Shown: piece after piece, positions 1-64,000 of the stretch | Numbering within the stretch: position 1 is the stretch's first letter | How the letters are laid out: each line of letters opens with the position of its first letter | Program-made: the position numbers and the translations under genes | IMG/VR virus record: IMGVR_UViG_3300027872_000001 | From: a virus | Length of the DNA: 64,000 nucleotides | Direction: 5' to 3' (one strand) | Notes under the pieces: generated by a model | Database searches by the model: none | Seen by the model: the letters and a program-made list of their open reading frames with translations, nothing else | What the model was told of the DNA's origin: nothing

Positions 1-114
1 GTCGTCCTCAAGCCAGAACCCGAACCCACTGGCCCCATATCGCTGAAGGGTCCGTTCGATTTCGTTTCGGGACTTCTCGCTTGAGACTTTGGTGTTGGAA
101 GCATAACGGGCCAT
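1..114 (-). CDS. hypothetical phage protein, N-terminal fragment (gene continues past left edge)
   Basis: Minus-strand ATG at 114..112 overlaps the TAA of the upstream gene (TAATG). Reads MARYASNTKVSSEKSRNEIERTLQRYGASGFGFWLEDD with no stop before position 1. Confidence 0.45.
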   Translation of the reverse strand, partial: MARYASNTKVSSEKSRNEIERTLQRYGASGFGFWLEDD

Positions 115-413
115 TACAGGTCCAGGTGTCTCAATACAGTTTCGTTCTGCACAAGGATCACGCGCAGCTTTTGAACGACGGTGACCAACTGAACGGCCAG
201 GGGGCTTTTACCGTGTACTTGTGTCGGCACAGGGGACAGTTCCTCTTTCTTTTCGATGGTAGGATTTCTCTCTCTGCTCACACCCTGGAGCCTCGTCTTG
301 AAGGACTCAGATTGCTTCTCCAAGAGGTTGGCTGACTCATCGAGTTCCTTTACGCAAGTCTCGATAGAACTGACTTCTACTGCTCCTGCTATGTCTGATT
401 CACTCAATCCCAT
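114..413 (-). CDS. hypothetical coiled-coil protein
   Basis: ORF 114..554 trimmed to the ATG at 413 (MGLSESD...), which is preceded by AAAGGAGTGGAT (SD + 6 nt). Confidence 0.5.
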   Translation of the reverse strand: MGLSESDIAGAVEVSSIETCVKELDESANLLEKQSESFKTRLQGVSRERNPTIEKKEELSPVPTQVHGKSPLAVQLVTVVQKLRVILVQNETVLRHLDL

Positions 414-589
414 ATCCACTCCTTTGAACGGTTTTGGCGTTATTCGGGGAGCCGCCGAACTCTCACCCCCGACGACTCCCCTACCTGTGAAGTCCCGGAC
501 ACACGGCCTGCGTGAACAAGAACCGTGGACAGACTCCACCAGGGATACTAGCACAGACGGGTGTGTATGTCGTTAAAAGAATTTAAGAG

Positions 590-664
590 GGGGATCATAC
601 GGGAATCGAACCCGTGTCACCTGATTGAGCGTCAGGTATCTTTGCCAGTTAGACCAGGACCCCC
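590..664 (-). tRNA. tRNA-like element with irregular acceptor and anticodon arms (anticodon unresolved; CUC by position)
   Basis: Minus strand has a canonical T-arm ACGGG-TTCGATT-CCCGT (plus 599..615) and a D-loop-like AACTGGCAA. The anticodon stem CCTGA/TCAGG carries the loop CGCTCAA, with G where U33 is expected. The acceptor pairs only with one mismatch or a 2-3 nt offset, and there is no clean encoded CCA. Confidence 0.45.
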
Positions 665-673
665 CATGAAAAT

Positions 674-738
674 AGTTGTCAATAAACCGACTCGAAGTTG
701 TCAATAAACCGACTTCAAGTTGTCAATTATAATTGACA
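674..738. repeat. three direct repeats (22-bp period) ending in an 18-bp perfect palindrome
   Basis: AGTTGTCAATAAACCGACT at 674 and 696, and AGTTGTCAAT at 718. The third copy merges into TGTCAATTATAATTGACA (721..738), which is its own reverse complement. Confidence 0.85.
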
Positions 739-739
739 G

Positions 740-1228
740 CTAGGGCGTTGTTCTCAAACCACTGACAAACTTCCCAACGACCTCATCCACCTGGGGCCCA
801 TTCTCTCGAATGATGAAAGTGAGCGTAGTGGTTGTCCTCGGTTTACCCGGAACATCGGGTAGCGGTTCCAGCCAGATCAGCTCAAGTTCATCCGAGAACG
901 CGCTTTCACCCCCGCTGCCATTCAAAGCTGTGATCCGATAGAAAGTGCTTTGCTCGAACACGACCGGACCTGGATCAGTCCAGGTGATGCAATCGGGTGT
1001 GCAGACGGTGAGCGGAGTATGAGGAACCGTCGCTACCTGGGTGAAGGCCACGCAGTTTGCTGGACTCGGATTCGGGTCCGTGCATGAGGTAGAGGAACTG
1101 TACGCTCCATACGTTACCGTCACCCCATCTGTATTCGCGTCCCAAAAGAGCGGTGCGGGGAAAGTGATTTGGTCCGCTTGCCCCAACGCTGGACAGATAA
1201 AGAAAAGCAGAAGGAATAGCTTTCTCAT
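740..1228 (-). CDS. secreted beta-rich protein (signal peptide; FN3/Ig-like, tentative)
   Basis: ORF track, 162 aa. N-terminus MRKLFLLLFFICPALGQA is signal-like. 4-nt overlap with the upstream gene. Confidence 0.6.
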   Translation of the reverse strand: MRKLFLLLFFICPALGQADQITFPAPLFWDANTDGVTVTYGAYSSSTSCTDPNPSPANCVAFTQVATVPHTPLTVCTPDCITWTDPGPVVFEQSTFYRITALNGSGGESAFSDELELIWLEPLPDVPGKPRTTTTLTFIIRENGPQVDEVVGKFVSGLRTTP

Positions 1229-1467
1229 ACGGTCCCTCCTGGGCCACCTGGACGAGTCTGCGTACCACCGGTGGTCGGTGTCGTCCGCTTCTCAATTTCC
1301 GACTTGATCACTTGAACCAGGCCCACAATGGCAGCACCAGCCGTACCGATGCCGAGCCAGAGCTCAGGGGATAGAAAGATCCCCGCAGCCGTGAGTATGG
1401 TTGCCAAACCCTGGTAAGTGCTTGGCTCCTTGAGCCTCGCTGCAATCCATTTCAGTAATCCTTCCAT
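1225..1467 (-). CDS. small membrane protein (holin-like, tentative)
   Basis: 80 aa with hydrophobic segments GLATILTAAGIFL and LGIGTAGAAIVGLV. SD AAAGGAGGTAAATC precedes the ATG. Confidence 0.55.
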   Translation of the reverse strand: MEGLLKWIAARLKEPSTYQGLATILTAAGIFLSPELWLGIGTAGAAIVGLVQVIKSEIEKRTTPTTGGTQTRPGGPGGTV

Positions 1468-1488
1468 GATTTACCTCCTTTTTGGTGG

Positions 1489-2508
1489 TTAATCTTTGTC
1501 TTCCTCTATTTTCCCTAGATCGTCAAGGTGTTTCTCGAAATCTGCCGCCGCTTTCTCGATGTGCTTGTCTATTTTTTCCCTCATTCCTTCAAGGACTCCC
1601 AATTTCTCAAGGGGAACTGAGGTCCGCTGCTTCACCCAGAGGTTCGTCGCAAAAGTTCTGTCCCGGATCCGGACCAGGATCTTTTCGGAGACCTCCGCGA
1701 TCTGTCCATTTAAATCCCCTCCAAGCAGCGTCAGGCACAACCCCATGTTCGATGCAGCCCACTGTGCACACTCTGAGGGAAGCACGTCGGCCCTCATCCA
1801 TTGGTGCAAGACGCAGATGGCCCGATCCTTGGCCTCCAGGTCCTGCGCCACGCCATCCAGGACCTTCAGGGATTCTTCCATGTGGGGAGTCTGGTCTTTG
1901 ATCGCCTTGGCGGTCTTATCGGCCTTCTCTTTACCTCCTCCAGTGGCTCCGTGCCAGACCTGTTCGGCAATGTTCGTCACGATCTCCACATCTGTTTTAT
2001 ATTTGTCGTTGGCCGTGTAGCAGACCACGCCGGCCAGCAGCCAGGCCAAGAAATCAGTGGCCGAATCGTAATCTTCCTTGTAGAGCCGGTTGGTGATGAA
2101 GAACAGCTGGATTCCGTACCTCTCCGTCTTCCACTCCCGGTGCAGCGTCATGAACCTTTCCATGGATTCAATTCCCAACTGAAGCGACTTGGGCTCCGCG
2201 CACAGGATCACGCACCGGTCCCCTATCATTCGCTGAAGGAGGTCTTCCGCAATCGGACCCCCCCCGGCCGTACTCATGATCGAGGCCAGGGCCTTCGTGG
2301 ATATGTCTTTTTTCGGAAGGGCGATCACTGGCGGTAGGCCTGTTACACGGTAGGACTTGGGCGGGTGAAGCATCAATTTGGATAATGCGCCTATGATCGC
2401 TGTGACAGGTAGGAAATCAATGATCAGAAGGAGCCAATGGTCCTTTGCATCCAGGAGCGCGAACATCTCATCCAGGTCGTCGCTTGGAAGGAGGTCTTTC
2501 AGGTTCAT
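1489..2508 (-). CDS. hypothetical protein (339 aa)
   Basis: Long uninterrupted ORF. The N-half has a Gly-rich STAGGGPIAEDL segment that might be Rossmann/SLOG-like (unverified). The start is preceded by the palindrome 2510..2525 rather than an SD. Confidence 0.65.
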   Translation of the reverse strand: MNLKDLLPSDDLDEMFALLDAKDHWLLLIIDFLPVTAIIGALSKLMLHPPKSYRVTGLPPVIALPKKDISTKALASIMSTAGGGPIAEDLLQRMIGDRCVILCAEPKSLQLGIESMERFMTLHREWKTERYGIQLFFITNRLYKEDYDSATDFLAWLLAGVVCYTANDKYKTDVEIVTNIAEQVWHGATGGGKEKADKTAKAIKDQTPHMEESLKVLDGVAQDLEAKDRAICVLHQWMRADVLPSECAQWAASNMGLCLTLLGGDLNGQIAEVSEKILVRIRDRTFATNLWVKQRTSVPLEKLGVLEGMREKIDKHIEKAAADFEKHLDDLGKIEEDKD

Positions 2509-2509
2509 G

Positions 2510-2525
2510 GTACAGGCGTCTGTAC
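2510..2525. promoter_or_regulatory. inverted repeat GTACAG-ACGC-CTGTAC, 1 nt upstream of a start codon (copy 1 of 3)
   Basis: Plus strand gtacaggcgtctgtac. An identical 16-mer is at 52457..52472 and a near copy at 27200..27215. Confidence 0.6.
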
Positions 2526-2529
2526 TGAA

Positions 2530-2808
2530 TTATACCTCGTCCTGACGATCGTCGAACCGATGGACGAGCGTATCAGACGAGATAGAGTCCTTGAGGTCCT
2601 TCGCCATTTCCTCCTCTGTGGTCCCATAAAACACCACAATATGCTTCAAATCCGTGAGTTCTCCGTGTTTGATGCCCCCCCCTGGCGATATCATTTCGTC
2701 CAGGTCGATCTTGATGGGTTTGCCTTCCTTGAGCAGTTCGACATTGCGCTCTGAGAGACCTATCCCAAGCATGTTACCGCTCTCGCTTTTCGCCAGGAAC
2801 TTAATCAT
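2530..2808 (-). CDS. hypothetical protein
   Basis: ORF 2530..2841 trimmed to the ATG at 2808, which forms an ATGA overlap with the stop of 2805..3152. Confidence 0.55.
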   Translation of the reverse strand: MIKFLAKSESGNMLGIGLSERNVELLKEGKPIKIDLDEMISPGGGIKHGELTDLKHIVVFYGTTEEEMAKDLKDSISSDTLVHRFDDRQDEV

Positions 2809-3152
2809 TTGGCCCTTCCTATCCCAGACTCCTCGGCCCACTTCCTACCCATTTCAAAGATCTCCTCATCGGATGGTAAGTCTTCAGCCGATTCCACTTT
2901 ACCGAATATGTAATGCTCGCAGTCAAACAGTTTGTGGACCCGGATCATGGCTTCCGTTCCGTAGTAGCCACAGTAGTACCCCAGGTTCCCTTTCTCGATG
3001 CGCTCCGCTTCCTCTCGGCTGTTGTCGAAATGCTTCATGCTTCTTTCGATGAGAGCTTCCAGATATTCCTTGGCCTTATCAGGATCGGTTATCTCCAGGG
3101 CAGGCTTGTAGCACTCTTCGGTTGTCATGTCTTTGGCTAAATTCATTGTCAA
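2805..3152 (-). CDS. hypothetical protein
   Basis: ORF track, 115 aa. 4-nt overlap with 3149..3376. Confidence 0.6.
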   Translation of the reverse strand: MTMNLAKDMTTEECYKPALEITDPDKAKEYLEALIERSMKHFDNSREEAERIEKGNLGYYCGYYGTEAMIRVHKLFDCEHYIFGKVESAEDLPSDEEIFEMGRKWAEESGIGRAK

Positions 3153-3376
3153 CCTACCTCTTTCTTCGTCTGTTCAACCTCGATCTTGTCTATCGCGGTC
3201 TCGATCCAGCGCAGAGTGAGTTTGTTCGCTCGAGCGACTCTTTTGTTGGCATACCGGAAGAGAGTCGTGTGGGATGGGCCTTCCTCGCCGTTGACGCGGT
3301 GCATTTCCCGGCACATCCTCTCCCAACTCCATTTGGTCCTTTTCTGTAGTCTGAGTAGCCTTCTCGTGATTTTCAT
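3149..3376 (-). CDS. small DNA-binding-like protein (HTH, tentative)
   Basis: 75 aa, basic, with SHTTLFRYANKRV as a helix-turn-helix-like segment. TIR is GAGAGGGATAGGGAATG. Confidence 0.55.
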   Translation of the reverse strand: MKITRRLLRLQKRTKWSWERMCREMHRVNGEEGPSHTTLFRYANKRVARANKLTLRWIETAIDKIEVEQTKKEVG

Positions 3377-3401
3377 TCCCTATCCCTCTCAGCTAAGCGG
3401 T

Positions 3402-3412
3402 CTAACATTCCC
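3402..3412 (-). promoter_or_regulatory. GGGGARTGTTAG motif copy
   Basis: Plus strand ctaacattccc. Its TAG is the stop codon of 3402..3710. 25 nt upstream of the ATG at 3376. Confidence 0.7.
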
Positions 3413-3710
3413 CTCTCCCCTTCGACTCAATCTGAATCCGGATCACTTCTACAGCGCACTTGGAGCAAGCGACGACAAGATACTCATTGCCGTACTCAAA
3501 GCTGACGGATAGCCCTTCGTAGTCGTGGCAGCGGGCATGAAGGAACAGAGGGCCAGCGTGTTTGTGATCGCAGCCAGGGGATTGACAGCCCTGGGCAGCG
3601 GCGTTCTCCAGATCTTCCAAATAAGCGACTTTCACCCGTGTATTCCCATTTTTACCAACCAGGGAAAGCCAGCTTTTACCCATATTTGCCAGCTTTCCCC
3701 GCACAAACAC
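3402..3710 (-). CDS. hypothetical Cys/His-rich protein
   Basis: ORF track, 102 aa, ending GEC* inside the motif. The start is uncertain (alternative Met10). Confidence 0.5.
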   Translation of the reverse strand: MFVRGKLANMGKSWLSLVGKNGNTRVKVAYLEDLENAAAQGCQSPGCDHKHAGPLFLHARCHDYEGLSVSFEYGNEYLVVACSKCAVEVIRIQIESKGRGEC

Positions 3711-3768
3711 CCATTTTTACCCATATATGCCAACAATCCGCCGATTATCACAATAAAGTGATATTCCC

Positions 3769-4026
3769 CTAGAACGGCGGGTCCGGTTCATCCGGTTCCT
3801 CCTCGTCGACAGCTGGCCCCCCCTCGTAAACGACAATCCCTTCATCCAGGCTGTCGGCTATCCGCTCCAGCTGCAGGATCTGTTCCACCATCAACTGAGT
3901 GAAAGAGTCTGGGCCATCCTTGTCTACCAAGAGAGTCAATCGTTCTTTCAATTCCATAGCTTCCTCCGGTTTAATTTTTGAACGCCTGACAAACTCATCA
4001 ACATACCGTTGAATGCCGAGCTTCAT
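3769..4026 (-). CDS. hypothetical protein
   Basis: ORF 3769..4077 trimmed to the ATG at 4026 (MKLGIQ...), an ATGA overlap with 4023..4241. Confidence 0.5.
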   Translation of the reverse strand: MKLGIQRYVDEFVRRSKIKPEEAMELKERLTLLVDKDGPDSFTQLMVEQILQLERIADSLDEGIVVYEGGPAVDEEEPDEPDPPF

Positions 4027-4241
4027 GGGTCGATCACTTCGAGCTTGTCCGGATCCCCCGTCATTGGGCGACCCCACCCGTCATAGTAACCTTCCTTGGT
4101 GAAAAAATACTCCGTCCCGTTGGCGCATTTGATCTTGTCCAGGTGCTTCCCCTCCGTCACTTCCACTGGCAACTCCAGCCGAATTTTCTTGCACTTCCCA
4201 TCCTCATAGACCACCACCAGGAACATTTCAAATATCCCCAA
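4023..4241 (-). CDS. hypothetical protein
   Basis: ORF track, 72 aa. Confidence 0.5.
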   Translation of the reverse strand: MGIFEMFLVVVYEDGKCKKIRLELPVEVTEGKHLDKIKCANGTEYFFTKEGYYDGWGRPMTGDPDKLEVIDP

Positions 4242-4356
4242 TCCGCATTTTAATATCCGATTTCGGTGTTTTAATATCAGGTGAAGGACACCAAATCCCC
4301 GCGCCCGAGAGAACCAGCAGAAGGAACCACAAGAGCAGAGTGATGTTGATTCTCAT
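4228..4356 (-). CDS. small hydrophobic protein
   Basis: ORF 4228..4410 trimmed to the ATG at 4356 (MRINITLLLWFLLLVLSGAG...), an ATGA overlap with 4353..4589. Confidence 0.4.
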   Translation of the reverse strand: MRINITLLLWFLLLVLSGAGIWCPSPDIKTPKSDIKMRIGDI

Positions 4357-4589
4357 TGCTTCTTGACTTTGGTTTCCATCGTGAACACTGGAACTGGCGT
4401 CCCATCCCACATCACAAAATACCCGTACCGACAGCCCAGGACCGGATCATCCAGCGGTCCCATGCTCCCCACGATCTTTCCTCGCTGGCCATCAGGGTGA
4501 CCGTCTTTCGGTTGAGAGTTTTGCTTCTCTACCAGCGTCCCGTTCGGCATGGCCCCCTCTGCTTCCTCGTTCGAAAATACGAAGCTCAT
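4353..4589 (-). CDS. hypothetical protein
   Basis: ORF 4353..4655 trimmed to the ATG at 4589 (MSFVFSNEE...), an ATGA overlap with 4586..4780. Confidence 0.5.
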   Translation of the reverse strand: MSFVFSNEEAEGAMPNGTLVEKQNSQPKDGHPDGQRGKIVGSMGPLDDPVLGCRYGYFVMWDGTPVPVFTMETKVKKQ

Positions 4590-4780
4590 TCGTGCGGTCC
4601 TGTCGGGTTCTCCCTCTGCTCGTTGGCCCACTTCAGAAATGCGACCATTTCGCATTCCGAAGGAATCCCCCCGGTGTGTTCGATCCAGTCTGCCAGCAAT
4701 TCATCCAGCATCCGGTGTAGATACTTGTGTCGCTTTTTGTGGGATTCCAGATCTGTGACAGGTAAGTATTCGTGTTCCAT
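4586..4780 (-). CDS. hypothetical protein
   Basis: ORF track, 64 aa. TIR is GGGATAGGGATG. Confidence 0.55.
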   Translation of the reverse strand: MEHEYLPVTDLESHKKRHKYLHRMLDELLADWIEHTGGIPSECEMVAFLKWANEQRENPTGPHE

Positions 4781-4801
4781 CCCTATCCCAATGTTTCCGC
4801 T

Positions 4802-4812
4802 CTAACATTCCC
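4802..4812 (-). promoter_or_regulatory. GGGGARTGTTAG motif copy
   Basis: Plus strand ctaacattccc, 21 nt upstream of the ATG at 4780. Confidence 0.7.
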
Positions 4813-4936
4813 TGAGTAGGTCCCTCACTGAATCGCCCCGGCCCCGCCCACATTGAGGGGTATGGTTGGGGTTTAACCCGCGCGAGGCCCAGGGCGAACT
4901 TAAATCATCTGCGCTGCGTATGCTAACAATCCCCAA

Positions 4937-5185
4937 TCAAGAAACGTACTTCAGTTCCTCGAACTGCTCGAAGATCGCCCTCGCTATCTTCTCAGGCAGC
5001 TTCGATCCGTTGTCCAAAGTGAATTTCTCATCATGCGAGATCGACTGGCCCTGCACCGCTGCACAGTAAGCCGACCACGCTCCCTCGATCCGCGTCCGCG
5101 CTACCACCATCACGTTCGGTCCCAAGCTGTACCTCGCTATCACTGGCTTAAATTCGGAGCCTGTAACTTCACTCGTTTCAACCAT
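4937..5185 (-). CDS. hypothetical protein
   Basis: ORF track, 82 aa. SD GAAAGGAGTGAAAGA precedes the ATG. Confidence 0.6.
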   Translation of the reverse strand: MVETSEVTGSEFKPVIARYSLGPNVMVVARTRIEGAWSAYCAAVQGQSISHDEKFTLDNGSKLPEKIARAIFEQFEELKYVS

Positions 5186-5215
5186 TCTTTCACTCCTTTC
5201 AGTTCCTCTCTCGTG

Positions 5216-5277
5216 CTAACATTTCCCCGGAAGCCTACTGCCTAACATTCCCCGCATGACAAACAACTAACATTCCC
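5216..5277 (-). promoter_or_regulatory. tandem array of 3 motif copies at the head of the leftward unit
   Basis: ctaacatttccc (5216, variant), ctaacattccc (5242) and ctaacattccc (5267), spaced 25-26 nt. No convincing gene lies upstream on this strand. Confidence 0.7.
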
Positions 5278-5607
5278 TTGATTAAATAACCGCCCTGGCC
5301 GATCCTTTCGGAACACCCCATTGTCAAAGACCAAGGAGCGATCCACGACCAGGGCGAAAAAGAGATGTTCTTATGACTCGCGCAGTTTCCCTTTCAGGCT
5401 CGGAGTCAAGCACACACCCCAGGAAGCGCAGAAAGAGGATAACACGTCCAGGTGTGTATGTGTAGGTCAAAGCGGAGAGAAAAAAAATAAAATTACTGAT
5501 ACGCGGTTACAGGGTAAGCATAGAGCATGGAGTTAGGGACTCCTGCTCCGCTGGAGGATTCCGAGGATTCGGACCCCTTCCTTACTCCCTTCCTTCCTTC
5601 TTTCTTC

Positions 5608-5675
5608 GGTCTGGTCTGGTCGGCCTGGTCTGGGTGGTGGTGGTCTGGTCTGGCTGGTCTGGTCTGGTGGACTGG
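5608..5675. repeat. imperfect GGTCT(G) pentamer/hexamer tandem tract
   Basis: ggtctggtctggtcggcctggtctgggtggtggtggtctggtctggctggtctggtctggtggactgg, preceded by a polypyrimidine run ccttccttccttctttcttc. Confidence 0.85.
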
Positions 5676-5820
5676 CCGATGGTGAGCCGCCGACAAATAT
5701 GCTCCCCGCGTCACCGGCCAGTCCGTTTCGTTTGAGCGTGAACCATCCTATACTATCCCCTTGCCTACTTCGAGTAAACGCTGTCACGGCCATCCTCGTC
5801 GCATCTATTCGTGAGATCGG

Positions 5821-5848
5821 TGTCCCGTAGACTCCTGACTACGGGACA
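5821..5848. other. perfect 10-bp-stem hairpin in the divergent control region
   Basis: tgtcccgtag (5821..5830) pairs with ctacgggaca (5839..5848). The loop is actcctga. Confidence 0.75.
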
Positions 5849-5955
5849 GGCCAATTCGAGGATTTGACCGCTGGTTCCACTGGCTTGTGGCCTGCACATT
5901 CTCAAGGGTTTGCGGGACACCATCGAGCGAAATCGAGCGGCCAGTCATTTGGACG

Positions 5956-5985
5956 TTGACCATGGTCATACGATCATGGTAATAT
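5956..5985 (+). promoter_or_regulatory. sigma70-like promoter for the rightward block
   Basis: TTGACC (5956..5961), 18 nt spacer, TAATAT (5980..5985), about 25 nt upstream of the ATG at 6010. Confidence 0.55.
5962..5981 (+). repeat. 20-nt repeat ATGGTCATACGATCATGGTA (copy 1; promoter spacer or operator)
   Basis: An identical 20-mer recurs at 10377..10396. It contains CATGGT-N8-CATGGT. Confidence 0.85.
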
Positions 5986-6009
5986 GAATATAAGAAAGGA
6001 TAGGGAAAT

Positions 6010-6192
6010 ATGAGAACACCAAAAGACCAGCAAGTTTCAACACTCCACACCGAGCGAATCACCAAGGCAATCAAAGCCGAGCCAGTCACTGAGGAGGAGA
6101 TTGATATCTTCGCTCAGTATGCTCCGCACCAAGTCGAGAGCCACTGGGATGCTATCGCCAATCACATCTACACCATGGGTTTAGGGGAATAG
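6010..6192 (+). CDS. hypothetical protein
   Basis: ORF track, 60 aa. TIR is AAGGATAGGGAAATATG. Confidence 0.6.
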   Translation: MRTPKDQQVSTLHTERITKAIKAEPVTEEEIDIFAQYAPHQVESHWDAIANHIYTMGLGE

Positions 6193-6269
6193 TTCCCCCC
6201 CCCTGGTTCGTGTTTTCCTCTACCTGGACACGGACCCGGCTGCAAGGTAGGGAGAAGGATAGGGAATCC

Positions 6270-6533
6270 ATGTTTGACGAAAGCCTAGACAAAGAAATCG
6301 CAACCAAGGAAGTCTACTCCGTGGGTGGGGTCAGATTGACGGTCGGGATTTACCAGTACAACGGAAGCACACCCAAGGTCCAGATCAAAAGAGAACGCAA
6401 CACCAAGAACGGTTCTTGGAAGTTTGCCAAGCTGGGCAGACTGACAGCCGACGAGGTGAGACAGGTCACCACTGGCTTACAGTGGGCAGCCGAAACGCTG
6501 GACACAATGGACGGAGAAGGGAGCCAAGTATGA
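6270..6533 (+). CDS. hypothetical protein (PC4/YdbC-like ssDNA-binding fold, tentative)
   Basis: ORF 6210..6533 trimmed to the ATG at 6270, after AAGGATAGGGAATCC. The pattern VRLTVGIYQYNGSTPKVQIKRE...GSWKFAKLGRLTADE resembles PC4-type proteins. Confidence 0.55.
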   Translation: MFDESLDKEIATKEVYSVGGVRLTVGIYQYNGSTPKVQIKRERNTKNGSWKFAKLGRLTADEVRQVTTGLQWAAETLDTMDGEGSQV

Positions 6534-6823
6534 AAAACCAGTACGCAGTTACACCGGCACAAATGAGGGAGAAGTTAGCTCCCATGTATCGGGATGCAAT
6601 GGCAGTTCAGGACGCGTGTAATCTTTCGGGAGTCGTTTCCTCGTTTGCTCGTCACATGCACACGCTATGCGAAATGGGATTCGATACGGACCAGAGGAAC
6701 CGGCATCCGGTTAGCATTCTCTTCTCCAGCAAGATCGCCAGTCTGACAGGGAGCGAGTCACTGACTGCATTCTCCGAAGCGTACGAACGTGCAACGGAAG
6801 TAAATGAAGGGAGCCAAGTATGA
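6530..6823 (+). CDS. hypothetical protein
   Basis: ORF 6416..6823 trimmed to the ATG at 6530 (ATGA overlap, junction cassette). Confidence 0.55.
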   Translation: MKNQYAVTPAQMREKLAPMYRDAMAVQDACNLSGVVSSFARHMHTLCEMGFDTDQRNRHPVSILFSSKIASLTGSESLTAFSEAYERATEVNEGSQV

Positions 6824-7059
6824 AAGCACCAGCAATCCAGTTTGCCAAGATCCCCAACAATATCATCGGTCATTTGTTCCTTTGGGTTTTACGTCGATGG
6901 TTAAACAGTGACCGCTACTCACTCGTGACCAGAGGAAGAAAACCCAGACGTGTTATCCGCTACTCCTATGACGTGCCAAAGGCGAACGCGCAACAGTTGG
7001 GAATCTACATCGTTGACCGATGGGAGAACAAGATGAGGATGGAAGGGAGCCGAGTATGA
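6820..7059 (+). CDS. hypothetical protein
   Basis: ORF track, 79 aa. ATGA overlap, junction cassette. Confidence 0.55.
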   Translation: MKAPAIQFAKIPNNIIGHLFLWVLRRWLNSDRYSLVTRGRKPRRVIRYSYDVPKANAQQLGIYIVDRWENKMRMEGSRV

Positions 7060-7481
7060 TCCAAGCGAATTTTGTGAACGATCAACACATCACACCAGAC
7101 GACAGGGACCACGATATTCTGACCGCTCGTGTCTACCAGTGGGACAAAAGAGAAGGCGCAAGGGTAGGGGATTATATCGAGTTTGCCGATGGTGTCACAC
7201 ACCGATTCTCACACGATTGGGGTAAGGAGGAGGGGATGGGAATCCAGACCAGTCCCATCGGAGGTAGCTTCTACTTCGGTGACGGTTACCTGAGTTATTC
7301 GGGTGGACTGGAGCCTTGCATCCAACACGATCAACTGGAAGACACCGGAGAGCAGCGGTTAGGATCGGTCTGGTTCTTCCATCGTGATTACCACACGGCC
7401 CACAATGGAATCAATGCGGTGATCCCTTGCAGAGTGTTCAAGACTTCGGCCAATAGCGACCACTGGAAGGGAGGAGAATGA
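7056..7481 (+). CDS. hypothetical protein
   Basis: ORF 7020..7481 trimmed to the ATG at 7056 (MIQANF...). Confidence 0.6.
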   Translation: MIQANFVNDQHITPDDRDHDILTARVYQWDKREGARVGDYIEFADGVTHRFSHDWGKEEGMGIQTSPIGGSFYFGDGYLSYSGGLEPCIQHDQLEDTGEQRLGSVWFFHRDYHTAHNGINAVIPCRVFKTSANSDHWKGGE

Positions 7482-7831
7482 TGCACGTTATCCACCTACC
7501 AGCTAGTACCAAAACGGTGAGTGTCGGTCACTACGTCCAAGCCTGGAAGGATTGCAAGGCTGCACCAGTTGGCACGGCCTACAGTCACGGCCTATGTGGA
7601 TGGTCACCGACAACACGCGAGAGAATACTGCGCGAGTTTGAGGAAGGGATGCACGATAGGATCAACAGGAAGATCGAAGGCTATGGAGTCGGCAGGAAAT
7701 GGGACAGCGATTACCAGAGGGACATGGGACACGCTGCCAGGGCTGTGAATACTGCGCGTCTGATTGTTCGGTATGTCCCCATGGATCTTCGCAAACGGTT
7801 AGCACATCGGCTCTATAAGGAGGAAGAATAA
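7478..7831 (+). CDS. hypothetical protein
   Basis: ORF track, 117 aa. ATGA overlap. Confidence 0.6.
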   Translation: MMHVIHLPASTKTVSVGHYVQAWKDCKAAPVGTAYSHGLCGWSPTTRERILREFEEGMHDRINRKIEGYGVGRKWDSDYQRDMGHAARAVNTARLIVRYVPMDLRKRLAHRLYKEEE

Positions 7832-7847
7832 CCATAGCGTGGCAACA

Positions 7848-7885
7848 CCGCTTCGTGACTCCGTCGCGGGGGGGTGTGGCTGCAC
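7848..7885 (+). repeat. intergenic GC-rich hairpin element (copy 1 of 3)
   Basis: ccgcttcGTGACtccGTCGCGggggggtgtggctgcac. It follows a stop codon and precedes the next TIR. Confidence 0.7.
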
Positions 7886-7909
7886 TAAAGCAGTCAGGAA
7901 GGGGATAGG

Positions 7910-8107
7910 ATGAGACAATTAAGCAAACGCGAACAACGTCAACGTCAGGCTTGGATGAGTCGGTTCGATACTCTGATGACCGAGCGAAAACCAGAGACAG
8001 CGGGAAGGCAGGATTGGGACACCGCTCTGTTTTACTACCTCCAAGGTGTGACACCGCTAGAGGCAGTCGAGTTTATATGCCAACCAAAACCGGAAGGGAT
8101 CGAATAA
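7910..8107 (+). CDS. hypothetical protein
   Basis: ORF track, 65 aa. TIR is AGGAAGGGGATAGGATG. Confidence 0.6.
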   Translation: MRQLSKREQRQRQAWMSRFDTLMTERKPETAGRQDWDTALFYYLQGVTPLEAVEFICQPKPEGIE

Positions 8108-8940
8108 TGACACCGATAGTCGAAGTGAAGCTATGGAAGTATGACGCGATCATGGTCAACACGTCAGGCGGGAAGGATAGCCAGACCGCGTTGAGGGCTG
8201 TTGTCCAGTTGGCAAAGCGTCAAGGCTATCCCTTGTCACGCATCGAGGCAGCACACGCGGATCTTGATAAGGTCGAGTGGGAAGGCTGTCCAGAATTAGC
8301 CCGAGAACAAGCAGAGCATTATGGCGTGAGGTTTAGCGTGGTCAGGCGAAGAACCAAAGACGGTGATGAGAGTACGAATCTTCTGGACTACGTCAGACAG
8401 CGAGGAATGTGGCCTAGCAACACGGCACGATACTGCACCAGTGACTTTAAGAGAACGCCATGCAGCCGAGTGTTGACCGCGCTGGACAGGAAAGTACGCA
8501 GGGACAGGAGACACCACACCAAGATCCTGAACGTCTTTGGGTTCAGAGCGGAGGAATCACCAGCACGGAAGAAGAAGCCAGTCTTTGAGAGGAACAAGAC
8601 CGCGAGTACCAAGAGCCGCACGGTTTACAACTGGCTACCGATTCACAACTGGACGGAGGTCGAAGTCTGGGCAGATATCAAGGCTTCGGGAGTACGACAC
8701 CATCGAGCGTATGACATTGGAATGCCGAGGCTGTCTTGTTGCTTTTGCATCTTCGCGCCAAAGGCTGCCTTGGTGATCGCGGGGAAGGATAAGCCAGAGC
8801 TACTCCAAGAGTACGTCGATGTGGAAAGGGAGATCGGTCACACGTTCAGGGTTAACCTGTCACTGGCCGAAGTTCAAAGAGCAGTACAGGAAGATGAGCA
8901 GCCAGACTTAGTCGCGCTAGACGGAGCCTGGAACATGTAG
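8107..8940 (+). CDS. PAPS-reductase-family PP-loop protein
   Basis: ORF 7951..8940 trimmed to the ATG at 8107 (TAATG overlap). PP-loop is VNTSGGKDSQ, and the C-terminal Cys pair is LSCCFCIF. Confidence 0.75.
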   Translation: MTPIVEVKLWKYDAIMVNTSGGKDSQTALRAVVQLAKRQGYPLSRIEAAHADLDKVEWEGCPELAREQAEHYGVRFSVVRRRTKDGDESTNLLDYVRQRGMWPSNTARYCTSDFKRTPCSRVLTALDRKVRRDRRHHTKILNVFGFRAEESPARKKKPVFERNKTASTKSRTVYNWLPIHNWTEVEVWADIKASGVRHHRAYDIGMPRLSCCFCIFAPKAALVIAGKDKPELLQEYVDVEREIGHTFRVNLSLAEVQRAVQEDEQPDLVALDGAWNM

Positions 8941-8974
8941 GGAGGAGGATAACAATGTATCCGTGACGCAATAA

Positions 8975-9010
8975 CGCTCCGTGACTTGTCGCGGGGCGTG
9001 GTGGCTGCAC
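8975..9010 (+). repeat. intergenic GC-rich hairpin element (copy 2 of 3)
   Basis: cgctccGTGACttGTCGCGgggcgtggtggctgcac. A 3-codon mini-ORF (ATG TAT CCG TGA) with a strong SD lies just upstream at 8955. Confidence 0.7.
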
Positions 9011-9055
9011 GGAGTAGCCAAATGGCGGTAGACCGCCGGAAAGGATAGGGAAACC

Positions 9056-9259
9056 ATGGGAACATCAACACAGCTTCCCACACTGGACCAAGCGAGGATG
9101 GACACCGGCCAACTGGCCGAGGCTGTCTTGTTTCGTCCGGGTCAAGGCCAGGGAGTACCGTTTTATCGCGGTTACTGGTGTCACGAGTGTGGCTCCAACT
9201 TCAGGCCAGCAATCAAGGCGCAGCGAGTCTGCGTGTGTTGTGCAAGGACCGAAGTCTAG
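9056..9259 (+). CDS. small zinc-ribbon protein
   Basis: 67 aa with CHEC...CVCC. TIR is GGAAAGGATAGGGAAACCATG. Confidence 0.6.
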   Translation: MGTSTQLPTLDQARMDTGQLAEAVLFRPGQGQGVPFYRGYWCHECGSNFRPAIKAQRVCVCCARTEV

Positions 9260-9269
9260 CATGGCAGAA

Positions 9270-9311
9270 CCGCTCCCCGCGACTTCGTCGCGGGGGGTGT
9301 GTCGGCTGTAC
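9270..9311 (+). repeat. intergenic GC-rich hairpin element (copy 3 of 3)
   Basis: ccgctccCCGCGACttcGTCGCGGggggtgtgtcggctgtac. Confidence 0.7.
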
Positions 9312-9339
9312 TATCAGTCGGGAAAGAAAGGATAGGGAA

Positions 9340-9666
9340 ATGATTCACTACCAAAGAAAGTACCAAGTAAAGAAGTACCTCACCGTTGACGAGTTGACGG
9401 AGGCTCTGATTGAACGCACATGGACGGTGTCCAGTGGCTTCGAGTTGGAGGGTCTACTGTTTTTCAATGACGCGTTCAGTGAAGACGGAGCGCAGGAGTA
9501 CGCAGTCTACCGCGACGGCCAGCAGATCGAGAGCATTACATTCAGTTGGTGCAACTACGACAGAGCCAAGGAGATCATCTTGGAACTGGTCGAAGGTACG
9601 CTCGATACTGCTGATATGTTTACCGGCAGGATTCAACCACAGTTCACCATAGTGGGGAGCCTGTAA
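9340..9666 (+). CDS. hypothetical protein
   Basis: ORF 9178..9666 trimmed to the ATG at 9340, after GAAAGGATAGGGAA. Confidence 0.6.
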   Translation: MIHYQRKYQVKKYLTVDELTEALIERTWTVSSGFELEGLLFFNDAFSEDGAQEYAVYRDGQQIESITFSWCNYDRAKEIILELVEGTLDTADMFTGRIQPQFTIVGSL

Positions 9667-10130
9667 TGACGAAGGGGAAAGCCTACTCAATCAAGGAAGT
9701 GTTTCTCACCGTCAGGGATAAGCCAGTGGTTCCCGTCGTCTTGGGGAAGTTCAAGGCAAAGGTGGTCAATAGTCAGGAAGTCTTTAGAGCATTTGTCTCC
9801 CTGAATGAGCGGGACGTTGAGCAGTTCATAGCTCTCCACCTGGATACGGGTAACTCTGTACGCTCGATTCATGTGGTGTCCAGTGGCATTGTCAATGCTG
9901 CCTTGGTTCATTGTCGGGAAGTATTCCGCGCGGCAATCGTCAACGGAGCCACTAAGATCATCGTGCTACACAATCACCCGAGCGGATCCCCATCACCGAG
10001 CGAAGAAGACGTGAGCATCACGGAGAAGCTCGTAAAGGCGGGAAAGATCATCGGTATCCCTGTGCTGGATCACATCATAGTGGGTGGTTCAACCTACTAC
10101 AGTTTTGCTGACAAAGGGAGGATGGGATAG
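9666..10130 (+). CDS. radC: RadC-like JAB/MPN domain protein
   Basis: VLHNHPSGSPSPSEEDVSITEKL...IPVLDHIIVG matches the JAMM-like HxHPSG...S..D signature of the RadC family. Confidence 0.85.
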   Translation: MTKGKAYSIKEVFLTVRDKPVVPVVLGKFKAKVVNSQEVFRAFVSLNERDVEQFIALHLDTGNSVRSIHVVSSGIVNAALVHCREVFRAAIVNGATKIIVLHNHPSGSPSPSEEDVSITEKLVKAGKIIGIPVLDHIIVGGSTYYSFADKGRMG

Positions 10131-10366
10131 TGGCATACAACAAGAAGAAAGCCTACAAGCTGAGTGACGCGGAGAAACAGATGGCAAGCGGGTATGTTGG
10201 ATGCCCTATCAAGCGAACGCGGATTCAGGTCGCGTTATGCGGAAAGATGCAAGCCGAGTGCCGAAAGAAGTGTGAGCAGATGAACATGGGGAATGGTTGC
10301 CAACACCTTGATTACACCGAGGCAACGGACGCATGGACCGAGTATCAACGAGCGAAACAGGGCTAA
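10130..10366 (+). CDS. hypothetical Cys-containing protein
   Basis: ORF track, 78 aa. GTG start after AAAGGGAGGATGGGATA. Confidence 0.5.
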   Translation: MAYNKKKAYKLSDAEKQMASGYVGCPIKRTRIQVALCGKMQAECRKKCEQMNMGNGCQHLDYTEATDAWTEYQRAKQG

Positions 10367-10376
10367 AAGTGTGTGT

Positions 10377-10396
10377 ATGGTCATACGATCATGGTA
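10377..10396 (+). repeat. 20-nt repeat ATGGTCATACGATCATGGTA (copy 2), followed by TACACT
   Basis: Identical to 5962..5981. Lies about 28 nt upstream of the ATG at 10424. Confidence 0.85.
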
Positions 10397-10423
10397 CACT
10401 AACAGAAAAGGAGGATAGGGAAT

Positions 10424-10684
10424 ATGCCGAAGGCTACGTTTGAGATCCAAAAGCAACCCAAACCCACAAAGGAAATGCCCTGGACGTTTTCGATTCTGGA
10501 GGAGAACGACGAGGGTGACCCCAACCCTGACACATGGGTGGTCGCCAAAGATGAGGGTGAGTACATTCACGGTATCTGCACCGAGAGGGGCTTGGAACAT
10601 GCCCACGATTGGGCCATGTGGAACTACGGTTACACCGGCTTCCGAGCGCACCTTCCGGGGGAGCCTTGGGAGCCAGTATTTTGA
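10424..10684 (+). CDS. hypothetical protein
   Basis: ORF track, 86 aa. TIR is AAAAGGAGGATAGGGAATATG. Confidence 0.65.
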   Translation: MPKATFEIQKQPKPTKEMPWTFSILEENDEGDPNPDTWVVAKDEGEYIHGICTERGLEHAHDWAMWNYGYTGFRAHLPGEPWEPVF

Positions 10685-10794
10685 AAGGAGGTAAGCAATA
10701 GCGAAAAGGCCAGGGGTAACCTTGGTCTTTGCTCCGTGAGTCAACCTAGTCGGAGCCTGACGAGCATGGTTGAGGAAAAAAAGGAGGATAGGAA

Positions 10795-11499
10795 ATGGGT
10801 AAAGCAAAGGCCGTAACAGCGGAAGCATTGTTCAATGCTCCCGAGATCCAAACCGCACCGAAGCCGAAGAAGGGCAAAAGCACAAACAGACTGGTGGTTC
10901 CCTTCATTGACTTCGACCTTGTCGCTGCACTTGGCATAGTTGAGAAGGCGATCAAGTCTGTATCGGTGCAGATGAAAGACGCGATCAAGGAACTGGCTAC
11001 GGATGAGTTCGTAACGCAGATCCTTGCGACAGGGACCAAGCCTGACAGCTTCACCGCGAGGGGTGACCATGCTACGGGTCTGGTAAGTCTGCGTAAACGT
11101 GGAAGCAACACCAGACTGGACGAGGAAACCGCGCTCAAGCTGATCGAGAAGGGCATCCATGTTGACGAGATCGAAGCAGTACCGGAGCGTTTGGTTATCA
11201 ACCCTGAAATTCTGAAGGACCAGAAGATCATCGGAGCGGTAGCCGAAGCAATCCAGAACCACCCGAAGCTGAAAGGCGTGACGGTGGTAATGAAGCAGAC
11301 CGCCGAGAAGCACTACGCGGTGAGTGAGCAGACGCTCCCACAGTTGGCACACGCAGCAGAGAAGGAAGACGAGTTGCGTGAAGTGTTGGGCAAGCTGGCC
11401 GTGATAAGTGTTGGCCGGTTCGTGCTGGAAGACTGCAAGGACAGCGGAGAGCAGAAAAAGAAGGCTCTCAAGATTCTGTTTGACGCGGAGATCCTGTAA
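10795..11499 (+). CDS. hypothetical protein (234 aa)
   Basis: ORF track. TIR is AAAAAGGAGGATAGGAAATG. Confidence 0.7.
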   Translation: MGKAKAVTAEALFNAPEIQTAPKPKKGKSTNRLVVPFIDFDLVAALGIVEKAIKSVSVQMKDAIKELATDEFVTQILATGTKPDSFTARGDHATGLVSLRKRGSNTRLDEETALKLIEKGIHVDEIEAVPERLVINPEILKDQKIIGAVAEAIQNHPKLKGVTVVMKQTAEKHYAVSEQTLPQLAHAAEKEDELREVLGKLAVISVGRFVLEDCKDSGEQKKKALKILFDAEIL

Positions 11500-11502
11500 G
11501 GC

Positions 11503-12129
11503 ATGAGCTTCAGCGAGTGGCGGTATCTATTCCCCCCCCGGCCAGAGTCGGCGGTGACGTGCGACTTGATACGCATGTATCAACGGCGGGGGTGGGTTGG
11601 TCAGTTCAAGAAGAACGGGACCTGTGCTGTTATTGGCATCGGTCCCGAGCAGACCTTCCAGTGGTTCAACAGACACCAAGACACGCTGAAGTGGGAGCCT
11701 CCACCAGACACGGTCCAGTTGCTTTGGGAAATGTTCGGAAGCAAGGCATGGACCGTGTTGATAGGGGAGTTAATCCATTCCAAGGTGAAGGACATTAGGA
11801 ACCGGCTGTACCTCTTTGATTACGTTGTGTTGGAGGGTCACTACGCCCTTGGTTCGACGTTTACGGAGCGTCAGAGCGTGTTGTATGAGCGGGTTGAGCC
11901 GTTTATTGCAGCCGAATCGAAGTCACACTACTTGGCTTCGCGGAATGTCTGGTTAGCCAGGACGATCAAGAAGGAACTTACGAGCGTGTTTCATGCGATC
12001 ACCAGTCCAGAGGACGAAGGGCTAGTGTTGAAAGATCCATGGGGCAAGCTGCGCGATTGCGAGCGGGAGAATACCAACGGCCATTGGCAAGTGAAGGTAA
12101 GACACCCGAGAACCAACTTTGCATTTTAG
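11503..12129 (+). CDS. minimal ATP-dependent DNA/RNA ligase-like nucleotidyltransferase
   Basis: Motif I-like FKKNGT (KxNG), motif III-like LYLFDYVVLEG, and motif IV/V-like DEGLVLKD. At 208 aa it has no OB domain. Confidence 0.55.
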   Translation: MSFSEWRYLFPPRPESAVTCDLIRMYQRRGWVGQFKKNGTCAVIGIGPEQTFQWFNRHQDTLKWEPPPDTVQLLWEMFGSKAWTVLIGELIHSKVKDIRNRLYLFDYVVLEGHYALGSTFTERQSVLYERVEPFIAAESKSHYLASRNVWLARTIKKELTSVFHAITSPEDEGLVLKDPWGKLRDCERENTNGHWQVKVRHPRTNFAF

Positions 12130-12140
12130 GAGGATAGGGA

Positions 12141-12479
12141 ATGATTTTAGAACCAGATGAAAAGAGTGTGCTAGAGGACTTGCGACACGACACAGCGTTG
12201 CAGGATATGGCACGTTTCGCGGGTGAGGAAGGAAGCGAGTACGTTGACCATTGGGTGAGCTACTACGCTTGCCAGTACACCGACGCAATCGGCATCAAAG
12301 ATGCCAGGGTGTACGAGATCCTGAACGCGATCTTGGCCGACGATTACTTTGAGTTTGAGGGAGAGGACCCAGAGCCAGCAGCCTGGGATAATCCCAACAA
12401 CACCTTTGAGGAGAACAAGCGCGAGTATCTGTTGAGCTACGGACCTGACACCTACTTTGAAGCAGGATTGGAGGACTGA
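12141..12479 (+). CDS. hypothetical acidic protein
   Basis: ORF track, 112 aa. TIR is TAGGAGGATAGGGAATG. Confidence 0.65.
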   Translation: MILEPDEKSVLEDLRHDTALQDMARFAGEEGSEYVDHWVSYYACQYTDAIGIKDARVYEILNAILADDYFEFEGEDPEPAAWDNPNNTFEENKREYLLSYGPDTYFEAGLED

Positions 12480-12712
12480 TGAAGGTTCACGTTGTAATGA
12501 TTCACCACAAACACGGAATCAACCTATCGGCTCACGACACGGCCAAGGGAGCAGAGGAAGAAGTGGGCCGGTATGTTGCCGACGAATGGAGTGCGGAGAT
12601 CGAACCCAAGGAGCCGTACCCCGAAGACAATCAAGTGGAAGCCTACTTTGAGAAAGTGGAGTCGGAGTATTACGAGATCGAGGAATTAACCATCCAAGCG
12701 GAGGGGCAATGA
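12479..12712 (+). CDS. hypothetical protein
   Basis: ORF track, 77 aa. TGATG overlap. Confidence 0.6.
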   Translation: MKVHVVMIHHKHGINLSAHDTAKGAEEEVGRYVADEWSAEIEPKEPYPEDNQVEAYFEKVESEYYEIEELTIQAEGQ

Positions 12713-12996
12713 AACACAGACTTGAGTTTTACGAGTGCGAACACAGCGGTGACGAGCAAGGGTATGTCGATAACCTCAACGATCATCCTATGATCCAGAC
12801 CGTCACGGTAGTCCAACGGCCTTACAACATGGAGTACGGCGAGGAAGTCGTGATTATCGAGGTCGAATCAGACCTGACTCACAATGAAATCCACGACATA
12901 GGGTGGGGGGTTGAAGACGAACCGCCGTACGCGCACCAGTCACCAGGGATAGTCCGAGAAGATATGGCCGACAAACTAGGAAAGGAGAAAGAGTAA
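12709..12996 (+). CDS. hypothetical protein
   Basis: ORF track, 95 aa. ATGA overlap. Confidence 0.6.
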   Translation: MKHRLEFYECEHSGDEQGYVDNLNDHPMIQTVTVVQRPYNMEYGEEVVIIEVESDLTHNEIHDIGWGVEDEPPYAHQSPGIVREDMADKLGKEKE

Positions 12997-13358
12997 TGCC
13001 TTACATTTATGAATGGGTAGAGCCTGACTTGTTCTTGGAACACAAGGGAGTGGAGGTCTACCACAGCTACAGAAACGACGACTACGGTAACGGACCTTGG
13101 GAGTATTGGTTTCAGGTCCAGTTGACTGACGACACCGAGGGAACCACAGAAGACGATATGCGCGAGTTTGACGTGCGGGACCTGGATGCCTGGAAGGTTA
13201 TTTCCCGGCGTTGCCGTGTCGAGCCAAAGGAAGCTATTCGGAAAGCCTTAGACAAAGGCGGGAGACAGGAGCTTCTGAAACCCGTACCAAACCGTTGCCG
13301 ATTTTGCAGGGAAATCCCTGAAGATTGCGAGTGTGCAGCAGGAAGGATGGCGAAATGA
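12996..13358 (+). CDS. hypothetical protein
   Basis: ORF track, 120 aa. TAATG overlap. Confidence 0.6.
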   Translation: MPYIYEWVEPDLFLEHKGVEVYHSYRNDDYGNGPWEYWFQVQLTDDTEGTTEDDMREFDVRDLDAWKVISRRCRVEPKEAIRKALDKGGRQELLKPVPNRCRFCREIPEDCECAAGRMAK

Positions 13359-13822
13359 AAGAACACTTTGAGTGCGACAACTGCGCCAAGCAGTTCACCG
13401 AGGACCAGTGCAACGAGGCCAAGGATATTCTCATGCGTATGGAGCGCGGGAGTATCTTCACGGACCTGGAGTGTCCAGAGTGCGGAGCCTTGTGCTATTC
13501 GGTTGGAGAGAAGGCCGAGCCAGACGAGCCAATGACAGCGAAGCGGTGGGATTCAATGACACCAGTAGAGCGCGAGGACTTCGTTGACGAATCAGGACTG
13601 GACGAAAGGTTCACGCGCTACTACCTGTCAGGGGAGCGCGTCGAAGTCACCGAAGAAGACGGAAACAAGAAGCGATTCTATGTGGGGAAGTCTACGGGTT
13701 GGAAGCCGATCTACCTGGAGATACTCCGCAGGGATTCAAGCGGAGGCGCGGGGATCCTCTCCAGTTGGGTTACCAGTATCAGGGGGGTTGGGGTCTACGA
13801 CGACAGGAGGCGAAGACTATGA
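13355..13822 (+). CDS. hypothetical zinc-ribbon protein
   Basis: ORF 13325..13822 trimmed to the ATG at 13355 (ATGA overlap). CDNC...CPEC. Confidence 0.6.
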   Translation: MKEHFECDNCAKQFTEDQCNEAKDILMRMERGSIFTDLECPECGALCYSVGEKAEPDEPMTAKRWDSMTPVEREDFVDESGLDERFTRYYLSGERVEVTEEDGNKKRFYVGKSTGWKPIYLEILRRDSSGGAGILSSWVTSIRGVGVYDDRRRRL

Positions 13823-14016
13823 TGAGGCAATCGCTAATCACCCAAGGCAAAATCTCCAAGCTGCAAACGGCCTTGTCCAGAAAGATGGAAGGCAACGGAG
13901 AGGACATTGATACGGAGATCCTTGAGGCCATGAGGGAGCTACACCGATACATTCAGTTGGTGGAACACAAGCTGGATGAAGTAGAGGTCCAAGCGAACCG
14001 GCGACGATTTTATTAA
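13819..14016 (+). CDS. hypothetical protein
   Basis: ORF 13699..14016 trimmed to the ATG at 13819 (ATGA overlap). Confidence 0.5.
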   Translation: MMRQSLITQGKISKLQTALSRKMEGNGEDIDTEILEAMRELHRYIQLVEHKLDEVEVQANRRRFY

Positions 14017-14032
14017 CCAGAAAGGAGGACGA

Positions 14033-14449
14033 ATGAAAGACCTGTATTTGATCTACGTCAGGCAGTCTGACGACAACCGAAGGGGTTTTGCTGGTGAGGT
14101 TCGGGCCAACTCCAAGCAAGAAGCGTTCCTGAAGGCCAGGGATGATCTTGGGGTGACCGCTCCAACGAAGCAAGTGGACGTTGTGCGGGGAGTCCCGCAG
14201 GTCGAACACCAGCTTGACGACAATTTTGCCAGGACGAAAGAAGAACTGGTTGTGCGGGGACTTCTTGAGACAGAGCTATACCAATGGGACGACGACAGCC
14301 TTGATACGTTGGTTCACGAGTTGGCATTGACGCAGATATCAGAAATCAACACCAGAGGGAAGGTAGCGCAGGTTGAGTACGTCATAAGAAGACTGCGCGG
14401 GACACGGACAGAGGTCGAGATTCTCAAGATGAGAAGGGAGGCATCGTGA
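14033..14449 (+). CDS. hypothetical protein
   Basis: ORF track, 138 aa. SD GAAAGGAGGACGA precedes the ATG. Confidence 0.65.
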   Translation: MKDLYLIYVRQSDDNRRGFAGEVRANSKQEAFLKARDDLGVTAPTKQVDVVRGVPQVEHQLDDNFARTKEELVVRGLLETELYQWDDDSLDTLVHELALTQISEINTRGKVAQVEYVIRRLRGTRTEVEILKMRREAS

Positions 14450-14565
14450 GCGAATTGCAAGTTTTCGTGTGGGCTGCGCTCATACAGTTCGTTGTCCTCG
14501 TTGAAGTGGCGGTGATTGTCAGTGTGGCGAGATTCGCCTGGATAGGAGGGTTCAATGACTTTTGA
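14446..14565 (+). CDS. small hydrophobic peptide (39 aa)
   Basis: GTG at 14446 (GTGA overlap). Reads SELQVFVWAALIQFVVLVEVAVIVSVARFAWIGGFNDF. Below the ORF-track length cutoff. Confidence 0.3.
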   Translation: MSELQVFVWAALIQFVVLVEVAVIVSVARFAWIGGFNDF

Positions 14566-15049
14566 AGGAATGTTTGAACAGGCCAAAGAGCGGTTACTGC
14601 CTCATCTTGGTCACAACATCGAGATAGGAAATTACGGGACCGAGAAGTTCCCAATAAACATCGCCATCGAGTGTATGGATTGCAATGAGGTTTTGATCGA
14701 CTTCACCGATGAGCCAAAGAAAGGCGACGAGGCTGCCCAAGATCCGCAGCGGCCAACGGAGTCTGAGGTACGACTGCTTGCCTATGCGTACACAGACAGT
14801 TCTTTGGTCGCAGAAGACTCTGAGGATCGTGAACAAGCGATTGAAGATGAGGTCCAAGGGCCGGGGGGTGGACTGGAACAGGTGCAATCGGCCTATATCG
14901 CGGTGTTTCGGAACTACATCACTGGTGGGCCAGGATACATGGGAGCGGTCTACGCGATTGTTTGGGACGGTGCGCCAGAGTTCGTGTCGGTTGCCTATTG
15001 GGAGAAGGAGCCGAAGCGACTCAAGATGATTCACTACGGCGACGTGTGA
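14555..15049 (+). CDS. hypothetical protein
   Basis: ORF track, 164 aa. SD GGATAGGAGGGTTCA precedes the ATG. Confidence 0.65.
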   Translation: MTFEGMFEQAKERLLPHLGHNIEIGNYGTEKFPINIAIECMDCNEVLIDFTDEPKKGDEAAQDPQRPTESEVRLLAYAYTDSSLVAEDSEDREQAIEDEVQGPGGGLEQVQSAYIAVFRNYITGGPGYMGAVYAIVWDGAPEFVSVAYWEKEPKRLKMIHYGDV

Positions 15050-15079
15050 GAACAGGATAGGGGGAAGAAAGGATGGGGA

Positions 15080-15307
15080 ATGAACAACGTAGGTAAATGG
15101 GTATCGGTAAACGGTTCGATTGAACTGCCTTATGAAAGCGACTTCGTGTTGGTGAAGGCTGCGTTCATAGGGGAAGACGGTTGCACGGTCAAGAGTCTAG
15201 GAGGACGGTACTACTTCGTGAGAAAGGGCCGCTTCGCAGACTTCCCAGGTCCAAAGTTCGTGATTGACGCAACGAAGGATACGTTTCTTAAAAAGGGGGG
15301 ACTATGA
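15080..15307 (+). CDS. hypothetical protein
   Basis: ORF track, 75 aa. TIR is GAAAGGATGGGGAATG. Confidence 0.6.
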   Translation: MNNVGKWVSVNGSIELPYESDFVLVKAAFIGEDGCTVKSLGGRYYFVRKGRFADFPGPKFVIDATKDTFLKKGGL

Positions 15308-15585
15308 AGCACAACGTCCACTTTTATGTGACGGTCAGGGTTGTGGTTGAGGACGTGGAAGCTGACTCGCAGCGGGAAGCTATTGACGAGGCTGAAAAGA
15401 TCCTACTGCCCAAGCTCAATCACGGAATGTTGGACAATTATTCTGGTCACCCAACGGAGTACGCCGACGAGGTCATCGGCTATCTGGTGGACGAGCAAGG
15501 CGACGAGGAGTATCTCCAGACCAGGGCTTATGACCAGAACAAAAACCCAGGGAAACTATCGCCCACAACCGGGCAACCGATATGA
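15304..15585 (+). CDS. hypothetical protein
   Basis: ORF track, 93 aa. ATGA overlap. Confidence 0.6.
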   Translation: MKHNVHFYVTVRVVVEDVEADSQREAIDEAEKILLPKLNHGMLDNYSGHPTEYADEVIGYLVDEQGDEEYLQTRAYDQNKNPGKLSPTTGQPI

Positions 15586-16334
15586 CACCGCGCGGGGGCA
15601 AGAGAAAGTATTTCTGGACCGAGGAGCAGGACGAGTTCATGCGCCAGCACTACAACGGAAAGGTTGCAGGTCGAGCAGCCTGGATTGCCAAGGAGTTTGA
15701 CGACTGGTATCCAGTTTGGCAAATCAAGAAACGTGCTGGAGTGTTGGGCCTGACAGTAGCAGCAGACCGGCGCAACTGGACGGAGGTTGAGGAGAAGTTC
15801 CTCCGTGATTACCTATGCTCTGCCAGTGCGCAGTACATAGCCAAGAAGCTCAAACGCAGCCTTGCTGCGGTCATGCTCAAGGCCAAGCGGGAGAAGATTC
15901 GGCGCGTAGCGATCAGGGAAGGCTACACCTTGCACCTATTGGAGCAATGCTTCGGGATGGATCACAGAGTTATCCAGCGTTGGATGAAGGAGAAGAAGCT
16001 CAAAGGGAAACGGCGCGGAGAGAACGGAGATCGAAGCACTTGGCATTTCACCGAGCGGGACGTGCTGGAGTTCGTGATTGCCTATCCGTTGGAGTTTCGG
16101 TTGGACAAGGTCAATCAGGCTTGGTTCATGGACTTGCTTACTGGAGGCCGGGAGAACGCGGAGCGGTCAACGGTCTGTGTCATGTGTGAAAGATGGCCGG
16201 GGGATGATCCTTATGTGCATCACAGGCCGACAGGCGACAACGAGGCCATGGAGATCTGGATTTACTGTCGAGGGTGCAGCGTTGTACCGAAGAAAATGGC
16301 GAAGAAGGAGGAACAGAATGGGTTTAACGATTGA
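15582..16334 (+). CDS. Myb/SANT-like repeat DNA-binding protein (tentative)
   Basis: Two W-x-E/T-E-E/Q-D/E-x-F-hy repeats (FWTEEQDEFMRQHY and NWTEVEEKFLRDYL). C-terminal Cys cluster CVMC...CRGC. Confidence 0.6.
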   Translation: MTPRGGKRKYFWTEEQDEFMRQHYNGKVAGRAAWIAKEFDDWYPVWQIKKRAGVLGLTVAADRRNWTEVEEKFLRDYLCSASAQYIAKKLKRSLAAVMLKAKREKIRRVAIREGYTLHLLEQCFGMDHRVIQRWMKEKKLKGKRRGENGDRSTWHFTERDVLEFVIAYPLEFRLDKVNQAWFMDLLTGGRENAERSTVCVMCERWPGDDPYVHHRPTGDNEAMEIWIYCRGCSVVPKKMAKKEEQNGFND

Positions 16335-16536
16335 AGAAAAGGTCCCTGAAACCGTCAGTGGTGAGTGTCCGTTCTGCAAATGCGACGACATACAGGGAGA
16401 CTCGTTTGACGTTGAAGGGAACCACGTCTACCAGAGAATGTTTTGCCTTGGGTGTGAATCATCATGGGACGACGAGTACAGGTTGGTGCGCCAAGCGAAC
16501 ACGGACGGGCGCACGATCACAAAGGAGGACAAATGA
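16318..16536 (+). CDS. small zinc-ribbon protein
   Basis: ORF 16078..16536 trimmed to the ATG at 16318, after GAAGGAGGAACAGA. CPFC...CLGC. Confidence 0.55.
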   Translation: MGLTIEEKVPETVSGECPFCKCDDIQGDSFDVEGNHVYQRMFCLGCESSWDDEYRLVRQANTDGRTITKEDK

Positions 16537-16667
16537 AACAGATAACAGTGGATGAGATCAAAGAGGAGATCCGCTTTCAGATCAAAGCATTGGAAGCGAA
16601 CGTCAACCTGGAATTACCCCAAACCGTATACGCTCGGCTCTTGGAGTGGATTGAACTGAAACGCTAG
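16533..16667 (+). CDS. small hypothetical protein (44 aa)
   Basis: ATG at 16533 within the 21-nt TIR AAAGGAGGACAAATGAAACAG, which is shared with 17543..17563. Confidence 0.5.
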   Translation: MKQITVDEIKEEIRFQIKALEANVNLELPQTVYARLLEWIELKR

Positions 16668-16819
16668 GAGGTTGATTGGAACTGTTTTTGTTTATCACTG
16701 GACTCTCACTGGCTGTGTGTACCGATGGTGGACCAGAGTGGGTGAGGAAACTGGCATTGCATGGATGGGTGGTCGCATGGCTGCTGCACGTCTATTGCTG
16801 TGCATGAGAAAGGACCGGA

Positions 16820-17425
16820 ATGCCACTGGATAGCCTGAAGTCGGCCAAGGAACTGGCGAAGAACAAGCCTCACGGTACGAGGATGAAGTATCTAGGCGGG
16901 TGTCGTTGTCTGCCTTGCAGGGGAGCCTACTCGCAGTACGAAACGGATCGGCAGCGGGAGATCCGTGAGAGTGGACGAAGTACAGGTTGGGTTTCTGCTT
17001 CCAAAGCCAGAGAACACCTGATCGGGCTGTCAAAGAATGGTGTCGGCAGAAGATCCGTGCATCATGCCAGTGGAGTGGCTGACTCGATTTTGCACGAAAT
17101 CAAAATGGGTAGGCGCAAGCGGATCTTTGCGAAGACGGAACATCGGATTCTACAGGTTGACGAAACAGCCAAGGGTGCAGCGGGGATCGTACCAGCTGGA
17201 CCGACGTGGGAACTTATCAACGAATTACTCGAAGAAGGCTTTACCAAGTCGTACTTGGCGAAGCGTCTAGGGCGCAAGGTTCCTGCACTTCAGGTACACA
17301 AGGAGAGGGTAACGGTAAAGACCGCAGTCGCAATCGAGCGGCTGTACGGCGACATTATGAGGAACGGGAGATCGGAAGGGCCAGAGGCCAGACAGATACG
17401 GAAGAATTACCATGACCGACGTTAG
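16820..17425 (+). CDS. putative DNA-binding protein with HGT..Y..GCRC..C motif
   Basis: ORF track, 201 aa. KPHGTRMKYLGGCRCLPCRGA is at the N-terminus, and the protein is basic and helical. Confidence 0.6.
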   Translation: MPLDSLKSAKELAKNKPHGTRMKYLGGCRCLPCRGAYSQYETDRQREIRESGRSTGWVSASKAREHLIGLSKNGVGRRSVHHASGVADSILHEIKMGRRKRIFAKTEHRILQVDETAKGAAGIVPAGPTWELINELLEEGFTKSYLAKRLGRKVPALQVHKERVTVKTAVAIERLYGDIMRNGRSEGPEARQIRKNYHDRR

Positions 17426-17554
17426 ACAAAAGAAAGGAGGGCCATTGGATGAACGAAAGAAAATGACCAGGACAGACGTTTTTGAACGAATCGTGCTGCT
17501 AGGCCTGTCGGTAGCGGCAGCGGTAGCACTCAACGGTTGCTGAAAGGAGGACAA

Positions 17555-17734
17555 ATGAAACAGCCAATCAAGATCACGGTCGAGAAATCGGTACTGATTG
17601 CAGCGAGACAGAAGGCCATGGGGAAGGAGACTGTAATCAGCAACATCATTGAGGGGTTCTTGTCCCTGTGGATTGCGGGGAAGCTCGCGGATCCGGAGGA
17701 GTTGATGAGGGAAGTGGAGGAGGCCCAGGTATGA
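17555..17734 (+). CDS. ribbon-helix-helix-like small protein (tentative)
   Basis: ORF 17537..17734 trimmed to the ATG at 17555. MKQPIKITVEKSVLIAARQKA is RHH-like. ATGA overlap with the recombinase gene. Confidence 0.5.
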   Translation: MKQPIKITVEKSVLIAARQKAMGKETVISNIIEGFLSLWIAGKLADPEELMREVEEAQV

Positions 17735-18315
17735 AACGCGCTGCGATTTACGCACGGATCTCAACGGTGCGCCAAGACGAAGGCATGCAGTTGGAGGACT
17801 TGCGGGAGATGGCGAAACGGCGCAAGTGGGAGGTCGTCGAGGAGTACGTTGACCGAGGGGTGAGCGGAACCAAGGAGTCCCGAGAGGCTCTGGATCGAAT
17901 GATGGCAGACGCGAAGCGGGGGAAGTTCGACATTGTCATGGTGTGGAAGTTTGACCGCTTTGCGCGAAGCCTACACCATCTGGTTTCTGCCTTGAGGGAG
18001 TTCAGCGAATTGGGGGTCCAGTTCGTTTCACACCAGGAAGCCGTGGATACGTCAACACCGATGGGCCGAGCTATGTTCGGGTTAATAGGCATCATGGCCG
18101 AATTTGAGCGCGAGCTTATTAACGAACGGGTATTGGCTGGACTGGACAGAGCCAGAAGGAACGGGACTCAACTTGGTCGCAGGGAGACACAGTTCGACGA
18201 GGCTTGGGCTCTTGTGCTGCGCCACGAAGGGAAATCCTGGAGGAAGATCGCTGAACTGGTAGGGGTCTCAAAGTCTGTGCTGCACCGAAGGATGAAAGAG
18301 AAAGGAGTGATATGA
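17731..18315 (+). CDS. small serine recombinase (resolvase/invertase type)
   Basis: ORF 17668..18315 trimmed to the ATG at 17731. AAIYARISTVRQ carries the catalytic Ser, followed by DRFARS, GIMAEFERELINERV and a C-terminal HTH SWRKIAELVGVSKSVLHRR. Confidence 0.9.
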   Translation: MKRAAIYARISTVRQDEGMQLEDLREMAKRRKWEVVEEYVDRGVSGTKESREALDRMMADAKRGKFDIVMVWKFDRFARSLHHLVSALREFSELGVQFVSHQEAVDTSTPMGRAMFGLIGIMAEFERELINERVLAGLDRARRNGTQLGRRETQFDEAWALVLRHEGKSWRKIAELVGVSKSVLHRRMKEKGVI

Positions 18316-18725
18316 AACCAAAGAAAGAGGAATGGAGATATCTAGGAAGGCGTCTCGACCCGAAGAATAAAGTCTTCCATGTCTGGCACGACGGCGACGA
18401 AGAGCGTCACTTCAACAAGCTCCCGTCAAGCTCGCCCGGATCCTTTTACGAAGTCGAGGTCTCGCGGAAAGGAGATTCGGTAGTCGTTCATGGGAAACCC
18501 ACCTTCTTGATGATCGCAGAGAAGGACGACCCCATTAGCCTGAAGGCATGCGCGGATGATCGAGCCGTGTCGATAGAGGTCGAGTCGAAACGCGCTGAGA
18601 AGGCTGGAGCGTATAAGGAGCTAGAGGAAAACCTGGAGGCTTTGCGATCTCTATATTTTCGACAAACAGGAGGCCGACGTGCTGCGTTTCTGGCTCACGT
18701 CATCCAAAGATTAACGAAACGATAG
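18312..18725 (+). CDS. hypothetical protein
   Basis: ORF track, 137 aa. ATGA overlap. Confidence 0.6.
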   Translation: MKPKKEEWRYLGRRLDPKNKVFHVWHDGDEERHFNKLPSSSPGSFYEVEVSRKGDSVVVHGKPTFLMIAEKDDPISLKACADDRAVSIEVESKRAEKAGAYKELEENLEALRSLYFRQTGGRRAAFLAHVIQRLTKR

Positions 18726-18736
18726 GAGGGACGAAG

Positions 18737-19357
18737 ATGAAAGTATACCAAGGCCGAAGGGGAGAGAACGGAATTTTTGTTGTTGTTAAAAACGTGACGG
18801 AGAATCTACACGATAATTTACCCCACGTTGAGTGCCACTCACCGGATGGGTTCGAGTGGGGTTACGGGGGCAGCGGACCAGCGGATCTGGCTCTGGCGAT
18901 CCTGACCGACTGGTTTGAGGAAGATCCAGTCAAAGTACAGACGTATGCACGAACAGGCGAGGGTGATCCGTCGTCGTCGGTCCACTTCCACCAACAGTTC
19001 AAGGAAAAGCTCATCGTGGGGTTGCCAAGGAAAACCTGGACGATCACGGACGAGGAGGTCAAGAAGTGGTTCGGTAAGATCGGTGCGCTGTGCAAGGACT
19101 GTAAGCGGGGCATGTACGAGTCGGACGGGTGTCGGGAGTTTGTTATCCCGATGAAAGACGGGACCAATGCACCGCCGGTCAAGCACGGCGAGGAAACCAG
19201 AGCGGATTGGGGAAGTGACGGAGGTCGCTGCCACGACTGTGGCGCGAAGGTTGGGCAGTTTCATCACCCAGGCTGTGACGTGGAGGAATGCCCGAAGTGC
19301 GGGGGTCAGTTAATTGGCTGCAGCTGCGTGAAATACGCGGACGAGGAGGAAGAGTGA
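18737..19357 (+). CDS. hypothetical protein with C-terminal zinc ribbons
   Basis: 206 aa. HSPDGFEWGYGGSGPADLALAIL block, then CHDCG...CPKCGG...CSC. Confidence 0.65.
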   Translation: MKVYQGRRGENGIFVVVKNVTENLHDNLPHVECHSPDGFEWGYGGSGPADLALAILTDWFEEDPVKVQTYARTGEGDPSSSVHFHQQFKEKLIVGLPRKTWTITDEEVKKWFGKIGALCKDCKRGMYESDGCREFVIPMKDGTNAPPVKHGEETRADWGSDGGRCHDCGAKVGQFHHPGCDVEECPKCGGQLIGCSCVKYADEEEE

Positions 19358-19587
19358 TTGATTTTATAGTGGAAATCCACGATCAATATGGTGCTTCGCA
19401 TATTCTTGGTGTGATCGGTGTCGGGCTTTACGTCACCGCTTTAATACTGAGGCCTTTAGTGGTGCGCTACTGGCCCGACGCTAAAGAAAAGTTTGTTGAC
19501 CCCTGCCCGTTCGCGGACCCGCGAGGAAGTTCTGCCCAGGTCAGAGCTTGGGAGAAATTAGAAGAGAATGAAAAAACACGCCATTAA
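19354..19587 (+). CDS. small membrane protein
   Basis: GTG at 19354 (GTGA overlap, SD GAGGAGGAAGA). TM segment ILGVIGVGLYVTALIL. Confidence 0.45.
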   Translation: MIDFIVEIHDQYGASHILGVIGVGLYVTALILRPLVVRYWPDAKEKFVDPCPFADPRGSSAQVRAWEKLEENEKTRH

Positions 19588-19840
19588 GCCTGGATCGAAC
19601 GGGAAGGAAGGTTGGTGGTATGAGATCATGCCACTGACCTTCGACCGTGCCAGGATCGTCCTGACCGATGGGTACTCTGTTGACGATGGATGGTGATACG
19701 ACTCACCAGGGTTGGCAGTTGTCGGCCTTGCGACATTTGATCCTAAGACGATGGATGAACCGGAAGGATGGATGCGAAACCTGTCAACGGCTCGACGCCG
19801 GCCAGGGGGTGACCCCAAAAAGGAATATATTCGACGATGA
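19568..19840 (+). pseudogene. 90-codon reading frame interrupted by a single in-frame TGA (19694..19696)
   Basis: MKKHAIKPGSNGKEGWWYEIMPLTFDRARIVLTDGYSVDDGW-TGA-YDSPGLAVVGLATFDPKTMDEPEGWMRNLSTARRRPGGDPKKEYIRR. Both halves are stop-free in the same frame. Confidence 0.35.
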
Positions 19841-19906
19841 GGTTGGCCGTGACGCGGTTAACCGACAGTCCCGCAAGCTCTTACACCCCTCAAAGTAAAG
19901 AGTACC

Positions 19907-19917
19907 CTAACATTCCC
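19907..19917 (-). promoter_or_regulatory. GGGGARTGTTAG motif copy at the convergent junction
   Basis: Plus strand ctaacattccc. No leftward gene follows, so it faces the 3' end of the rightward block. Confidence 0.6.
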
Positions 19918-19966
19918 ATCCGTGACTGAACGGCTCAAAAAACCCTAGCAAGGCTCACTGAGAGTA

Positions 19967-20287
19967 TCACTCCTCCGGAGGATCTACCAGTTCTGCTTCC
20001 GGGGTTTCCTCCGGGGGGCCCGCCTGTCGTGGAGGGTTACCCAGAAGGACCGCTGCTTCCTGCATTAACTGGTCTTCCATAATCCGATGATCGGTTTTCA
20101 TGCGGGAGTACCGATCCAGCCAGCCTTTGAGTTTATTGCTGAACAGCCTCTCCTCGAGTAAGCTCCGATCAAAGCCCTCCTTTTGCTCAAGCATCATGCG
20201 GGAGAGCGAGTCAACGTCGTGCTGCTCGTGGAGCTGGTCCGAGCGATCGGACTTTACAAGGGACTGGTCGGGTTTTTCATCGACCAT
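19967..20287 (-). CDS. hypothetical coiled-coil protein
   Basis: ORF 19967..20371 (TTG start) trimmed to the ATG at 20287, after TGGAGGATACTC. Confidence 0.55.
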   Translation of the reverse strand: MVDEKPDQSLVKSDRSDQLHEQHDVDSLSRMMLEQKEGFDRSLLEERLFSNKLKGWLDRYSRMKTDHRIMEDQLMQEAAVLLGNPPRQAGPPEETPEAELVDPPEE

Positions 20288-20367
20288 GAGTATCCTCCAG
20301 AGAAATTTAGAGAGAAGGCGTTGAAACCACAGCGAGAATCTTACCCGCAGCCGGTGACGAATGGAAG

Positions 20368-20739
20368 TCAAAAGTTCACCTTTTTTTCGTGATTGTCATT
20401 GAAGTAGTTCTCCAACGGCCAAAGACGATAGTGGACGAGGCCGCGGCCGAGTTTGATCCGGATCCGGTCCTTCATGTGCCGATAGCCATCCCATGAGAGC
20501 TGTAGCGTCTGACGACAATCGGTTGGTTTTATCCTGTACTTGGCTCTCATTTTGAATAACTTGAGCTCTACGGGAGTGAGGACCCGGGAAGCGACGATAT
20601 CGAAGTCAACAATGAAGTCTTGGAGAAGTGGGTCATCGGCCAGTAAGCGAGGGTCTGCCTCACCCAAGACTTCATACTGAATGAAGCACTCAGTAAAGAT
20701 GTGAGAGGCGGCGGCGTTAGTAACTCTAAGAGGTTTCAA
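20368..20739 (-). CDS. sigma-70 region-4-like HTH protein (tentative)
   Basis: LTPVELKLFKMRAKYRIKPTDCRQTLQLSWDGYRHMKDRIRIKL follows the region 4.2 pattern L-s/t-p-x-E-x-x-h-F...h-S-x-x-x-h-x-x-x-h-x-R-h-x-x-K-L. Confidence 0.4.
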   Translation of the reverse strand: MKPLRVTNAAASHIFTECFIQYEVLGEADPRLLADDPLLQDFIVDFDIVASRVLTPVELKLFKMRAKYRIKPTDCRQTLQLSWDGYRHMKDRIRIKLGRGLVHYRLWPLENYFNDNHEKKVNF

Positions 20740-20960
20740 TCAATAGATTCCAGAAGGTCGGCTAGTTCATCTTCAAGAGGCACAGCCTCTTCGAAGGGTT
20801 GATCGGCCTGGTCCTGTACTGATTGGTCCTCGTGTGCTGCCAGCGGCAGCGGAGATAAGTCTGGCGGTTCTTCATCGAAGAGTGGCGCCGACTCGGGGTG
20901 AGTGGAATTACTACTGAGTTTAGTGAAGAATTTACTAAATCCATCCTTCCGCTCATTCAT
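20736..20960 (-). CDS. hypothetical acidic protein
   Basis: ORF 20736..21044 trimmed to the ATG at 20960. The upstream part of the ORF is made of GGTGAAAGG repeats. Confidence 0.4.
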   Translation of the reverse strand: MNERKDGFSKFFTKLSSNSTHPESAPLFDEEPPDLSPLPLAAHEDQSVQDQADQPFEEAVPLEDELADLLESID

Positions 20961-21013
20961 GGTTTTATGCAAGAACTGGAAGGCTGGTGCACAACATGTG
21001 TGCAGCTGGATAA

Positions 21014-21110
21014 GTGGTGAAAGGTCCCTGGAGCCAGAAGACATTCTTTTTCAGTGACTTCAGAGGGAAGTGGTGAAAGGTGGTGAAAGGTCCCTGGACA
21101 CTTTTCACCA
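21014..21110. repeat. TGGTGAAAGG iteron set A (3 direct + 1 inverted) including the 19-nt repeat GTGGTGAAAGGTCCCTGGA x2
   Basis: 19-mer at 21014..21032 and 21080..21098. Tandem tggtgaaagg at 21071 and 21081. Inverted cttttcacca at 21101. Confidence 0.85.
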
Positions 21111-21247
21111 GAGTTAAGATCTTTTCTATCAAGAGGATATCCTGTGTAAATGTATTGGGTGCAAGGAAAGGGGGTCATAACTCTTTCTATAAATCTCTAA
21201 AAGGGTTTCCGGGTTTCCTATACTAAAGTCTTGGAAGAGGGGGGGGT

Positions 21248-21320
21248 ACCTTTCACCATCCTGTAAGTCCTTTCTTGTCAGGCTCTAATTTGGTGAAAGG
21301 TGGTGAAAGGTGGTGAAAGG
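21248..21320. repeat. TGGTGAAAGG iteron set B (1 inverted + 3 perfect tandem copies)
   Basis: acctttcaccat at 21248..21259. tggtgaaagg x3 at 21291..21320 (10-bp period). Confidence 0.9.
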
Positions 21321-21550
21321 TGTTTTAGTCAGCTAAAACAAAACAAGGGGGTTTTCGGGGTCAGTCAAATACTTTGCTGATTTACTACGCACCCTATTCA
21401 CCAAACCGGCTCCCGAAATGGTGCAAGGGTGCATGCTATTTGACCATCTTTTTTATTTGACCCGGAAACTACCCACCTAACCCACACTCTCTCTATCCTC
21501 CCGATCTCGTATTTATACACTTATCTCTGCATAAATCTTTGCTGATTTCG

Positions 21551-21728
21551 CTAACATTCCCGAGGAGATCCAGTACCTAACACTCTCCCTCTGTTGTGTG
21601 AAAGATCCCACTAACATTCCCTGTACTGAAGCCCCTATCTAACACTCCCAGGGAACACCGTTCTAACATTCCCCATCCCTCCATCCCTCATCAATCTGGC
21701 TCATAATAGGGACGCTGCTAACACTCCC
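21551..21728 (-). promoter_or_regulatory. array of 6 motif copies
   Basis: ctaaca[ct]tccc at 21551, 21611, 21639, 21663 and 21718, plus the variant ctaacactctccc at 21577. The 21718 copy supplies the stop of 21718..21930. Confidence 0.7.
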
Positions 21729-21930
21729 CTGGTACCGACTCTTTCCCACCGTCGCAGCAGGACTCGAAGTAGCCGCATTTGCGACAGAGCTGCTTGTCAC
21801 GGACGTGTACGGTCTTCGCTCCGCAGAGCGGGCAGCAGTAGTACGCTTTAAGGCTCATTCCCTCGGGCCAGGCCAGAGGCTCCGGTCCCAGGACCCAATC
21901 GTTGTCGAGCGGTCTATCTCCGTCAGTCAC
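21718..21930 (-). CDS. small zinc-ribbon protein
   Basis: ORF 21718..22032 trimmed to the GTG at 21930, just before the stop of the upstream gene. CCPLCG...CRKCG. Ends GEC*. Confidence 0.45.
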   Translation of the reverse strand: MTDGDRPLDNDWVLGPEPLAWPEGMSLKAYYCCPLCGAKTVHVRDKQLCRKCGYFESCCDGGKESVPGEC

Positions 21931-22195
21931 TCTCTCTCTCTCCCCTTTGCAGGTGTTCGTAGATATACATTCTGAGTCGGAGCCGTGATTCGTCCTTGGC
22001 GTGACCCAGGACACTACTCTCGTTCTCCTCATCCCCGACGTAACAACGAGCCTGAATGTAGAGCTTCCTATCTTCGTGGAAGCCCACCCAGGACCCTTCC
22101 TTCAGCGGCCAGGACGAACATAGTTTCCAACCCGTCCACTCGACCTTCCAACCTTCCTCCAGGTGAGCTGTTGCCTTCAATGCTCGTTCACTCAT
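21923..22195 (-). CDS. hypothetical protein
   Basis: ORF track, 90 aa. The ATG lies exactly 12 nt downstream of the motif at 22208, with no SD. Confidence 0.55.
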   Translation of the reverse strand: MSERALKATAHLEEGWKVEWTGWKLCSSWPLKEGSWVGFHEDRKLYIQARCYVGDEENESSVLGHAKDESRLRLRMYIYEHLQRGERESD

Positions 22196-22207
22196 GACGT
22201 TGTGCAG

Positions 22208-22218
22208 CTAACATTCCC
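22208..22218 (-). promoter_or_regulatory. GGGGARTGTTAG motif copy
   Basis: Plus strand ctaacattccc, 12 nt upstream of the ATG at 22195. Confidence 0.7.
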
Positions 22219-22219
22219 T

Positions 22220-22462
22220 TCAATACGTTGGGGGCCATGAATCACCGTGGCCATCATCCCAAGGCTGAGGGTCCTTCATGTTCGATTGCGTGGGTGCCCT
22301 CTTGTGACTGTGCCGTTTCTCCCAATCCTTCTTCATATCCTTGAGGAAGTCCCACCACCAGATGTTCAGCTGGTGATGCTGCGCACCATACAGCAAGCTG
22401 AGTAGGAGAAGCCAGAGGACCAGTAGCCCGATGGCGATCCACTGGAGGGTTTCGTTGTCCAT
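22220..22462 (-). CDS. small membrane protein
   Basis: 80 aa. TM segment WIAIGLLVLWLLLLSLLYGA. Confidence 0.6.
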   Translation of the reverse strand: MDNETLQWIAIGLLVLWLLLLSLLYGAQHHQLNIWWWDFLKDMKKDWEKRHSHKRAPTQSNMKDPQPWDDGHGDSWPPTY

Positions 22463-22672
22463 CTACCCCAACACTCCCTCTTTGGTGTCGATAATGACGG
22501 GCGAGTGCCACAGTGGATGCTCTTTGACGATTCTCATGGGGGTCCCCCCGCTGCGCAGCGAAGACCATCCGACGACAAAATCCTTACCTTCACCGTCGAT
22601 GGCTCTGATCATGTAGCGCATTTCGTCCCGGTAGAGCAGTTTTTTGAACCATTGAGTCCACTTGTTATCCAT
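22463..22672 (-). CDS. hypothetical protein
   Basis: ORF 22463..22699 trimmed to the ATG at 22672 (MDNKW...), after AGAGGG. An alternative GTG at 22699 lies 12 nt after the motif at 22712. Confidence 0.5.
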   Translation of the reverse strand: MDNKWTQWFKKLLYRDEMRYMIRAIDGEGKDFVVGWSSLRSGGTPMRIVKEHPLWHSPVIIDTKEGVLG

Positions 22673-22892
22673 CCCTCTGCGGTCCTTTTCCTTCCCCACA
22701 CTGACGCTTTGCTAACACTCCCTCGTCCGGATCGACGCCCATTGCCCTCATCTCTGCGCGGATGGGCCGTAGATCAATCGTTCTTCGCCATTTTCGGCAC
22801 TTGCAGCAGAACTCCTCGTAGCCTTCCCTGGATGCGTGGACCTGGGTGATCTGGTGATTGCTGTTCTGTGGGCAGACTCCTAAGCTCATCAT
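22665..22892 (-). CDS. small Cys-rich protein
   Basis: ORF track, 75 aa. The ATGATG start lies 4 nt after the motif at 22897. Confidence 0.5.
   Translation of the reverse strand: MMSLGVCPQNSNHQITQVHASREGYEEFCCKCRKWRRTIDLRPIRAEMRAMGVDPDEGVLAKRQCGEGKGPQRDG
22712..22722 (-). promoter_or_regulatory. GGGGARTGTTAG motif copy
   Basis: Plus strand ctaacactccc. Lies inside the 3' part of ORF 22665..22892. Confidence 0.6.
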
Positions 22893-22896
22893 CTAA

Positions 22897-22907
22897 CTAA
22901 CACTCCC
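22897..22907 (-). promoter_or_regulatory. GGGGARTGTTAG motif copy
   Basis: Plus strand ctaacactccc. Its TAG is the stop of 22897..23352 (REC*). Confidence 0.65.
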
Positions 22908-23352
22908 TGACCGGCCTCGTCTTGGCGATAATCTCGTAGGTCACCTGGTCGATATCTGAAAGGTCCTCGCGGTAGGACCAGGCATCGGACTGGACGCTTA
23001 CCCCTATTCCGGATTTCTCTCTGTTCCTGAGTACGACATTCCAGACGGGATCGGGTGTGTCGACATCTAACATTCCCACGAGCTTCTCGGTAGTCAATCC
23101 CGCGTCCTCTGCTGCTGCTCTGGCAAGAGCCTTTTTCACTAGCCTTCGCTCGTTTCTTTCAGCTTCGTCCCACTCACACTTGTTGCATGGCCACACGGCC
23201 TCGTCCGCGATCTTCTCCAGGATCAGTTGAGGAGCCGCTGGCTTCCTTCTGCGCTTGTATTCAGTGATGTGGTCGTCACACTCAGCGAAGGGTTGGCCGT
23301 GCTCATTCTTGTCGAGGTTGAAGAAGCGGTAGAGCCTGACGTTCTTACTCAT
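22897..23352 (-). CDS. hypothetical protein
   Basis: ORF track, 151 aa. Contains an internal exact motif copy at 23067. Confidence 0.65.
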   Translation of the reverse strand: MSKNVRLYRFFNLDKNEHGQPFAECDDHITEYKRRRKPAAPQLILEKIADEAVWPCNKCEWDEAERNERRLVKKALARAAAEDAGLTTEKLVGMLDVDTPDPVWNVVLRNREKSGIGVSVQSDAWSYREDLSDIDQVTYEIIAKTRPVREC

Positions 23353-23678
23353 CTAAATTCCTTGAGCACAAGATCGACCACTTCCCCGACCGACACTTCT
23401 CTCCCTAGGGCCTTGGATAGCTCCTTCCGACTCGCGTCGGTAAAATAAGCCTTCAAGTCCTCCTCCGGAATTTCACCGTTCTTGAGCTTCACACGAAAAC
23501 ACCCGGTACAGATTTTGTTAGTCATCACTGAGGTTTCCGGTCGAAGGTAGATGGTGCAGCCGCACTCATCACACTTCTCTACAACGTCATCGTCGTGATA
23601 ACCCACATCGGAGCAGATAGCAAAGCTCTCCTCCTCACCATCGTTGACAATTTTAGGAACAGACTTAATTTCCACCAT
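23349..23678 (-). CDS. zinc-ribbon protein
   Basis: ORF 23349..23723 trimmed to the ATG at 23678 (TGATG overlap). CDECG...CTGC. Confidence 0.55.
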   Translation of the reverse strand: MVEIKSVPKIVNDGEEESFAICSDVGYHDDDVVEKCDECGCTIYLRPETSVMTNKICTGCFRVKLKNGEIPEEDLKAYFTDASRKELSKALGREVSVGEVVDLVLKEFR

Positions 23679-23938
23679 CACTCGTACTTGACCACCCAAC
23701 AGCCTTTCTTGCCACAGTCGCATTTGAGGTCCTCACGCGGGAAGGTCGTGAAGTTGTAGGTGTACTCCTTCCCGCAGCAGCCCGTCAGGATCTTCATGGT
23801 GAACAGCTTGGCAATCAGTTCGTCCTTCTCTGGAGTTGGACCGGCTCCCCCCTGGACCCCGGAAAACAGGACTCCAACCAGCTTGTCCGATGTGACTCCT
23901 TTAATGTCGATCTTGACTTTGTTTCCGTTGGTTCTCAT
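23678..23938 (-). CDS. hypothetical protein
   Basis: ORF 23678..24061 trimmed to the ATG at 23938 (ATGA overlap). Confidence 0.5.
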   Translation of the reverse strand: MRTNGNKVKIDIKGVTSDKLVGVLFSGVQGGAGPTPEKDELIAKLFTMKILTGCCGKEYTYNFTTFPREDLKCDCGKKGCWVVKYE

Positions 23939-24138
23939 GCCGCCATTCCCTTCAGGAGTTTGAGGACCCGCTTCTTGACTCCCATCCATCCGAAATACTT
24001 CCCATCTCCCAGGTTGAGGGCCATCATGAAGCAATCCCAACAGAGGTCGATGTTGTCCCAATGCCTCTTGCCGATGGTGTAGACCTCTTTGCTGTCCTCG
24101 ATGATCACTCCGCAGCTCTCACACTTGTAGACGATCAT
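23935..24138 (-). CDS. small zinc-ribbon protein
   Basis: 67 aa. CESCG...CWDC. Confidence 0.55.
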   Translation of the reverse strand: MIVYKCESCGVIIEDSKEVYTIGKRHWDNIDLCWDCFMMALNLGDGKYFGWMGVKKRVLKLLKGMAA

Positions 24139-24542
24139 TTCGGCCTTCGCTCCTTGGCGTGGCGGATCACCTGATTGATTGTCTCGGTGTAGATCTGAGT
24201 CTCACAGACCTTCTGTGCCTCATCTGGAGTGACAAAGGCCAGGTCTTGGATCTCCTCCGGAGGGTCAACCCCCCAATGGTCTTTATAGGTGTTCCCGCAG
24301 GACAGTTTCTCGTCAGGCCAGCTGTCCCCGCCTGTATCCAGGCCGCGAATGTGAACGTGGATGGTCTGGCAGCGGAGACAGCGTTTGACGGTCTCCGCGA
24401 CCTTCTCGAAGATGATGCCAATACGAGTGTAGAGGTGACCAATGGAGATCTTCTCGGTACAGGCATCACAGATATGCTCGACGCGGGCCCGTACCGTTTT
24501 CTCGTCATAGACCTCATAGTAATCTTCGACGTAATAGCTCAC
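24135..24542 (-). CDS. hypothetical Cys-rich protein
   Basis: ORF track, 135 aa. ATGA overlap. Confidence 0.6.
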   Translation of the reverse strand: MSYYVEDYYEVYDEKTVRARVEHICDACTEKISIGHLYTRIGIIFEKVAETVKRCLRCQTIHVHIRGLDTGGDSWPDEKLSCGNTYKDHWGVDPPEEIQDLAFVTPDEAQKVCETQIYTETINQVIRHAKERRPK

Positions 24543-25105
24543 ATCACCGCCTTGTCGTAGACCTCTTTGATCTGCTTCGCCAGTGACCGGATCTCTTGCT
24601 GGACGTAGTCGAGGTCCTTGTAGGTGGTTTCAAAGCCTCCACCAAAATCAACCGCGTCGGAAAGGTGTCGGGCCACAGCCCCGGGACTAGGTGCTGGAAT
24701 TACGCCGAGGGGATCCCCGTCGAACTTGGGACAGTGGTCCCAGGAGTGGGCGCAATCGAAGCCGATCCACCAGACGTGATCTGATCGGCCGGCAGCGGGA
24801 ACGTGGCACACTCCATGCTCCTTCTTGTCCTCCTGACACAAGCTGGCGAAGGTGACCCCTCCGTGCACGTCCATATCCCCAGGCCCAGGATACGCAGAAT
24901 AGTCCTTTTCAAAGAAGGGGTGACCCTCCATCACTCCGACATAACCGCACCACGCGCCACTAGGACCGCGAACCATGAGGCAATCGAGGTCTGTTCCCTC
25001 GTCAATCCATTGCATCTTGTCCGGTTCGCTCTGCCAGGGGCCTTCTCCCCAACCGGCCTTGTCGTGGAATCGGTACTCTTTAAGGTTCTTCAGTTCAGTC
25101 ATCAC
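24539..25105 (-). CDS. hypothetical protein with WIGFDCAHSWD block
   Basis: ORF track, 188 aa. The His/Asp-rich conserved-looking core is VHGGVTFA...WWIGFDCAHSWDH. Confidence 0.65.
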   Translation of the reverse strand: MMTELKNLKEYRFHDKAGWGEGPWQSEPDKMQWIDEGTDLDCLMVRGPSGAWCGYVGVMEGHPFFEKDYSAYPGPGDMDVHGGVTFASLCQEDKKEHGVCHVPAAGRSDHVWWIGFDCAHSWDHCPKFDGDPLGVIPAPSPGAVARHLSDAVDFGGGFETTYKDLDYVQQEIRSLAKQIKEVYDKAVM

Positions 25106-25301
25106 GCTCCTTCAGCTCTTTCTCCTCCTTCTCGATCCGCTTCCTGGTTTCCAGGCTGGCCTTGTGCTCTCTCTCTGCTCTGTGGACACCCCGGCCGCAG
25201 GGACCGCAAATCGCGTCGATCTCCATATCCTCTTTGATCGCAGCTTCTTCGCAGTTGCACTCGCTACACTCACATTTCCAAATCGGGCCTGGGTTGGTCA
25301 T
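25095..25301 (-). CDS. small Cys-rich protein
   Basis: 68 aa. CECSECNC...CGPCG. SD TTAGGAGGATGA precedes the ATG. Confidence 0.6.
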   Translation of the reverse strand: MTNPGPIWKCECSECNCEEAAIKEDMEIDAICGPCGRGVHRAEREHKASLETRKRIEKEEKELKERDD

Positions 25302-25325
25302 TCATCCTCCTAAGGTGGCTCCACA

Positions 25326-25391
25326 CTAACATTCCCTCTGGCGGCGATCACGAGCTAACATTCCCGCAAAGAGCTCCCCACTAACACTCCC
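25326..25391 (-). promoter_or_regulatory. tandem array of 3 motif copies
   Basis: Exact copies at 25326, 25355 and 25381, spaced 29 and 26 nt. The 25381 copy gives the GEC* stop. 24 nt to the ATG at 25301. Confidence 0.7.
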
Positions 25392-25596
25392 CCTCCTTCC
25401 AGTTGATCCCCTTCATTTCCTCAAGCTGGCGGATCTTGGTGTCGTCACGCTTGATCCGCTCGAGAAGGCTCTGGATCTCCTGCAACATGGCCCCCTGAGA
25501 GGCTGAGGGCTTCAACTTCCATCCCCGCTCGACCTTCAATTCCATCTTGGCTACTTCCATGTTGTCCGCTGGCTTCGGTAACTTCGGCCGTTTCAT
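25381..25596 (-). CDS. hypothetical protein
   Basis: ORF track, 71 aa. SD GGGAGACACT precedes the ATG. Confidence 0.5.
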   Translation of the reverse strand: MKRPKLPKPADNMEVAKMELKVERGWKLKPSASQGAMLQEIQSLLERIKRDDTKIRQLEEMKGINWKEGEC

Positions 25597-25717
25597 AGTG
25601 TCTCCCGATGATGTAACCGACGACTCCCGCAGCGGCCATCATGCACAGCTGCGCAATCACGAAAAAAACCAAAGCCATGAACCCCGGGGCCTCCATAAAC
25701 AGTTCGATGGTAGCCAT
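25445..25717 (-). CDS. membrane protein (C-terminal extent uncertain)
   Basis: The N-terminus has TM segments FMALVFFVIAQLCMMAAAGVVGYII. Overlaps 25381..25596 out of frame. Confidence 0.4.
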   Translation of the reverse strand: MATIELFMEAPGFMALVFFVIAQLCMMAAAGVVGYIIGRHYETAEVTEASGQHGSSQDGIEGRAGMEVEALSLSGGHVAGDPEPSRADQA

Positions 25718-25764
25718 AAAGTAGTGTGATCTACCCTTGCTTACCTCCTCAGATTACTTACAAA

Positions 25765-25775
25765 CTAACATTCCC
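25765..25775 (-). promoter_or_regulatory. GGGGARTGTTAG motif copy
   Basis: Plus strand ctaacattccc, immediately after the stop of 25776..26048. Confidence 0.65.
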
Positions 25776-26048
25776 TTACGGTGCTGGACCCACTTCGGTC
25801 TCCAAAGCCACTTCTTCTTCCTCAATTATTTCGGTTTCAATCTCCCGAGAAAAGGTTTCCAGTTGAGGCAGCACGACTGAATTAAGGAAGCCCCAAATCT
25901 GTTCGGAGTGCATGAGATCGCCGTGGGCCTTCATGTTGATCTCCAGTCGGCCGAGGAAAGCGGTATCCTCTCCTTGGCGCAGCACGGTCCCATCGTCGTA
26001 CCTCGCATCAATAACCCCCCTGTCCATGACGATCACGATTTTTTTCAT
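25776..26048 (-). CDS. hypothetical protein
   Basis: ORF track, 90 aa. SD GAGGAAGGAACT precedes the ATG. Confidence 0.6.
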   Translation of the reverse strand: MKKIVIVMDRGVIDARYDDGTVLRQGEDTAFLGRLEINMKAHGDLMHSEQIWGFLNSVVLPQLETFSREIETEIIEEEEVALETEVGPAP

Positions 26049-26088
26049 AGTTCCTTCCTCGATTTTGGGCCTCTTGGAGAACCTTCTG

Positions 26089-26176
26089 CTAACACTCCCA
26101 ACCGGGCATGATGCCCTAACACTCCCCGTAGCTTCAATCTAACATTCCCCGATTCAAAATCAGTTCTAACCTTCCC
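26089..26176 (-). promoter_or_regulatory. tandem array of 4 motif copies
   Basis: Copies at 26089, 26116 and 26139 (exact) and 26166 (ctaaccttccc, stop of 26166..26465), spaced 27, 23 and 27 nt. Confidence 0.7.
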
Positions 26177-26465
26177 CTTCGGTCCTCTGCTCCCAGAGTT
26201 CCATGATGGTCACCTTGCCGTTGCACTGTTCCTTCAGTCCCTCAATAAATGTGGCGTAGCCAGCGTGACCATCAGCTTCGTACTTCTCTATACCCTCGTT
26301 CCACTCCTGGAGGGTCATCTGATAACCCACGGACCCACACTCCGGACAGCAGGGGATACCGTGACTGATTTCCTCACCCTCAACTGGTTCTGTGGCCGAC
26401 AGTTTCTCCCACTCGTCGGTCCAGTAGGTGCAGAATCCATACCAAATCTCTTGTTCGTCATTCAT
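26166..26465 (-). CDS. hypothetical zinc-ribbon protein
   Basis: ORF track, 99 aa. CCPECG. Confidence 0.6.
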   Translation of the reverse strand: MNDEQEIWYGFCTYWTDEWEKLSATEPVEGEEISHGIPCCPECGSVGYQMTLQEWNEGIEKYEADGHAGYATFIEGLKEQCNGKVTIMELWEQRTEGEG

Positions 26466-26695
26466 ACTTCTTCTCCTCGTTGTCTGAGTTGTTGCCTCAG
26501 CTCTTGTTCGATCGAACAGGCTTCGTCGATCAGTTTGTTTAGATGGGCCATCCCTTTTTCCATGTGTTCAGCGAGGATGGCAGCGTCCAGGGTTTCAAGG
26601 TGACCATATTGAAAGCCCTCCTGCATCCCCTCAGAGTAGCCCTTGATCTGGGACAGTTTCGACATGAGTTGGAGCAATGATTGGGGTACGCTCAT
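26462..26695 (-). CDS. hypothetical protein
   Basis: ORF 26462..26917 trimmed to the ATG at 26695 (ATGA overlap with the small peptide gene). Confidence 0.5.
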   Translation of the reverse strand: MSVPQSLLQLMSKLSQIKGYSEGMQEGFQYGHLETLDAAILAEHMEKGMAHLNKLIDEACSIEQELRQQLRQRGEEV

Positions 26696-26787
26696 ATCAA
26701 TCCAAACCCCTTGAGAAAGAGTCCCAGGATGATTGTCCCCAAGACAGACAGTAGGATGAGATGGAACCAAATCCCCGTCCAAGTCAT
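26692..26787 (-). CDS. small hydrophobic peptide (31 aa)
   Basis: MTWTGIWFHLILLSVLGTIILGLFLKGFGLI, with ATGA overlaps at both ends. Below the ORF-track cutoff. Confidence 0.4.
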   Translation of the reverse strand: MTWTGIWFHLILLSVLGTIILGLFLKGFGLI

Positions 26788-27137
26788 AGCTTCTCCCTCT
26801 CCTTCTCCTCGATCTCAAGGATATCGAAAAAGGCCTTCTCCCATTCCGTGAAGCGTAAGGCCCGATCATCCAGGTAGACGTGCGCTGGTGGTTTCCCTCC
26901 GCTGTAGAAGCGGTCATAAGGGATATCGTGCTCCTTGAGCCACTTCGTAGCTTCTGCCTTCAGCTCCTTGTCGTTGCCGCGAGTGGTGAAGATAATGATC
27001 CTGTGGCCTAGCTCCTTCAGCTTCTTCATGGCATCTTGGCATCCAGGCATGGGTGGGTCGTATATCGTCCCATCGTGCCAACCCTTCGAGTACCTGTGAA
27101 TCACTCCATCGAAATCAACCGCGATCTTCAGCTTCAT
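26784..27137 (-). CDS. HAD-superfamily phosphatase / 5'(3')-nucleotidase-like
   Basis: MKLKIAVDFDGVIH gives the DxDG motif I, IIFTTR is motif II-like, and YLDDR is a late Asp motif. Confidence 0.6.
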   Translation of the reverse strand: MKLKIAVDFDGVIHRYSKGWHDGTIYDPPMPGCQDAMKKLKELGHRIIIFTTRGNDKELKAEATKWLKEHDIPYDRFYSGGKPPAHVYLDDRALRFTEWEKAFFDILEIEEKEREKL

Positions 27138-27186
27138 GGACTATCCTCCTCCTATATGTTTCACATGAAACACTCCACCACCTGGG

Positions 27187-27243
27187 GCTAACCATTCCCG
27201 TACAAACGTCTGTACTCCCTGTGGCGTGCGTTCTAACATTCCC
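27187..27243 (-). promoter_or_regulatory. two motif copies flanking a GTACAGACGTTTGTAC inverted repeat
   Basis: ctaaccattccc (27187, variant), gtacaaacgtctgtac (27200..27215), ctaacattccc (27233). A further 7-2-7 inverted repeat TGTTTCAcaTGAAACA lies at 27157..27172. Confidence 0.6.
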
Positions 27244-27247
27244 CCGG

Positions 27248-27652
27248 TCATGCAACCTTCCGCAGCAGCTTCACGCCCTGGACCGCCAGTGTTCCTGCAG
27301 GAGCCGTGATCCAGAATCCTCCGTCTTCCCACAGAGCAGCTCGTCGCAAGATCCCGGCACGGAGTTCCGCTGGATCGTCGGGCCATGTGAAGACCTCGAT
27401 CTGCTTCGACACTTGGCCCAGGTACTTGACCTCCTTGGCCGGCCCTTTGATCTCGCACTCCCAAATCTCCCGGCCTCCATGACTCCAGCCCTTCGCGTTG
27501 TGGAGATCGTTGAAGACGAGCAGCCCGATAGTCCCATTAATGGGATAGGCCCACTTCTTTTTGGGATATTTGACCTTGGCTCCCTTCGGAGGACAACAGG
27601 ACTCCAGGCTTAACCCGCTCTTTTGGACAACCTTGTAGTAGACATCACCCAT
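27248..27652 (-). CDS. hypothetical protein
   Basis: ORF 27248..27721 trimmed to the ATG at 27652 (MGDVYYKVV...). Confidence 0.55.
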   Translation of the reverse strand: MGDVYYKVVQKSGLSLESCCPPKGAKVKYPKKKWAYPINGTIGLLVFNDLHNAKGWSHGGREIWECEIKGPAKEVKYLGQVSKQIEVFTWPDDPAELRAGILRRAALWEDGGFWITAPAGTLAVQGVKLLRKVA

Positions 27653-28076
27653 TCCGGTCCTCCTTTTCTGCGAAGTCCTCCGGGTCAATACCCTGGTCAG
27701 CCAAGCTCGGATGGTCTTCATTTTCCTTCTCCCTCACATCGACTTCCCGGAGGTCCTCCAGGTTGACACCCAGGCCCGTCAGTTTCTCTTTCATTACCCT
27801 GATAAATTCGTCCTCATTGGCAGCGGATCCCGCAGCGAAACTTCCCTCGAAAGGAGTCATGCAACCCGCAGGGAAGCCATTGAACTCGACAAAGAGGCAA
27901 TACGGGGGAATCCCATCGACTGTCTCAGGGTGTCCGTTGATCTTGATGAACCACTGGTCGTCAACCTTGTGGGTCCAGACCTTGTTCCGGATGGGAGCCT
28001 CACCCAAGGCATCGGCCAATTTAGCGACCAAATAATAGAGTGTGCACAACTGACCTGATTCCTTCTGCTTCATCAT
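27645..28076 (-). CDS. hypothetical protein
   Basis: ORF 27645..28088 trimmed to the ATGATG at 28076 (ATGA overlap). Confidence 0.55.
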   Translation of the reverse strand: MMKQKESGQLCTLYYLVAKLADALGEAPIRNKVWTHKVDDQWFIKINGHPETVDGIPPYCLFVEFNGFPAGCMTPFEGSFAAGSAANEDEFIRVMKEKLTGLGVNLEDLREVDVREKENEDHPSLADQGIDPEDFAEKEDRNG

Positions 28077-28240
28077 TCCTCTTTCCAATAATCAGAATGT
28101 TCTCGCTTCAACTCCTTCAGCTCCTTGATCGTCTTGTCGACGGTCCCGGCCTCCATGTACTCATCACACATCATGACCCCCTGCCAGCAGCAAGCTCTCA
28201 GACAAGCATCGCAGACGGTTACTTTGCGGTCAGGATTCAT
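28073..28240 (-). CDS. small Cys-rich protein (55 aa)
   Basis: MNPDRKVTVCDACLRACCWQGVMMCDEY... Below the ORF-track cutoff, with coupled overlaps at both ends. Confidence 0.45.
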   Translation of the reverse strand: MNPDRKVTVCDACLRACCWQGVMMCDEYMEAGTVDKTIKELKELKREHSDYWKEE

Positions 28241-28601
28241 CGTCCCTCACCCAGAGCCTAGCGATCTCACAGAGGGCCACGAACACAGCATCCTTGTCCC
28301 GCTCCAACGTGCCGAGGTCGTCGTAAGGCACTAGATCAGGATGGATGCGCTTCTCAGCATCGTACTTCTCTCCATAAACCCACCCTCGGTCCAGGTAGGC
28401 TTGCATCCACCCTCCATGCAGCTCCTCCGGGGAAGAAGAACGGTTCGGCCCACACTGACGCTCGATCACCTTTAGAAATTGCTCCTTGAAATCCTCTTCC
28501 CGCTTATCCCAAGGCGCAGGAACGATTGGTGCCCGAGCAGCGTCAGCTGCCAACCGCGCACCTTCGTAAACAAACACAGCCCGTCGAGTGTTCAAGTCCA
28601 T
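28230..28601 (-). CDS. RyR-domain protein
   Basis: LHGGWMQAYLDRGWVYGEKYDAEKRIHPDLVPYDDLGTLERDKD matches the RyR-domain pattern (W..GW.YG...d...k.HP.LVPY.eL...eK.kD). Confidence 0.6.
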   Translation of the reverse strand: MDLNTRRAVFVYEGARLAADAARAPIVPAPWDKREEDFKEQFLKVIERQCGPNRSSSPEELHGGWMQAYLDRGWVYGEKYDAEKRIHPDLVPYDDLGTLERDKDAVFVALCEIARLWVRDDES

Positions 28602-28964
28602 TCAGTCCTCCTCCAGCATTTCGGTTACTTCAGTTGATTCTCCAGCCATCCTGCGAGTTTCAATCCAGCTGGCCCGGAGCCTCCGGAAGCCCCGCAGCAG
28701 GGTATCGACAGGACTCTCGCCAGTCTCCCCCCGGCCTATGTCGTGCTTAACGAACTTGATGACCTTCTCCAGCTCCCGGTTCGCCAGCACCAAGCGGTAC
28801 TCCGCGCACTCCGCAAGCGTGTGAGTCCACCCGCAGCGGCTACACTTGAAATTGCCGATCGCATCGAAGCTGATGATCTCCTCCTCTGTGTGCATGAGGT
28901 TTAGATTAGGCGGGATAAGAGCTCCTCTGCTTGTTTCCGGTTCATCGTCTGTAGTTTTGACCAT
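28602..28964 (-). CDS. hypothetical protein
   Basis: ORF track, 120 aa. Confidence 0.55.
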   Translation of the reverse strand: MVKTTDDEPETSRGALIPPNLNLMHTEEEIISFDAIGNFKCSRCGWTHTLAECAEYRLVLANRELEKVIKFVKHDIGRGETGESPVDTLLRGFRRLRASWIETRRMAGESTEVTEMLEED

Positions 28965-29051
28965 AAATGTCCCCCAAAATGTCCAAGTTAAGTTTAAGGA
29001 TAAGTTGAGTTAGAGGGAAAATGACCCACACCATGTCCTCTTTTTTTTCCG

Positions 29052-29447
29052 TTAAAATTCCACGTTCATTTCCACGTTCATTTCCGTTTCATTTACTTCC
29101 CACTTGGCAAGCAGATCGTCCTTTATCTGCCAAACAACAGCGTCCCTTCCGCTTCGGTTTGCCTTTCGTCGGCCACTATCAACCAACAAACCCATCAACA
29201 CCAGCTCTCTCCGTCGTGGCCGGTAAGTATTCTGTTGGGTGATGCGCCCAAGACTGTCGAACATTTGCTCATCGGTTGATCCTACGCTGCTGCAATTCTT
29301 GAAATACTCGAAAACCTCTCTCTGGATGGTTCCCACGTCCGGAAGGATCTTTTGGGCAGCGGCAATACTTGTGTCCACGTCCTCATGGGGGGGTTCCCCA
29401 TCGTACAAGTTGTAATCTCCGCTAAATAGATCACCTTGGTCAGTCAT
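29052..29447 (-). CDS. winged-helix DNA-binding protein (tentative)
   Basis: 131 aa. GDLF N-terminus, then ...REVFEYFKN...GSTDEQMFDSLG...YRPRRRELVLMGLLVDSGRRKANRSGRDAVVW, which is wHTH-like. The C-terminus is encoded by a 12-nt tandem repeat (EMNVEMNVEF). Confidence 0.5.
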   Translation of the reverse strand: MTDQGDLFSGDYNLYDGEPPHEDVDTSIAAAQKILPDVGTIQREVFEYFKNCSSVGSTDEQMFDSLGRITQQNTYRPRRRELVLMGLLVDSGRRKANRSGRDAVVWQIKDDLLAKWEVNETEMNVEMNVEF

Positions 29448-29477
29448 GATGCCGGTATTTTACTAACAGTCCTCTTT

Positions 29478-29573
29478 TCACATCATGGTTATATTGTCGA
29501 GATACCAGATCAGTCCACCCGCCACTAGACCCGCCAGAATGATAAAAGAGAGAATAAGAATCGTAACTTTCAT
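29478..29573 (-). CDS. small hydrophobic peptide (31 aa)
   Basis: MKVTILILSFIILAGLVAGGLIWYLDNITMM. ATGA overlap with the upstream small gene. Confidence 0.35.
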   Translation of the reverse strand: MKVTILILSFIILAGLVAGGLIWYLDNITMM

Positions 29574-29731
29574 TTCCGTTTCATCTCCTTCTCCCCCTCA
29601 GCTTTGCCCTTCTCCCAGGCATCCGTGTACTCCCGCTTGCTGAAGATGGTGAAGTGGCAGTTCTTTTCATTGGGTCCGTTCCTTCCTGCGTCCAATCCCA
29701 TCTGGTAGGCGTAGGTTTTCTTCAGGCTCAT
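29570..29731 (-). CDS. small hypothetical protein (53 aa)
   Basis: MSLKKTYAYQMGLDAGRNGPNEKNCHFTIFSKREYTDAWEKGKAEGEKEMKRK. ATGA overlaps at both ends. Confidence 0.4.
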   Translation of the reverse strand: MSLKKTYAYQMGLDAGRNGPNEKNCHFTIFSKREYTDAWEKGKAEGEKEMKRK

Positions 29732-29994
29732 TTCAGATGATGCTCCCTCTGGATCTCGTTAAGCTCATCGACCAGCTTGTCCACTTCTGGCGACCAGGGA
29801 AGGTGAACTTGCATGACTCCGCTGATCACTTTACCGTCCGGACTGCGAGACAGCTCCTTCCATACGACCTCGATATCGTCCATCGAGTACAACTCCTTGA
29901 CCTCCAGGGCCGCTTCGATCTTCTCAATCGGTAGAGCTGCCCCTGCCAGAATCACCAGCATACTGAGTGCTTGTCGTCGATCCATTCCATTCAT
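29728..29994 (-). CDS. small exported protein with twin-arginine-like signal
   Basis: MNGMDRRQALSMLVILAGAALP N-terminus. SD GGAGGGGACCAATC precedes the ATG. Confidence 0.6.
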   Translation of the reverse strand: MNGMDRRQALSMLVILAGAALPIEKIEAALEVKELYSMDDIEVVWKELSRSPDGKVISGVMQVHLPWSPEVDKLVDELNEIQREHHLK

Positions 29995-30007
29995 GATTGG
30001 TCCCCTC

Positions 30008-30069
30008 CTAACACTCCCACCTACAAGTTATATCTAACAGTCCACCAACACGTTATATCTAACATTCCT
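30008..30069 (-). promoter_or_regulatory. tandem array of 3 motif copies
   Basis: ctaacactccc (30008), ctaacagtcca (30034) and ctaacattcct (30059, KEC* stop). The latter two share the extended GTTATATCTAACA. Confidence 0.6.
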
Positions 30070-30565
30070 TCTCATAAAAGAGAGTCTCGACGATCTGCCA
30101 GATCTCGGACATATCCCCGTTCTTCCACCCTTCTTCGCTGTCGGCGTACCGTTCCGAGATCTCCTGGATCTCCTCCATGGCTGAACGAACCTTGGTCGGC
30201 TCTGATAGTACCGTCCTAACACTCCCCAAATAGAACTTACCCGGATTCAGGGCGAACCTGGCCTTGCTCCCCTTGTCGGTGCGCATCCTCGTCCCACCCA
30301 GGAGGCCGTAGTTGGTTTTGTCGGCGTAAAACAGGAGAGCCTCGACCATGATGGCGTTCGCTGTCTCCGAATCCTCGTTGACGGTCCCTCCCAGAGCCAG
30401 CTTCTCGTTGAGCGCGTCGATCTCGTTGGCGCAGCAAGCGGAGCAGAGGCCGTGACGCTGATAGTGACGGAAGTGGGAGTTTTTGGGTTCGATGAGGGTG
30501 GTGGGACAGTTTTTACATGTCGATGAGGGTGCTAACATTCCCTTCTTTTTCTTCTTGCGTTTCAT
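30059..30565 (-). CDS. hypothetical protein
   Basis: ORF track, 168 aa. The ATG lies 12 nt after the motif at 30578. An alternative start is the ATG inside the internal motif copy at 30532. A second internal copy is at 30216. Confidence 0.6.
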   Translation of the reverse strand: MKRKKKKKGMLAPSSTCKNCPTTLIEPKNSHFRHYQRHGLCSACCANEIDALNEKLALGGTVNEDSETANAIMVEALLFYADKTNYGLLGGTRMRTDKGSKARFALNPGKFYLGSVRTVLSEPTKVRSAMEEIQEISERYADSEEGWKNGDMSEIWQIVETLFYEKEC

Positions 30566-30577
30566 GGATTTGCCACT

Positions 30578-30588
30578 CTAACAATCCC
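30578..30588 (-). promoter_or_regulatory. motif variant GGGGATTGTTAG
   Basis: Plus strand ctaacaatccc. Supplies the GDC* stop, and lies 12 nt upstream of the ATG at 30565. Confidence 0.6.
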
Positions 30589-30817
30589 CTCCGGTGGGGA
30601 CACCTGGCGCCCGATCCGGATTGATACCAAGGAGAGCCTCGACTTCCTGGAAGTTCTCGATGAATGTGGGTCCGTCGTAGGTATGGCCGTGAATGTGATC
30701 CATGACGATAGCTCCCTCTACGGCCTTGCTGATTGCTTGGGCCTTGTCGTAGAGCCGCTTCAAGGCTTCCTCCAACCTCTTGATGCGCTGCTCGTCCCCC
30801 AGGAAGGTCTTGTGCAT
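30578..30817 (-). CDS. hypothetical protein
   Basis: ORF 30578..30856 (TTG start) trimmed to the ATG at 30817, after GGAGTCTTGGAT. Confidence 0.5.
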   Translation of the reverse strand: MHKTFLGDEQRIKRLEEALKRLYDKAQAISKAVEGAIVMDHIHGHTYDGPTFIENFQEVEALLGINPDRAPGVPTGGDC

Positions 30818-30831
30818 ATCCAAGACTCCAC

Positions 30832-31302
30832 TCACGCGACCTTCGGCCTCCAGCAATTAACTGTCAATGCTGCTCCTCCATCGGTCTTGATCACACCGTC
30901 TTGGCATCTGATCCAGAGACTATCCATAATGAACGTACTGCCATCAATAGGTGTCTGAAACAACAGGTCGTGCTCCCTCCGGGATTCCGCAAGGGGCCTC
31001 ACCGAGACTTTGCACCCCACCGTATCCAAACACGCTGCTGAGATGCCCTTGATATAGGTAAACCCTGGCAACTTCGCTTCTCCACCACTCTGAGGAAAGC
31101 GGAGAGTAAACATTTGAAAATCCTCGGCCCCAATGGTGTAGAGCTTGCTCTCTGAATCGGTAAAAGCGGAAGTAACGATCTTGTCGTAGTCCGGATCCGG
31201 AAGCTCCGGAAGCTCCGGGCCTGGGTGTACGTCTAACAGTCCCCCGGCAGTAGCTGAGACTACAACGCCGGCAGTTACCTTGAAAAACTCTCTACGTTCC
31301 AT
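30832..31302 (-). CDS. exported protein with twin-arginine-like signal
   Basis: ORF 30832..31461 trimmed to the ATG at 31302. N-terminus is MERREFFKVTAGVVVSATAGG. Confidence 0.6.
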   Translation of the reverse strand: MERREFFKVTAGVVVSATAGGLLDVHPGPELPELPDPDYDKIVTSAFTDSESKLYTIGAEDFQMFTLRFPQSGGEAKLPGFTYIKGISAACLDTVGCKVSVRPLAESRREHDLLFQTPIDGSTFIMDSLWIRCQDGVIKTDGGAALTVNCWRPKVA

Positions 31303-31516
31303 TGGGCCACTCCCTGTAAAGAAAAGTGTCGTGGGTAACCTGTCGCTCGTAGTGGAAGGTGTGTTCGTTGACCTTGACGCTCGCATACGGGTCAGGGTCG
31401 GGTGCCATTGCTCCTCGCTCCGGGGCTGCGAAGCGGATGGTGTGCAGCGGGTGTCCACCACCCTCTATCGGTATCACCTTATGAAAACCCTTCAGGTCCG
31501 TGAGGATAGCGAACAT
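31292..31516 (-). CDS. hypothetical protein
   Basis: ORF track, 74 aa. 1-nt overlap with the upstream gene. Confidence 0.5.
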   Translation of the reverse strand: MFAILTDLKGFHKVIPIEGGGHPLHTIRFAAPERGAMAPDPDPYASVKVNEHTFHYERQVTHDTFLYREWPNGT

Positions 31517-31719
31517 CAGACCTTCTCCCCTGGATTCAAGATCTGGACGTTGCTCATATAGAAGCCCCTCGGATGCTTCTCGATCAGTTCCTTCAGGAAC
31601 GACACATCAGCTTTGTTGAAGAGGACAGTAGCCATCTTGCGGCCACTGGAAGCCTTGTCCTTCTGCATCTTGATCTTCGCCATCAGAACAGATAATCCAG
31701 TACGTTCAAAACGAGCCAA
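31516..31719 (-). CDS. hypothetical protein (start uncertain)
   Basis: The ORF track start is TTG. Alternative ATGs are at 31683 and 31668. Confidence 0.4.
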   Translation of the reverse strand: MARFERTGLSVLMAKIKMQKDKASSGRKMATVLFNKADVSFLKELIEKHPRGFYMSNVQILNPGEKV

Positions 31720-31761
31720 ACGACGAAGACAAAGACGACCACCTGGACGCCTATTCTAATC

Positions 31762-31986
31762 CTAATGTCCATACCAAATGTCCCTGGCTAGACGCATGGA
31801 CATAGCTTCACGAGCAGCGACCATTTTAGCGTGGACGAGCTGGCTCATACCGATGCTCCTGGCCTTCATGATGAGGATGCGATCTCCCCAATAATCGCGT
31901 AGCCGTCGTCCTGGTATTCCTAACACTCCCTGCTTGGCAGCGACAATGGGCAACAGACTTGTGAGTAGAAACGATCTCCGATCCAT
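31762..31986 (-). CDS. small exported protein with twin-arginine-like signal
   Basis: MDRRSFLLTSLLPIVAA N-terminus. Contains an internal exact motif copy at 31920. Confidence 0.55.
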   Translation of the reverse strand: MDRRSFLLTSLLPIVAAKQGVLGIPGRRLRDYWGDRILIMKARSIGMSQLVHAKMVAAREAMSMRLARDIWYGH

Positions 31987-32016
31987 AGTCTCAGGCTCCA
32001 GCCAGGATGAATGAAC

Positions 32017-32104
32017 CTAACATTCCCGGGAGCGGTCTGGTGGGGCTAGAGTATCAGAGATCTTGAAGAAATTTAAGACAGAAAGGCGGTTAGCTAACAA
32101 TCCC
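32017..32104 (-). promoter_or_regulatory. two motif copies
   Basis: ctaacattccc (32017, 30 nt upstream of the ATG at 31986) and ctaacaatccc (32094). Confidence 0.65.
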
Positions 32105-32152
32105 CTGGAATTTCTGCCACTATACTGGAATTTTCACCAATATATCGGTCGC

Positions 32153-32965
32153 TCAGCTGGTCTTCTGATAGAACTTGTCAACCTGATCATCGTCAACGGG
32201 CGTTTTGGCCGAGGTCACAGGATCAGGTTTGTCCGTTAAAACGGACGATTGTCCTTCGGGCTTCTCGATGGGATCTTCTGTCCCGCTGTAGAAATCCGAC
32301 GACATAGTGACTCCCGCCTGTCTCGAGGTCATGTAGTTGCTCAATCCCCGGTTGGTCTGAGTGAACGCCTGGGCGTAGCCAGCTGGAGTGTTGACGAAGG
32401 TCTGAGTGTTTCCCCTGGGAATGTTGAGGTCCTGTTGGATCTTGGAGAGATCCTGATTCGATCCCAGGTAGACGAATGTCCATCGGCCTGTCTTGGTGAG
32501 CCGCTGCACCCGCTCGGAAATGCTCGGGTAGGTCTCTCTCTTGGAGTTGTTCTCCTGACCATCAGAGACCACCAGGACCAGGACCGCAGTTTGCCCGTCC
32601 TCGATATCCTCTTGCTTCTCCAGCTTGTCGATGGTCGCGCCGACACAATCCAGCATGGCGGTCATGCCTTCCGGTCGGTAGTTCTCCTCGGTGAGATCGT
32701 TGAGGTTGTTCGCGTTCTCGCACCACAGCAGCGGGGGGTTGACATAGCTGGCGAAGGTCATCAAACAGACCTTCGAGTCCATCTGATTACCCGATCCCGC
32801 GCGGATCGTGGCTGCGTGTTCGTTGAATCCAGCAATGACCTCTTTCTTGATGGCCTGCATGGATGAACTTGAGTCCAGGACCACGGCAATGTAGGTCTTC
32901 TTCTTCTTGTCGATCTTCATTGGGTCCTGTTTGGCGAGGGCTTCGCCGTTTGGTTTGTCTGTCAT
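32153..32965 (-). CDS. von Willebrand factor A (vWA) domain protein
   Basis: ORF 32153..32995 trimmed to the ATG at 32965, after GGAGGGAAAC. MIDAS-like motif is IAVVLDSSSSM, followed by T...VVSDGQEN. Confidence 0.7.
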   Translation of the reverse strand: MTDKPNGEALAKQDPMKIDKKKKTYIAVVLDSSSSMQAIKKEVIAGFNEHAATIRAGSGNQMDSKVCLMTFASYVNPPLLWCENANNLNDLTEENYRPEGMTAMLDCVGATIDKLEKQEDIEDGQTAVLVLVVSDGQENNSKRETYPSISERVQRLTKTGRWTFVYLGSNQDLSKIQQDLNIPRGNTQTFVNTPAGYAQAFTQTNRGLSNYMTSRQAGVTMSSDFYSGTEDPIEKPEGQSSVLTDKPDPVTSAKTPVDDDQVDKFYQKTS

Positions 32966-33122
32966 GTTTCCCTCCTTTTGGGTGATGGGTACCACCCCAT
33001 CCTGTGTAACACCGCATCAGAGTTGGACATCTCTGACGCTTCTGTGACCGAAATGGTCGGATGGGGTGATCTCTGCATAAGTGTAGTGTGTGTATAAGAT
33101 CGACAGAAGGGAAATGCCAGCT

Positions 33123-33326
33123 TTAATACCAAGGACGCGGGGGCAACTCAGCTTCGGCTGTTGTTTTCTTGACCGTTTTGATTCCCTCGATGCAGCCTTT
33201 TCGCTCAGCGTAAATTTTGGCTGATTGAGCGAGAAGATGGCCTTTGCTCGATTTCAGAACCCAGGAGAATCCTTCTCGACGACGGTGAACCATGAATTGA
33301 GGTTTCTTTGCGCTACTTGGTGACAT
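33123..33326 (-). CDS. YegP/DUF1508-like small protein
   Basis: FSWVLKSSKGHLLAQSAKIYAERKGCIEGIKTVKK fits the DUF1508 pattern (hy-W-hy-L...nG.hhh.S..Y.sk..a..gI..Vk). Confidence 0.55.
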   Translation of the reverse strand: MSPSSAKKPQFMVHRRREGFSWVLKSSKGHLLAQSAKIYAERKGCIEGIKTVKKTTAEAELPPRPWY

Positions 33327-34266
33327 GGGTCAACCTTTCCGGCTTGTATTTAGCCTTTTTCCATTCTTCCCACGGAACTCTTTTGTCGTAAGCTCCCACT
33401 ACCCACCTTTGAAAGCCGACCAGCTCCCTGGTTCTCTCGTAGGGCATGGGATAAGGGATGGCTCCGAAATCCCTCAATTTCTGCTGACGGTAGAGCCTGT
33501 CTTCCTCAGTCTCGCCGGGCCAGTAGCCGACAAGGATGTAGACCATGATATCTCTAGGCTTTACACCGTGTTTCACCAAGGCATTGAGTCCAGCAAAGAG
33601 CCGCTTTTCATCTTTGCGGTTGTCCCAGGCGGTGTAGATTTGCTTCCTGTCCATCCTGGCGTTGCGGTAATCAACGGACGCGATCGCCGCGGCCGTTTCG
33701 TCATTCAGCATCCGAGCGTTGATCCCCTGGTTGAAGTTCACCTTGAAGGGACCGGCCTGGATCTCTTCAATACGATGAGGCCAGTCGGGATGCCCGAAGA
33801 AGTCATTGTCGAGCAAGATCAACTCCTTGGGCCAAGGTTCCCCCCGGTAGATCGTGTCTATGCTGTTATCCCATCTCACGGCTCCCTCTTTCCGGGGGAC
33901 CACGCAAAACGGACATTTCAGGCGACAGCCTCGCTGCGTAAATCCCAGAGATTGCCGAAATTGGGGATAGTCCGTGTAGTCAGGCTCGATATCGTAAATG
34001 CCTATTGATTCGATCGTCAGGGTTTCATCCCATCCAGTTCCTCCGACCAGTGCGCGGGGATGGACTTGAATTGCTTTCTCGGCGGTTTCTCGTGTTCTCT
34101 GGAAGATCAGGGAGATATAGACTTTATCCCAGGTCGGATCCCACAGCTTCGTGCTGTAGCCCCTTCTGAGAAGCACGGTATCGCCTTTCCTTCGATGGTG
34201 AGTGGCGATCCGCATTAGGGCGAGATTTGGCAGCTTTCCATCGAGCTGGAGGAGTAGGACGTTCAT
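33313..34266 (-). CDS. radical SAM domain protein (N-terminal B12-binding-like fold, tentative)
   Basis: CRLKCPFC is the CxxxCxxC cluster motif, about 125 aa from the N-terminus. N-terminal LLLQLDGKLPNLALMRIATHHRRKGDTV is Rossmann-like. Confidence 0.6.
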   Translation of the reverse strand: MNVLLLQLDGKLPNLALMRIATHHRRKGDTVLLRRGYSTKLWDPTWDKVYISLIFQRTRETAEKAIQVHPRALVGGTGWDETLTIESIGIYDIEPDYTDYPQFRQSLGFTQRGCRLKCPFCVVPRKEGAVRWDNSIDTIYRGEPWPKELILLDNDFFGHPDWPHRIEEIQAGPFKVNFNQGINARMLNDETAAAIASVDYRNARMDRKQIYTAWDNRKDEKRLFAGLNALVKHGVKPRDIMVYILVGYWPGETEEDRLYRQQKLRDFGAIPYPMPYERTRELVGFQRWVVGAYDKRVPWEEWKKAKYKPERLTHVTK

Positions 34267-34577
34267 CAGTTGATGGGCGGTTTCTCCAGGTCATCCTGGC
34301 GAACCACGAGAAGACGGGGATCCCAGGGTGGATCTTGCACTTTGACAAGGCAGAAAGTATCCCAATCGGAGTAATCATCAGTGGCTTCGCAGTTGATAAT
34401 CCGAACCTCGTCTTCTTTGGGCCCAAAAATCATTTTGCCGCCAGTGGGACAGAATGCGACAGCAGCGACCATAGAGCCGATCTCGTCGGGCTTTAATCGG
34501 AATTTGGCAAGCTCTGATTCCAGTTCTTCTTGCTCAGCTTTGGTGAACCAGCGCATCTTGAGATACTCAAGCAACAT
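34266..34577 (-). CDS. hypothetical protein
   Basis: ORF 34266..34586 (TTG start) trimmed to the ATG at 34577. A G9 tract lies just upstream (plus C9 at 34588..34596). Confidence 0.5.
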   Translation of the reverse strand: MLLEYLKMRWFTKAEQEELESELAKFRLKPDEIGSMVAAVAFCPTGGKMIFGPKEDEVRIINCEATDDYSDWDTFCLVKVQDPPWDPRLLVVRQDDLEKPPIN

Positions 34578-34856
34578 TGAACTCAATCCCCCCCCCTCCT
34601 CCAGAAACCCGAATTTTTACATTTCCTGGGCGGTTCTTTTTTGCTTTTGGGTTTCGACTTGTGGTGGGTTGCCCCAACCCCGCATTGCCCACCGGAGCTG
34701 ATTACCGTGCAGTCAACGTCCTGTCGCATCAACCCTTACCCTCACGGAGAATGGTCCGGGAACGCTTCAACACAGGACCCACTCGAAAAGGCCCTCGCCC
34801 CCAACGTCCCGGTGTCACTTCAGGCTGTGAGTCGAATGAATGGAGGCGTGGTCCCA

Positions 34857-37499
34857 TCATATACCTTTGTCCTGTTTCAATCTGAAGGTGTAGACCTTGC
34901 GTCGACCACGACCCACTGTCTCTGTGATCTCGAAGAACTCATCCAGATTGCTCCGGAGGTTCCGGAACTTCTGCGAAAAGGACCGCTCCTTACCTGCATA
35001 GACGAACTCGTATCCATCCCGCTGCGCGATCTCTGCCAGTGCACGGCACAGCCCTGCCCCTGAGATCTCTTTACCTTCATTCTCCTTGACCCAAACAATC
35101 AACACGTCGAAGATGGCTGTTCCTTCAAGAGCGTAGTAGCTCTGCTCCTGCATGAGCTTCGTAAAGATCTGCTGGAGTTGATCTGAAAAGCCAGCTCGCG
35201 TGGCAATCTTGAGGCTGAAGTCTGCGAAGTCTGCCATGCGAAAGGCCGTCGAGAAATCATCATCGGCGTGATCCTTCAGGGCATGGATGCAATGCTGGAG
35301 CTGGAAGATGAGCTCGACCCAAATCTGATCTCGGTTCTTGAGGACCTCAGCGATCAGCTTATTCTCAGGGAGGAAGTGCTTGTAACGCATGCACTTCATC
35401 ATCAAAAGCCTGTCGGCCACATCATCACGCTTGAACTTTGGAGTCCTGGCCGTGATCGAACAGAAGCAATCGAGCATGAACTTGACCATCTCATTGGTGG
35501 TGTAGAGCTTGCGCCTTGAGATAGCCCCACTGGTTGCCAGGGTAGCAAGCCGGTCCTCGAACCAGGGCTTCCTGGTATCGGCATTGTCCACGCAGACAAA
35601 GGCATTGTTGGTGATGATCGCGTCGAAGTCCTCACACTTATCGGGAAGCGGTGTCAGTTGGAACTTGGATCCAAAGAAGGTGCAGCCGAGCTTCTTGTTG
35701 GTGATCGACTTACCTGATCCCTTCTCTCCGATCCAGGCCAGCTCCGGGCGAGTCTGGTTGATCTCCCTGAAGAAATTACAGTAGGTCCAGAGCATGAATA
35801 GGATGCAGCGATCATTCGGCTCCAGAATATCCTCGGCAAAGTTAATCATTTCAACGATTAGCTTCAGAAACTTGGAGTCTTTGCTGGCATCCCATATATC
35901 GGGGTTGGACACCTTCTCGAACTGCTTCTGGAACCACCGGTGATCGGTCAGGAATGGCTCGGCCTCCGAGTCGGTCAAGAATAAGACCCCATCAGTGCCA
36001 TTGTCGACCAAGTCAACGGCTTCCGTTGTCAGGCGGTACATCTGATTGTTGTAATTGTGGATGTATAGGGTGTAGGAGTCTGGCTTGTAGTGGGAAAAGC
36101 GGTGAGCGTGAATCCGTGGACCGTCATGAAAGGCTGCGTTTCGCAAGCCCTCTATGATGTACCTGGAGATATTCTCCGCTGCATTGACCCCGTACTTTGC
36201 CAGCAGCAAGACAAACTCATGATCGTTGGGGCTGACCTCCAGCAGCTTCTTCTCCTTCCTCTTGAAGAAGTAGGCCGTGTAATCGTCATGGTAGAGCGTT
36301 CCCCGGATCAGAATGTCCTCTAATATCAACTGCTTAACCCGATCATTGATCCGGTGTTCCTTCTTCTTAACGTCCCTGGCCTCCTGGATCTCCGAAGCCA
36401 GTCCGGAGAAGTGACGGTAGAACCACTCGCGGTCCTCCAGCATTTCCCTGACAGCGGTCCAGGCCTCCGTGTTGTTCTTGAATTGAAGGATGAACTCATC
36501 CACGTCCGAGCAGCCGTTGGGCGTGGTCGCTGCCTCGATAGCCATGAACTCCTGCGCTTTACTGACCAGCATGAACCCTGCGTTGTCCTTCTCGCTGTCG
36601 TTGTCGTAAAGCAGGATAGGGTCCGAAGACACTTGGCGAATGGTGCTGTAGTCGGCCTGGTTGACCCCGCCGGCCGAGGCACAGTACAGATAACTCAGGT
36701 CCGTACCGGTGTCGTCACCATATCTGACCAGAAGGGATTGAAGCTGGAGGGAATTGAACTCCCCCTCCGTGACGATGAGCTTGTCGATGGGCGTGGCTGC
36801 GTTGCCCTTGGGGAACATCTGGTGACCGAACAACCCGAAGGCTTTGAATGGGTTATAGGAGACGAAGGCAAAGTTCTTCTCCACTTCGAAGGGATTCCGC
36901 AGCCGAATGGCGGTGAATCGGTGGGTAGAATCGGCGTAGTGGAAGGTCAGCCAGTTCTCTCGCTTCTTGATCTTCTCCGCGAGGTCCTTCTTCTTGGCCT
37001 GGATAAAATTCAGGCTCTTTTGGAGGGACTCGACTCGCTGCTGCTGCATCTTGCTTGGCCGACCGCCCTTCCTCATGTCTGCTGCTGCATCATCGAGCGT
37101 ATCTGTGAGCTGTTTAATGACCGGATCAAAGGCAGGCCCAAGGTCGTATCCAGGGGGAACGCATCCTAATGGGGCATCCTGAAGCACCTGGGCATGGATC
37201 TGACGCTTGTTGCTGCAATACAAGTAGACATTCGGGCCTTCCTGGTCAGCCAGGGAGAGGAAGTGCTTGTGGAAGTCATGGTAGACCCCTTCTAAGGCTT
37301 TGTGGAGGCTTCGTTGATAGGAAGGACTGGCTGCGTGGAGGGTGATATAGCGGAGACAGCTGGCATGGAAGCACTTGGCGAGAGTGTCGTCCGCTTTGAT
37401 CGACATCGTGTGATGCTTACAAAACGGGCAGTCGATCCGTGCGCGGGGCTGTGTCTGGATTCCGAACTGATTGGCAAGGATTTCTACAACGCTCAACAC
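34857..37499 (-). CDS. bifunctional DNA primase / helicase (zinc finger + Toprim + P-loop NTPase)
   Basis: CPFCKHH...KCFHASC zinc finger. Toprim motifs are LIVTEGEFNSL and LLYDNDSEKDNAG. Walker A is IGEKGSGKS and Walker B is FVCVDNAD. Confidence 0.85.
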   Translation of the reverse strand: MLSVVEILANQFGIQTQPRARIDCPFCKHHTMSIKADDTLAKCFHASCLRYITLHAASPSYQRSLHKALEGVYHDFHKHFLSLADQEGPNVYLYCSNKRQIHAQVLQDAPLGCVPPGYDLGPAFDPVIKQLTDTLDDAAADMRKGGRPSKMQQQRVESLQKSLNFIQAKKKDLAEKIKKRENWLTFHYADSTHRFTAIRLRNPFEVEKNFAFVSYNPFKAFGLFGHQMFPKGNAATPIDKLIVTEGEFNSLQLQSLLVRYGDDTGTDLSYLYCASAGGVNQADYSTIRQVSSDPILLYDNDSEKDNAGFMLVSKAQEFMAIEAATTPNGCSDVDEFILQFKNNTEAWTAVREMLEDREWFYRHFSGLASEIQEARDVKKKEHRINDRVKQLILEDILIRGTLYHDDYTAYFFKRKEKKLLEVSPNDHEFVLLLAKYGVNAAENISRYIIEGLRNAAFHDGPRIHAHRFSHYKPDSYTLYIHNYNNQMYRLTTEAVDLVDNGTDGVLFLTDSEAEPFLTDHRWFQKQFEKVSNPDIWDASKDSKFLKLIVEMINFAEDILEPNDRCILFMLWTYCNFFREINQTRPELAWIGEKGSGKSITNKKLGCTFFGSKFQLTPLPDKCEDFDAIITNNAFVCVDNADTRKPWFEDRLATLATSGAISRRKLYTTNEMVKFMLDCFCSITARTPKFKRDDVADRLLMMKCMRYKHFLPENKLIAEVLKNRDQIWVELIFQLQHCIHALKDHADDDFSTAFRMADFADFSLKIATRAGFSDQLQQIFTKLMQEQSYYALEGTAIFDVLIVWVKENEGKEISGAGLCRALAEIAQRDGYEFVYAGKERSFSQKFRNLRSNLDEFFEITETVGRGRRKVYTFRLKQDKGI

Positions 37500-37512
37500 C
37501 CTCTCCTGGCGG

Positions 37513-38922
37513 TCAGAACAGCATGGCTTCGGTCTTTTTCATTCGATACAGCCGACGACGTTTCGTGGCTGCTTCTCTGAGTGGGAAGTAACGCTCCCGG
37601 ATGCCCCGTTTGTTCTCTCTGAATCCATCAACGCAAACGTCCACGAAGTCGATGACTGACGCGGCACTCTTTCCTTCCTTGGCCCTGGCGACCCGCCCGA
37701 TGGCCTGGACGGTACGCGCTCCCCCGGCAATAGGTGTGACAAGGTAGAGGAGATCCCACCCGGGAACGTCCACTCCCTCTCCAACGATGCCAATGGTAGC
37801 AATCGTCAACTTGGTTCCCTTTCGGACTTTCTCCATCCTCTCTCGCCTGTCCTGGGCCTTCAGTTTTCCGTGGAGGAGGACGGGTTGAAACTCGAACAAT
37901 CGTCGGGCTAGAAGCTCTGCGTGGGCGACTCGATCGGTGAGGACCAGGGCTGACTCACAATGGGGGATGCTGTCCGTGATCTCCCCGATGATCGTGTTGT
38001 TGCGCTCCGGGTTAAAGGCCAAGTTGTTGAGCATGGCGGTCCAATCGCCCTTGTCGTAGAGCGTGTACCTGTAGTCGGTTGACCGGAACATGAAGGTGGG
38101 CCATATAGTACGGCCAGCTTCGATCACTTCCTCCTGGCTGATCTCGGCTGTCTTGGCCCCGGTGTACCGCCAGATCAGGAAGGTGAACCCATCCTTGCGC
38201 TGCGGGGTAGCGGTGAAGGCGTACTTGTATCGGGCGGGGAACTGATTCAGGACAGTGGCCCAGGTCTTGGCAGCTACATGATGGCCCTCGTCGGTGAGGA
38301 TGGCCCCGAAGTACCCTGTGATCTCGGACAGATCCCGGCGCGACAGGGTTTGGATCATGGCTACGGTGATCTCCTTGATCTCCCACTTCCCGGAGCCGAT
38401 CATCCCAGGTGTCACCCCAAGCCAATCCTTGCAGCGTTGGATGGTCTGAGCGAACAGCTCCTTGGTGTGGACGATGATCATGGCACGAGTCTTGAGTTGT
38501 GGAATAGCAGAGAGGAGGATATTGGTTTTCCCGCAGCCGGGGGGACCGACCAGGGTTCCGCAGGGGTAATGGAGTAGGTCTTCTAGGGCATTCTCCTGAT
38601 AGGTTTCCAGGTCACCGTTGACCTCCAATCCAAAGTTGGCCCACGGTTCTAAGGTGTCGTCCTGAATGTGGAAGACGATATCGTTGCGCCTGGAAATGGC
38701 AATGACCGCAGGGAGATAGCCGCGTGGCAGCTGCATCTCTCCGTCTTTCATCGACCACAGTTTGATGTGTTGTGGAGTGTTTCTGAGGTACTTACCGAGT
38801 GCCTTCAGCTTGCGGTACTCAGGATTGTCGAATGTGTTTTCTTCAATGAACTGTTTCTTCAGGGCCTCTGGCACTTGGGCCAGGGCAAGGTTGGACGTGA
38901 TCGTGATTTCCATGTGACCCAC
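37513..38922 (-). CDS. superfamily 2 DEAD/DEAH-box DNA helicase
   Basis: Motif I LVGPPGCGKT, motif II LTDEGHH, motif III FTATP, motif VI QAIGRVAR. Confidence 0.85.
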   Translation of the reverse strand: MGHMEITITSNLALAQVPEALKKQFIEENTFDNPEYRKLKALGKYLRNTPQHIKLWSMKDGEMQLPRGYLPAVIAISRRNDIVFHIQDDTLEPWANFGLEVNGDLETYQENALEDLLHYPCGTLVGPPGCGKTNILLSAIPQLKTRAMIIVHTKELFAQTIQRCKDWLGVTPGMIGSGKWEIKEITVAMIQTLSRRDLSEITGYFGAILTDEGHHVAAKTWATVLNQFPARYKYAFTATPQRKDGFTFLIWRYTGAKTAEISQEEVIEAGRTIWPTFMFRSTDYRYTLYDKGDWTAMLNNLAFNPERNNTIIGEITDSIPHCESALVLTDRVAHAELLARRLFEFQPVLLHGKLKAQDRRERMEKVRKGTKLTIATIGIVGEGVDVPGWDLLYLVTPIAGGARTVQAIGRVARAKEGKSAASVIDFVDVCVDGFRENKRGIRERYFPLREAATKRRRLYRMKKTEAMLF

Positions 38923-39032
38923 ATAATAACTGGAGGCCAGGATCGGACCCTGAACTATTCAGGGCGATCTGAACCTTTTTCAACGAGCTGATTCCGAGCC
39001 AGCCTCCAGCCCCGCGATTATAGTTTTTTAAC

Positions 39033-39533
39033 TTACCAAAAGACCAGCCAAATTATCAGGGCCAGCAGACCACCCGTTATATACATATAAATGTGGCCCC
39101 AGGTCCCGCTGCCCCGGACCCGGATCAGGTCGTAGTAAAAATCGACTTCGTCAAGACGGGCTATGCCCAGGCTGAATAGATTTTCATTCTTGAATCGCTT
39201 GGCGAACATCGGAACCGGGAGCCAGCCCCGGTACATCACCGCAGAGAGCATCGTGTACCCCGCCTTTGGAATAGGCAGAATATGGCCGTACAGCTTCAGG
39301 AACTCCTCGGCCCCACTGACGTTGTAGTGGTCCTTATGTCTGGGCTTGTTGAAGTGGCCGAACCTGTAGGCATCGGCCTCGGTCCACCCTGAATTGCCAA
39401 GCAGCAGCTTGGGCGGGAACGGCCAGTTCTTTCCGCACCTGGCGGTCCAGGCACGCTTCACCCATCGGAGATACCAGCGCCAATCGTCGTGTCTCTTTCC
39501 CTTCAGACCTTCCGGTAAACAATCGTCAGACAC
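39033..39533 (-). CDS. hypothetical protein with C-terminal TM anchor
   Basis: ORF track, 166 aa. C-terminal TM segment is ITGGLLALIIWLVFW. Confidence 0.6.
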   Translation of the reverse strand: MSDDCLPEGLKGKRHDDWRWYLRWVKRAWTARCGKNWPFPPKLLLGNSGWTEADAYRFGHFNKPRHKDHYNVSGAEEFLKLYGHILPIPKAGYTMLSAVMYRGWLPVPMFAKRFKNENLFSLGIARLDEVDFYYDLIRVRGSGTWGHIYMYITGGLLALIIWLVFW

Positions 39534-40134
39534 CCTTCACCACCTTCTTAAACGCACGAGCCGTTAAACCGTCTTCCTTGAGTACCCTGCTCAATGTTTC
39601 GCTCAATGGAAAGTCGCCATCAATCAAGGCCCCTGGGCGCAGTTTGCTCCGGTCAGATATGTGACCGTTGCCGACGTACTTGAACTCTGGCAGTTCCCAC
39701 TCCTCGATGTACTTGATGAGCCTGTGTAGGGCTTCGTCTTGGGCCTCCCACTTTTCATCCACTGTGGACTTGTCGGTGATCAGAGGGAAGTCTTCCTGGT
39801 AGGTGAGATCCATGACGTTGTTCATGTTGGATATTGGACCCATTGTGCCAGTGGTTGTTGCGTAAAAGGCAGGATGTTCCCTCACATAGAAGGCGTGTAG
39901 TCCACCCGAATACTCAAGCCCATCGACTGGCTCCGCGATCCACTGTCCCACATTGACGACTTGGCTGATGGTTTTCTTCCAGCCCGTCCAGTAGAAGTAG
40001 TAGTCACCGTGCTTCGTCTTGAGGGTGAAGCGGGTGATGAATTTGTCCGGCGAAGCTGCAACAGTTTTGCTGCCACTAACAGTCCCCACGGCAGCGGTCC
40101 CTAGCAAGGCCCCAAAGAAAGTTCTTCTATTCAT
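39526..40134 (-). CDS. exported protein with twin-arginine signal
   Basis: MNRRTFFGALLGTAAVGTVSG N-terminus. ATGA overlap. An internal motif variant ctaacagtccc is at 40075. Confidence 0.7.
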   Translation of the reverse strand: MNRRTFFGALLGTAAVGTVSGSKTVAASPDKFITRFTLKTKHGDYYFYWTGWKKTISQVVNVGQWIAEPVDGLEYSGGLHAFYVREHPAFYATTTGTMGPISNMNNVMDLTYQEDFPLITDKSTVDEKWEAQDEALHRLIKYIEEWELPEFKYVGNGHISDRSKLRPGALIDGDFPLSETLSRVLKEDGLTARAFKKVVKGV

Positions 40135-40700
40135 TTCCTCTCCTTTACAGTGATGCTGGCTTCAAGCGCATACTCAGGCAGCTTGAAGGCGGTCCTGAAT
40201 GCCTGGGTCTTGGACGAGTAGGCTTCCGAGTACATGAGGATCTGTCCGTTGCCCCCGATCAGGTGGATCCTCCACTTCTTCGCCTTGTCTTTGAACAGTC
40301 CGATCCTGGGTGAGATGCGTGGGTGTTCCGTTTCTTCCTCGTTCTCCAAGTCCGGACACGCTGCCAGGACCTCTCTCGCACGGTTGGCAGCACGACGAGC
40401 GTTGGATCGGCTATGGCCCTCGCTGGTTAGAATGATTCTGCCATTGGGAGTGAGCAGATGAAACCGCCACTCCTCCCTCTTGTCAATGAACAGCTCGAAC
40501 CTGACCTTGCTGACCATAGCCCTGACCTTGGACTGTCCGATGTAGAAGTAAACCCCTACTTCATCCGTGTGCTGCCACTTCAGGCCAAGCTCGTCCAGGA
40601 TCTTCTTGTGACGGTCAGGGGGGATGGTGATCACTTCGGGTATCCCGGTCCCGAAGATGGTATGGACTGAGTTCTGAAGCTCCTCAAATTGTTTGAACAT
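40131..40700 (-). CDS. tandem YegP/DUF1508 domain protein
   Basis: Two repeats: EEWRFHLLTPNGRIILTSEGHSRSNARRAANRAREV and KKWRIHLIGGNGQILMYSEAYSSKTQAFRTAFKL. Confidence 0.65.
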   Translation of the reverse strand: MFKQFEELQNSVHTIFGTGIPEVITIPPDRHKKILDELGLKWQHTDEVGVYFYIGQSKVRAMVSKVRFELFIDKREEWRFHLLTPNGRIILTSEGHSRSNARRAANRAREVLAACPDLENEEETEHPRISPRIGLFKDKAKKWRIHLIGGNGQILMYSEAYSSKTQAFRTAFKLPEYALEASITVKERK

Positions 40701-41079
40701 GGATATCCTCTCTGCTGTAAGCGACCAGGACGTGCGTTCCGACCTCCTTCACTCCACTGGCCCGCGCTTTATCAAGCAAAGGTATCCTCTGTTGATCCAG
40801 TTTCATCTTTGCCTCTCTCTCATCGTTAGCCACGACTCCCACAAGAAACTCTCTGCGGTCGTTGCGGTCGTCTTCCCGGCCTGTCCACCAATGCCAATAG
40901 ATGGGTTGGCTGTAACCCCTGAGTCGTTCAATTACCTCGTCCTTGGTAGCCATGCGCTTCTTGTATGTCTTAGCTCCATGGTCCCGACCAAAACCCCATC
41001 CGATAGCACCACCCATGATGGCGACGACCAGCAAAACAAACGAGGCCTGTAACCAAGTCCACATTGATATCTCACCCAT
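40684..41079 (-). CDS. membrane-anchored hypothetical protein
   Basis: 131 aa. TM segment WLQASFVLLVVAIMGGAIGWGF. The start codon abuts the stop of the TnpB-like gene. Confidence 0.55.
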   Translation of the reverse strand: MGEISMWTWLQASFVLLVVAIMGGAIGWGFGRDHGAKTYKKRMATKDEVIERLRGYSQPIYWHWWTGREDDRNDRREFLVGVVANDEREAKMKLDQQRIPLLDKARASGVKEVGTHVLVAYSREDIHVQTI

Positions 41080-42389
41080 TATTGCTCTCCCCTCTGGCCT
41101 ACGGCCAACAGTCTATTCTTTAACCGTGACTCGATCATGTTCAATTCCTCCACCTTTCCCTTCAGGATCTTTCCCGGCTTGCGGGTGATCTTCCTTCGGC
41201 TCTTAGGCAACAGGTTCTTGAGCGCGTTCCACTCAGCCCAATGGGACCGGCCACACTTCTCGCACAGGACGGAATGAGAAGCGTTGACCACCTGGGTCTG
41301 GCCTCCGCAGCGGCAACAATTACGGGTGACTCCAACCTTGTAGTCATTGACCACCTTGAAGGGCAATCCTGCCAGGGCCATCTTGTATTGAAGCTCGTCC
41401 AGCAGCTTCGCAAAGCAGTAGTTGGCCATGCGATAGTTCTTGGCCTTCTCCGGAGGACTCTTGCCCTTGGTGAACTTGTCGCGCACACGATTGTGACGAC
41501 CTACGGTGATGGCAGGATTGGTTCCCTCAACAGCCACGAAGATCCAATCACAGACCTGGGCCGAGACTGTATGCGTGATCCAGGTAGCAAAACGGTTCTC
41601 TCTCTGCCCAATCTGCTTGATCTTCTGGAGCTTCTTCTTCTCTCCCAGGGCCTTGCGGAGATTCCTCCATTTCCTTTTCAAATTCCAGTAGCTCTGGCCT
41701 CGGACGGTGAGGTAGCGGTAGGAGTTGTCGGCGTACACCACCAGGACAGAGACCAGCTTCCGCTGGCCTGTGTGGATGGTCACCAGGGATTTCCCTACGC
41801 CCTTCTCCCGTTTCACAATCGGCAACCGGCAAGCGATCGCTGCATACCATTTGCTTTTTCTCCGGAAGATCTCAACCTCTCCGTGTTTGACCGCCTTCTC
41901 GAGTACGACCTTCTGTCTTTCACCGCAGCGGAACTCACAGTCAATGACCAGATCCTTGCGGAGTTGGATCCGCAGCCGGTACTCTCGTTTCATTTCATCA
42001 TCCACAGGCAGCACCGAGACAGCCCGATCACGCGCACAGACGCGAGGTCTCCCGTCAGTCACGGAGGGCAGACCCCTCTCTTTGCTTTTCCATAGGCCAA
42101 CATAGGATCTCCAGTTAGCGTTGATTTCCTGTGCAGCGGAGTCTTTCAGGTGGGAAGGGTAATCCTTCGGCATGGCGTGACGGGCCACGGAAGCGGTAGC
42201 AGACTCATCCTCGGCTTCTTTGGCAGCTAGGACAGCGCGGGTTCCTCGAACGAGACAATCTTTGTAGAGTTCACACCAGTAAAGAAGTTCAGCTTCGATC
42301 TCCGGAGTGACGAGGAGTTTGACTTTGGCGGCAACGGTCTGCTCGGTTTGGTCCTGTTTCACTACGGTTGTCCCTTCTAACAATCCCAC
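41079..42389 (-). CDS. tnpB: TnpB / Cas12-family (IS605 OrfB-like) protein with apparently substituted RuvC catalytic residues
   Basis: 436 aa. OrfB-like N-terminus VKLLVTPEIEAELLYWCELY and zinc ribbon CCRCGG...CEKCGR. The RuvC-I position reads VTIHTG (usually GIDxG), RuvC-II reads ITVGRH (usually hhhEDL), and RuvC-III reads AEWNALKNL (usually ADxNAAxNI). The GTG start lies 12 nt after a motif copy. Confidence 0.75.
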   Translation of the reverse strand: MGLLEGTTVVKQDQTEQTVAAKVKLLVTPEIEAELLYWCELYKDCLVRGTRAVLAAKEAEDESATASVARHAMPKDYPSHLKDSAAQEINANWRSYVGLWKSKERGLPSVTDGRPRVCARDRAVSVLPVDDEMKREYRLRIQLRKDLVIDCEFRCGERQKVVLEKAVKHGEVEIFRRKSKWYAAIACRLPIVKREKGVGKSLVTIHTGQRKLVSVLVVYADNSYRYLTVRGQSYWNLKRKWRNLRKALGEKKKLQKIKQIGQRENRFATWITHTVSAQVCDWIFVAVEGTNPAITVGRHNRVRDKFTKGKSPPEKAKNYRMANYCFAKLLDELQYKMALAGLPFKVVNDYKVGVTRNCCRCGGQTQVVNASHSVLCEKCGRSHWAEWNALKNLLPKSRRKITRKPGKILKGKVEELNMIESRLKNRLLAVGQRGEQ

Positions 42390-42412
42390 GATTAATGAGA
42401 CCTAACATTCCC
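42377..42412 (-). promoter_or_regulatory. two motif copies at the TnpB-like gene start
   Basis: ctaacattccc (42402, 12 nt upstream of the GTG at 42389) and ctaacaatccc (42377, codons 2-5). Confidence 0.65.
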
Positions 42413-42528
42413 CTAAAAAGGGGATGGGGAGTGTGTGGCCCGACCTTTTGGGTCTACCACCCTCCCCATCGTGCGCTGTGTTAGGCAGCGCGGACGGTTA
42501 GCGAACTTGAGCGCACACCGCCTCACTA
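42413..42528 (-). other. GC-rich structured spacer between tRNA-Met and the TnpB-like gene (candidate terminator or ncRNA)
   Basis: Extended hairpin GGGGAG..GACC-TTTTG-GGTC..CTCCCC (plus 42426..42467). A second stem pairs GTGCGC (42471) with GCGCAC (42511), with an inner CGCTG-tgttagg-CAGCG. CCCCTAAAAAGGGG lies next to the motif. Confidence 0.4.
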
Positions 42529-42605
42529 TGGTAGCGGGGGAGGGATTCGAACCCCCGACCTCAAGGTTATGAGCCTTGCGAGCTACCGGACTGCTCTACC
42601 CCGCG
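42529..42605 (-). tRNA. tRNA-Met (anticodon CAT), initiator-like
   Basis: 77-nt cloverleaf on the minus strand: CGCGGGG-TA-GAGC-AGTCCGGTA-GCTC-G-CAAGG-CTCATAA-CCTTG-AGGTC-GGGGG-TTCGAAT-CCCTC-CCCCGCT-A-CCA. The C1xU72 mismatch and A11:U24 are initiator-like. CCA is encoded. Confidence 0.85.
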
Positions 42606-43037
42606 TTAATTAACCAAGGCATCCGATTGAATGAGTTTTCCCTGTTCGACCAAGTCAACGGCTTTTTCTAGCATCCACAATACACTCTGCCTATTGCCAG
42701 GGTCCAGATGTTTGACCTCGATGGTGACTCCTTGGCCTAATTCCTTACCTTCTGGGCCTGTCAGCTTCCAGGTCTGAATCTCCAAAGTGGGGTTTAGAAT
42801 GTTTCGGTCGATGTCACCAACACCGCCACAGTACGGACAGGGATCGAGGATCTTACCTTCCGACTTCAGTTGCCCTACTCCCCGGCAGAAGTTACAGACG
42901 ACTCTAGTACCACCTGTCTTGCGCTGCTCCTGCAGCAACGCTTCCCTCATGGCTTTAACAGTCTGCTGGAGGACCTCAACGGCTTCCATGAGGTCCTTGT
43001 TGGCCGAGAGCAGGATCTCGATTACTTTTCCTTCCAT
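42606..43037 (-). CDS. DnaJ-type zinc-finger (CxxCxGxG x2) protein
   Basis: CNFCRGVGQ...CPYCGGVGD. 143 aa. The stop codon is directly adjacent to the tRNA 5' end. Confidence 0.65.
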   Translation of the reverse strand: MEGKVIEILLSANKDLMEAVEVLQQTVKAMREALLQEQRKTGGTRVVCNFCRGVGQLKSEGKILDPCPYCGGVGDIDRNILNPTLEIQTWKLTGPEGKELGQGVTIEVKHLDPGNRQSVLWMLEKAVDLVEQGKLIQSDALVN

Positions 43038-44659
43038 TATGATACTAGCTTTTCAAGGTTGACGGGTTCGAGTTTCGTTTTCTTTTTCGTGGCCTTCTTC
43101 TTGGCCGTTTTCTTCTTGGCTTTGGCTTTCTCTTTCGCCTTGGCCTCTCGCTTCACATCTTTTTCAATCTGTGCCGAGTCGATATCGAACATAGTACACG
43201 CATCCTTGAAAGAATCGTGAAGTTTTCCTTGCCAATCTCTGTGTCCTTCACGGCTCACGGTCAACTCGACAACGATGCTTCGCACTTCAGAGCCTTTGGC
43301 CGTTTCCAGATAGTCGAGCAGAAACTTGCCCCATTTCATATTCCAGGCGTCCTTCGCCATGGTGTAGGGGATCTCTCGACGCTTGATGAGAGCCTGAACT
43401 GTGTCGCTGGTGTACCAATTATGGGTCAGTGATTTAGCAAGAAACAACCAGAATTTGTCGGTGACTTTCGTTGACTTGGCGTTGTCAGCGATCTGAGCTA
43501 GAGATTCCTTGAATACCTCGGACTGGAGCTTCCTTTTCGCTGTCTCTTTTTTCTGCTCGTCCTTCCATTTATTATCTCGATTCCCTGACTCTCGCGCCCA
43601 CTTGAACTTCTTTTTGAGGACCGCTTCGGCTTCCGTTTTCTTCACGGTAGGGATAAGCCCATCCTCGGTTTGAACCAACGTGATCTCAGGACAATCCTTA
43701 CCGAGCAACTCTTGATAGCTCCGGGTCTTGCCATCCTCGTAGCATTGTTTTTTGAGTTCAAGCAGGGAACTGTTGTGCGACAGCCGACCATAGGAGATAT
43801 GCTTCTCAGCTTCTTTCCCCGCCAGAACTTCCTTGCCTTGGGCTTTTGCTTTCTCTATGAGGATCGCTTGGTTGGTTTCCACTTTAGCGCGAAAACACTC
43901 CGGGTCAGTACACACATCTGCACTCGTATTCGGGTAGAGATCCTTCTGGTTCCCGGTGCGCTTGGGACAGGTCGTACAGGGTCCTGCCTTGGGTAGCAGC
44001 TTTTCATCCTTCGTGGAAAAACCACACCCCTTGAGTCGGATCATGTAGTTTTCCTCGATATGCTCCTTAGATGCACGGAAAGTCATTGCTCCGTCTTCGT
44101 TCCAGTTGTCCCCTTCAAGAATTTCTTCCAGAGCCTTGTCCTGTTGGGCTTTGCCGGGGATACGAGCGATCAGCAAACCTATGGAGGCAGAGATCTCCCC
44201 CTTGTCCAAAGCCTTCCGGCCTTTTACGCAGAGACTTACCAGCTTTAGCCGACCATAGATATAGGCACGGCTCTTGTTGATCTTCTCGGCCAAGTCCTCG
44301 GCCTTGTACCCGAACTTGTCGAGCATGTAGCGGTAGCCAAAGGCTTCTTCGATCTCTGTGAGGTCCTGACGTTGAAGGTTCTCGATCATCCCAAGCTCAA
44401 AGGCTTCTTCGTCCGTCAGTTTCTTGGTGATAGCTGGAATGGTTTTGAGTTTGGCCTTTTGACTGGCTCGGAACCGGCGTTCCCCGACGACCAGCTGGAA
44501 CTTATCGCCATCGGGACGAACCAAGATTGGTTGCAGCACCCCATGTGTCTTGATGTTTTCGGCCAGATCAGCCAGAGCTTCCGGGTCGAAATACTTGCGC
44601 GGGTTGGTTTTGGAGAGGGTGACGCTCTCCAATGGAAGATTGATTACAGTGTTTCCCAT
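43037..44659 (-). CDS. ParB/Srx N-terminal domain protein with long C-terminal extension and Lys-rich tail
   Basis: NPRKYFDPEALADLAENIKTHGVLQPILVR...VVGERRFRA is the ParB box (GERR). TIR is GAAAGGATAGGGAAATG. Confidence 0.8.
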   Translation of the reverse strand: MGNTVINLPLESVTLSKTNPRKYFDPEALADLAENIKTHGVLQPILVRPDGDKFQLVVGERRFRASQKAKLKTIPAITKKLTDEEAFELGMIENLQRQDLTEIEEAFGYRYMLDKFGYKAEDLAEKINKSRAYIYGRLKLVSLCVKGRKALDKGEISASIGLLIARIPGKAQQDKALEEILEGDNWNEDGAMTFRASKEHIEENYMIRLKGCGFSTKDEKLLPKAGPCTTCPKRTGNQKDLYPNTSADVCTDPECFRAKVETNQAILIEKAKAQGKEVLAGKEAEKHISYGRLSHNSSLLELKKQCYEDGKTRSYQELLGKDCPEITLVQTEDGLIPTVKKTEAEAVLKKKFKWARESGNRDNKWKDEQKKETAKRKLQSEVFKESLAQIADNAKSTKVTDKFWLFLAKSLTHNWYTSDTVQALIKRREIPYTMAKDAWNMKWGKFLLDYLETAKGSEVRSIVVELTVSREGHRDWQGKLHDSFKDACTMFDIDSAQIEKDVKREAKAKEKAKAKKKTAKKKATKKKTKLEPVNLEKLVS

Positions 44660-44680
44660 TTCCCTATCCTTTCTTTTCGT

Positions 44681-44692
44681 CCTAACAATTCC
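44681..44692 (-). promoter_or_regulatory. motif variant GGGGAATTGTTAG
   Basis: Plus strand ctaacaattccc, 21 nt upstream of the ATG at 44659. Confidence 0.6.
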
Positions 44693-44737
44693 CCTGGGGA
44701 GTTATTCCCCATTAAAGAATTTTAACATAGAACCCTG

Positions 44738-44986
44738 TCAAAACCCGCTCAGATCTTCTCCCTTCATCACGGCAATCAGGCGTTCATACCTCTTGGTCAG
44801 GCTCTTGTCACCCATAGCTTCGACCAAAGGTCGCATATGCTCTGCCTCCGTGACGCTCTTGAGGAAATCCTTCTCAACATGCCTGAAATAGATCCACAGA
44901 CACTTGGTACAGCCTGAACGAAACCCCTTGGGCGGTCCTTCTGCGGGGAAATAGAGGGGATGGGTCTCGCAGTAGCCCTCTGTCAT
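44738..44986 (-). CDS. hypothetical protein
   Basis: ORF track, 82 aa. ATGA overlap. Confidence 0.55.
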   Translation of the reverse strand: MTEGYCETHPLYFPAEGPPKGFRSGCTKCLWIYFRHVEKDFLKSVTEAEHMRPLVEAMGDKSLTKRYERLIAVMKGEDLSGF

Positions 44987-45561
44987 ATGAGACTTGCTGC
45001 TTCCAGGGCTGCTCGTTGATAGACGGTGACGTGGTCAGCGTTGGGATCCTCGATGGCTTCACCTATCTTGGTGAGCACCAGGGCATCGGCCAGGTCGTCG
45101 GAGTCCAGGTCGATCTTCCACCGCTTGAGGACCTCCTTGGGAATCATACTCTTGCTCCCGGGACTACCCACGAAACGCTTCAAGGTGGTGGGTGAGACAA
45201 GAATGTAAGGCACGTCCATATCATTGAGGGTAAACCTTACGATTCCCCCGATCTCACAGAGGATGGACTTGCCGCGGCCTATGGCTCCAAAAGCGTAGTC
45301 CTCCAGGATTACTTCGTCGGCGTGGTCAGCGAAGAACCTTACCCTTTCAACGATGTGATTCCATTTCTCTTCTCTTGATGGTCCAGGTTTCTTTTTCGTC
45401 GGCCGAGGGAAATCAATGAGGAAAAAAGAGTAGCCTTTCTTATTCAGAACGCCTGGGTGAGACACGCTATCTATAGTGCCGGCGAATTGTTGCAGAGCAT
45501 CAGTGCGTATGCACAGCCCTGTGGAGTTGAGCGACAGGTCAATACCTAAGATGCTTTTCAC
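44983..45561 (-). CDS. RuvC-like Holliday junction resolvase
   Basis: MKSILGIDLSLNSTGLCI carries the first catalytic Asp, VILEDYAFGA the Glu, followed by ...KRFVGSPGSKSM...DDLADAL. Confidence 0.7.
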   Translation of the reverse strand: MKSILGIDLSLNSTGLCIRTDALQQFAGTIDSVSHPGVLNKKGYSFFLIDFPRPTKKKPGPSREEKWNHIVERVRFFADHADEVILEDYAFGAIGRGKSILCEIGGIVRFTLNDMDVPYILVSPTTLKRFVGSPGSKSMIPKEVLKRWKIDLDSDDLADALVLTKIGEAIEDPNADHVTVYQRAALEAASLI

Positions 45562-45964
45562 TGTCCATCACCTTTCTGAAGGGTCCGTAGAGATCGTCCG
45601 ACACCTTGAGCAGACGCTCAAAGATTCGTCTTACTGGCTTCTCCTTGATCCGTTTCTTGGGTCTGCAACCGAAAGGACAGTGCATCCTCTCGTCTTTGGT
45701 AGCACCGTACAGCTGGCAGAGGATCGGCCTGACCTCATGGATCGAGCAGAGCCCCTCCTTTAAGTAGGGACAGGTGAGAGAGTCCAGGTCCGTGGCTAAC
45801 AGTTCCCCCCGGTCCCGCTGCTGGAGCCAGTCCACGATGACGATCTGTTCCGCTTCGCTCCAGAAGACAGGACCGCAGGCTTCCTGGCACTTCTGCTTGC
45901 AATGGAAGTTCGGGATCTTCCTGGAGACCTGAGCGTAGAGATCCTTGGCGTCCCTGAGATTCAT
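45539..45964 (-). CDS. YkgJ/CxxCxxCC-type Fe-S/zinc cluster protein
   Basis: ORF 45539..46021 trimmed to the ATG at 45964 (ATGA overlap). CKQKCQEACG...CPYL..GLCSIHEVRPILCQ. Confidence 0.55.
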   Translation of the reverse strand: MNLRDAKDLYAQVSRKIPNFHCKQKCQEACGPVFWSEAEQIVIVDWLQQRDRGELLATDLDSLTCPYLKEGLCSIHEVRPILCQLYGATKDERMHCPFGCRPKKRIKEKPVRRIFERLLKVSDDLYGPFRKVMDSEKHLRY

Positions 45965-47826
45965 AGCTGTGTAACGCTGGAGACTCCTTCCTCGTTCTTC
46001 ACCATATAGAACTTGGCCCACTTCACCGGGGGCTTCTTGAACTCCTCGTCAGGGATCATGAGGCTCCAGAAGACGAAGCTCTGATCCAGCTTCGCTTCCT
46101 TGATCATATCTAGCATGACCATCCTAAAGGGTGGGGTCAGAAGCTCGGCGTTGTCCACACAGATGAAGTTGAATTTTGACCACTTCGCCAGGGCGATCTG
46201 TAGAGCCACACCCAAACGAAATCGTTCCGACCTGGACAAGCTGGCTACGGGTCGTGTCCTGGCCTTGATCAGCCAGGGGTCCACTTGGATATCTAGCTCA
46301 AAGCCGAACCGCTTCAGGGGTCCGTTGACCGCATCTTGGAAGGCGGTAACCTTGTCGTGGATCAACTGCAACCGTACCCCCTTGGGCCCGAAGAAATCGA
46401 CCAGAGATTCCAGGTGTCCGGACTTGATCTCCAGCTCCTTCATTTTCTCGGCTACTTGCTCGACCAGGTCCCGGCGCAGTTTCCATTGCTTCGCTTTTTC
46501 CAGGACACTCCGACCTACCTTGATTCTCTCCGCAAGTTCAGCCTTCCACTTCTCCAGCTTGACCACTTCCGGGTTCTCCGTGGTATCTTCCTGGGCCTCC
46601 AGCTCCTTCAGCTTTTCTTCCAGTTCTTTCAGCTTCTCCTTATTGCTGTTGTAACTCTTGGTCGTTTTCCGGAAGACTTCAGCCTCTGCTTCGACTTGAG
46701 AGGGAGAAGTGTAGTCAGCCTCTAGCTTCTCCATTTTCTCCTTGAGGTCATGGGCTTCCCCCTGGCGCGTTCTCTCCAGGTCTGTCTGTTCCACCACACC
46801 GGCCTGGATCTGCTTTACCTGGGCAGGGCATTTGAATGTGGCGCCAATGCAAGACCCGTCGAAGTGCTCCAAGAGAACCTTGGCCTGGGAGTGCTGTGTC
46901 ATGTGGGCTAGGGCGTAGGTGCGCTTGCGCTCCAGCTCGTCGTACTTCTTCTTGTGTGCTGCCTCATCCTTCTTTGCCTTGTTCAACTTGGCGGTCAGTG
47001 CCTTGGCTGCTTCTTTGGTGGGCTTCTGGAAGTTCTCGAACCAGTTGTTCAGGATGGTTATCTCACCCTGCAGCCGTTCGATTGCGTTGCGCTGAAACCC
47101 CTTGCCGTGTCCAATCAGCTCTGCTGTCTCTGCAATCGCTTTCTTCTCCTGATCCTCAATACCCCGCAGCTGTGCCTCGATCTTGTCGATGGGTGGTTCA
47201 TCACCCTCCGGAGGATCTGGGGCCTTGGTCTGCTTGATCTCCCGGTTCACATCGGTGCGTTCCCGGTACACCTTTTCGTAGGCAGCGTCCAGGACCGGGA
47301 TAGAATTGAACTTCAAGCCACTGACGAACTCTAGCGCAGCGGGATCCCCGTCGAACTTCTCGAGGATCGCTTCATGTTTGACCTCAACCCCAATGATATT
47401 CAGGATCGCTTCCTTCTGCGCCTTGGAATCCCACAGAAAGAAGTCCGTCGTGTTGAGGCACGCCGATATGATCTCCGGACGAAAGGGAAGCTCGACGGTC
47501 TCGCAGGACTCACCCTTTTCGTTGATCCATTCGATGTAACGATTTGTCAGGGCAACACCCCGCTCGGCTATGCCCCAATCCGTTTGCACTCGGACTACAA
47601 ATCTCTTGGCTTCGTCCAGGTCGTGAATCAGATCCCTCACGTTGTCGTTGCGCTTGCGATAGCTCTCGCACTGACCGACCAGGGCGAACTCGACGGCCTT
47701 CTTTATTGAAGACTTGCCGGCGTTCAACGCACCGAGGAACAAGTGTATTTTGGGAGTCTTCTTGAACTCCAAGAAGGTGCTCTTATGACTGGTGAAATTG
47801 TCCAACTTCAAGCTATTGATCTGCAT
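45961..47826 (-). CDS. Rad50/SbcC-like SMC-family ATPase
   Basis: N-terminal LKLDNFTSHKST...FLGALNAGKSSIKKAVEFAL (Walker A), a long coiled-coil middle, LSRSERFRL (signature-like) and FICVDNAELL (Walker B). Confidence 0.8.
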   Translation of the reverse strand: MQINSLKLDNFTSHKSTFLEFKKTPKIHLFLGALNAGKSSIKKAVEFALVGQCESYRKRNDNVRDLIHDLDEAKRFVVRVQTDWGIAERGVALTNRYIEWINEKGESCETVELPFRPEIISACLNTTDFFLWDSKAQKEAILNIIGVEVKHEAILEKFDGDPAALEFVSGLKFNSIPVLDAAYEKVYRERTDVNREIKQTKAPDPPEGDEPPIDKIEAQLRGIEDQEKKAIAETAELIGHGKGFQRNAIERLQGEITILNNWFENFQKPTKEAAKALTAKLNKAKKDEAAHKKKYDELERKRTYALAHMTQHSQAKVLLEHFDGSCIGATFKCPAQVKQIQAGVVEQTDLERTRQGEAHDLKEKMEKLEADYTSPSQVEAEAEVFRKTTKSYNSNKEKLKELEEKLKELEAQEDTTENPEVVKLEKWKAELAERIKVGRSVLEKAKQWKLRRDLVEQVAEKMKELEIKSGHLESLVDFFGPKGVRLQLIHDKVTAFQDAVNGPLKRFGFELDIQVDPWLIKARTRPVASLSRSERFRLGVALQIALAKWSKFNFICVDNAELLTPPFRMVMLDMIKEAKLDQSFVFWSLMIPDEEFKKPPVKWAKFYMVKNEEGVSSVTQL

Positions 47827-47864
47827 GGTTTTATCTTTCTATCTCCTGGTTTTAGTGTGAAGTC

Positions 47865-47875
47865 CTAACATTCCC
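47865..47875 (-). promoter_or_regulatory. GGGGARTGTTAG motif copy (rightmost in the window)
   Basis: Plus strand ctaacattccc, 38 nt upstream of the ATG at 47826, with SD CAGGAGATAG in between. Confidence 0.7.
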
Positions 47876-47881
47876 CAAGCT

Positions 47882-48100
47882 CTAGGTCGGGATTCGTCGG
47901 AACTGCCACGCTTCGAAGCGTTTGATGGACAGCTCTATGTTTTCCACTCCTTCCTTGTTCCCTATCGCCAGCATGAGATCCCGGTAGGCTCTCAAGGCGT
48001 GGGAAGCCAGAATGTCCTGTGCCCTGAAGACGACAACTGGCTCGTTGGGATCGTGGATCCTGTCAATCTGAATCTCTCCGTACTTTACGTCTTGTGCCAT
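47882..48100 (-). CDS. hypothetical protein
   Basis: ORF track, 72 aa. Confidence 0.55.
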   Translation of the reverse strand: MAQDVKYGEIQIDRIHDPNEPVVVFRAQDILASHALRAYRDLMLAIGNKEGVENIELSIKRFEAWQFRRIPT

Positions 48101-48102
48101 GA

Positions 48103-49224
48103 CTACTCCTCCTCTTTTGATGGTTTCTTTTTGAACTCGAACTCACTATGAGATCGGTTCTCGGATACTTCCTGGAGATCCTGCTCAAACTCAGGGTATC
48201 TCCGGAAGGTCTTTTTCAAGAGCTGTTTGCTTGGGGCCAGACCGTTGAGTGGATCCAGTCCGTACTGCTCGTTGAGTTTCATCAGCGCAGCCCTGTCGTA
48301 CTTCCACTTCTCGACAAGATGGAAGTCCAGGACCTCCTCGGTCAGCTCGATCTTCGTGTCCTCTTTGGAGGCAAAGTGCTTGAGGGCTTGCATCATCTTG
48401 GCTGATCGTTTCCTCATCGTCAGGGCTGTCTCAGCCATGCTCGTGGCATCATCGTACTTCTGGACCTGGACGATAGCCTTGCTATCCAAACCAGCGGTAA
48501 TCAAGGGACACTCCAGCTGGCAGTAGTTACATGTGCTGTGACCACCCATGGCCGGGAAGTGATTGTTCTCTATGGCCTCCAGCAAATTGCTTTCCCATCC
48601 CTCGATCTGTGGCTGCACGGCGAGATCCAGCTCGTCTTTGCTGAACTTACGGTCCCGGATCACCCCGAACCTCACGAAGTCCAGGTGGAAGTTGATCTCA
48701 GTCAGGTGCGGGAACACCTTGGAGAGCAACCAAGGGTAGTAAACGGTTTGGATGGTCTCCACGTCAAAGACAGCACGGTTCGTCTTGTAGTCGTAAATGT
48801 CAGCCACGTCTCCAAACATTTCTACACGATCTAGAGTGCCAGAGTAGGGGCTGTATTTGATGGGCGTGTCCGGTGGGACGGGCTTGAAGTCCCAATTCAG
48901 AAGGATGTTGAACTCCGTTGCATAGATCCGCTCCGGGTAGAAGATAGAGCGTTCGCACCAACGATTGATGAGACCCTGACAATCAGGGTAAGCCTTGGCA
49001 ATCTCCTCGGCTTTCGCGTAGTGGGTGTACTGGCCTGTCTCTACAAGGTGGTCCACATATTCTTTAGCGGCCTTATGGAAGTGAGTCCCTCGAACGGAGG
49101 CTTCCGAGTCACCCTTGCGGATCCCTTTGATGTGATGTTGCTGGTAATGGTAAAGGCAGCGAGCGTCAGTGAGAGAGGATTGTCGGATTCGGACTGGAAG
49201 TTCTAGTTCAACTCGCTTCGGCAT
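48103..49224 (-). CDS. PD-(D/E)XK nuclease, Cas4/RecB-exonuclease-like
   Basis: GTLDRVE...ADIYDYKT gives the D...D/ExK motif. A C-terminal Cys cluster CNYCQLECP is typical of Cas4-like nucleases. Confidence 0.7.
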   Translation of the reverse strand: MPKRVELELPVRIRQSSLTDARCLYHYQQHHIKGIRKGDSEASVRGTHFHKAAKEYVDHLVETGQYTHYAKAEEIAKAYPDCQGLINRWCERSIFYPERIYATEFNILLNWDFKPVPPDTPIKYSPYSGTLDRVEMFGDVADIYDYKTNRAVFDVETIQTVYYPWLLSKVFPHLTEINFHLDFVRFGVIRDRKFSKDELDLAVQPQIEGWESNLLEAIENNHFPAMGGHSTCNYCQLECPLITAGLDSKAIVQVQKYDDATSMAETALTMRKRSAKMMQALKHFASKEDTKIELTEEVLDFHLVEKWKYDRAALMKLNEQYGLDPLNGLAPSKQLLKKTFRRYPEFEQDLQEVSENRSHSEFEFKKKPSKEEE

Positions 49225-49233
49225 TGGAAGACC

Positions 49234-50568
49234 TCAAAAGGCCGTCCACTCGGAACCCTGGTCTTCATCATCATGCGGGGGGGGTTCTTCCGGAGGTTCT
49301 TCCGGGAGTTCTTCCTGCTTCGCCTCTTCCTTCTTTTCTTCCTCTTTGGGAGCCGCTTCCTTTTTAGCTGGCTTCAGCTTCTTGATCTGATCCGCTAGCT
49401 CCTTCATCAGCCAGTCAGGATTGGTGATTCCCTGCTCCATCCATTCGGTGACCTGTTTGACGGTGGGCTTCAGCTTTTTGACAGCCTTGAGGACATTGGC
49501 AAGGAACTTCGTTGCAGCTTCCAGGTCCCCGCCGTAGTGGTGCAGCAGCGCATCGTGCTTGGCCTTGGTCAGCTTCATCTTCTTGGACAGCTTGTCGAAC
49601 TCGATAATGTCTTTGTGGTCAGCCTTAGCCTCTGCTGCTGGCTCGGCTTCCTCCGGGGCTTTCCCTTCCGGATAGAACTCAGGCTGTATGACCTTGGCAT
49701 CCTCTTCTTCGGTGAGAGTCACAACGCCGGGAAGCTCCCTGCCTGATCCAAGGGCGTGCACCTTTCGTTCCTGCATGGCCAAGTGAGTCTCCAGCTGGAA
49801 GGACTGCGCTACCATTTCCTCCAGCATCTTCTCGTGATCCTCGGCGCGGAACTCAACGTGCGCAAAAAAAGCATTGGATGTTTTGGTCGCTCCCTTCGAG
49901 TCGCGGTATCGCGCCTGCCCAGGTTTGAGGACAAGGCGTAGCTTCAACCCTGCCAAACGACCTCGCGTGAGCGTGTGGATTCGGTTCAGACCACTGAAGA
50001 TCCTGCGGATCGATTCATACGATGTGGTGTTGAACACGGAGACTGCACCCATGACTCTCTGCTCTGGAATCATGAACCGCAGCTGGCCGTGGGGCTTGCA
50101 CATTTTCTTCTCTAACTCAGGGCAACCATCATCCCCGCAAGGCGTCCAGGGTGCGGACCGCTTGCCTTCGTATTCCTTCAGGAGTTTCGGCCGACCCTTG
50201 ATCTCAGAGAGAACACGCTGCGCTTGCAGCCCGTCACCATGGCATTTCCGCTCTGAGGATCCCCACCATGCGTAGCTGGTCCCAAAGACCTGTTCGATAT
50301 CGTCACTGACAAACTGAATGTTGAAGGACCGGACGGGGATATTGTCCTCGGTTCCCTCTTCCGCGGCCTGTTTGGTTATCAAGAGCTGCTGCAGCTTCTC
50401 GTCAACGATCCAATCTCCACTTGGGTCCTTGGTCTGGAAGCGGAAGTGATCCAGCTTCTTAGGATAGTTCCGTCCCTCTTCCGGAGGTTCACCGATCGAA
50501 ACTTTGGTGATAACGGTCAGCTTCTCGATGGCTTGCCCGTCACGAGTGTGGGTGAGTCCGATAATCAT
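49234..50568 (-). CDS. putative ssDNA-binding / annealing protein (tentative)
   Basis: 444 aa. Cys cluster CHGDG...CGDDGCPELEKKMCKPHG. The acidic C-terminal tail ends in an aromatic residue (PHDDEDQGSEWTAF), as in SSB and T7 gp2.5-type proteins. Sits in a recombination gene context. Confidence 0.3.
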   Translation of the reverse strand: MIIGLTHTRDGQAIEKLTVITKVSIGEPPEEGRNYPKKLDHFRFQTKDPSGDWIVDEKLQQLLITKQAAEEGTEDNIPVRSFNIQFVSDDIEQVFGTSYAWWGSSERKCHGDGLQAQRVLSEIKGRPKLLKEYEGKRSAPWTPCGDDGCPELEKKMCKPHGQLRFMIPEQRVMGAVSVFNTTSYESIRRIFSGLNRIHTLTRGRLAGLKLRLVLKPGQARYRDSKGATKTSNAFFAHVEFRAEDHEKMLEEMVAQSFQLETHLAMQERKVHALGSGRELPGVVTLTEEEDAKVIQPEFYPEGKAPEEAEPAAEAKADHKDIIEFDKLSKKMKLTKAKHDALLHHYGGDLEAATKFLANVLKAVKKLKPTVKQVTEWMEQGITNPDWLMKELADQIKKLKPAKKEAAPKEEEKKEEAKQEELPEEPPEEPPPHDDEDQGSEWTAF

Positions 50569-50840
50569 TCTTTCTCTCCATTCAATGAATTGAGCGTTTT
50601 GACCAAATTCTTTTGCGTGGCTTTTGCCAGTTCGATTTTCTCCCGGAGAGCCAGACGATCAATGGCCTTGATCAGTTTCTTGATGGCACTAGAGTCCAGT
50701 TGCTTACCGCCCTGAGCACGGGCAAGAAGGTAGGAATAGTGCGTGGCATGAAGCCCCGCCTCCTTTGCCAATTCTCCCTTTTTGATTCTGAGTTCGACGC
50801 GAGCATTTTCGATTGCCTGGACAATCTCCATAGAGTTCAT
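50565..50840 (-). CDS. XRE-like HTH protein (tentative)
   Basis: 91 aa. LRIKKGELAKEAGLHATHYSYLL is an HTH-like segment. Confidence 0.45.
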   Translation of the reverse strand: MNSMEIVQAIENARVELRIKKGELAKEAGLHATHYSYLLARAQGGKQLDSSAIKKLIKAIDRLALREKIELAKATQKNLVKTLNSLNGEKE

Positions 50841-50888
50841 TGTGAACCTCCTAATTCTAATTCAAGAACTTTAACGTGGCAATTAAAG

Positions 50889-51272
50889 TTATTTAATATC
50901 CTTGAGTTCTAAAAGTTCCCACCGATCCTTAGCTTTCAACAACTCCCCTTCTTCCACAATCTCTCCATCATGAGTGAGCTGATAAAAGTATTGCACCTTT
51001 AGCCCACTCACTTCCTTTGCTTTTTGGATCTTGGAAGGAACTGATTGTTGGAACGGCTTTACTTTCTCCAGCGGTGGTGGGGTTTCCTTCTCCGGAAATT
51101 GGGCGGCAAACTCTTCCTTGGTACCCTCGAACGAGAACACTACGTCTGCTGGATCTGTCGCCAGGCCTACAGTGGAAGGCTTCTTCTTCGTGAGAGCCTT
51201 TGCTATAAGAGCAGCCTCGAATTGATCGTCGGTGACGTTGATAAAAGCGTCAGTTGTGTTGACGTTCTTCAC
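50889..51272 (-). CDS. hypothetical protein
   Basis: ORF track, 127 aa. ATGA overlap. Confidence 0.55.
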   Translation of the reverse strand: MKNVNTTDAFINVTDDQFEAALIAKALTKKKPSTVGLATDPADVVFSFEGTKEEFAAQFPEKETPPPLEKVKPFQQSVPSKIQKAKEVSGLKVQYFYQLTHDGEIVEEGELLKAKDRWELLELKDIK

Positions 51273-51532
51273 AGCTTTTCGCAGGGACAGACTTGCTTGA
51301 TTACTTTGTGGAGATAATTTCCTTTGGAGGGGGAATCCATGAAGGCTGTAAAGACGACTGAGTCCACATTGGAATATCGGTAACGCGATCCATTATTAAA
51401 CTCGATGAACATCACTTGGTTTTCATCATCATATTCCGCATTGAGGATATGGCCGGAGGCAATAGGGATCTTCTTTAGAACCTTCTCTGGGGTCTGGGGG
51501 ATTCCCTGCGGGGTCTCTTCTTCGTCAGCCAT
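51269..51532 (-). CDS. KTSC-domain protein
   Basis: IASGHILNAEYDDENQVMFIEFNNGSRYRYSNVDSVVFTAFMDSPSKGNYLHKVI fits the KTSC pattern (S.hh..h.Yd.....L.h.F..G..Y.Y..V....h..h...S.G.Yh...I). Confidence 0.6.
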   Translation of the reverse strand: MADEEETPQGIPQTPEKVLKKIPIASGHILNAEYDDENQVMFIEFNNGSRYRYSNVDSVVFTAFMDSPSKGNYLHKVIKQVCPCEKL

Positions 51533-51558
51533 TGAAATAATTTAACACCGAAGGCGGG

Positions 51559-52455
51559 CTACCTCAAGATGATTCGTATCAACCTCTGTGCACCGATGCC
51601 AGCTGCAACCAGGGCTCCGTCCCTCCCACCAATGGCTACGGCCGTGGCAGCGAGACCCCCTTCGATGGCAAGATCCTTGGCGCCACCCCAAATCAGACGC
51701 TTCTTGTAGTTGGCAATCTGTTCTTCCTGGAGGGTGTTCTTGACCCCTCTGGCATCGGCCAGCTCGTTGGTGATCGTCAGGGATTCGACCAGGGCAAGGC
51801 GGGTCAGCTCATGCTGGTCGACCTCTCGTAGAGCTGACGCAAGGGAAGCGTCCAGGCCCTCGTTGATCACGATCAGGCCAGCGTTCTCCTCATTCAGATT
51901 GGTGAGCATGAAACGATTGAGCTCAACCTCCTGCAGGGCCTCCTGGACGCTCTCGGCGGCTTCCCGATCCAGAACGTGATCGACCCCGAACAGCTTGACA
52001 GAGATTTGGTCGCGGTGAGGAAAAAGTGCCAGCAGCCTGTCCCGATTGGCAAGGGCCAGATCGGTATCATCTGTGGTGTCAATGGCAGCTATAGACTCAA
52101 CCGATTCGACAACGGCTTCGTCCCGGGCGGTGCGGAGCCGACGGTTCTCTTGCTCAGCCTGGATGCGCCTGGTCCTCTCCTGAGCCCGGAACTGAGCCTC
52201 TCGGTCCTTGGCTATGGCAAGGGCTTCGTTCTCGGCCAGAAGGTTGGCATCGTCGCGCTTCTTTTGGTCAATGATCTCCTCGATCTTCTCGGTCCAGAGG
52301 TCAATCTCTGCCTGTTTCTCACGGATAGCCCGGCCAGCCCCGGCACTCTGCCAAGCTGTCCAGACCACAAAGATGCCAGCAATGATGATGATCCAGACAA
52401 AGATGGGCCACTCGCGGGGGGATCTGACGATGGGCATCCGGACTTCGTTTGTCAT
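51559..52455 (-). CDS. membrane-anchored coiled-coil protein
   Basis: 298 aa. TM segment WPIFVWIIIIAGIFVVWTAW followed by a long helical region. The start is preceded by the palindrome 52457..52472, with no SD. Confidence 0.6.
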   Translation of the reverse strand: MTNEVRMPIVRSPREWPIFVWIIIIAGIFVVWTAWQSAGAGRAIREKQAEIDLWTEKIEEIIDQKKRDDANLLAENEALAIAKDREAQFRAQERTRRIQAEQENRRLRTARDEAVVESVESIAAIDTTDDTDLALANRDRLLALFPHRDQISVKLFGVDHVLDREAAESVQEALQEVELNRFMLTNLNEENAGLIVINEGLDASLASALREVDQHELTRLALVESLTITNELADARGVKNTLQEEQIANYKKRLIWGGAKDLAIEGGLAATAVAIGGRDGALVAAGIGAQRLIRIILR

Positions 52456-52778
52456 AGTACAGGCGTCTGTACTCGATCAAGTTGCCATTGCCATTTGGTT
52501 TCGTCCAGTTCTTCGTTCCATTGCTTGAGCGTCCACCCTCGCGTGTCTAGAGACTTGGCCGTGGCAAGGCATTTATCAGCCATTGTTTCAACCAAACTAC
52601 GGTGTGGCGACCACAAGTTGGGTAATCGCTCTCTGTAGTATTGAGGGTTGGCTGTAAAAACCGTCGATCCATCTGATCCCCCGAGAGGAACGGCGCGAAC
52701 CAAGTAGATCTGTTTGAACGAGGCCAACAGAGCCAGAGGGCTGACAGTAAAGAGTTTAAGTAGTGTTCTTCTCAGCAT
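52452..52778 (-). CDS. hypothetical exported protein
   Basis: 108 aa. N-terminal hydrophobic LLKLFTVSPLALLASF. Confidence 0.55.
   Translation of the reverse strand: MLRRTLLKLFTVSPLALLASFKQIYLVRAVPLGGSDGSTVFTANPQYYRERLPNLWSPHRSLVETMADKCLATAKSLDTRGWTLKQWNEELDETKWQWQLDRVQTPVL
52457..52472. promoter_or_regulatory. inverted repeat GTACAG-ACGC-CTGTAC, 1 nt upstream of a start codon (copy 3)
   Basis: Plus strand gtacaggcgtctgtac, identical to 2510..2525. Overlaps the last codons of 52452..52778. Confidence 0.6.
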
Positions 52779-52781
52779 TTC

Positions 52782-53018
52782 CTACGGCACTGGCGGGTCG
52801 GGTTCACTGTGGTCAACGGGCCTTCGTCGCCGGGGACCATGCCCGTTGCTGACCCAATCCGCTGCGACCTTGGCTCCAGCATACAAGCCGAGGACCGCGA
52901 TCACAACCGTCACCCAGGAGCTTTCCCCGATGTAGTCCATGACCAGGAACACTGAGGCTGTGGCAAAGACCAACAAGCTCAAGGCCAGCTTGGTCCTGCT
53001 TCGGGCGAACCCTCTCAT
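52782..53018 (-). CDS. two-TM small membrane protein (holin candidate)
   Basis: 78 aa. LALSLLVFATASVFLVMDYI and WVTVVIAVLGLYAGAKVAA. ATGA overlap with the endolysin gene. Confidence 0.55.
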   Translation of the reverse strand: MRGFARSRTKLALSLLVFATASVFLVMDYIGESSWVTVVIAVLGLYAGAKVAADWVSNGHGPRRRRPVDHSEPDPPVP

Positions 53019-53641
53019 GGCTCCTTGGTCCCATAGCGTAGGGCTTCCTCGACACTCGGCCGCTGCACCTTGGGGCTGGAGAAGCTGCTGATCAGAAGGA
53101 TCTCTCGCTTGCTCTGTCGCTTGGAGGCTGCAACGTGGACCCAGGCCGGCTGACCGAAGTCTGGGCCGAACTCGTGAATGAGCTGGTCGATATCGAATCC
53201 TTCCAAGCGCAGACAGATCACGGCAAAGAGGTAGAAGTTCGCGTTGACTCCGTGACGGACCTCAAAGCCCGTCTTCTCCCGGATCTGCTCCTCGATCCTC
53301 CAACGGATCAGGGCGGTATCTGGATCACTGAGGAAGTTCCGGGACACCCCCAGGTCCCCGGCCTCACCGATAAGGTGCTGCGAAGATGGAGTGCTGCCTA
53401 CGGCCTCGTTGACTCCCGGACCTCGGTAGCCACTGGACACCCTGATCGGATAGGAGAGGGCGTTGCGTATAGGCTGGATGGCTGTCTCAACCAGGTACTC
53501 CAGGCTCTCCACGACCTTGTCGGGGGGATTGAACTGCTCCTCCATCCACTCATCGTTACGCTCTGCCGTTTGAGATCGGAGGAACTCATGCAGCGTGAAG
53601 TGAGAAGAGAGGTTGCGGTTACCAATCACTCGAGTTCGCAC
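53015..53641 (-). CDS. peptidase M15 (VanY / D-Ala-D-Ala carboxypeptidase-like) endolysin
   Basis: VSSGYRGPGVNEAVGSTPSSQHLIGEAGD gives the SxHxxGxAxD motif, with a distal ...PAWVHVA His. Confidence 0.75.
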   Translation of the reverse strand: MRTRVIGNRNLSSHFTLHEFLRSQTAERNDEWMEEQFNPPDKVVESLEYLVETAIQPIRNALSYPIRVSSGYRGPGVNEAVGSTPSSQHLIGEAGDLGVSRNFLSDPDTALIRWRIEEQIREKTGFEVRHGVNANFYLFAVICLRLEGFDIDQLIHEFGPDFGQPAWVHVAASKRQSKREILLISSFSSPKVQRPSVEEALRYGTKEP

Positions 53642-53865
53642 TGACTGAGGATATCTTCGCTGTCCTCGTCTACCTCAGCCGTTCCGTTGTAGGTCCAGGT
53701 CGTAGGGGCCGGGTCCAATTCCTCGGGACACCATACTACCGAGCCGCCGTCCTCAGACGTATAGACGTGGACGGTGACCAGTACTGCCGGGGCAGCTGGC
53801 CCTCCATTACAGCCCGAAAAACCCATTAGGACAGTCACTAAAATTAGCTTGTTGACTAAATTCAT
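53626..53865 (-). CDS. small lipoprotein (o-spanin candidate)
   Basis: MNLVNKLILVTVLMGFSGC carries a lipobox. 79 aa. Overlaps the endolysin start. Confidence 0.6.
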   Translation of the reverse strand: MNLVNKLILVTVLMGFSGCNGGPAAPAVLVTVHVYTSEDGGSVVWCPEELDPAPTTWTYNGTAEVDEDSEDILSQCELE

Positions 53866-53874
53866 GATCCCTCC

Positions 53875-54423
53875 TTAGTCGTCGTCTTTTTTGGTCTCAA
53901 CATGAACCGGCTCCAAGGCCACGTCGATCTCGCTGCCTGAAGCCTCCAGTGCCTCGCCAGCCCTTTTACTCAGGCGCATCAAGATATCGGGGTCATCCCG
54001 GAAGGAACGCTCCTCGATCTTGACCTTTACTCGCACGTCACCAGGATCGGTGTAATTGGTGATCCAGACTTCCTGGCCTGGACGGAATCTCAAGGCTTGC
54101 GACTTGGTATTGATGGCCGCGCTCAGCTCGTCACCTGTGGTCCGGACCTGGGCGATCCCGGTCAGCATCTTGAGGTAGGTCAGGTCTTGCTGGATCTGCT
54201 GGAGCTGCCTCTCCTCCTCGACATTGTGAGCGTTCATGGCTGTCGTCATTGTGGCGATCTGGGCAGCGTTATCCTTTGACCTGCCCACAGCTCCCCAAAT
54301 GTCACTACCCCAGGCGAAGGCTGCACCCCCGCTGCCGCTGCCGACAAGCAGCCAAATGATAACTCTCAAGCTCATGTTTTCCACGACCTTGGTTTTGAAG
54401 CTTTTGTGGTTAATGTCATTCAT
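53875..54423 (-). CDS. N-terminally anchored coiled-coil protein (i-spanin candidate)
   Basis: 182 aa. TM segment VIIWLLVGSGSGGAAFAW followed by a helical region EEERQLQQIQQDLTYLKML. Confidence 0.5.
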   Translation of the reverse strand: MNDINHKSFKTKVVENMSLRVIIWLLVGSGSGGAAFAWGSDIWGAVGRSKDNAAQIATMTTAMNAHNVEEERQLQQIQQDLTYLKMLTGIAQVRTTGDELSAAINTKSQALRFRPGQEVWITNYTDPGDVRVKVKIEERSFRDDPDILMRLSKRAGEALEASGSEIDVALEPVHVETKKDDD

Positions 54424-54441
54424 ACAAACCTCCTTCTTCGG

Positions 54442-57400
54442 CTAGGGGGTTGGTGGTAGTTCGGTCGGGACTTCCGGTGTGACCGGAATATTTTCCGGAG
54501 TTACCGGAATTGGTTCCATCTGCATCCTCGCTCCGGAACGAGTGGCTTTGAATCTGGATTGATTTCTCTCCCAATACAGTTGGTTGAGTTGGGTGTTTAT
54601 CTCCTCCAGGTTTTTTACGCCTGGCATAGCTCTTGCAGCTTCGAGAAGACTTATTTTCATCCTTAAACTGTCCAGCCTTTGGGCAATGTTTTTTATGTCC
54701 ATTGAGGGGCCAGGCTGCTCTTGAATGACTTTCAATTTGGACCAAAAAGCCGCTGGATCTTCATCTACGAGTTGAGCTTCGATGGCAGCATCCGTCGCTG
54801 CTTCGTATTTGTCGCCCAATTCCATGTTCACTCGACCCGCTGCATACGCCAGCATCTCATCTGGGTTCGGCGCGATACCTTTTTTGTCCACAGCGTCCCG
54901 AGCAATGTGCCTCTTTGCGACATTGAAATCCGAGACTTTCTGTTTCTGTTTCACAGGATCCAAAGCTCGCTGCACATGGTTAATCATGATTATGGTGTCG
55001 TGGGCGTCCTCCAACACTTGTCTGTAGTGCCGCTGATTGGTTGTTTCCGACTCCCCTTTATTCTTTTGGCCGTTGAATCGCCGTTGTTCCCGCGACAAAT
55101 CCTCGTAGAAAGTGTCAACAGCCAAAGATCGTCTTCCCTCACGCCCACCTGGACGCACTAGCGAACTGAGTATGGGTACTCCTTCGAGCTCCTTAAGGGA
55201 AATCCTTCGACTTGGAACACCTAGACCTAGAGTGTCTAAAATGTCAGGACCAAGCCCTCCAAAGAAACCTCTAATCGCATGGTCTATCCTTCTCGGGGAA
55301 GCCTGATTGGGAAACATATCACCAAGCATTCCAGCGAGTTTTGAGGTATAAGGTCCACGTTGGTCGCCGGGGGGATCGTTCAACTCACCGATGGGAACGA
55401 TTGGGGAGTTTGTGAAAAACCGCTCGTTCGCAAATTGCTCCAGGACTACGTCCGGAATGACCGGGAGTGCCGCAGGATTTACTTGTTCCGACCATTGACC
55501 GAAGACTTCTATAATAGCTTCAGGATCTTGCCGATACATAGCGTCCCAGATTGCCTCCGGAACCGCAGTAAAGATAGTTCCCCATTCAAAGCCTCGTGGA
55601 ATTTGCCAGATGTGTTTGCCATCGTCGATGTTCCAGTAGGTGAATCGCTCCCAATAGGGCATGTCCGTGTACCACTCTTCGTCCTTGTTCAACCACCAAA
55701 GCGCAAGGGTGAGACTGGTCAAGCCCATCACTCCTCGAATGACCGTCCTTTTCGGCTTGCTCTTGAACGTCCTGAGTGTGAGGCGAGTACCTTGAATCTG
55801 TGCATTGAAGAACGGAACGGCCTGGTTGACTGCCTGGCCGACGCTTCCTCCTGCGGAGAAATCAACGGTGACCCGCTTTGTATCCAAGAGCAGCTGCAAG
55901 GATTGGGCGAAGGACATGGGTTGCCCTGGCTTCCAGCCCATTTCTTTTGCCCGAAGTTTCAGTTCGGCTGTTCTTGTGGCTGACTCTGGGATCTGCATGA
56001 TCTCTCGTAAGTGATCAATAGGGTTCGTGACGACCTTCATAACCCGTCCTCGGAATAATCTCTTAGCGGCTCTCCTGGTAAATCGAATGTCTATACCAAG
56101 AGGCTGAGAGACTTCCGCTCCAAGCCGACGCATCAGATCGTAATGTTCTGATTGTTTTCCATGCCTAATAATGTCCTGCATCTGGAAGGTCCAGGCAGCG
56201 GCCAGCTCTGCTGGATTGGCATTACTCGCTGTCTGCATGAAAAAGGTCTGAAGATCTCGGGCGGGATTCCGTACCCAGGCAAAGGAAGCCCGTAATCCAG
56301 TCGTTCCAAGACGGAACAATCTCGCCGGTTTACCGAGGACAATATCCCATCCTTTAGGAAGGCGGTAAACATCCAACCCCGACAAGGACGCGTACAGTTC
56401 CGGATCAATCTGAAACCATCTTACGACTCCGTTTTCCACAAGCGGAATGATCGGGTCCATCCCTTTCGGGTGTTGAGCGGGGATGAAAAAAGTCAGGATC
56501 GAATCCAGGGTTTCTTCGGGGGATTCTAGTTTCTGGAATCCCTCAGCCTTGAGCAGAACATCTTCTGCTGTTTCACCGATTTCGATTCCCTTTTGTTTCA
56601 GAACACCAAGAACCTGTGCCGTACTTATGGTGACTGGAACAACCCCACGATCGACTTCCTCGATCATATGGCCCATTCCTTCGATGTGTCTCAACTTCAG
56701 GATTTGATCAATGATAATTCGTTGATGGGTTTTAAGGATGATATTTGTAGCATTCTCTATCATCACTTCAAAGGGATCTCTGATTCTGCGCCCGGAACCT
56801 CTCATTCTGTTGGTGATGCTTCCGGTCGACCATCCCCCGCGAAGTCTCCTGACGTAGCCAGAGTCTATATCGTCCAACACGCGGGCCAAGGGGATGTAGT
56901 CTTGGCTTCCCTCTATGATTTTATCGAGGGCTTGCTGTGTGATTAAACCACCTTGAACAGCGTAATTGAGTACCCCCCGATTCCACTCATAGACCTTCTG
57001 GGCAGCTCTCTGAAATTCCGGAGTCTCAAAATGTTCTACAAGAAATTCAGCATCGTTTTTCGAGATTCCAGGGTTCTTATTCTCCTTCCATCTTTCTATG
57101 GCACGCCTACCCCAGAGATAAAGAGTAAATTCTTCTCTCTGATCTTTCACCAAGGCTCCAGCATCTTCCAGACTCGGCCCAACAGGAACGCCAGCGATAT
57201 TGATCATATGATCTTCAACCATGTAGGCCGCTCTTGCAGTATGGGTGTGGCGAAGGGCATGAAATGTCAACTCTGGATTTTCCTCAATCGCTATCCCTGA
57301 TCCTTTCAGGGTTGTAGCAATGCTGGTCAAATGCTCATATGCGGATCCGGCCTCGACCCATTTTTGATAGGAGAACAGATCCAGGATTGAAAGAAGTCTC

Positions 57401-60400
57401 TGCTTGACGGTCGGAGTGATAGCGGCCTTCATTGCTTTGCCCCGCTGCACAGCACCTTGAAGTCGCCATTTGGTAACGGCTGACTTGGCTTCGTTGAAGG
57501 CGTCCGCGATCTTTGGGTTGTCCTTCAGGAACTCCTTAACAAACCATCTGTGGGTCTGAGGGGCTTTTCGAGCTGCTTCAATATCGGTTGTCAGTTCGAG
57601 TCGGATGAACTCAGCAAATCCTTCGCGCTTGTATCCACCCTCCGGGTGCTTGCTTTTGTATAAGTCCTTCCCCATTTTCACGAGTTCAGCCCGCACTACC
57701 GGAGGACGAGTTTCCCAATGGCTTTTTGATCCTCTGAGGTATCCGAATACTGCTTTATCAAGTGCATGGCCCATCTCATGGGCAGCAGTTGGAAGGTTGT
57801 TCGCAACTCTCAATCGAATGACTTCTGCTAAAACCTTGAAGATACCTCTGGCCTTCTTCCTAAACCTGTGTAAGCGGAACGGAACTGTTCGATCGGCCGC
57901 GGTGAGCACATTCTCGAAAGACTTAATGATCTCAGGTGCACCCATTGGCTTACCCTTATCCGTCAGTTGGTCTAGCATTTCCATTTCCATATCCCGTTCT
58001 GCATTGAATCCCAGGATTGGATCTTCCACATTCTGCTGAAAATCCGCTGGAAGCTGGTCTAAACCAAACCCTGTTGCAGACTCCGTTTTGAACGGGAACA
58101 ACACTTGTTCTGGTGATGCTGGAAGCACAGAAGCAATTCCTGGAGCACCACCACCCTCTGGAGAAGGAGGTAATGTTCCAGGTTCCGCTGTCTCTCCGGG
58201 CATGACATCGGGATCACCGTATGTAGCGGCCTCCGGACGTACATCTGGCTGCATGCCAGTCCTGTCTTTAACCGCTTTGTGGCGTTCGAGGAGTCGCCCG
58301 AGAGCGTTTGGACCTTCGACTGAATCAAGCGGAATGAAAAATCTCCGCTTGTAATCAATCTTTTCTGATTTCAAACCAAAGGTTTCCAGTTCCTCCTTGT
58401 TGTAATTTCTACCAGCATCCAGCTCCATGCGATCTTCTCTTTTAACCTTGGTCATGAGAAGTCGCCAACCGTTGTCCAGCTCGATCATCGACTTGTTGTT
58501 CAAGACCAAGTCGTAGATTTCCTGTGCTGTGGCATTACCTAACGGAGTACCGATGCCAAGTCTCTGCTTAAGCCCTCCTATTTCTCCGGGTTGGACCGCA
58601 ATACCAATGTGAGAGCTACCGTCGTCCAGAGTTGCTCGAACCACACCCAAGCGTCTGATCTGCTCGTCTCCCGTGACCTTGTCATAGATCGGGAAAATGG
58701 GTGCTGTTAGAAGGTGAACCGGTTTCTTTACGCTATCGGGGATCTCGGAGTATTCTTTGTTCCATTGTGTTTCAGCGGCTGCTTCCTCCAGTTGGGTGAA
58801 GTTCTGATCTTCCTCAAGTTGGTAAGCCTCGACCTCATGTGCATTTCCTGTAGGACTTGAGAGGAGGACCTGGGCCTGATAACCCTCTTTCCCGGCCTGA
58901 AGTGCTTGATGGCTCCATTTTGATTTCTCGGTTCTGTGAGCAACGTAGATCTTCTCGCTCCGCTTATTGACGTAATAGCCCATCGGCCTAGTCGTCATAG
59001 GACTGTCGCCAAAAGCCATCTTCGGTACGGGAAAGTCCCCTTCAAGCTCGATGAGAACAGTCTCAGCCTTGGATTCCGGGTGGGTATAAACAACTTCTGG
59101 CTTGCTTTTCAGCACAAGGCTAGTTGGACGACGGTTGCGCTCGTCGGTGACTGGTGTCACTCCAACGTCAAAGGTTCCATCTTGTTTCGCTATTTGAGAT
59201 ATGCGCTGATACTCGGCATAGAAATGTTCAAAGACACTGTTTTGAACATCAACGTGAAGGGCCATGATCCGATTGAGAAAGCGATTCACATCCGTTAAGT
59301 GCGCCCTTCTGAGCTTGCCATCGGCCGACGCAATTCCCATCCGCTGTAGGAGCTGCATCCCTGTCTTCACACCGTCAATGGCGTCCCTCTGTATCGCTCT
59401 GTAGGTCTCAGAAAGGGCCGCTTCTCCGTACTGGTCGGTAATGTCTTCGACTTCAAAGAGGCTTCCACCGAGCGTTTCCCGACCGCCCTTAGTTAAAGCA
59501 CCAAGGCTTGCCAGTCGTTTAGCTACGGTATTGATCAGGCGTTCTTGGCCGCGTAAGTTGGTCCTAAGTAACTTGATGATCGGAGCCTCAGCCTGAAAAG
59601 AACGATGCACTCGGCCAAAGGCTTGCATCTGTTGATCCGCGCTCCAACTGAGCTGCATCGCGTAGAAAACACGACGTTGTTGGTTCTTTGCGGTTTTGTC
59701 AGAGTGTAGAGAAATGCCCGTCGAAGCTGCGCCGGTGATGATGGCAATTCTCACGTCCTGATTTTGAAATCTGGCAGTCTCGTGTAAGTTGAGATCTTTG
59801 AAAGAGACACCCTTTATGCTTCGACGTTCGGGTTTACCGTTTACTATTCTGCGGGGACGACCGGAGATCTCTGCAATGTTGCTCACGCCGAAGTGATCGA
59901 CGATCTCATCCATAGGATTGACAGGAAGTTGGATATCAGAGACCTTGTCAATTAAGTCTTGTTGCTTCGCCAAGTTTTCTCTGTTGATGAGAGGTTCACC
60001 GTCCTGAAGAACCGGAACTGGACTCGTTCTCCCGGTCGCTGGATCGTACTTATCCTCGTATTGTTCGAGCGGGAATTGGCTCTCGATCAGTTGCACGATC
60101 ATTTCTCTGGGCGTGAGATCCAGATTCTCTGCATCTTCCCCTGCTGCTGTGGCTTTCGTGATCGCTCGATCCGTTTGAGCTTGATTGGTGTTATAGAGAC
60201 TGATCACCGTAGATCTTCCAGCTGCCAGATCCTTATCCGCAGCAGCAAGTAAATCAGGCAACTGATAACTCATCATGAGCTGGAGGAAAAACTGCTGCTG
60301 CCTGGCGTAGAACTGACTAAATGCAGTCCCGCCTTTTTTCTGACCGGCGTTTTCCTGTGCTTCCTCAAACGCTGTTAGGAGATCGTCCCACAGATCAGCC

Positions 60401-63400
60401 ATTTGGTTGTATTGTCCGACCTGGAGATCGTTGAGGTCATGGGTGATGGTCTCGTAATCAACGCCCTTATAACTGATTGACCGGCTAATGTAAGCACCGA
60501 TCGACTTCAGGTCTCGGGAAAGCATTTCCATGGCCCCGATACCACCCCGCGTCATGGCCCCGAGAAAGTCTATGAAGGTACTGAAAGGACCTCCAGCTCC
60601 CCATAGTCCAAGACGCTGCATGTAACCCATATTGCGCGGGACGGTAGCTCCTGTGGCGCTCACATAGACTATTTTGGCCTTGGGGAACGCTTCTTGTACG
60701 CTGAGTCCCATAGCCCCACGATCGGTCCCGGCCTTATCACTGACAGTCCCGCCATGCCCCGTACCGATAGCGTTCTTCATGGCATGAGCCTCATCGAAGA
60801 CAATGACACCGTCGAAATCTTTGCCTAGCCAGCTCTCTAGCTGCTTGTAACGGGCTTTTGTGCCTTTCCACCCATGCGCGAGTAGAGAATAAGTTGTGAA
60901 AAGCACCCCGTCTTCATCGGCGATCTGATCTTTTGTCTTAGTGATGCCATGATGGATCAGGTCCATTGGCACACCGACGCCTTTAAGATCTCTTTCGGCA
61001 TCGGCTCTTAATTGGTGAGAAACGGAGACCCAAACGGCCCTCTTTCGTCCCCGGTTGAAATTGTCGTAGATGATCCCGCCAACTTCTCTACCTTTCCCGA
61101 CCCCTGTTCCATCTCCGATCCAGTACCCAGGTGTTTTGCCATCAGCCATGGTCTGAGAATGCCTTTGCCCTGCGTAGGTGACAGCTTCCATCTGTACGTC
61201 GCTCAGTCTGCCTTCTTGGACTACTTCAGGTGGTAGGTTTGGAGTGTAGGTAACGTCTGGAGCTAGGACACTAGCCATCGTTGAACTCTCAACGATATCG
61301 GCAGGATGAGGTTGGGAACCTTCGAAGAGGGCTTTTTGAACGGTGTAGGCCGAGAAGACTTCTTCTTCTTCTACAGCGGATTGACGAGCTTCTTCAATGC
61401 GCGTTAAACCGGGAGATACAGGTCCAACTCGTCCAGCACCAGGACCACCAGGCTCGCCGCCCACGTCGCCAGGTCTTCTTCCTTCTCCGGTATCGGGCTG
61501 TCTTCCCGTAACATCAGCTTCTCCAACTCCCGCAACAGGACCTTCGGATTCCGGTTCCACACGGCCAGCCACCGGTCCCACTGTGCCGGTGACGGCTCCC
61601 CCGACCCCGGTGGGAGTTGGAGGGATGCGTTCTCGTCCCCCAGGGCCTCTGCCAGTAGCACCAGGAGAGGGTACTCCTTCGGGAGCGGGACTCGGCCGAA
61701 CTCCTCCTGGAGTAGCTGGAATGCCCGCTTGTTCTGCTGGTTTAGAAAGTCGCCCACTTATATCCTCTTTGGCTAAAGGTCCAAGGAGTTTGAGAGCCTC
61801 TTTGGGTGATAAGTCTTTCCCTAGTATAACATTATTGAGCTGATCTATGCGGGTATCGCCTGGAGTTGGACCCGTCTTGTCAATGACAATGATGTTGTTA
61901 TCAAAAGTAGTTCCATACTTCGCATAGTGCTTCCCACTGATCCCGATGTTGGCCCGAACAGTGTACTTACCTTCTATCTTTTTCCACCACTTCTGAAAGT
62001 TGGGCCTGTCGTGGGCCATTCCTTGCCCTACAATGGCCACCAGTCGACCGCCTTCATTTAGCCTAATCAACGCCTGTTCAACGTGCTTTGCGCCATGTAG
62101 CGTAGCGTGGCCCTTGGTTTTACCCCCTGTTGCGGAGAAGGGTGGGTTCATTACGATAACGTCAGGTTGGATTTTCGGGTCAAGAGTGCTGTTCAAAAGC
62201 TCTGCATCCACTTGTTCTGTTTTGAACCCTTGGTTTCTGAGGATCTGGGCCCGTCGATCGGTGAGTTCATTGACAGAAACATTGGCGCCGGCCAGTCGCA
62301 TTTGTACGGCGATATTTCCAGTTCCTGCCGATGGCTCTAACGCAGTCATTCCAGGCGTGATACCGGCTGCATAGGTAGCGGTAAAAGCCTGACCAGGAGG
62401 AGTGCTGAACTGTTGAAACTCCTCTTTCTCTGTAGTTCTATCTGTTTGCCTGGGTAATCGAGCGGTGATCTCCAGCAATCTGTCGTAGGTCCCCTCCGGA
62501 TCGTTGAAATCTACGATGGCGGGATCCGCTGCCTCGATCATCATATTGACACCGGCTTCGGCGGCATCCTGAGAATCACTTGGAGTGTATTTCCCTTCTC
62601 CCTTCTCTCCTCCAAATGCCTCGTTTGCGATCTCTGTGAGCCTGGGGTTGCCAATGGTTTCGCCAGCTGCCAGTTCGTCCTGGATGGTCTGAGCAATCAG
62701 CTGGTGAGGATTGAGTCCTTCCCCGGCTTCTAACTCAGCCTCCTCTTTCATGTCTTTTTCCAGTTCCCTAATAGCTCCTAATAACTCGGCTTCTCTTCCA
62801 GTAAGCCCCTTCAATCCGGTTTCCTCTGGCGTGGGAGCTATGGCTGCTGTCGGTTCCTGCCTAGAGACTTCGCTCACAGGGACGCTTGTGGCCCCTACTG
62901 CCCCCGTTGCAAGCGAGACCATCTCTACCCCTTCATCGTTAACGAAGGTATCCATCACATCGACTTCCTTGCCTTTGTAGATGACCGTCTCTCCCGTGGC
63001 GATAGGCAAAGGTGTTACGCCTAGAGGTGTCATACCAGGGATGGCCTCAACTTGAGGGGTTACTGGCTTTTTGGCTGCTGGCTTTTTGGCTGCTGGCTTG
63101 TCAGGCGTGGGAGCTATTGCAGTAGGTAAGACCTCTTCTACTGGCGGTGTCCCTCTCGCGGGGACCCCAAACCGTTCTGCAATTTCATCAACCTGTTTTC
63201 GGATAACCTTGGAGGCAACGATAGTCTTAGGAGGAAAAGGAATTTCAGTTCCAGCTCCATACCTCCAGTTCGTGTATTCCCCCGCCCATCGTTTCTGCTC
63301 GGGGGACCTTAAACCGTCGACGTATTCCGCGCTCGCCTGACGCGCCTGATCCAAGGGAACTGGAGGTGCTACGGCCTCTTCAGCCGGGGTAACCACAGAA

Positions 63401-64000
63401 GCCACCTCTGGGGCTACGGCTTCAGTGGGCGGAGCCTCCTTCTCGCGCTCTCTTTCAATCTGTTTTTCTTCCTCCGCCTTCACCCTCATTGCCCCGGCCG
63501 GTGGTTCTTTCGGTGGGGCAACACCTTCTTCTTCTGCCGGTGTTGGAGGTACGGCAGCGGGGGGAGCGGATGCAGCGGGTGGTATCGCTGGCGGTTGCTG
63601 GACTGTCTCGAAGGGTAAAGGCTTTTGAACCCCTGCGGCTTTTACCATCGCCTCTGTGCGAACTTTCTGTGAGGCTTCCGCGTAAGACTTATCGAAACGC
63701 TCCATGTTTCTATAGAATTTGTCCATCTCATCCTGGGTTTCGAATCCCATTTCCCTCATTCTTCGAATACCCATGGCGGACATCATCATGTTTGCAGCAA
63801 ACCCTAGTATTCCTCCAGCACCAGCTCCTTCTGAAACCCCTTCCCAATAATCTCTTTGCTCGTCAAAGGTCATCTTTGCTGTTATGTTCCCACCTAACTG
63901 CTGCACAAGCTCCTGCACGCCTTCTTCGATTGATCCAGCAAATCCGGATCGCAACATCCTGGTTGCATTTCCTCCGGTAGCCTTGTTGAACCTCGAGAAC
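54442..64000 (-). CDS. giant polyvalent protein: N6-adenine methyltransferase + Strawberry-notch-type SF2 helicase + zincin metallopeptidase + large uncharacterised C-terminal region (N-terminus possibly beyond the window)
   Basis: 3171 aa from the ATG at 63957, and the frame stays open to 64000. MTase motifs are EPSAGTGN (~62314..62337) and NPPF (62137..62148). Helicase motifs are P-loop GDGTGVGKGR (~61086..61115), FDEAHAMKN (~60781..60810) and QAFGRVHR (~59600). HEMGH is at 57757..57786. Linkers are Ala/Pro-rich. Confidence 0.9.
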   Translation of the reverse strand, partial: FSRFNKATGGNATRMLRSGFAGSIEEGVQELVQQLGGNITAKMTFDEQRDYWEGVSEGAGAGGILGFAANMMMSAMGIRRMREMGFETQDEMDKFYRNMERFDKSYAEASQKVRTEAMVKAAGVQKPLPFETVQQPPAIPPAASAPPAAVPPTPAEEEGVAPPKEPPAGAMRVKAEEEKQIEREREKEAPPTEAVAPEVASVVTPAEEAVAPPVPLDQARQASAEYVDGLRSPEQKRWAGEYTNWRYGAGTEIPFPPKTIVASKVIRKQVDEIAERFGVPARGTPPVEEVLPTAIAPTPDKPAAKKPAAKKPVTPQVEAIPGMTPLGVTPLPIATGETVIYKGKEVDVMDTFVNDEGVEMVSLATGAVGATSVPVSEVSRQEPTAAIAPTPEETGLKGLTGREAELLGAIRELEKDMKEEAELEAGEGLNPHQLIAQTIQDELAAGETIGNPRLTEIANEAFGGEKGEGKYTPSDSQDAAEAGVNMMIEAADPAIVDFNDPEGTYDRLLEITARLPRQTDRTTEKEEFQQFSTPPGQAFTATYAAGITPGMTALEPSAGTGNIAVQMRLAGANVSVNELTDRRAQILRNQGFKTEQVDAELLNSTLDPKIQPDVIVMNPPFSATGGKTKGHATLHGAKHVEQALIRLNEGGRLVAIVGQGMAHDRPNFQKWWKKIEGKYTVRANIGISGKHYAKYGTTFDNNIIVIDKTGPTPGDTRIDQLNNVILGKDLSPKEALKLLGPLAKEDISGRLSKPAEQAGIPATPGGVRPSPAPEGVPSPGATGRGPGGRERIPPTPTGVGGAVTGTVGPVAGRVEPESEGPVAGVGEADVTGRQPDTGEGRRPGDVGGEPGGPGAGRVGPVSPGLTRIEEARQSAVEEEEVFSAYTVQKALFEGSQPHPADIVESSTMASVLAPDVTYTPNLPPEVVQEGRLSDVQMEAVTYAGQRHSQTMADGKTPGYWIGDGTGVGKGREVGGIIYDNFNRGRKRAVWVSVSHQLRADAERDLKGVGVPMDLIHHGITKTKDQIADEDGVLFTTYSLLAHGWKGTKARYKQLESWLGKDFDGVIVFDEAHAMKNAIGTGHGGTVSDKAGTDRGAMGLSVQEAFPKAKIVYVSATGATVPRNMGYMQRLGLWGAGGPFSTFIDFLGAMTRGGIGAMEMLSRDLKSIGAYISRSISYKGVDYETITHDLNDLQVGQYNQMADLWDDLLTAFEEAQENAGQKKGGTAFSQFYARQQQFFLQLMMSYQLPDLLAAADKDLAAGRSTVISLYNTNQAQTDRAITKATAAGEDAENLDLTPREMIVQLIESQFPLEQYEDKYDPATGRTSPVPVLQDGEPLINRENLAKQQDLIDKVSDIQLPVNPMDEIVDHFGVSNIAEISGRPRRIVNGKPERRSIKGVSFKDLNLHETARFQNQDVRIAIITGAASTGISLHSDKTAKNQQRRVFYAMQLSWSADQQMQAFGRVHRSFQAEAPIIKLLRTNLRGQERLINTVAKRLASLGALTKGGRETLGGSLFEVEDITDQYGEAALSETYRAIQRDAIDGVKTGMQLLQRMGIASADGKLRRAHLTDVNRFLNRIMALHVDVQNSVFEHFYAEYQRISQIAKQDGTFDVGVTPVTDERNRRPTSLVLKSKPEVVYTHPESKAETVLIELEGDFPVPKMAFGDSPMTTRPMGYYVNKRSEKIYVAHRTEKSKWSHQALQAGKEGYQAQVLLSSPTGNAHEVEAYQLEEDQNFTQLEEAAAETQWNKEYSEIPDSVKKPVHLLTAPIFPIYDKVTGDEQIRRLGVVRATLDDGSSHIGIAVQPGEIGGLKQRLGIGTPLGNATAQEIYDLVLNNKSMIELDNGWRLLMTKVKREDRMELDAGRNYNKEELETFGLKSEKIDYKRRFFIPLDSVEGPNALGRLLERHKAVKDRTGMQPDVRPEAATYGDPDVMPGETAEPGTLPPSPEGGGAPGIASVLPASPEQVLFPFKTESATGFGLDQLPADFQQNVEDPILGFNAERDMEMEMLDQLTDKGKPMGAPEIIKSFENVLTAADRTVPFRLHRFRKKARGIFKVLAEVIRLRVANNLPTAAHEMGHALDKAVFGYLRGSKSHWETRPPVVRAELVKMGKDLYKSKHPEGGYKREGFAEFIRLELTTDIEAARKAPQTHRWFVKEFLKDNPKIADAFNEAKSAVTKWRLQGAVQRGKAMKAAITPTVKQRLLSILDLFSYQKWVEAGSAYEHLTSIATTLKGSGIAIEENPELTFHALRHTHTARAAYMVEDHMINIAGVPVGPSLEDAGALVKDQREEFTLYLWGRRAIERWKENKNPGISKNDAEFLVEHFETPEFQRAAQKVYEWNRGVLNYAVQGGLITQQALDKIIEGSQDYIPLARVLDDIDSGYVRRLRGGWSTGSITNRMRGSGRRIRDPFEVMIENATNIILKTHQRIIIDQILKLRHIEGMGHMIEEVDRGVVPVTISTAQVLGVLKQKGIEIGETAEDVLLKAEGFQKLESPEETLDSILTFFIPAQHPKGMDPIIPLVENGVVRWFQIDPELYASLSGLDVYRLPKGWDIVLGKPARLFRLGTTGLRASFAWVRNPARDLQTFFMQTASNANPAELAAAWTFQMQDIIRHGKQSEHYDLMRRLGAEVSQPLGIDIRFTRRAAKRLFRGRVMKVVTNPIDHLREIMQIPESATRTAELKLRAKEMGWKPGQPMSFAQSLQLLLDTKRVTVDFSAGGSVGQAVNQAVPFFNAQIQGTRLTLRTFKSKPKRTVIRGVMGLTSLTLALWWLNKDEEWYTDMPYWERFTYWNIDDGKHIWQIPRGFEWGTIFTAVPEAIWDAMYRQDPEAIIEVFGQWSEQVNPAALPVIPDVVLEQFANERFFTNSPIVPIGELNDPPGDQRGPYTSKLAGMLGDMFPNQASPRRIDHAIRGFFGGLGPDILDTLGLGVPSRRISLKELEGVPILSSLVRPGGREGRRSLAVDTFYEDLSREQRRFNGQKNKGESETTNQRHYRQVLEDAHDTIIMINHVQRALDPVKQKQKVSDFNVAKRHIARDAVDKKGIAPNPDEMLAYAAGRVNMELGDKYEAATDAAIEAQLVDEDPAAFWSKLKVIQEQPGPSMDIKNIAQRLDSLRMKISLLEAARAMPGVKNLEEINTQLNQLYWERNQSRFKATRSGARMQMEPIPVTPENIPVTPEVPTELPPTP

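Follow-up and report, generated by a model that had tools for sequence, protein, structure and literature searches.

The 64,000-nt viral stretch analysed here (the window) raises the question of what is encoded by a short sequence, (G)GGGA(R)TGTTAG, repeated at the boundaries of its leftward genes. We counted 29 copies that match exactly and 11 more that differ from GGGARTGTTAG by no more than one mismatch, every one of them sense to the leftward genes. An exact search of the whole window gave 29 CTAACAYTCCC matches on the plus strand and 0 on the opposite strand, and dinucleotide shuffles placed the chance expectation for exact copies at 0.03, while two-mismatch copies (13 versus 13 per strand) are at chance level. 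The first-pass annotation had listed the same 29 copies at the same coordinates, with none in the opposite orientation, and had estimated well under one such site by chance. Nine of its 13 "one-change" variants also stand (5216, 21577, 26166, 30059, 30578, 31233, 32094, 40076 and 42377), but those at 27187 (GGGAATGgTTAG), 29463 (AGGACTGTTAG), 30034 and 44681 (GGGGAATtGTTAG) are really two-change or one-base-insertion variants, and two one-mismatch copies (4923-4933 and 22468-22478) had been overlooked.

The conserved block is only 11-12 nt long (~19 bits), and nothing else is conserved from -35 to +55 around it. The motif adjoins the upstream stop codon, with the next start 0-50 nt downstream, and it is present in the majority of the gaps between genes from 19.9 to 48 kb and from 3.4 to 5.3 kb (Table 1). 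In the window 7-8 ORFs end on the motif's TAG, where seven had been reported, and across relatives 38 confident ORFs do. Copies often form rows of 2-8 whose spacing across relatives peaks at 24-28 nt (mode 26), very few being closer; the 23-29 nt given earlier for the arrays holds in the window.

Table 1. Motif copies and associated features of the window (SD, Shine-Dalgarno sequence)
Feature	Coordinates	Strand	Context
Sigma-70-type promoter	50854..50882	-	TTGCCA, 17 nt, TAGAAT; intergenic gap in motif-free 48-64 kb; GGAGG SD follows
Single exact copy	47865..47875	-	First of motif zone; 6 nt past upstream stop; 38 nt before ATG 47826 (SbcC-like gene), SD between
Degenerate copy GGGGAATtGTTAG	44682..44694	-	One-base insertion; 22 nt before ParB-like gene start
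Two copies	42377..42412	-	25 nt apart; between tRNA-Met and TnpB-like gene
One-mismatch copy GGGACTGTTAG	40076..40086	-	Near 5' end of ORF 39526..40134
Two copies	32017..32104	-	32094-32104 one mismatch, 32017-32027 exact; 166-nt gap before ORF 31762..31986
Exact copy	31920..31930	-	Inside/at start of weakly coding ORF 31762..31986
One-mismatch copy	31233..31243	-	Gap between ORF 31292..31516 and gene starting near 31230
Two copies	30532..30588	-	30578-30588: TAG ends ORF 30578..30856, 12 nt before ATG 30565; 30532-30542 in frame within ORF 30059..30565
Exact copy	30216..30226	-	Within ORF 30059..30565; coding or internal cassette boundary
Array of three	30008..30069	-	30059-30069 (TAG stops ORF 30059..30565), degenerate 30034-30044, 30008-30018 (SD right after, directly ahead of ATG 29994); spacing 25-26 nt
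Degenerate copy AGGACTGTTAG	29463..29473	-	Gap before ORF 29052..29447
Exact copy and insertion variant GGGAATGgTTAG	27187..27243	-	27233-27243 and 27187-27199; ahead of ORF 26784..27137
Array of four	26089..26176	-	Spacing 27, 23, 27 nt; first TAG stops ORF 26166..26465; ATG 26048 40 nt past last copy; relatives 0-4 copies
Single exact copy	25765..25775	-	Directly after stop of ORF 25776..26048
Array of three	25326..25391	-	Spacing 26, 29 nt; first TAG ends ORF 25381..25596; SD and ATG 25301 24 nt past last copy; relatives 0-3 copies
Exact copy	23067..23077	-	In frame within ORF 22897..23352; relative L038 has motif at corresponding boundary
Exact copy	22897..22907	-	TAG stops ORF 22897..23352; ATG 22892 4 nt downstream
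Exact copy	22712..22722	-	Precedes ORF 22463..22699
One-mismatch copy GGGAGTGTTGG	22468..22478	-	5 nt before ATG 22462
Exact copy	22208..22218	-	12 nt before verified ATG 22195, without SD
Largest array, six copies	21551..21728	-	First TAG ends ORF 21718..22032; relatives 2-8 copies
Hyper-conserved AT-rich non-coding region	20950..21520		Downstream of largest array; 97-100% identity, 5 genomes
ORF	20368..20739	-	123-aa lineage-specific protein; predicted fold resembles sigma-factor region-4 HTH
Last copy of leftward zone	19907..19917	-	Conserved in nearly all relatives; precedes small ORF 19558..19818
Sigma-70-type promoter	5956..5985	+	TTGACC, 18 nt, TG-n-TAATAT; heads motif-free rightward block
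Array of three	5216..5277	-	Spacing 25, 26 nt; 30 nt before ATG 5185; relatives 2-3 copies
Two copies	4802..4933	-	4923-4933 one mismatch, 3 nt past stop of ORF 4937..5185; 4802-4812 exact, 21 nt before GGATAGGG-led ATG 4780
Exact copy	3402..3412	-	TAG stops ORF 3402..3710; last before motif-free late region; GGATAGGGA-led ATG 3376 25 nt downstream

Conservation at gene boundaries in related genomes, on which the first-pass annotation had made its reading depend, was found in ~27 related metagenomic phage contigs, which carry 283 non-redundant copies, essentially all on the sense strand; the motif is invariant while its flanks have diverged or been replaced. Three relatives (L038, L049 and L052) carry the ParB-like gene in inverted orientation; there an intact motif copy, again sense to this gene, precedes it at the spacer seen in the window. 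This arrangement ties the motif to the downstream gene and the direction of transcription, not to the DNA strand. Judged by these comparisons, the motif is a genuine signal, conserved within the lineage and locked to transcription direction. Close relatives have anywhere from 0 to 4 copies at the same junction, which makes each individual copy dispensable, and a 98%-identical relative (L086) has one copy only at the 42377..42412 junction, the second copy thus being a recent gain. The largest row always stands upstream of the hyper-conserved, iteron-bearing, origin-like region.

The motif is limited to the non-structural early/replication part of this uncultivated tailed phage. The ~30 kb of structural genes, terminase and portal among them, contain no copy, and the window search confirmed that the motif is missing from the rightward block (6.0-19.6 kb), 740-3376 and 48-64 kb, as had been noted before. 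In the motif zone sigma-70-like sites are no more frequent than chance predicts, and the sense strand of 19-33 kb has none at all, whereas good intergenic sigma-70-type sites stand before the motif-free blocks. Most likely, the motif acts in cis as a transcription signal, marking the 5' boundary of cassettes that carry early, replication and accessory genes.

As to the kind of signal, our preferred but tentative reading is that (G)GGGA(A/G)TGTTAG may form the core of promoters that consist of a single element, are specific to the phage and are recognised through a phage factor. A precedent for such recognition is phiEco32 gp36, a phage sigma factor that reads the single element tAATGTAtA, transcription starting 6-8 bp past it (PMC8948821). 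The kind of element is familiar; the sequence and layout of this motif are undescribed. In favour of a promoter we counted the lack of sigma-70-like promoters at motif sites together with their presence at motif-free blocks, the 24-28 nt row spacing, a change from pyrimidine to purine at +12/+13 past the motif (Y at +12 in 62% versus ~43% expected), a weak cluster of SD-less starts at 12-14 nt, one of them verified, and the sigma region-4-like protein encoded beside the largest array.

We infer that the motif-free blocks would be transcribed first by host RNA polymerase, via ordinary sigma-70-type promoters, and that a phage-encoded specificity factor would next direct transcription from the motif, initiating ~0-13 nt downstream. 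One unit would occupy roughly 24-26 bp, which would account for the 24-28 nt packing of rows and the near absence of tighter spacing. Output would be tuned by the rows, the biggest of which would fire into the origin-like region and on into the following operon, and the 11-nt identity at cassette fronts would offer microhomology through which cassettes are shuffled and copies gained or lost. In the region at 20950..21520, which may serve as a replication origin and control region, three CCTTTCACCA iterons stand in tandem and others are dispersed or inverted; a TTGCACACATGTTGTGCAA palindrome and an extended -10-like site, TGTATAAAT, are also present. ORF 20368..20739, located just after this region, had already been nominated as a possible reading factor; its predicted fold (Table 1) suits that role, and its product is a candidate for reading the motif or, alternatively, the iterons.

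Several observations count against a promoter. A sigma-4-like domain alone cannot melt DNA, the sole candidate factor is sigma-4-like, and a -10-like element at fixed spacing was not found, TANNNT occurring once only across +11 to +18 of 172 copies. Neither an RNA polymerase nor a sigma region-2-like protein was found in ~95 kb of this phage, most of whose proteins are ORFans to Pfam, PHROGs and NCBIfam. For a multisubunit polymerase, with its footprint of ~75 bp, promoters repeated up to 8 times every 26 bp would be unusual. The nearest start codon lies 0-11 nt after the motif in ~1/4 of cases, genes that a start site at ~+13 could not serve, and the copy turnover at single junctions also tells against this reading.

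The main rival, which we rate somewhat below the promoter reading, is that the copies are stoperator-like binding sites for the small HTH protein of ORF 20368..20739; a sigma-4-only protein without a -10 partner element is no less consistent with a DNA-binding regulator than with a sigma factor. The phage transcription specificity proposed at first is partly supported, by the conserved direction-locked signal, its confinement to the early/replication part, the sigma-70-poor sites and the sigma-4-like fold of the nominated factor, but a stoperator-type operator would fit too. A sequence-specific RNA cleavage site, the other option raised in the first-pass annotation, gains nothing, as the motif has no RNA structure context and no antisense partner.

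Returning to the promoter reading, leaderless transcripts had been proposed for four genes starting exactly 12 nt after the motif. The four positions are correct, but their support is uneven. The start at ATG 22195 is verified, as homology to its orthologues begins precisely at this codon; in four relatives the orthologous gene has no motif and relies instead on translational coupling to the gene upstream. ATG 30565 is plausible, with orthologues 12, 12, 5 and 3 nt from the motif. GTG 22699 and GTG 42389 are doubtful: SD-like sequences accompany better start codons further downstream, and the GTG 42389 ORF, if real, would enclose the second motif copy. With a cluster spread over 12-14 nt, distances of 3-12 nt among orthologous genes and many start codons only 0-6 nt past the motif, an exact 12-nt leaderless class appears doubtful. 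At ATG 22892, only 4 nt after a copy, the GGGAG of the motif itself stands at SD distance. The argument that the triple array at 5216..5277 heads a unit with nothing upstream also fails, as two relatives (L018 and L051) have an extra motif-less ORF there and a conserved 700-nt leader precedes the array in the window.

Two further sites show conservation next to the motif: the pair at 27187..27243 flanks a conserved GTACAGACGTTTGTAC palindrome, and the small ORF 19558..19818 is conserved at 64-87% amino acid identity in 7 relatives.

All 29 exact copies of CTAACAYTCCC that the first-pass annotation had reported on the plus strand are present and correctly placed, with none on the opposite strand and 0.03 exact copies expected by chance (shuffled sequence). 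A further 11 copies differ at one position from GGGARTGTTAG, the form read leftward, and every one has the same orientation; copies with two mismatches number 13 on each strand, which is the chance level. Nine of the 13 variants previously described as carrying one change are true one-mismatch copies, and the remaining four have two changes or a single insertion; two copies (4923-4933 and 22468-22478) had been overlooked. The regions said to be free of the motif, the use of its TAG as the stop codon of ORFs and the 23-29 nt spacing of its arrays could all be confirmed. The motif finding is real and biologically meaningful.

A scan of IMG/VR for two motif copies 10-22 nt apart gave 52 loci. Those with a GC content of ~53% are relatives of the phage (67-97% nucleotide identity), each with many copies on one strand. 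Loci with a GC content of 0.38-0.40, which hold merely two copies each, were set aside, and the loci L002, L003 and L033, with two motif copies near a terminase gene, belong to an unrelated phage. When the window and ~26 loci were pooled, 283 non-redundant copies were obtained, and their conserved block is (g)GGGA-N-TGTTAG (~19 bits), where N is A in 57%, G in 30%, T in 6% and C in 5% of the copies, so that the word always holds an NTG triplet. No other conservation was seen from -35 to +55 around these 283 copies.

The sense orientation of the local genes is shared by every one of the 40 copies in the window and by essentially all of the 283 in the relatives. The motif is conserved at the gene boundaries of related genomes: in aligned junctions the word is retained even though its flanks have diverged, have been replaced or have gained extra genes. 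The ParB-like gene is inverted in three related loci (L038, L049 and L052), and there the motif and the spacer gacgaaaagaaaGGATAGGGA-ATG precede the gene on its own sense strand; the same spacer follows a degenerate motif copy before the ParB-like gene of the window. As motif and spacer travel with the inverted gene, the motif is part of the cassette that follows it, on the 5' side, and its orientation tracks the gene and not the DNA strand.

The phage to which the window belongs is tailed and uncultivated. An 82.8-kb ENA metagenome scaffold is near-identical to the window; megablast gave no nucleotide match among 50,697 phage records, and the only link to a cultured phage is a weak, protein-level match to a Brevundimonas phage. 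A paired-motif scan of 185,579 species genomes found unrelated simple tandem repeats only (e.g. in a Tidjanibacter MAG), with no prophage and no host. The leftward motif zone encodes SbcC-like, ParB-like and TnpB-like proteins and tRNA-Met, together with a helicase, a Zn-finger/TOPRIM/P-loop primase-helicase, a radical-SAM protein and ~35 small ORFans (coordinates of the main features are listed in the table). The motif is limited to one gene class, being absent from the rightward block (6.0-19.6 kb), from 48-64 kb and from the ~30 kb of late and structural genes (large terminase, portal and others) that lie beyond the left edge of the window and hold no copy at all.

Several of the encoded proteins were followed further. 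TnpB homologues at E <= 1e-20 are solely 80-100% identical proteins, which presumably stem from this phage lineage. The primase-helicase has distant homologues (35-42% identity) in integrated elements that are unrelated and lack the motif. For the 3171-aa protein and TnpB (P0001), exact look-ups returned no record, and residues 1-540, 1600-2760 and 2910-3171 of the former hold no recognisable domain. No large integrase was seen in the window. In the relative L087 an anti-Thoeris Tad6 gene (7344-7799) lies among small motif-flanked ORFs. With Tad6 in so close a relative, the 20-32 kb cassette field of the window looks like an early accessory and anti-defence region and may itself hold anti-defence genes.

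Main features of the window outside the motif copies
Feature	Position	Strand	Details
tRNA-Glu(CUC)	589-662	-	sense of the leftward genes
GGATAGGGA copies	3377-3385, 4780-4788, 44661-44669	-	
Sigma-70-type promoter	5956-5985		TTGACC, 18 nt, TG-n-TAATAT; head of the motif-free rightward block
GGATAGGGA copies	5998-6006, 6257-6265, 9043-9051, 9330-9338, 10413-10421, 12132-12140	+	
Small serine recombinase/invertase	17668-18315	+	
AT-rich non-coding region	20950-21520		97-100% identity in five genomes; flanking genes merely 82-95%
TnpB/Cas12f-like gene (PF07282)	41079-42389	-	no TnpA nearby; right after tRNA-Met and two motif copies
tRNA-Met(CAU)	42529-42605	-	sense of the leftward genes
ParB-like protein, 540 aa	43037-44659	-	
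Protein with Gp3-like recombination directionality factor domain, 444 aa	49234-50568	-	
Sigma-70-type promoter	50882-50854		TTGCCA, 17 nt, TAGAAT; intergenic
Polyvalent protein, 3171 aa	54442-63957	-	methyltransferase, Strawberry-notch helicase (AAA_34 and Helicase_C_4), LPD38; resembles P1 DarB

The position of the motif between genes was analysed in the pooled loci. In 38 cases a confident ORF ends with the TAG of the first copy, and in 11 more the stop lies 0-3 nt upstream. The next start codon follows at 0-50 nt, in most instances 21-48 nt past the motif and with a clear Shine-Dalgarno sequence (SD) in between. In 16 cases the start lies 0-6 nt past the motif, so that GGGAG or GGGGA within the motif itself is at the distance of an SD; in 15 others the distance is 12-14 nt, and several of these starts lack an SD. 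A class of starts at exactly 12 nt, proposed earlier as a sign of leaderless mRNAs, found weak support. ATG 22195 is a verified start (its orthologues, which have no motif, show coupling to the upstream gene), yet the distance varies among orthologues, those of ORF 30059..30565 lying at 12, 12, 5 and 3 nt, so that the spacing is not fixed and the leaderless rule falls.

Copies of the motif are also arranged in rows, in which the distance from the first base of one copy to that of the next clusters at 24-28 nt (mode 26) and is seldom less, while the spacers are unrelated in sequence. The number of copies at one junction ranges from 0 to 4 among close relatives, and even in a relative with 98% identity a single copy stands in place of two in the window. 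The order of genes is shuffled among the relatives, and breakpoints of homology between them are 3.6-fold enriched within 12 nt of motif copies. Taken together, the data show that cassettes carry an oriented cis-element at their 5' boundary. It is read as a linear word, serves one gene class, is dispensable at single junctions and is packed in units of ~25 bp.

The largest row, with six copies in the window and 2-8 in its relatives, is invariably followed directly by a non-coding, AT-rich region of 550 nt. This region carries three CCTTTCACCA iterons in tandem and others that are scattered or inverted, as well as the palindrome TTGCACACATGTTGTGCAA and a TGTATAAAT site. The GC skew switches sign near 21400, and the region probably serves as a replication origin or encodes a non-coding RNA. 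Between the first two copies of this row there is a mini-ORF of 13 codons (21688-21727, minus strand; ATG AGC CAG ... GAA TGT TAG), which starts 13 nt after one motif and ends with the TAG of the next. In the related locus L012 the ATG of this mini-ORF opens an ORF that passes the >=45 aa filter. Another palindrome, GTACAGACGTTTGTAC (27199-27232, with equivalents in L086, L087 and L040), is kept between two motif copies, other spacer sequence being variable.

Sigma-70-like sites are at or below chance level everywhere in the window, and none lies on the sense strand in 19-33 kb. The two convincing intergenic promoters of this type are both outside the motif zone, which indicates that the host uses ordinary promoters and that the motif zone is without them. 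Downstream of the motif, position +12 is a pyrimidine in 62% of copies against ~43% expected, and purines prevail from +13. The sequence TANNNT has no positional peak, with just one occurrence across +11 to +18 in 172 copies; a sigma-54-like geometry does not fit the spacing of the motif. Intrinsic terminators are not enriched near the copies, around which neither a hairpin nor a terminator context was found. Between the divergent promoters and the triple array at 5.2 kb there is a leader-like region of ~700 nt (5290-5990), 92% identical in L018 and L051, with CCAGACCAGACC-type repeats, a poly-T tract and no convincing ORF.

As a possible reader of the word, phage-encoded proteins were considered. 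Scans of ~90 proteins against Pfam, PHROGs or NCBIfam, and of a few more against PDB sequences, detected no RNA polymerase, sigma region 2 or NusG/RfaH-like protein in ~95 kb, most proteins being ORFans. Two large ORFs had been taken into account as polymerases and were rejected: the 3171-aa ORF is not an N4-like virion RNA polymerase but a DarB-like polyvalent protein, and an 880-aa ORF is the Zn-finger/TOPRIM/P-loop primase-helicase.

ORF 20368..20739, encoded just past the origin-like region, is a lineage-specific protein of 123 aa with 14 homologues at 58-96% identity and with no match in Pfam, NCBIfam or PDB sequences. Its AlphaFold (AF2) model has a pLDDT of 85. In a Foldseek search of the PDB most of the matches, the best-scoring included, are sigma-4 domains or whole sigma factors, among them SigD4, sigma-28, SigL, sigma-E region 4 on -35 DNA and Thermus SigA; these matches have probabilities of 0.8-0.98, a TM to target of 0.66-0.84 and an rmsd of 1.2-2.7 A, but all have E >= 1.1. 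In BFVD the model matches small phage proteins annotated as 'ECF sigma factor' (best E 2e-3). GGAAT, which commonly forms the core of the ECF-type -35 elements bound by sigma-4 domains, is part of the motif. The protein could equally well bind the neighbouring iterons.

We tentatively favour the reading of the motif as a single-element promoter class that would be read through a phage factor; the promoter idea and the candidate factor put forward in the first-pass annotation are reasonable hypotheses. This reading is preferred because it accounts for the expression of 30 kb in which host-type promoters are lacking, agrees with the restriction to one gene class, with the ~25-bp unit size and with the +12/+13 switch, and has the strongest precedents, i.e. 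phiEco32 gp36, the late and middle promoters of T4 and the PeSL cassettes. Concerning the transcript start site, the change from pyrimidine to purine at +12/+13, the SD-less starts at 12-14 nt and the spacing floor of 24 nt give only indirect hints.

In phage phiEco32, the sigma factor gp36 reads the single-element promoter tAATGTAtA, with the start 6-8 bp downstream (PMC8948821). The two systems have in common a short conserved word with an AATGT core and no second element, which lies upstream of one temporal gene class, and the scheme of a phage sigma-family protein with host core polymerase, which is proposed here with a reader that is a candidate only. On the other hand, the phages are unrelated, with no similarity found, there are ~40 copies here versus ~6 in phiEco32, and rows occur only here. 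Moreover, gp36 consists of sigma region 2 without region 4, whereas our candidate is region-4-like only.

Resemblance to T4-type phages lies in the many small accessory ORFs, each with a repeated regulatory element at its 5' boundary, as in PeSL cassettes and MotA-box middle promoters. MotA boxes need a sigma-70 -10 element at a fixed spacing; no TAnnnT -10 occurs at a fixed spacing here, which excludes a MotA-like sigma-4 substitute acting with a sigma-70 -10. PeSL cassettes consist of a sigma-70 early promoter and a stem-loop (PMC2839356), neither of which is found with the motif, so that only cassette shuffling is shared: in both cases cassettes have been inserted, deleted, replaced or reordered between close relatives at the sites of the repeats. 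T7-type promoters are likewise strictly conserved oriented words before many genes; the ~25-bp unit is near the footprint of T7 RNA polymerase, and the tandem copies before an AT-rich origin-like region recall the primary origin of T7. Nevertheless, the conserved block is half as long and has no AT-rich initiation region and no conserved +1. No gene for a T7-like single-subunit RNA polymerase was found in the window or in the loci L082, L093 and L097 (~95 kb).

The main rival to a promoter, possible though doubtful, is an asymmetric stoperator- or operator-like site for a small monomeric phage DNA-binding protein, the candidate again being the product of ORF 20368..20739. Bound at cassette boundaries, such a protein would stop or gate elongating host RNA polymerase in an orientation-dependent manner. 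A few host-type promoters would drive long leftward units, until the distal regulator, once expressed, would silence the early zone and repress its own operon through the largest array.

Point by point, the anatomy is that of the stoperators of cluster A phages (L5 gp71-type), i.e. asymmetric sites of ~12-13 bp (~13 bp in cluster A) in more than 20 and up to dozens of copies, located in short intergenic spaces, often overlapping stop codons and oriented strictly with transcription, with a small monomeric HTH protein as the presumed reader (PMC9283540). Dense rows and a copy number that varies are easier to reconcile with a small binding protein than with RNA polymerase, and the largest row, upstream of the operon of the HTH protein, has the usual layout of autoregulation. 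The ECF-type -35 core in the motif, a target of sigma-4 domains, and the missing -10 partner also speak for this reading. In addition, an argument raised earlier for a promoter, that nothing lies upstream of the triple array, fails, since the 5.2-kb array of L018 and L051 is preceded by an ORF and is not at the head of a unit.

Against a stoperator, there is no evidence of lysogeny: no prophage was found in the species genomes, and the window has a small serine recombinase only. The motif is confined to the early/replication zone and avoids structural genes, whereas L5-type sites span both genome arms, and rows with a spacing of 24-28 nt are seen only here. A cluster A stoperator is also an operator overlapping the early lytic promoter (PMC9283540), whereas no motif copy overlaps an early promoter or any other sigma-70-like site found. 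The 24-nt minimum spacing exceeds the need of a 123-aa monomer. No repressor homologue or structural match was found, and the solved immunity repressor of cluster A mycobacteriophages is not named among the best 50 fold matches of ORF 20368..20739. Finally, this reading leaves the 30-kb zone without recognisable promoters.

A broader proposal, which we regard as rather unlikely, is that the word might be the dock of a stand-alone sigma-4-like phage protein over the 30-kb early/replication zone (~40 oriented sites). The protein would act either as a split-sigma half without a -10 element or as a roadblock of the stoperator type in a phage that is non-actinobacterial and apparently not temperate, and the 11-nt identity would also serve as a recombination joint that shuffles anti-defence and accessory cassettes. 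If true, the motif would be a combined regulatory and cassette-exchange code.

It is improbable that the motif acts in RNA, as a linear mRNA site recognised by an RNA-binding protein or endoribonuclease of phage or host, which would separate cistrons, set mRNA stability or aid ribosome starts, including those of SD-less genes. T4 RegB and RegA, whose targets are translation initiation regions in early mRNAs, would provide the precedent. Such a role is consistent with the restriction to the sense strand and to intergenic, untranslated spacers, with the SD-like GGGAG or GGGGA ahead of starts 0-6 nt away and with the clustering of SD-less starts at 12-14 nt; moreover, the two purines prevailing at the variable position, where NTG is always present, could both pair with U. 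On the other hand, pairing around 209 copies is no different from that of shuffled-flank controls, giving no signal of RNA structure, no match to Rfam was found, and a search of the window for an antisense partner (G:U allowed) gave matches at chance level beyond the motif copies themselves. The distance to the start (0-50 nt) is inconsistent among orthologues, and the reading of 11-12 nt of single-stranded RNA by sequence is rare for proteins of bacteria and phages. The internal NTG itself was rejected as a start codon, as the frames it opens are short, unrelated and uncoupled to downstream starts.

Very improbable is a loading or pause site resembling ops, where the word, exposed by the non-template strand within the transcription bubble, would attract a phage factor for anti-termination or processivity to polymerases passing each cassette boundary of a very long operon. 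The 12-nt ops element is read by RfaH, and its target operons are long, with poor SDs. The motif is near to it in size and logic, as a linear, intergenic 11-12-nt non-template word along ~30-kb units without internal promoters or terminators. However, no NusG/RfaH-like protein was detected, and ops occurs once or a few times per operon, versus ~40 copies and rows of eight here.

Equally remote is a signal acting in DNA, i.e. strand-specific nicks (as in T5, phiKMV or tf-like phages), sites where cassettes are exchanged by crossover, or ParB centromere-like sites. The enrichment of breakpoints at the copies, the shuffled gene order with copies gained or lost at motif sites, the ParB-like gene carrying a motif copy along, and the serine recombinase and ParB-like protein encoded in the window would agree with it. 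However, any gene boundary would show such an enrichment, the orientation is set by the gene, and a signal for replication, packaging or partition would be expected in the rightward block and the late genes as well. The word is non-palindromic, and nicks in rows every 25 nt would destabilise the DNA. An attC-type site (GTTRRRY with an inverse core, forming an imperfect palindrome) does not describe it either, as there are no reverse copies or inverse partner, no conserved flank and no hairpin. The last copy (19917) could not be explained as a terminator with no gene behind it, since ORF 19558..19818 is conserved as a protein in seven relatives.

If the motif is a promoter or operator code, it would give a one-line rule for locating early and accessory (probably anti-defence) cassettes across an uncultivated lineage, and an orthogonal regulatory part that is compact (11-12 bp) and comes with a candidate reader of 123 aa. 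It would also add to the few cases of one oriented word controlling dozens of phage genes. The motif belongs to a known category, that of phage-specific transcription words at gene boundaries, and no principle is overturned, such boundary motifs being familiar. Its sequence, lineage and row architecture are undescribed, and a literature search for the motif string found nothing relevant; the evenly spaced rows, the row before an origin-like region and the link to cassette shuffling are features undescribed for the known examples.

Strand-locked repeats near gene starts are also known from the non-structural half of cluster K mycobacteriophages, where the SAS element GGGATAGGAGCCC lies 3-7 bp before the start codon and includes the SD (PMC3203893). 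The motif, unlike SAS, lies 0-50 nt from the start and mostly has a separate SD in between. A second strand-locked repeat of the window, GGATAGGGA, occurs in nine exact copies versus 0.47 expected, each in the sense of the local gene, and is present in the motif zone and in the rightward block alike. Where its context was read, GGATAGGGA directly precedes the start codon, and it behaves as SAS does, sharing its position and combining an SD with a conserved spacer.

Follow-up and report, generated by a model that had tools for sequence, protein, structure and literature searches.

What could be the role of a gene-free stretch of about 600 bases, in the genome of an uncultured phage, in which one 10-base word is repeated in alternating orientation? 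The first-pass annotation of the 64-kb window, by which we mean the whole stretch of DNA analysed here, offered three interpretations, namely a replication origin, a partition site, or a control region that might encode a non-coding RNA. We favour the last of these over the first two, as the repeats are linked to an operon for a sigma-like protein, lie downstream of a promoter-like array on the same strand and can pair with one another. More specifically, we consider the chances evenly balanced that the minus strand of this region yields a structured leader or non-coding RNA, which acts as an attenuator or switch.

The word, TGGTGAAAGG, occurs within positions 21015-21320 in seven exact copies and one copy with a single mismatch, and no exact copy is found elsewhere in the window; by our own estimate, chance alone would give a 10-mer about 0.1 exact copies on both strands (128 kb). 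This agrees with the eight copies counted previously, six of which are on the plus strand (all exact, starting at 21015, 21071, 21081, 21291, 21301 and 21311) and two on the minus strand (exact at 21249-21258, with one mismatch at 21101-21110). Three perfect copies do follow each other head-to-tail with a 10-bp period (21291-21320), and a 19-nt repeat at 21014 and 21080 as well as the hairpin that we refer to as stem-loop 2 were likewise found where they had been placed. The description of further direct repeats as AT-rich holds only in part: the copies of CTTTGCTGATTT at 21372 and 21537 exist, but the AT-richness is mild, with a GC content of 0.39-0.50 in the region and about 0.53 in the window. 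The features discussed in the following are listed in Table 1.

Table 1. Features of the repeat element and its surroundings, in the order in which they follow each other on the minus strand
Feature	Position	Strand	Remarks
GGGARTGTTAG promoter-like array, six motifs	21551..21728	-	five exact, one with one mismatch; all facing into the non-coding region
5' box TGTATAAATA (TGYATAWWTA)	21510..21519	-	start of cross-lineage conservation; unique in the window; aligned in 17/17 sequences
Short GTG ORF, 32 codons	21386..21484	-	behind GGGAGG; enters stem-loop 1; stop codon within I(a)
Stem-loop 1	21387..21436	-	base helix AUGCACCC / GGGUGCGU; D(a) CCTTGCACCA; I(a)/I(a') TGGTGAATAGGGTGCG; variable apex
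Stem-loop 2, GUUUUAG-CUGA-CUAAAAC	21322..21339	-	directly 5' of the D(b) triplet
D(b), three head-to-tail CCTTTCACCA	21291..21320	-	one to three copies here in relatives
I(b), TGGTGAAAGG(T), then a run of eight C	21239..21258	-	hairpin partner of D(b)
D(c), degenerate copy CCTTGCACCC	21157..21166	-	pivot; alternative partners I(a') (long range) and I(c)
Terminal hairpin: I(c) TGGTGAAAAG, 10-nt loop, D(d) = two CCTTTCACCA copies	21071..21110	-	
Group-A-specific extension	20988..21024	-	D(e) 21015-21024 and palindrome TGCACAACATGTGTGCA 20988-21004; absent from groups B-E
Downstream operon	19967..20960	-	always linked to the element; synteny in all relatives
Acidic 74-aa protein	20736-20960	-	no Shine-Dalgarno sequence
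Sigma-region-4-like 123-aa protein	20368-20739	-	
134-aa protein	19967-20371	-	

A protein-coding gene with a frame conserved across the relatives was not found in the region, where frames change or are interrupted and indels of 1-2 nt occur. The 73-codon ORF at 20957-21178, which had already been suspected of being spurious, is an artefact: the downstream gene begins at ATG 20960, and our alignment of the lineages (A3) has 1-2-nt gaps across this stretch, as it does throughout. The short GTG ORF had been noticed as well and does exist, and its start region, (A/G)TGGTGTGGG, is conserved, while the frame downstream of it varies among lineages: L024 and L038 share one frame, the D group has another, early stops occur in L039 and L044, and in group E the ORF is absent or broken. 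Judged by these sequences, it is probably not a conserved protein. Furthermore, the conserved blocks of the region are free of synonymous variation, and none of the Pfam or PHROG matches of the neighbouring proteins would extend a gene into it.

The repeats are part of an element that recurs in about 20 phage contigs from metagenomes, always ahead of the same operon of three genes, while the gene on its upstream side differs among them. Its homologous core measures 437-470 nt in every lineage, and the 10-mer stays exact where flanking and spacer sequences fall to 56-67% identity between lineages. The number of copies of the word differs among lineages, the triple tandem being restricted to the window's own group A. 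For the second protein of the operon, a structure model reached a pLDDT of 85 with alignment input (41 in single-sequence prediction), and its top fold matches in the PDB are sigma region 4 domains, with probabilities of 0.9-0.98 and E-values near 1.

Beyond these contigs, searches for the element returned little. Among 50,697 phage records, blastn found no match to the region, and neither positions 19500-23000 nor four relatives matched an Rfam 15 covariance model at E <= 1. A metagenome scan for the tandem 10-mer found unrelated simple repeats only, a scan for I(b) with its C-run found the known loci and three chance matches, and a profile search with the neighbouring protein yielded no relatives beyond the first 15 clusters. 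The distant DUF6166 relatives L060 and L061 have no comparable element, and three matches in Vibrionaceae chromosomes were rejected as unrelated repeat arrays beside an integrase. A search of the literature on the motifs found nothing relevant.

Repeats that are clustered, occur in both orientations, are unique in the genome and have roughly helical spacing are also found in iteron-type replication origins of plasmids and phages, where short iterons would be bound by a phage initiator, and the mildly lowered GC content of the region would fit such an origin. In satellite phage P4, the origin and the cis-replicating region (crr) carry the octamer TGTTCACC, and we take the TTCACC core of the repeat to resemble the type I iteron of this phage. 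We nevertheless regard an origin as improbable and do not retain the earlier proposal, as we recognised no initiator gene next to the repeats, no DnaA box and no strongly AT-rich unwinding element. None of the four neighbours of the element, a Zn-ribbon-like 104-aa protein and the acidic 74-aa, sigma-region-4-like 123-aa and 134-aa proteins, has a replication-family match in Pfam or PHROG, and the only helicase, which is of the superfamily-2 type, is encoded 16 kb away beside an 880-aa protein with no recognisable domain and no match in PDB or NCBIfam. The window has three DnaA boxes (TTWTNCACA), at 33, 55 and 56 kb, and none in or close to the region, where no 80-bp segment has less than 37% GC (lowest values, 0.375-0.39). 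Cumulative GC skew, which had been suggested as a check, has the wrong polarity, with its maximum and not its minimum at the region, although this is a weak test because the skew follows gene orientation. Finally, an origin would leave unexplained why the element always accompanies one operon on one strand, and it would account neither for the strict alternation of the repeats nor for their paired compensatory changes, both described below.

Tandem repeats with a 10-bp period also resemble parC iterons, the TTTCAC core of the word resembles a parS half-site, and the window contains a ParB-like gene (43037-44659). A partition centromere, be it a site at which ParB loads or a parC array of the ParR type with repeats of 10-11 bp, is nonetheless very improbable. 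The ParB-like protein has the canonical ParB_N + HTH_ParB architecture, and a canonical parS that deviates by a single mismatch (TGTTTCACATGAAACA) is found at 27157-27172, with conservation in the relative L004. Furthermore, the ParB gene is 22 kb away from the repeats, no ParA, ParM or ParR genes flank them, the downstream operon has no match to an actin-like ATPase or to ParR, the triple tandem occurs in group A only, and the repeats are not parS palindromes. Likewise, we give hardly any credence to the idea that the repeats are res subsites or inversion sites for a nearby small serine recombinase (17668-18315). Such res sites are inverted short repeats with variable spacers, and the relatives have kept the resolvase/invertase-family gene at a distance of 2.7 kb; it lies, however, on the other strand, separated from the element by five genes and a strand change, and the 20 homologous regions are collinear throughout, without inversion or deletion of a segment between copies and without rearranged variants. 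To our knowledge, the repeat motif is unlike the known hix, gix or res sequences.

The location of the element points to transcription instead. The six GGGARTGTTAG motifs upstream of it, which had been counted correctly before, belong to a set of 40 copies in the window (1.75 expected), 40/40 of them on the minus strand; elsewhere in the window, these motifs lie 12-47 nt upstream of start codons, and arrays of them are kept upstream of the repeat element in all relatives. The 5' box that follows is possibly a host-type -10 region: in the relative L051, it sits inside a sigma-70-like match (TTTATA-18-TATAAT), while a promoter scan found no such match in the window itself. Scans of the window region for sigma-70 promoters and terminators gave nothing relevant; the simple terminator scanner missed the terminal hairpins discussed below because their loops exceed 8 nt.

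Read along the minus strand, direct copies of the word (CCUUUCACCA, D) and inverted copies (I) follow each other in the order D, I, D, I, D, I, D. This alternation is strict in all lineages, and its chance probability is about 1 in 64 for independent sites by our own arithmetic. The D and I copies can form three hairpins. At the first, in stem-loop 1, 15-17 of 17 sequences retain the CACCC/GGGUG helix around an apex of 13 to about 50 nt, and the column pair 117/166 is UA in seven sequences and GC in five. At the second, the 11-bp complementarity between D(b) and I(b) is invariant in 17/17 sequences, and a run of 6-10 C follows I(b) in every lineage. Upstream of it, stem-loop 2 has 84% of its cells paired across lineages, and in group A its loop varies (CUGA, CUCG, UUCG, CGAA) while the stem is kept.

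The third, terminal hairpin, I(c):D(d), is separated from the start codon of the operon by 25-110 nt. Its energy lies between -10.6 and -21 kcal/mol in every lineage but L036, where it is -5.0. Leaving L036 aside, 11 of 19 sequences have U4-5 directly after this hairpin (the D group except L036, group E, L034, L038, L051 and L058), so that in most lineages it resembles an intrinsic terminator; L036 keeps the U-tract and has lost the hairpin. In the window's own group A and in groups B and C, a second D copy and no U-tract follows the hairpin. The group-A-specific extension is also present in the partial relative L050.

Further evidence for pairing comes from D(c), which has two potential partners. 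In L036, D(c) has changed to ACCTCCGGC and I(c) to GCCGGAGGT: five bases are new on each side, yet nine bases remain complementary, with a duplex energy of -21 kcal/mol. D(c) and D(d) are rivals for pairing with I(c), and this swap preserves D(c):I(c) and destroys the terminal hairpin. The other partner, I(a'), is linked to D(c) by columns 166 and 424, which are 260 nt apart and form CG in eight sequences and AU in five. Their covariation of 0.096 was reached in 0/500 shuffles (0.065 +/- 0.008) and reflects three independent double changes from G-C to U-A. The C/G state is found in L043 and in groups A and E, the A/T state in L024, L034 and the D group; both columns also distinguish L041 from L043, although these two share 91% identity. 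Together, these sequence comparisons argue for an alternative, antiterminator-like pairing that would compete with the terminator. A model with local hairpins only gave no significant covariation.

Other observations count against a leader RNA. Energy calculations rate the long-range register as 10-25 kcal/mol less favourable than local pairing. Furthermore, counts of G-U versus A-C mismatches in the proposed helices have no strand bias, so that they support the pairing, but not the RNA strand. As a separate observation on the window's own group, its D(c) is degenerate and its terminal hairpin has no U-tract, both of which weigh against a leader. Moreover, the 10-mer itself does not covary; it is identical in all copies and lineages, as would be expected for the site of a sequence-specific protein. 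Multiple pairing partners can explain this invariance, but as an extra assumption.

The main rival reading is that the copies are double-stranded DNA sites for one such protein, the candidates being the 123-aa sigma-region-4-like protein or another phage or host factor. Situated between promoter array and operon, they would form an autoregulatory nucleoprotein block, which would act as a roadblock or as an array of operators. We think this somewhat unlikely, but it would account for a 10-mer that is exact in both orientations in every lineage among spacers of 56-67% identity, for a cluster unique in the window, for spacings near multiples of the 10.5-bp helical turn (10 bp in the tandem, 19-21 and 42-44 bp) and for a copy number that varies between lineages. 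In addition, several of the copies share a T-to-G change (CCTTGCACC), which would fit a position where a binding site tolerates variation, and the adjacent gene encodes an HTH fold like that of sigma region 4. This domain, however, appears more naturally suited to the 40-copy GGGARTGTTAG motif, and the repeats lie 120-480 nt downstream of the promoter motifs, not over them. The two inverted arrangements have spacers of 9 and 32 nt, which no single dimer geometry fits. Protein sites also leave the complementarity-preserving five-base swap in L036, the three independent paired changes at columns 166/424, the strict alternation and the U-tract unexplained.

Returning to the leader that we favour, its template would extend from about 21520 to 20961 in the window, with transcription from the tandem GGGARTGTTAG array and perhaps a second start from a host-type promoter at the TGYATAWWTA box. 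Along this molecule, which we suppose to be RNA rather than single-stranded DNA, the word ACCUUUCACCA (D) and its complement UGGUGAAAGGU (I) would run D(a)-I(a/a')-D(b)-I(b)-D(c)-I(c)-D(d), and because they alternate, each I can pair with the D on either side. The default fold predicted by the energy calculations consists of three local hairpins, D(a):I(a'), D(b):I(b) and I(c):D(d). Pairing of D(c) with I(c) would prevent the terminal hairpin; alternatively, D(c) may be captured by I(a') at long range. The output would then be either termination or read-through into the operon, and some input would shift the balance between them, for instance translation of the short leader ORF, which extends into stem-loop 1, or a factor that binds those surplus D copies left unpaired. 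Three further mechanisms were considered and rejected: mimicry of a tRNA 3' end in a T-box-like manner (the motif ends in CACCA, but is matched by neither phage tRNA), a C-rich composition for Rho loading (rut; the spacer C/G ratio is near 1 outside the motifs) and CsrA-type GGA loops (the GGGA before D(d) is missing in L058).

Among known systems, the immunity leader of satellite phage P4 (CI RNA; seqA/seqB/seqC) is an untranslated RNA in which paired repeats lead to premature termination (PMC4825925). Like the leader proposed here, it lies downstream of an early promoter, in which short repeats pair with their complements ahead of a regulatory or replication operon. The c4 antisense RNA of P1/P7 is presumably a pairing leader of the same kind. 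The element differs from both in having no sequence or Rfam similarity to them, in belonging to an unrelated phage lineage, in consisting of seven alternating elements of one identical 10-11-mer instead of three sites, and in that the operon it would control encodes a sigma-region-4-like regulator; we found no evidence of a processed, trans-acting small RNA. With classical attenuators (trp leader, pyr/PyrR, TRAP-type), it shares mutually exclusive pairings, with D(c) as a pivot between I(a') and I(c), a terminal hairpin with a U-tract in most lineages and a short leader ORF overlapping the first hairpin, and with the TRAP type also tandem short repeats that could bind a protein. Unlike these, it is much longer (~450 nt) and uses the same sequence in all helices, the U-tract is absent in the window's lineage, and the leader ORF is not conserved in frame. 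GOLLD and ROOL RNAs are likewise phage-borne, conserved, non-coding and several hundred nucleotides long; however, the element does not match their Rfam models, is built on one repeated pairing word and is placed as the leader of an operon, whereas they are found beside tRNA genes.

More speculatively, the element may represent a large regulatory RNA of phages (~450 nt) that belongs to a new class, a relay of one identical pairing word in strict alternation. The state of the first hairpin, overlapped by the leader ORF, would be passed on through alternative D:I pairings to the terminator 350 nt downstream and thereby time the expression of the sigma-like regulator, while surplus copies would serve to dock a trans-acting protein or to mediate RNA-RNA self-assembly.

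In either case, the analysis corrects the annotation as an origin or centromere that repeat-spotting alone would suggest. If the copies are DNA sites, the element is an ordinary operator array. If it is transcribed into a leader, an uncultured phage lineage would control a sigma-like regulator by a long RNA in which all helices are made from the same word, a design unlike that of described attenuators and without an Rfam family, which would add to the large non-coding RNAs of phages and provide a compact model for how a decision is relayed along an RNA by degenerate pairing. Whichever reading holds, the programme of early transcription in this group of phages is defined by the repeat element together with the GGGARTGTTAG motif in its 40 copies.

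With moderate confidence, we regard the repeat-built non-coding region between about 21520 and 20961 as a structured RNA leader or non-coding RNA, read from the minus strand and lying upstream of a three-gene operon. The first-pass annotation had described its repeats well: the copies of TGGTGAAAGG, the hairpin, the 19-nt repeat and the six copies of the GGGARTGTTAG motif were all found where it had placed them, and the 64-kb window holds no further exact copy of TGGTGAAAGG. The DNA by the repeats that it called AT-rich dips in GC only to 0.39-0.50.

A blastn search of the region against 50,697 phage records returned no cultured phage resembling it. The 123-aa protein of the operon has 15 metagenome relatives (58-96% identity) and, with additional viral contigs recovered by DNA-pattern searches, about 20 homologous regions from seven or eight lineages became available. 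In all of them the element lies directly 5' of the same operon, whose products are an acidic protein, the 123-aa protein and a third protein of some 110-135 aa, while the gene upstream is of either of two unrelated kinds; the element goes with the operon that follows it. Identity between lineages is only 56-67%. Each lineage holds four to nine exact copies of the 10-mer, in both orientations, and the conserved 5' box TGYATAWWTA, which occurs once in the window, is separated from the last repeat by 437-470 nt in every lineage. Most relatives also keep the operon's convergent neighbours, which encode a small serine recombinase and a DUF6166 protein; one related contig (L024 1-125) encodes a protein matching Pfam PF25188 (Tad6), a few kb 5' of the element.

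Coordinates of the repeats, of the parts of the element in their 5' to 3' order, and of other features
Feature	Position	Strand	Detail
Exact TGGTGAAAGG	21015, 21071, 21081, 21291, 21301, 21311	+
Exact TGGTGAAAGG	21249-21258	-
TGGTGAAAGG with one mismatch	21101-21110
Hairpin	21322-21339
Homopolymer run	21239-21246	+/-	G8 on +, C8 on -, right after I(b)
Palindrome	20988-21004		group A
Part 1		-	promoter-like array
Part 2		-	5' box
Part 3		-	Shine-Dalgarno-like GGAGG and short ORF
Part 4		-	stem-loop 1, holding D(a) and I(a/a')
Part 5		-	conserved TTTGAC block
Part 6		-	stem-loop 2, GUUUUAG-N4-CUAAAAC
Part 7		-	D(b), one to three copies
Part 8		-	~32-nt spacer, I(b), run of 6-10 C
Part 9		-	~90-nt spacer, D(c)
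Part 10		-	~45-nt spacer, I(c)
Part 11		-	spacer of nine to eleven nt, D(d), one or two copies
Acidic 74-aa protein gene	20736-20960	-
123-aa protein gene	20368-20739
GGGARTGTTAG sites	3402-47875	- (coding strand)	40 sites
GGGARTGTTAG arrays	5216-5277, 21551-21728, 25326-25391, 26089-26176, 30008-30069, 42377-42412	-	tandem copies
Serine recombinase	17668-18315
Serine recombinase and DUF6166 protein	17668-19357	+
parS TGTTTCACATGAAACA	27157-27172		at 12388 in L004
ParB-like protein	43037-44659		ParB_N and HTH_ParB domains
436-aa protein	41079-42389	-
tRNA-Met	42529-42605
3171-aa protein	54442-63957	-

On the minus strand the repeat word reads either D (CCTTTCACCA) or I (TGGTGAAAGG). The parts follow one another identically in every lineage, so that D and I alternate strictly, and the homopolymer run after I(b) is always kept, at a length of 6 to 10. 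The short GTG ORF, listed in the first-pass annotation, has a conserved start region; between lineages, its conserved blocks fall in different frames or are interrupted by early stops, and they show no synonymous variation. Judged by its sequence, it is probably not a conserved protein. The very acidic product of the first operon gene is encoded without a Shine-Dalgarno sequence, unlike several other window genes, which have GGAGG-like sequences before them; its ATG comes after TTGCATAAA(A)CC in groups A (the lineage of the window's phage) and C.

All 40 copies of GGGARTGTTAG in the window lie on the minus strand (1.75 copies expected). As the surrounding genes are also on this strand, the six copies at 21551-21728 face the non-coding stretch, which runs up to ATG 20960, the start of the acidic protein gene. 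Elsewhere the motif lies 12-47 nt 5' of start codons, frequently in tandem arrays with a spacing of 24-28 nt, and every relative keeps it. Probably it serves the phage as a promoter element of its own, early or middle, with the 123-aa protein as a candidate reader: the structure model of this protein (pLDDT 85) finds only sigma region 4 domains as its best PDB fold matches (probability 0.9-0.98, but E-values near 1).

Several observations from sequence comparison say that complementarity itself is under selection. In the related contig L036, D(c) is ACCTCCGGC where others have ACCTTTCAC, and I(c) is GCCGGAGGT where others have GTGAAAGGT; five bases are altered on each side and the nine-base complementarity is retained, giving a D(c):I(c) duplex of -21 kcal/mol. 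The I(c):D(d) hairpin, at -10.6 to -21 kcal/mol in all other lineages, is reduced there to -5. Alignment column 166 (in I(a'), the base next to GGGUG on its 3' side) and column 424 (the central base of D(c)), 260 nt apart, are C/G in group A, L043 and group E and A/T in L034, L024 and the remainder of the D group, with L038 as the sole clear exception. Since L041 and L043 share 91% identity but carry different bases at both columns, this double change arose at least three times. When the model includes the 166/424 helix, covariation scores 0.096; shuffles give 0.065 +/- 0.008, and none of 500 reaches the observed value, although related sequences inflate such numbers, as the tool itself warns; a model of local hairpins only gives no significant covariation. 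Stem-loop 1 retains its CACCC/GGGUG base under an apex of 13 to about 50 nt. Sequence changes thus support two partners for D(c), I(a') and I(c), which is the signature of a switch.

By calculated energy, the fold with local hairpins throughout is the best or nearly the best. Only in the D group and L034 can the D(c):I(c) alternative compete with it, and the long-range register falls short of it by 10-25 kcal/mol. Eleven further sequences (the D group minus L036, group E, L034, L038, L051 and L058) have U4-5 directly after the I(c):D(d) hairpin and 25-40 nt before the operon start codon, an arrangement with the form of an intrinsic terminator. Groups A, B and C carry a second D copy in place of the U-tract, and group A has about 110 additional nt, holding one more copy, D(e), and a palindrome. 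Comparing G-U with A-C counts across the helices reveals no bias towards either strand. Pairing is therefore supported, whereas strand identity and the choice of RNA over single-stranded DNA rest on context, namely the direction in which the 40 promoter-like motifs point, the association with the operon downstream and the U-tract.

An array of duplex-DNA sites, bound by the 123-aa or another protein, is a serious rival, because the 10-mer shows no covariation, the spacings (10, 19-21 and 42-44 bp) come close to whole numbers of helical turns, and the adjacent protein resembles -35-binding sigma region 4 domains. Such a domain would, however, more naturally suit the 40-copy motif, and the compensatory changes, strict alternation and U-tract would be left unexplained. 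The origin and partition site suggested by the first-pass annotation fared less well. No initiator or replication gene adjoins the region, a DnaA box is absent in or near it, its GC content drops no further than 0.39-0.50, and cumulative GC skew, which tracks gene orientation, has a maximum and not a minimum at 20-22 kb. Against a partition site stands a near-perfect canonical parS elsewhere in the window, conserved in a relative; it lies 16 kb from the ParB gene, and there is no obvious ParA. Recombination sites are also unlikely: the serine recombinase is not adjacent to the element, and no relative shows inversion or deletion between copies.

Elsewhere in the window, the 436-aa protein beside tRNA-Met combines a Cas12f1-like TNB domain with a transposase PHROG match and is thus predicted to be TnpB-like. 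The giant 3171-aa protein, whose residues ~510-690 form a methyltransferase-like segment, is weakly similar to giant phage proteins, virion RNA polymerase among them, and is possibly a polyvalent protein that is injected. Loci on Enterovibrio norvegicus and Grimontia indica chromosomes (L046 ~1990-2280, L047 ~5080-5330, and L048) have no relation to the phage element. They pack about 12 copies of (C)TCTTTCACC / GGTGAAWG, some in each orientation, into 250 bp; they adjoin a tyrosine recombinase, an AbiE toxin-antitoxin pair and a type I restriction-modification methylase, and may be the protein-binding array of a genomic island.

As a structured RNA, the element has no match by sequence or covariance model among described families, and it differs from known systems in its length, its single identical word for all helices and its seven alternating elements. 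Classical alternative-hairpin attenuators are close to it, and its nearest functional analogue is the immunity leader of satellite phage P4, where the processed CI RNA pairs with the complementary seqA and seqC of the same untranslated transcript and thereby brings about premature termination (PMC4825925).
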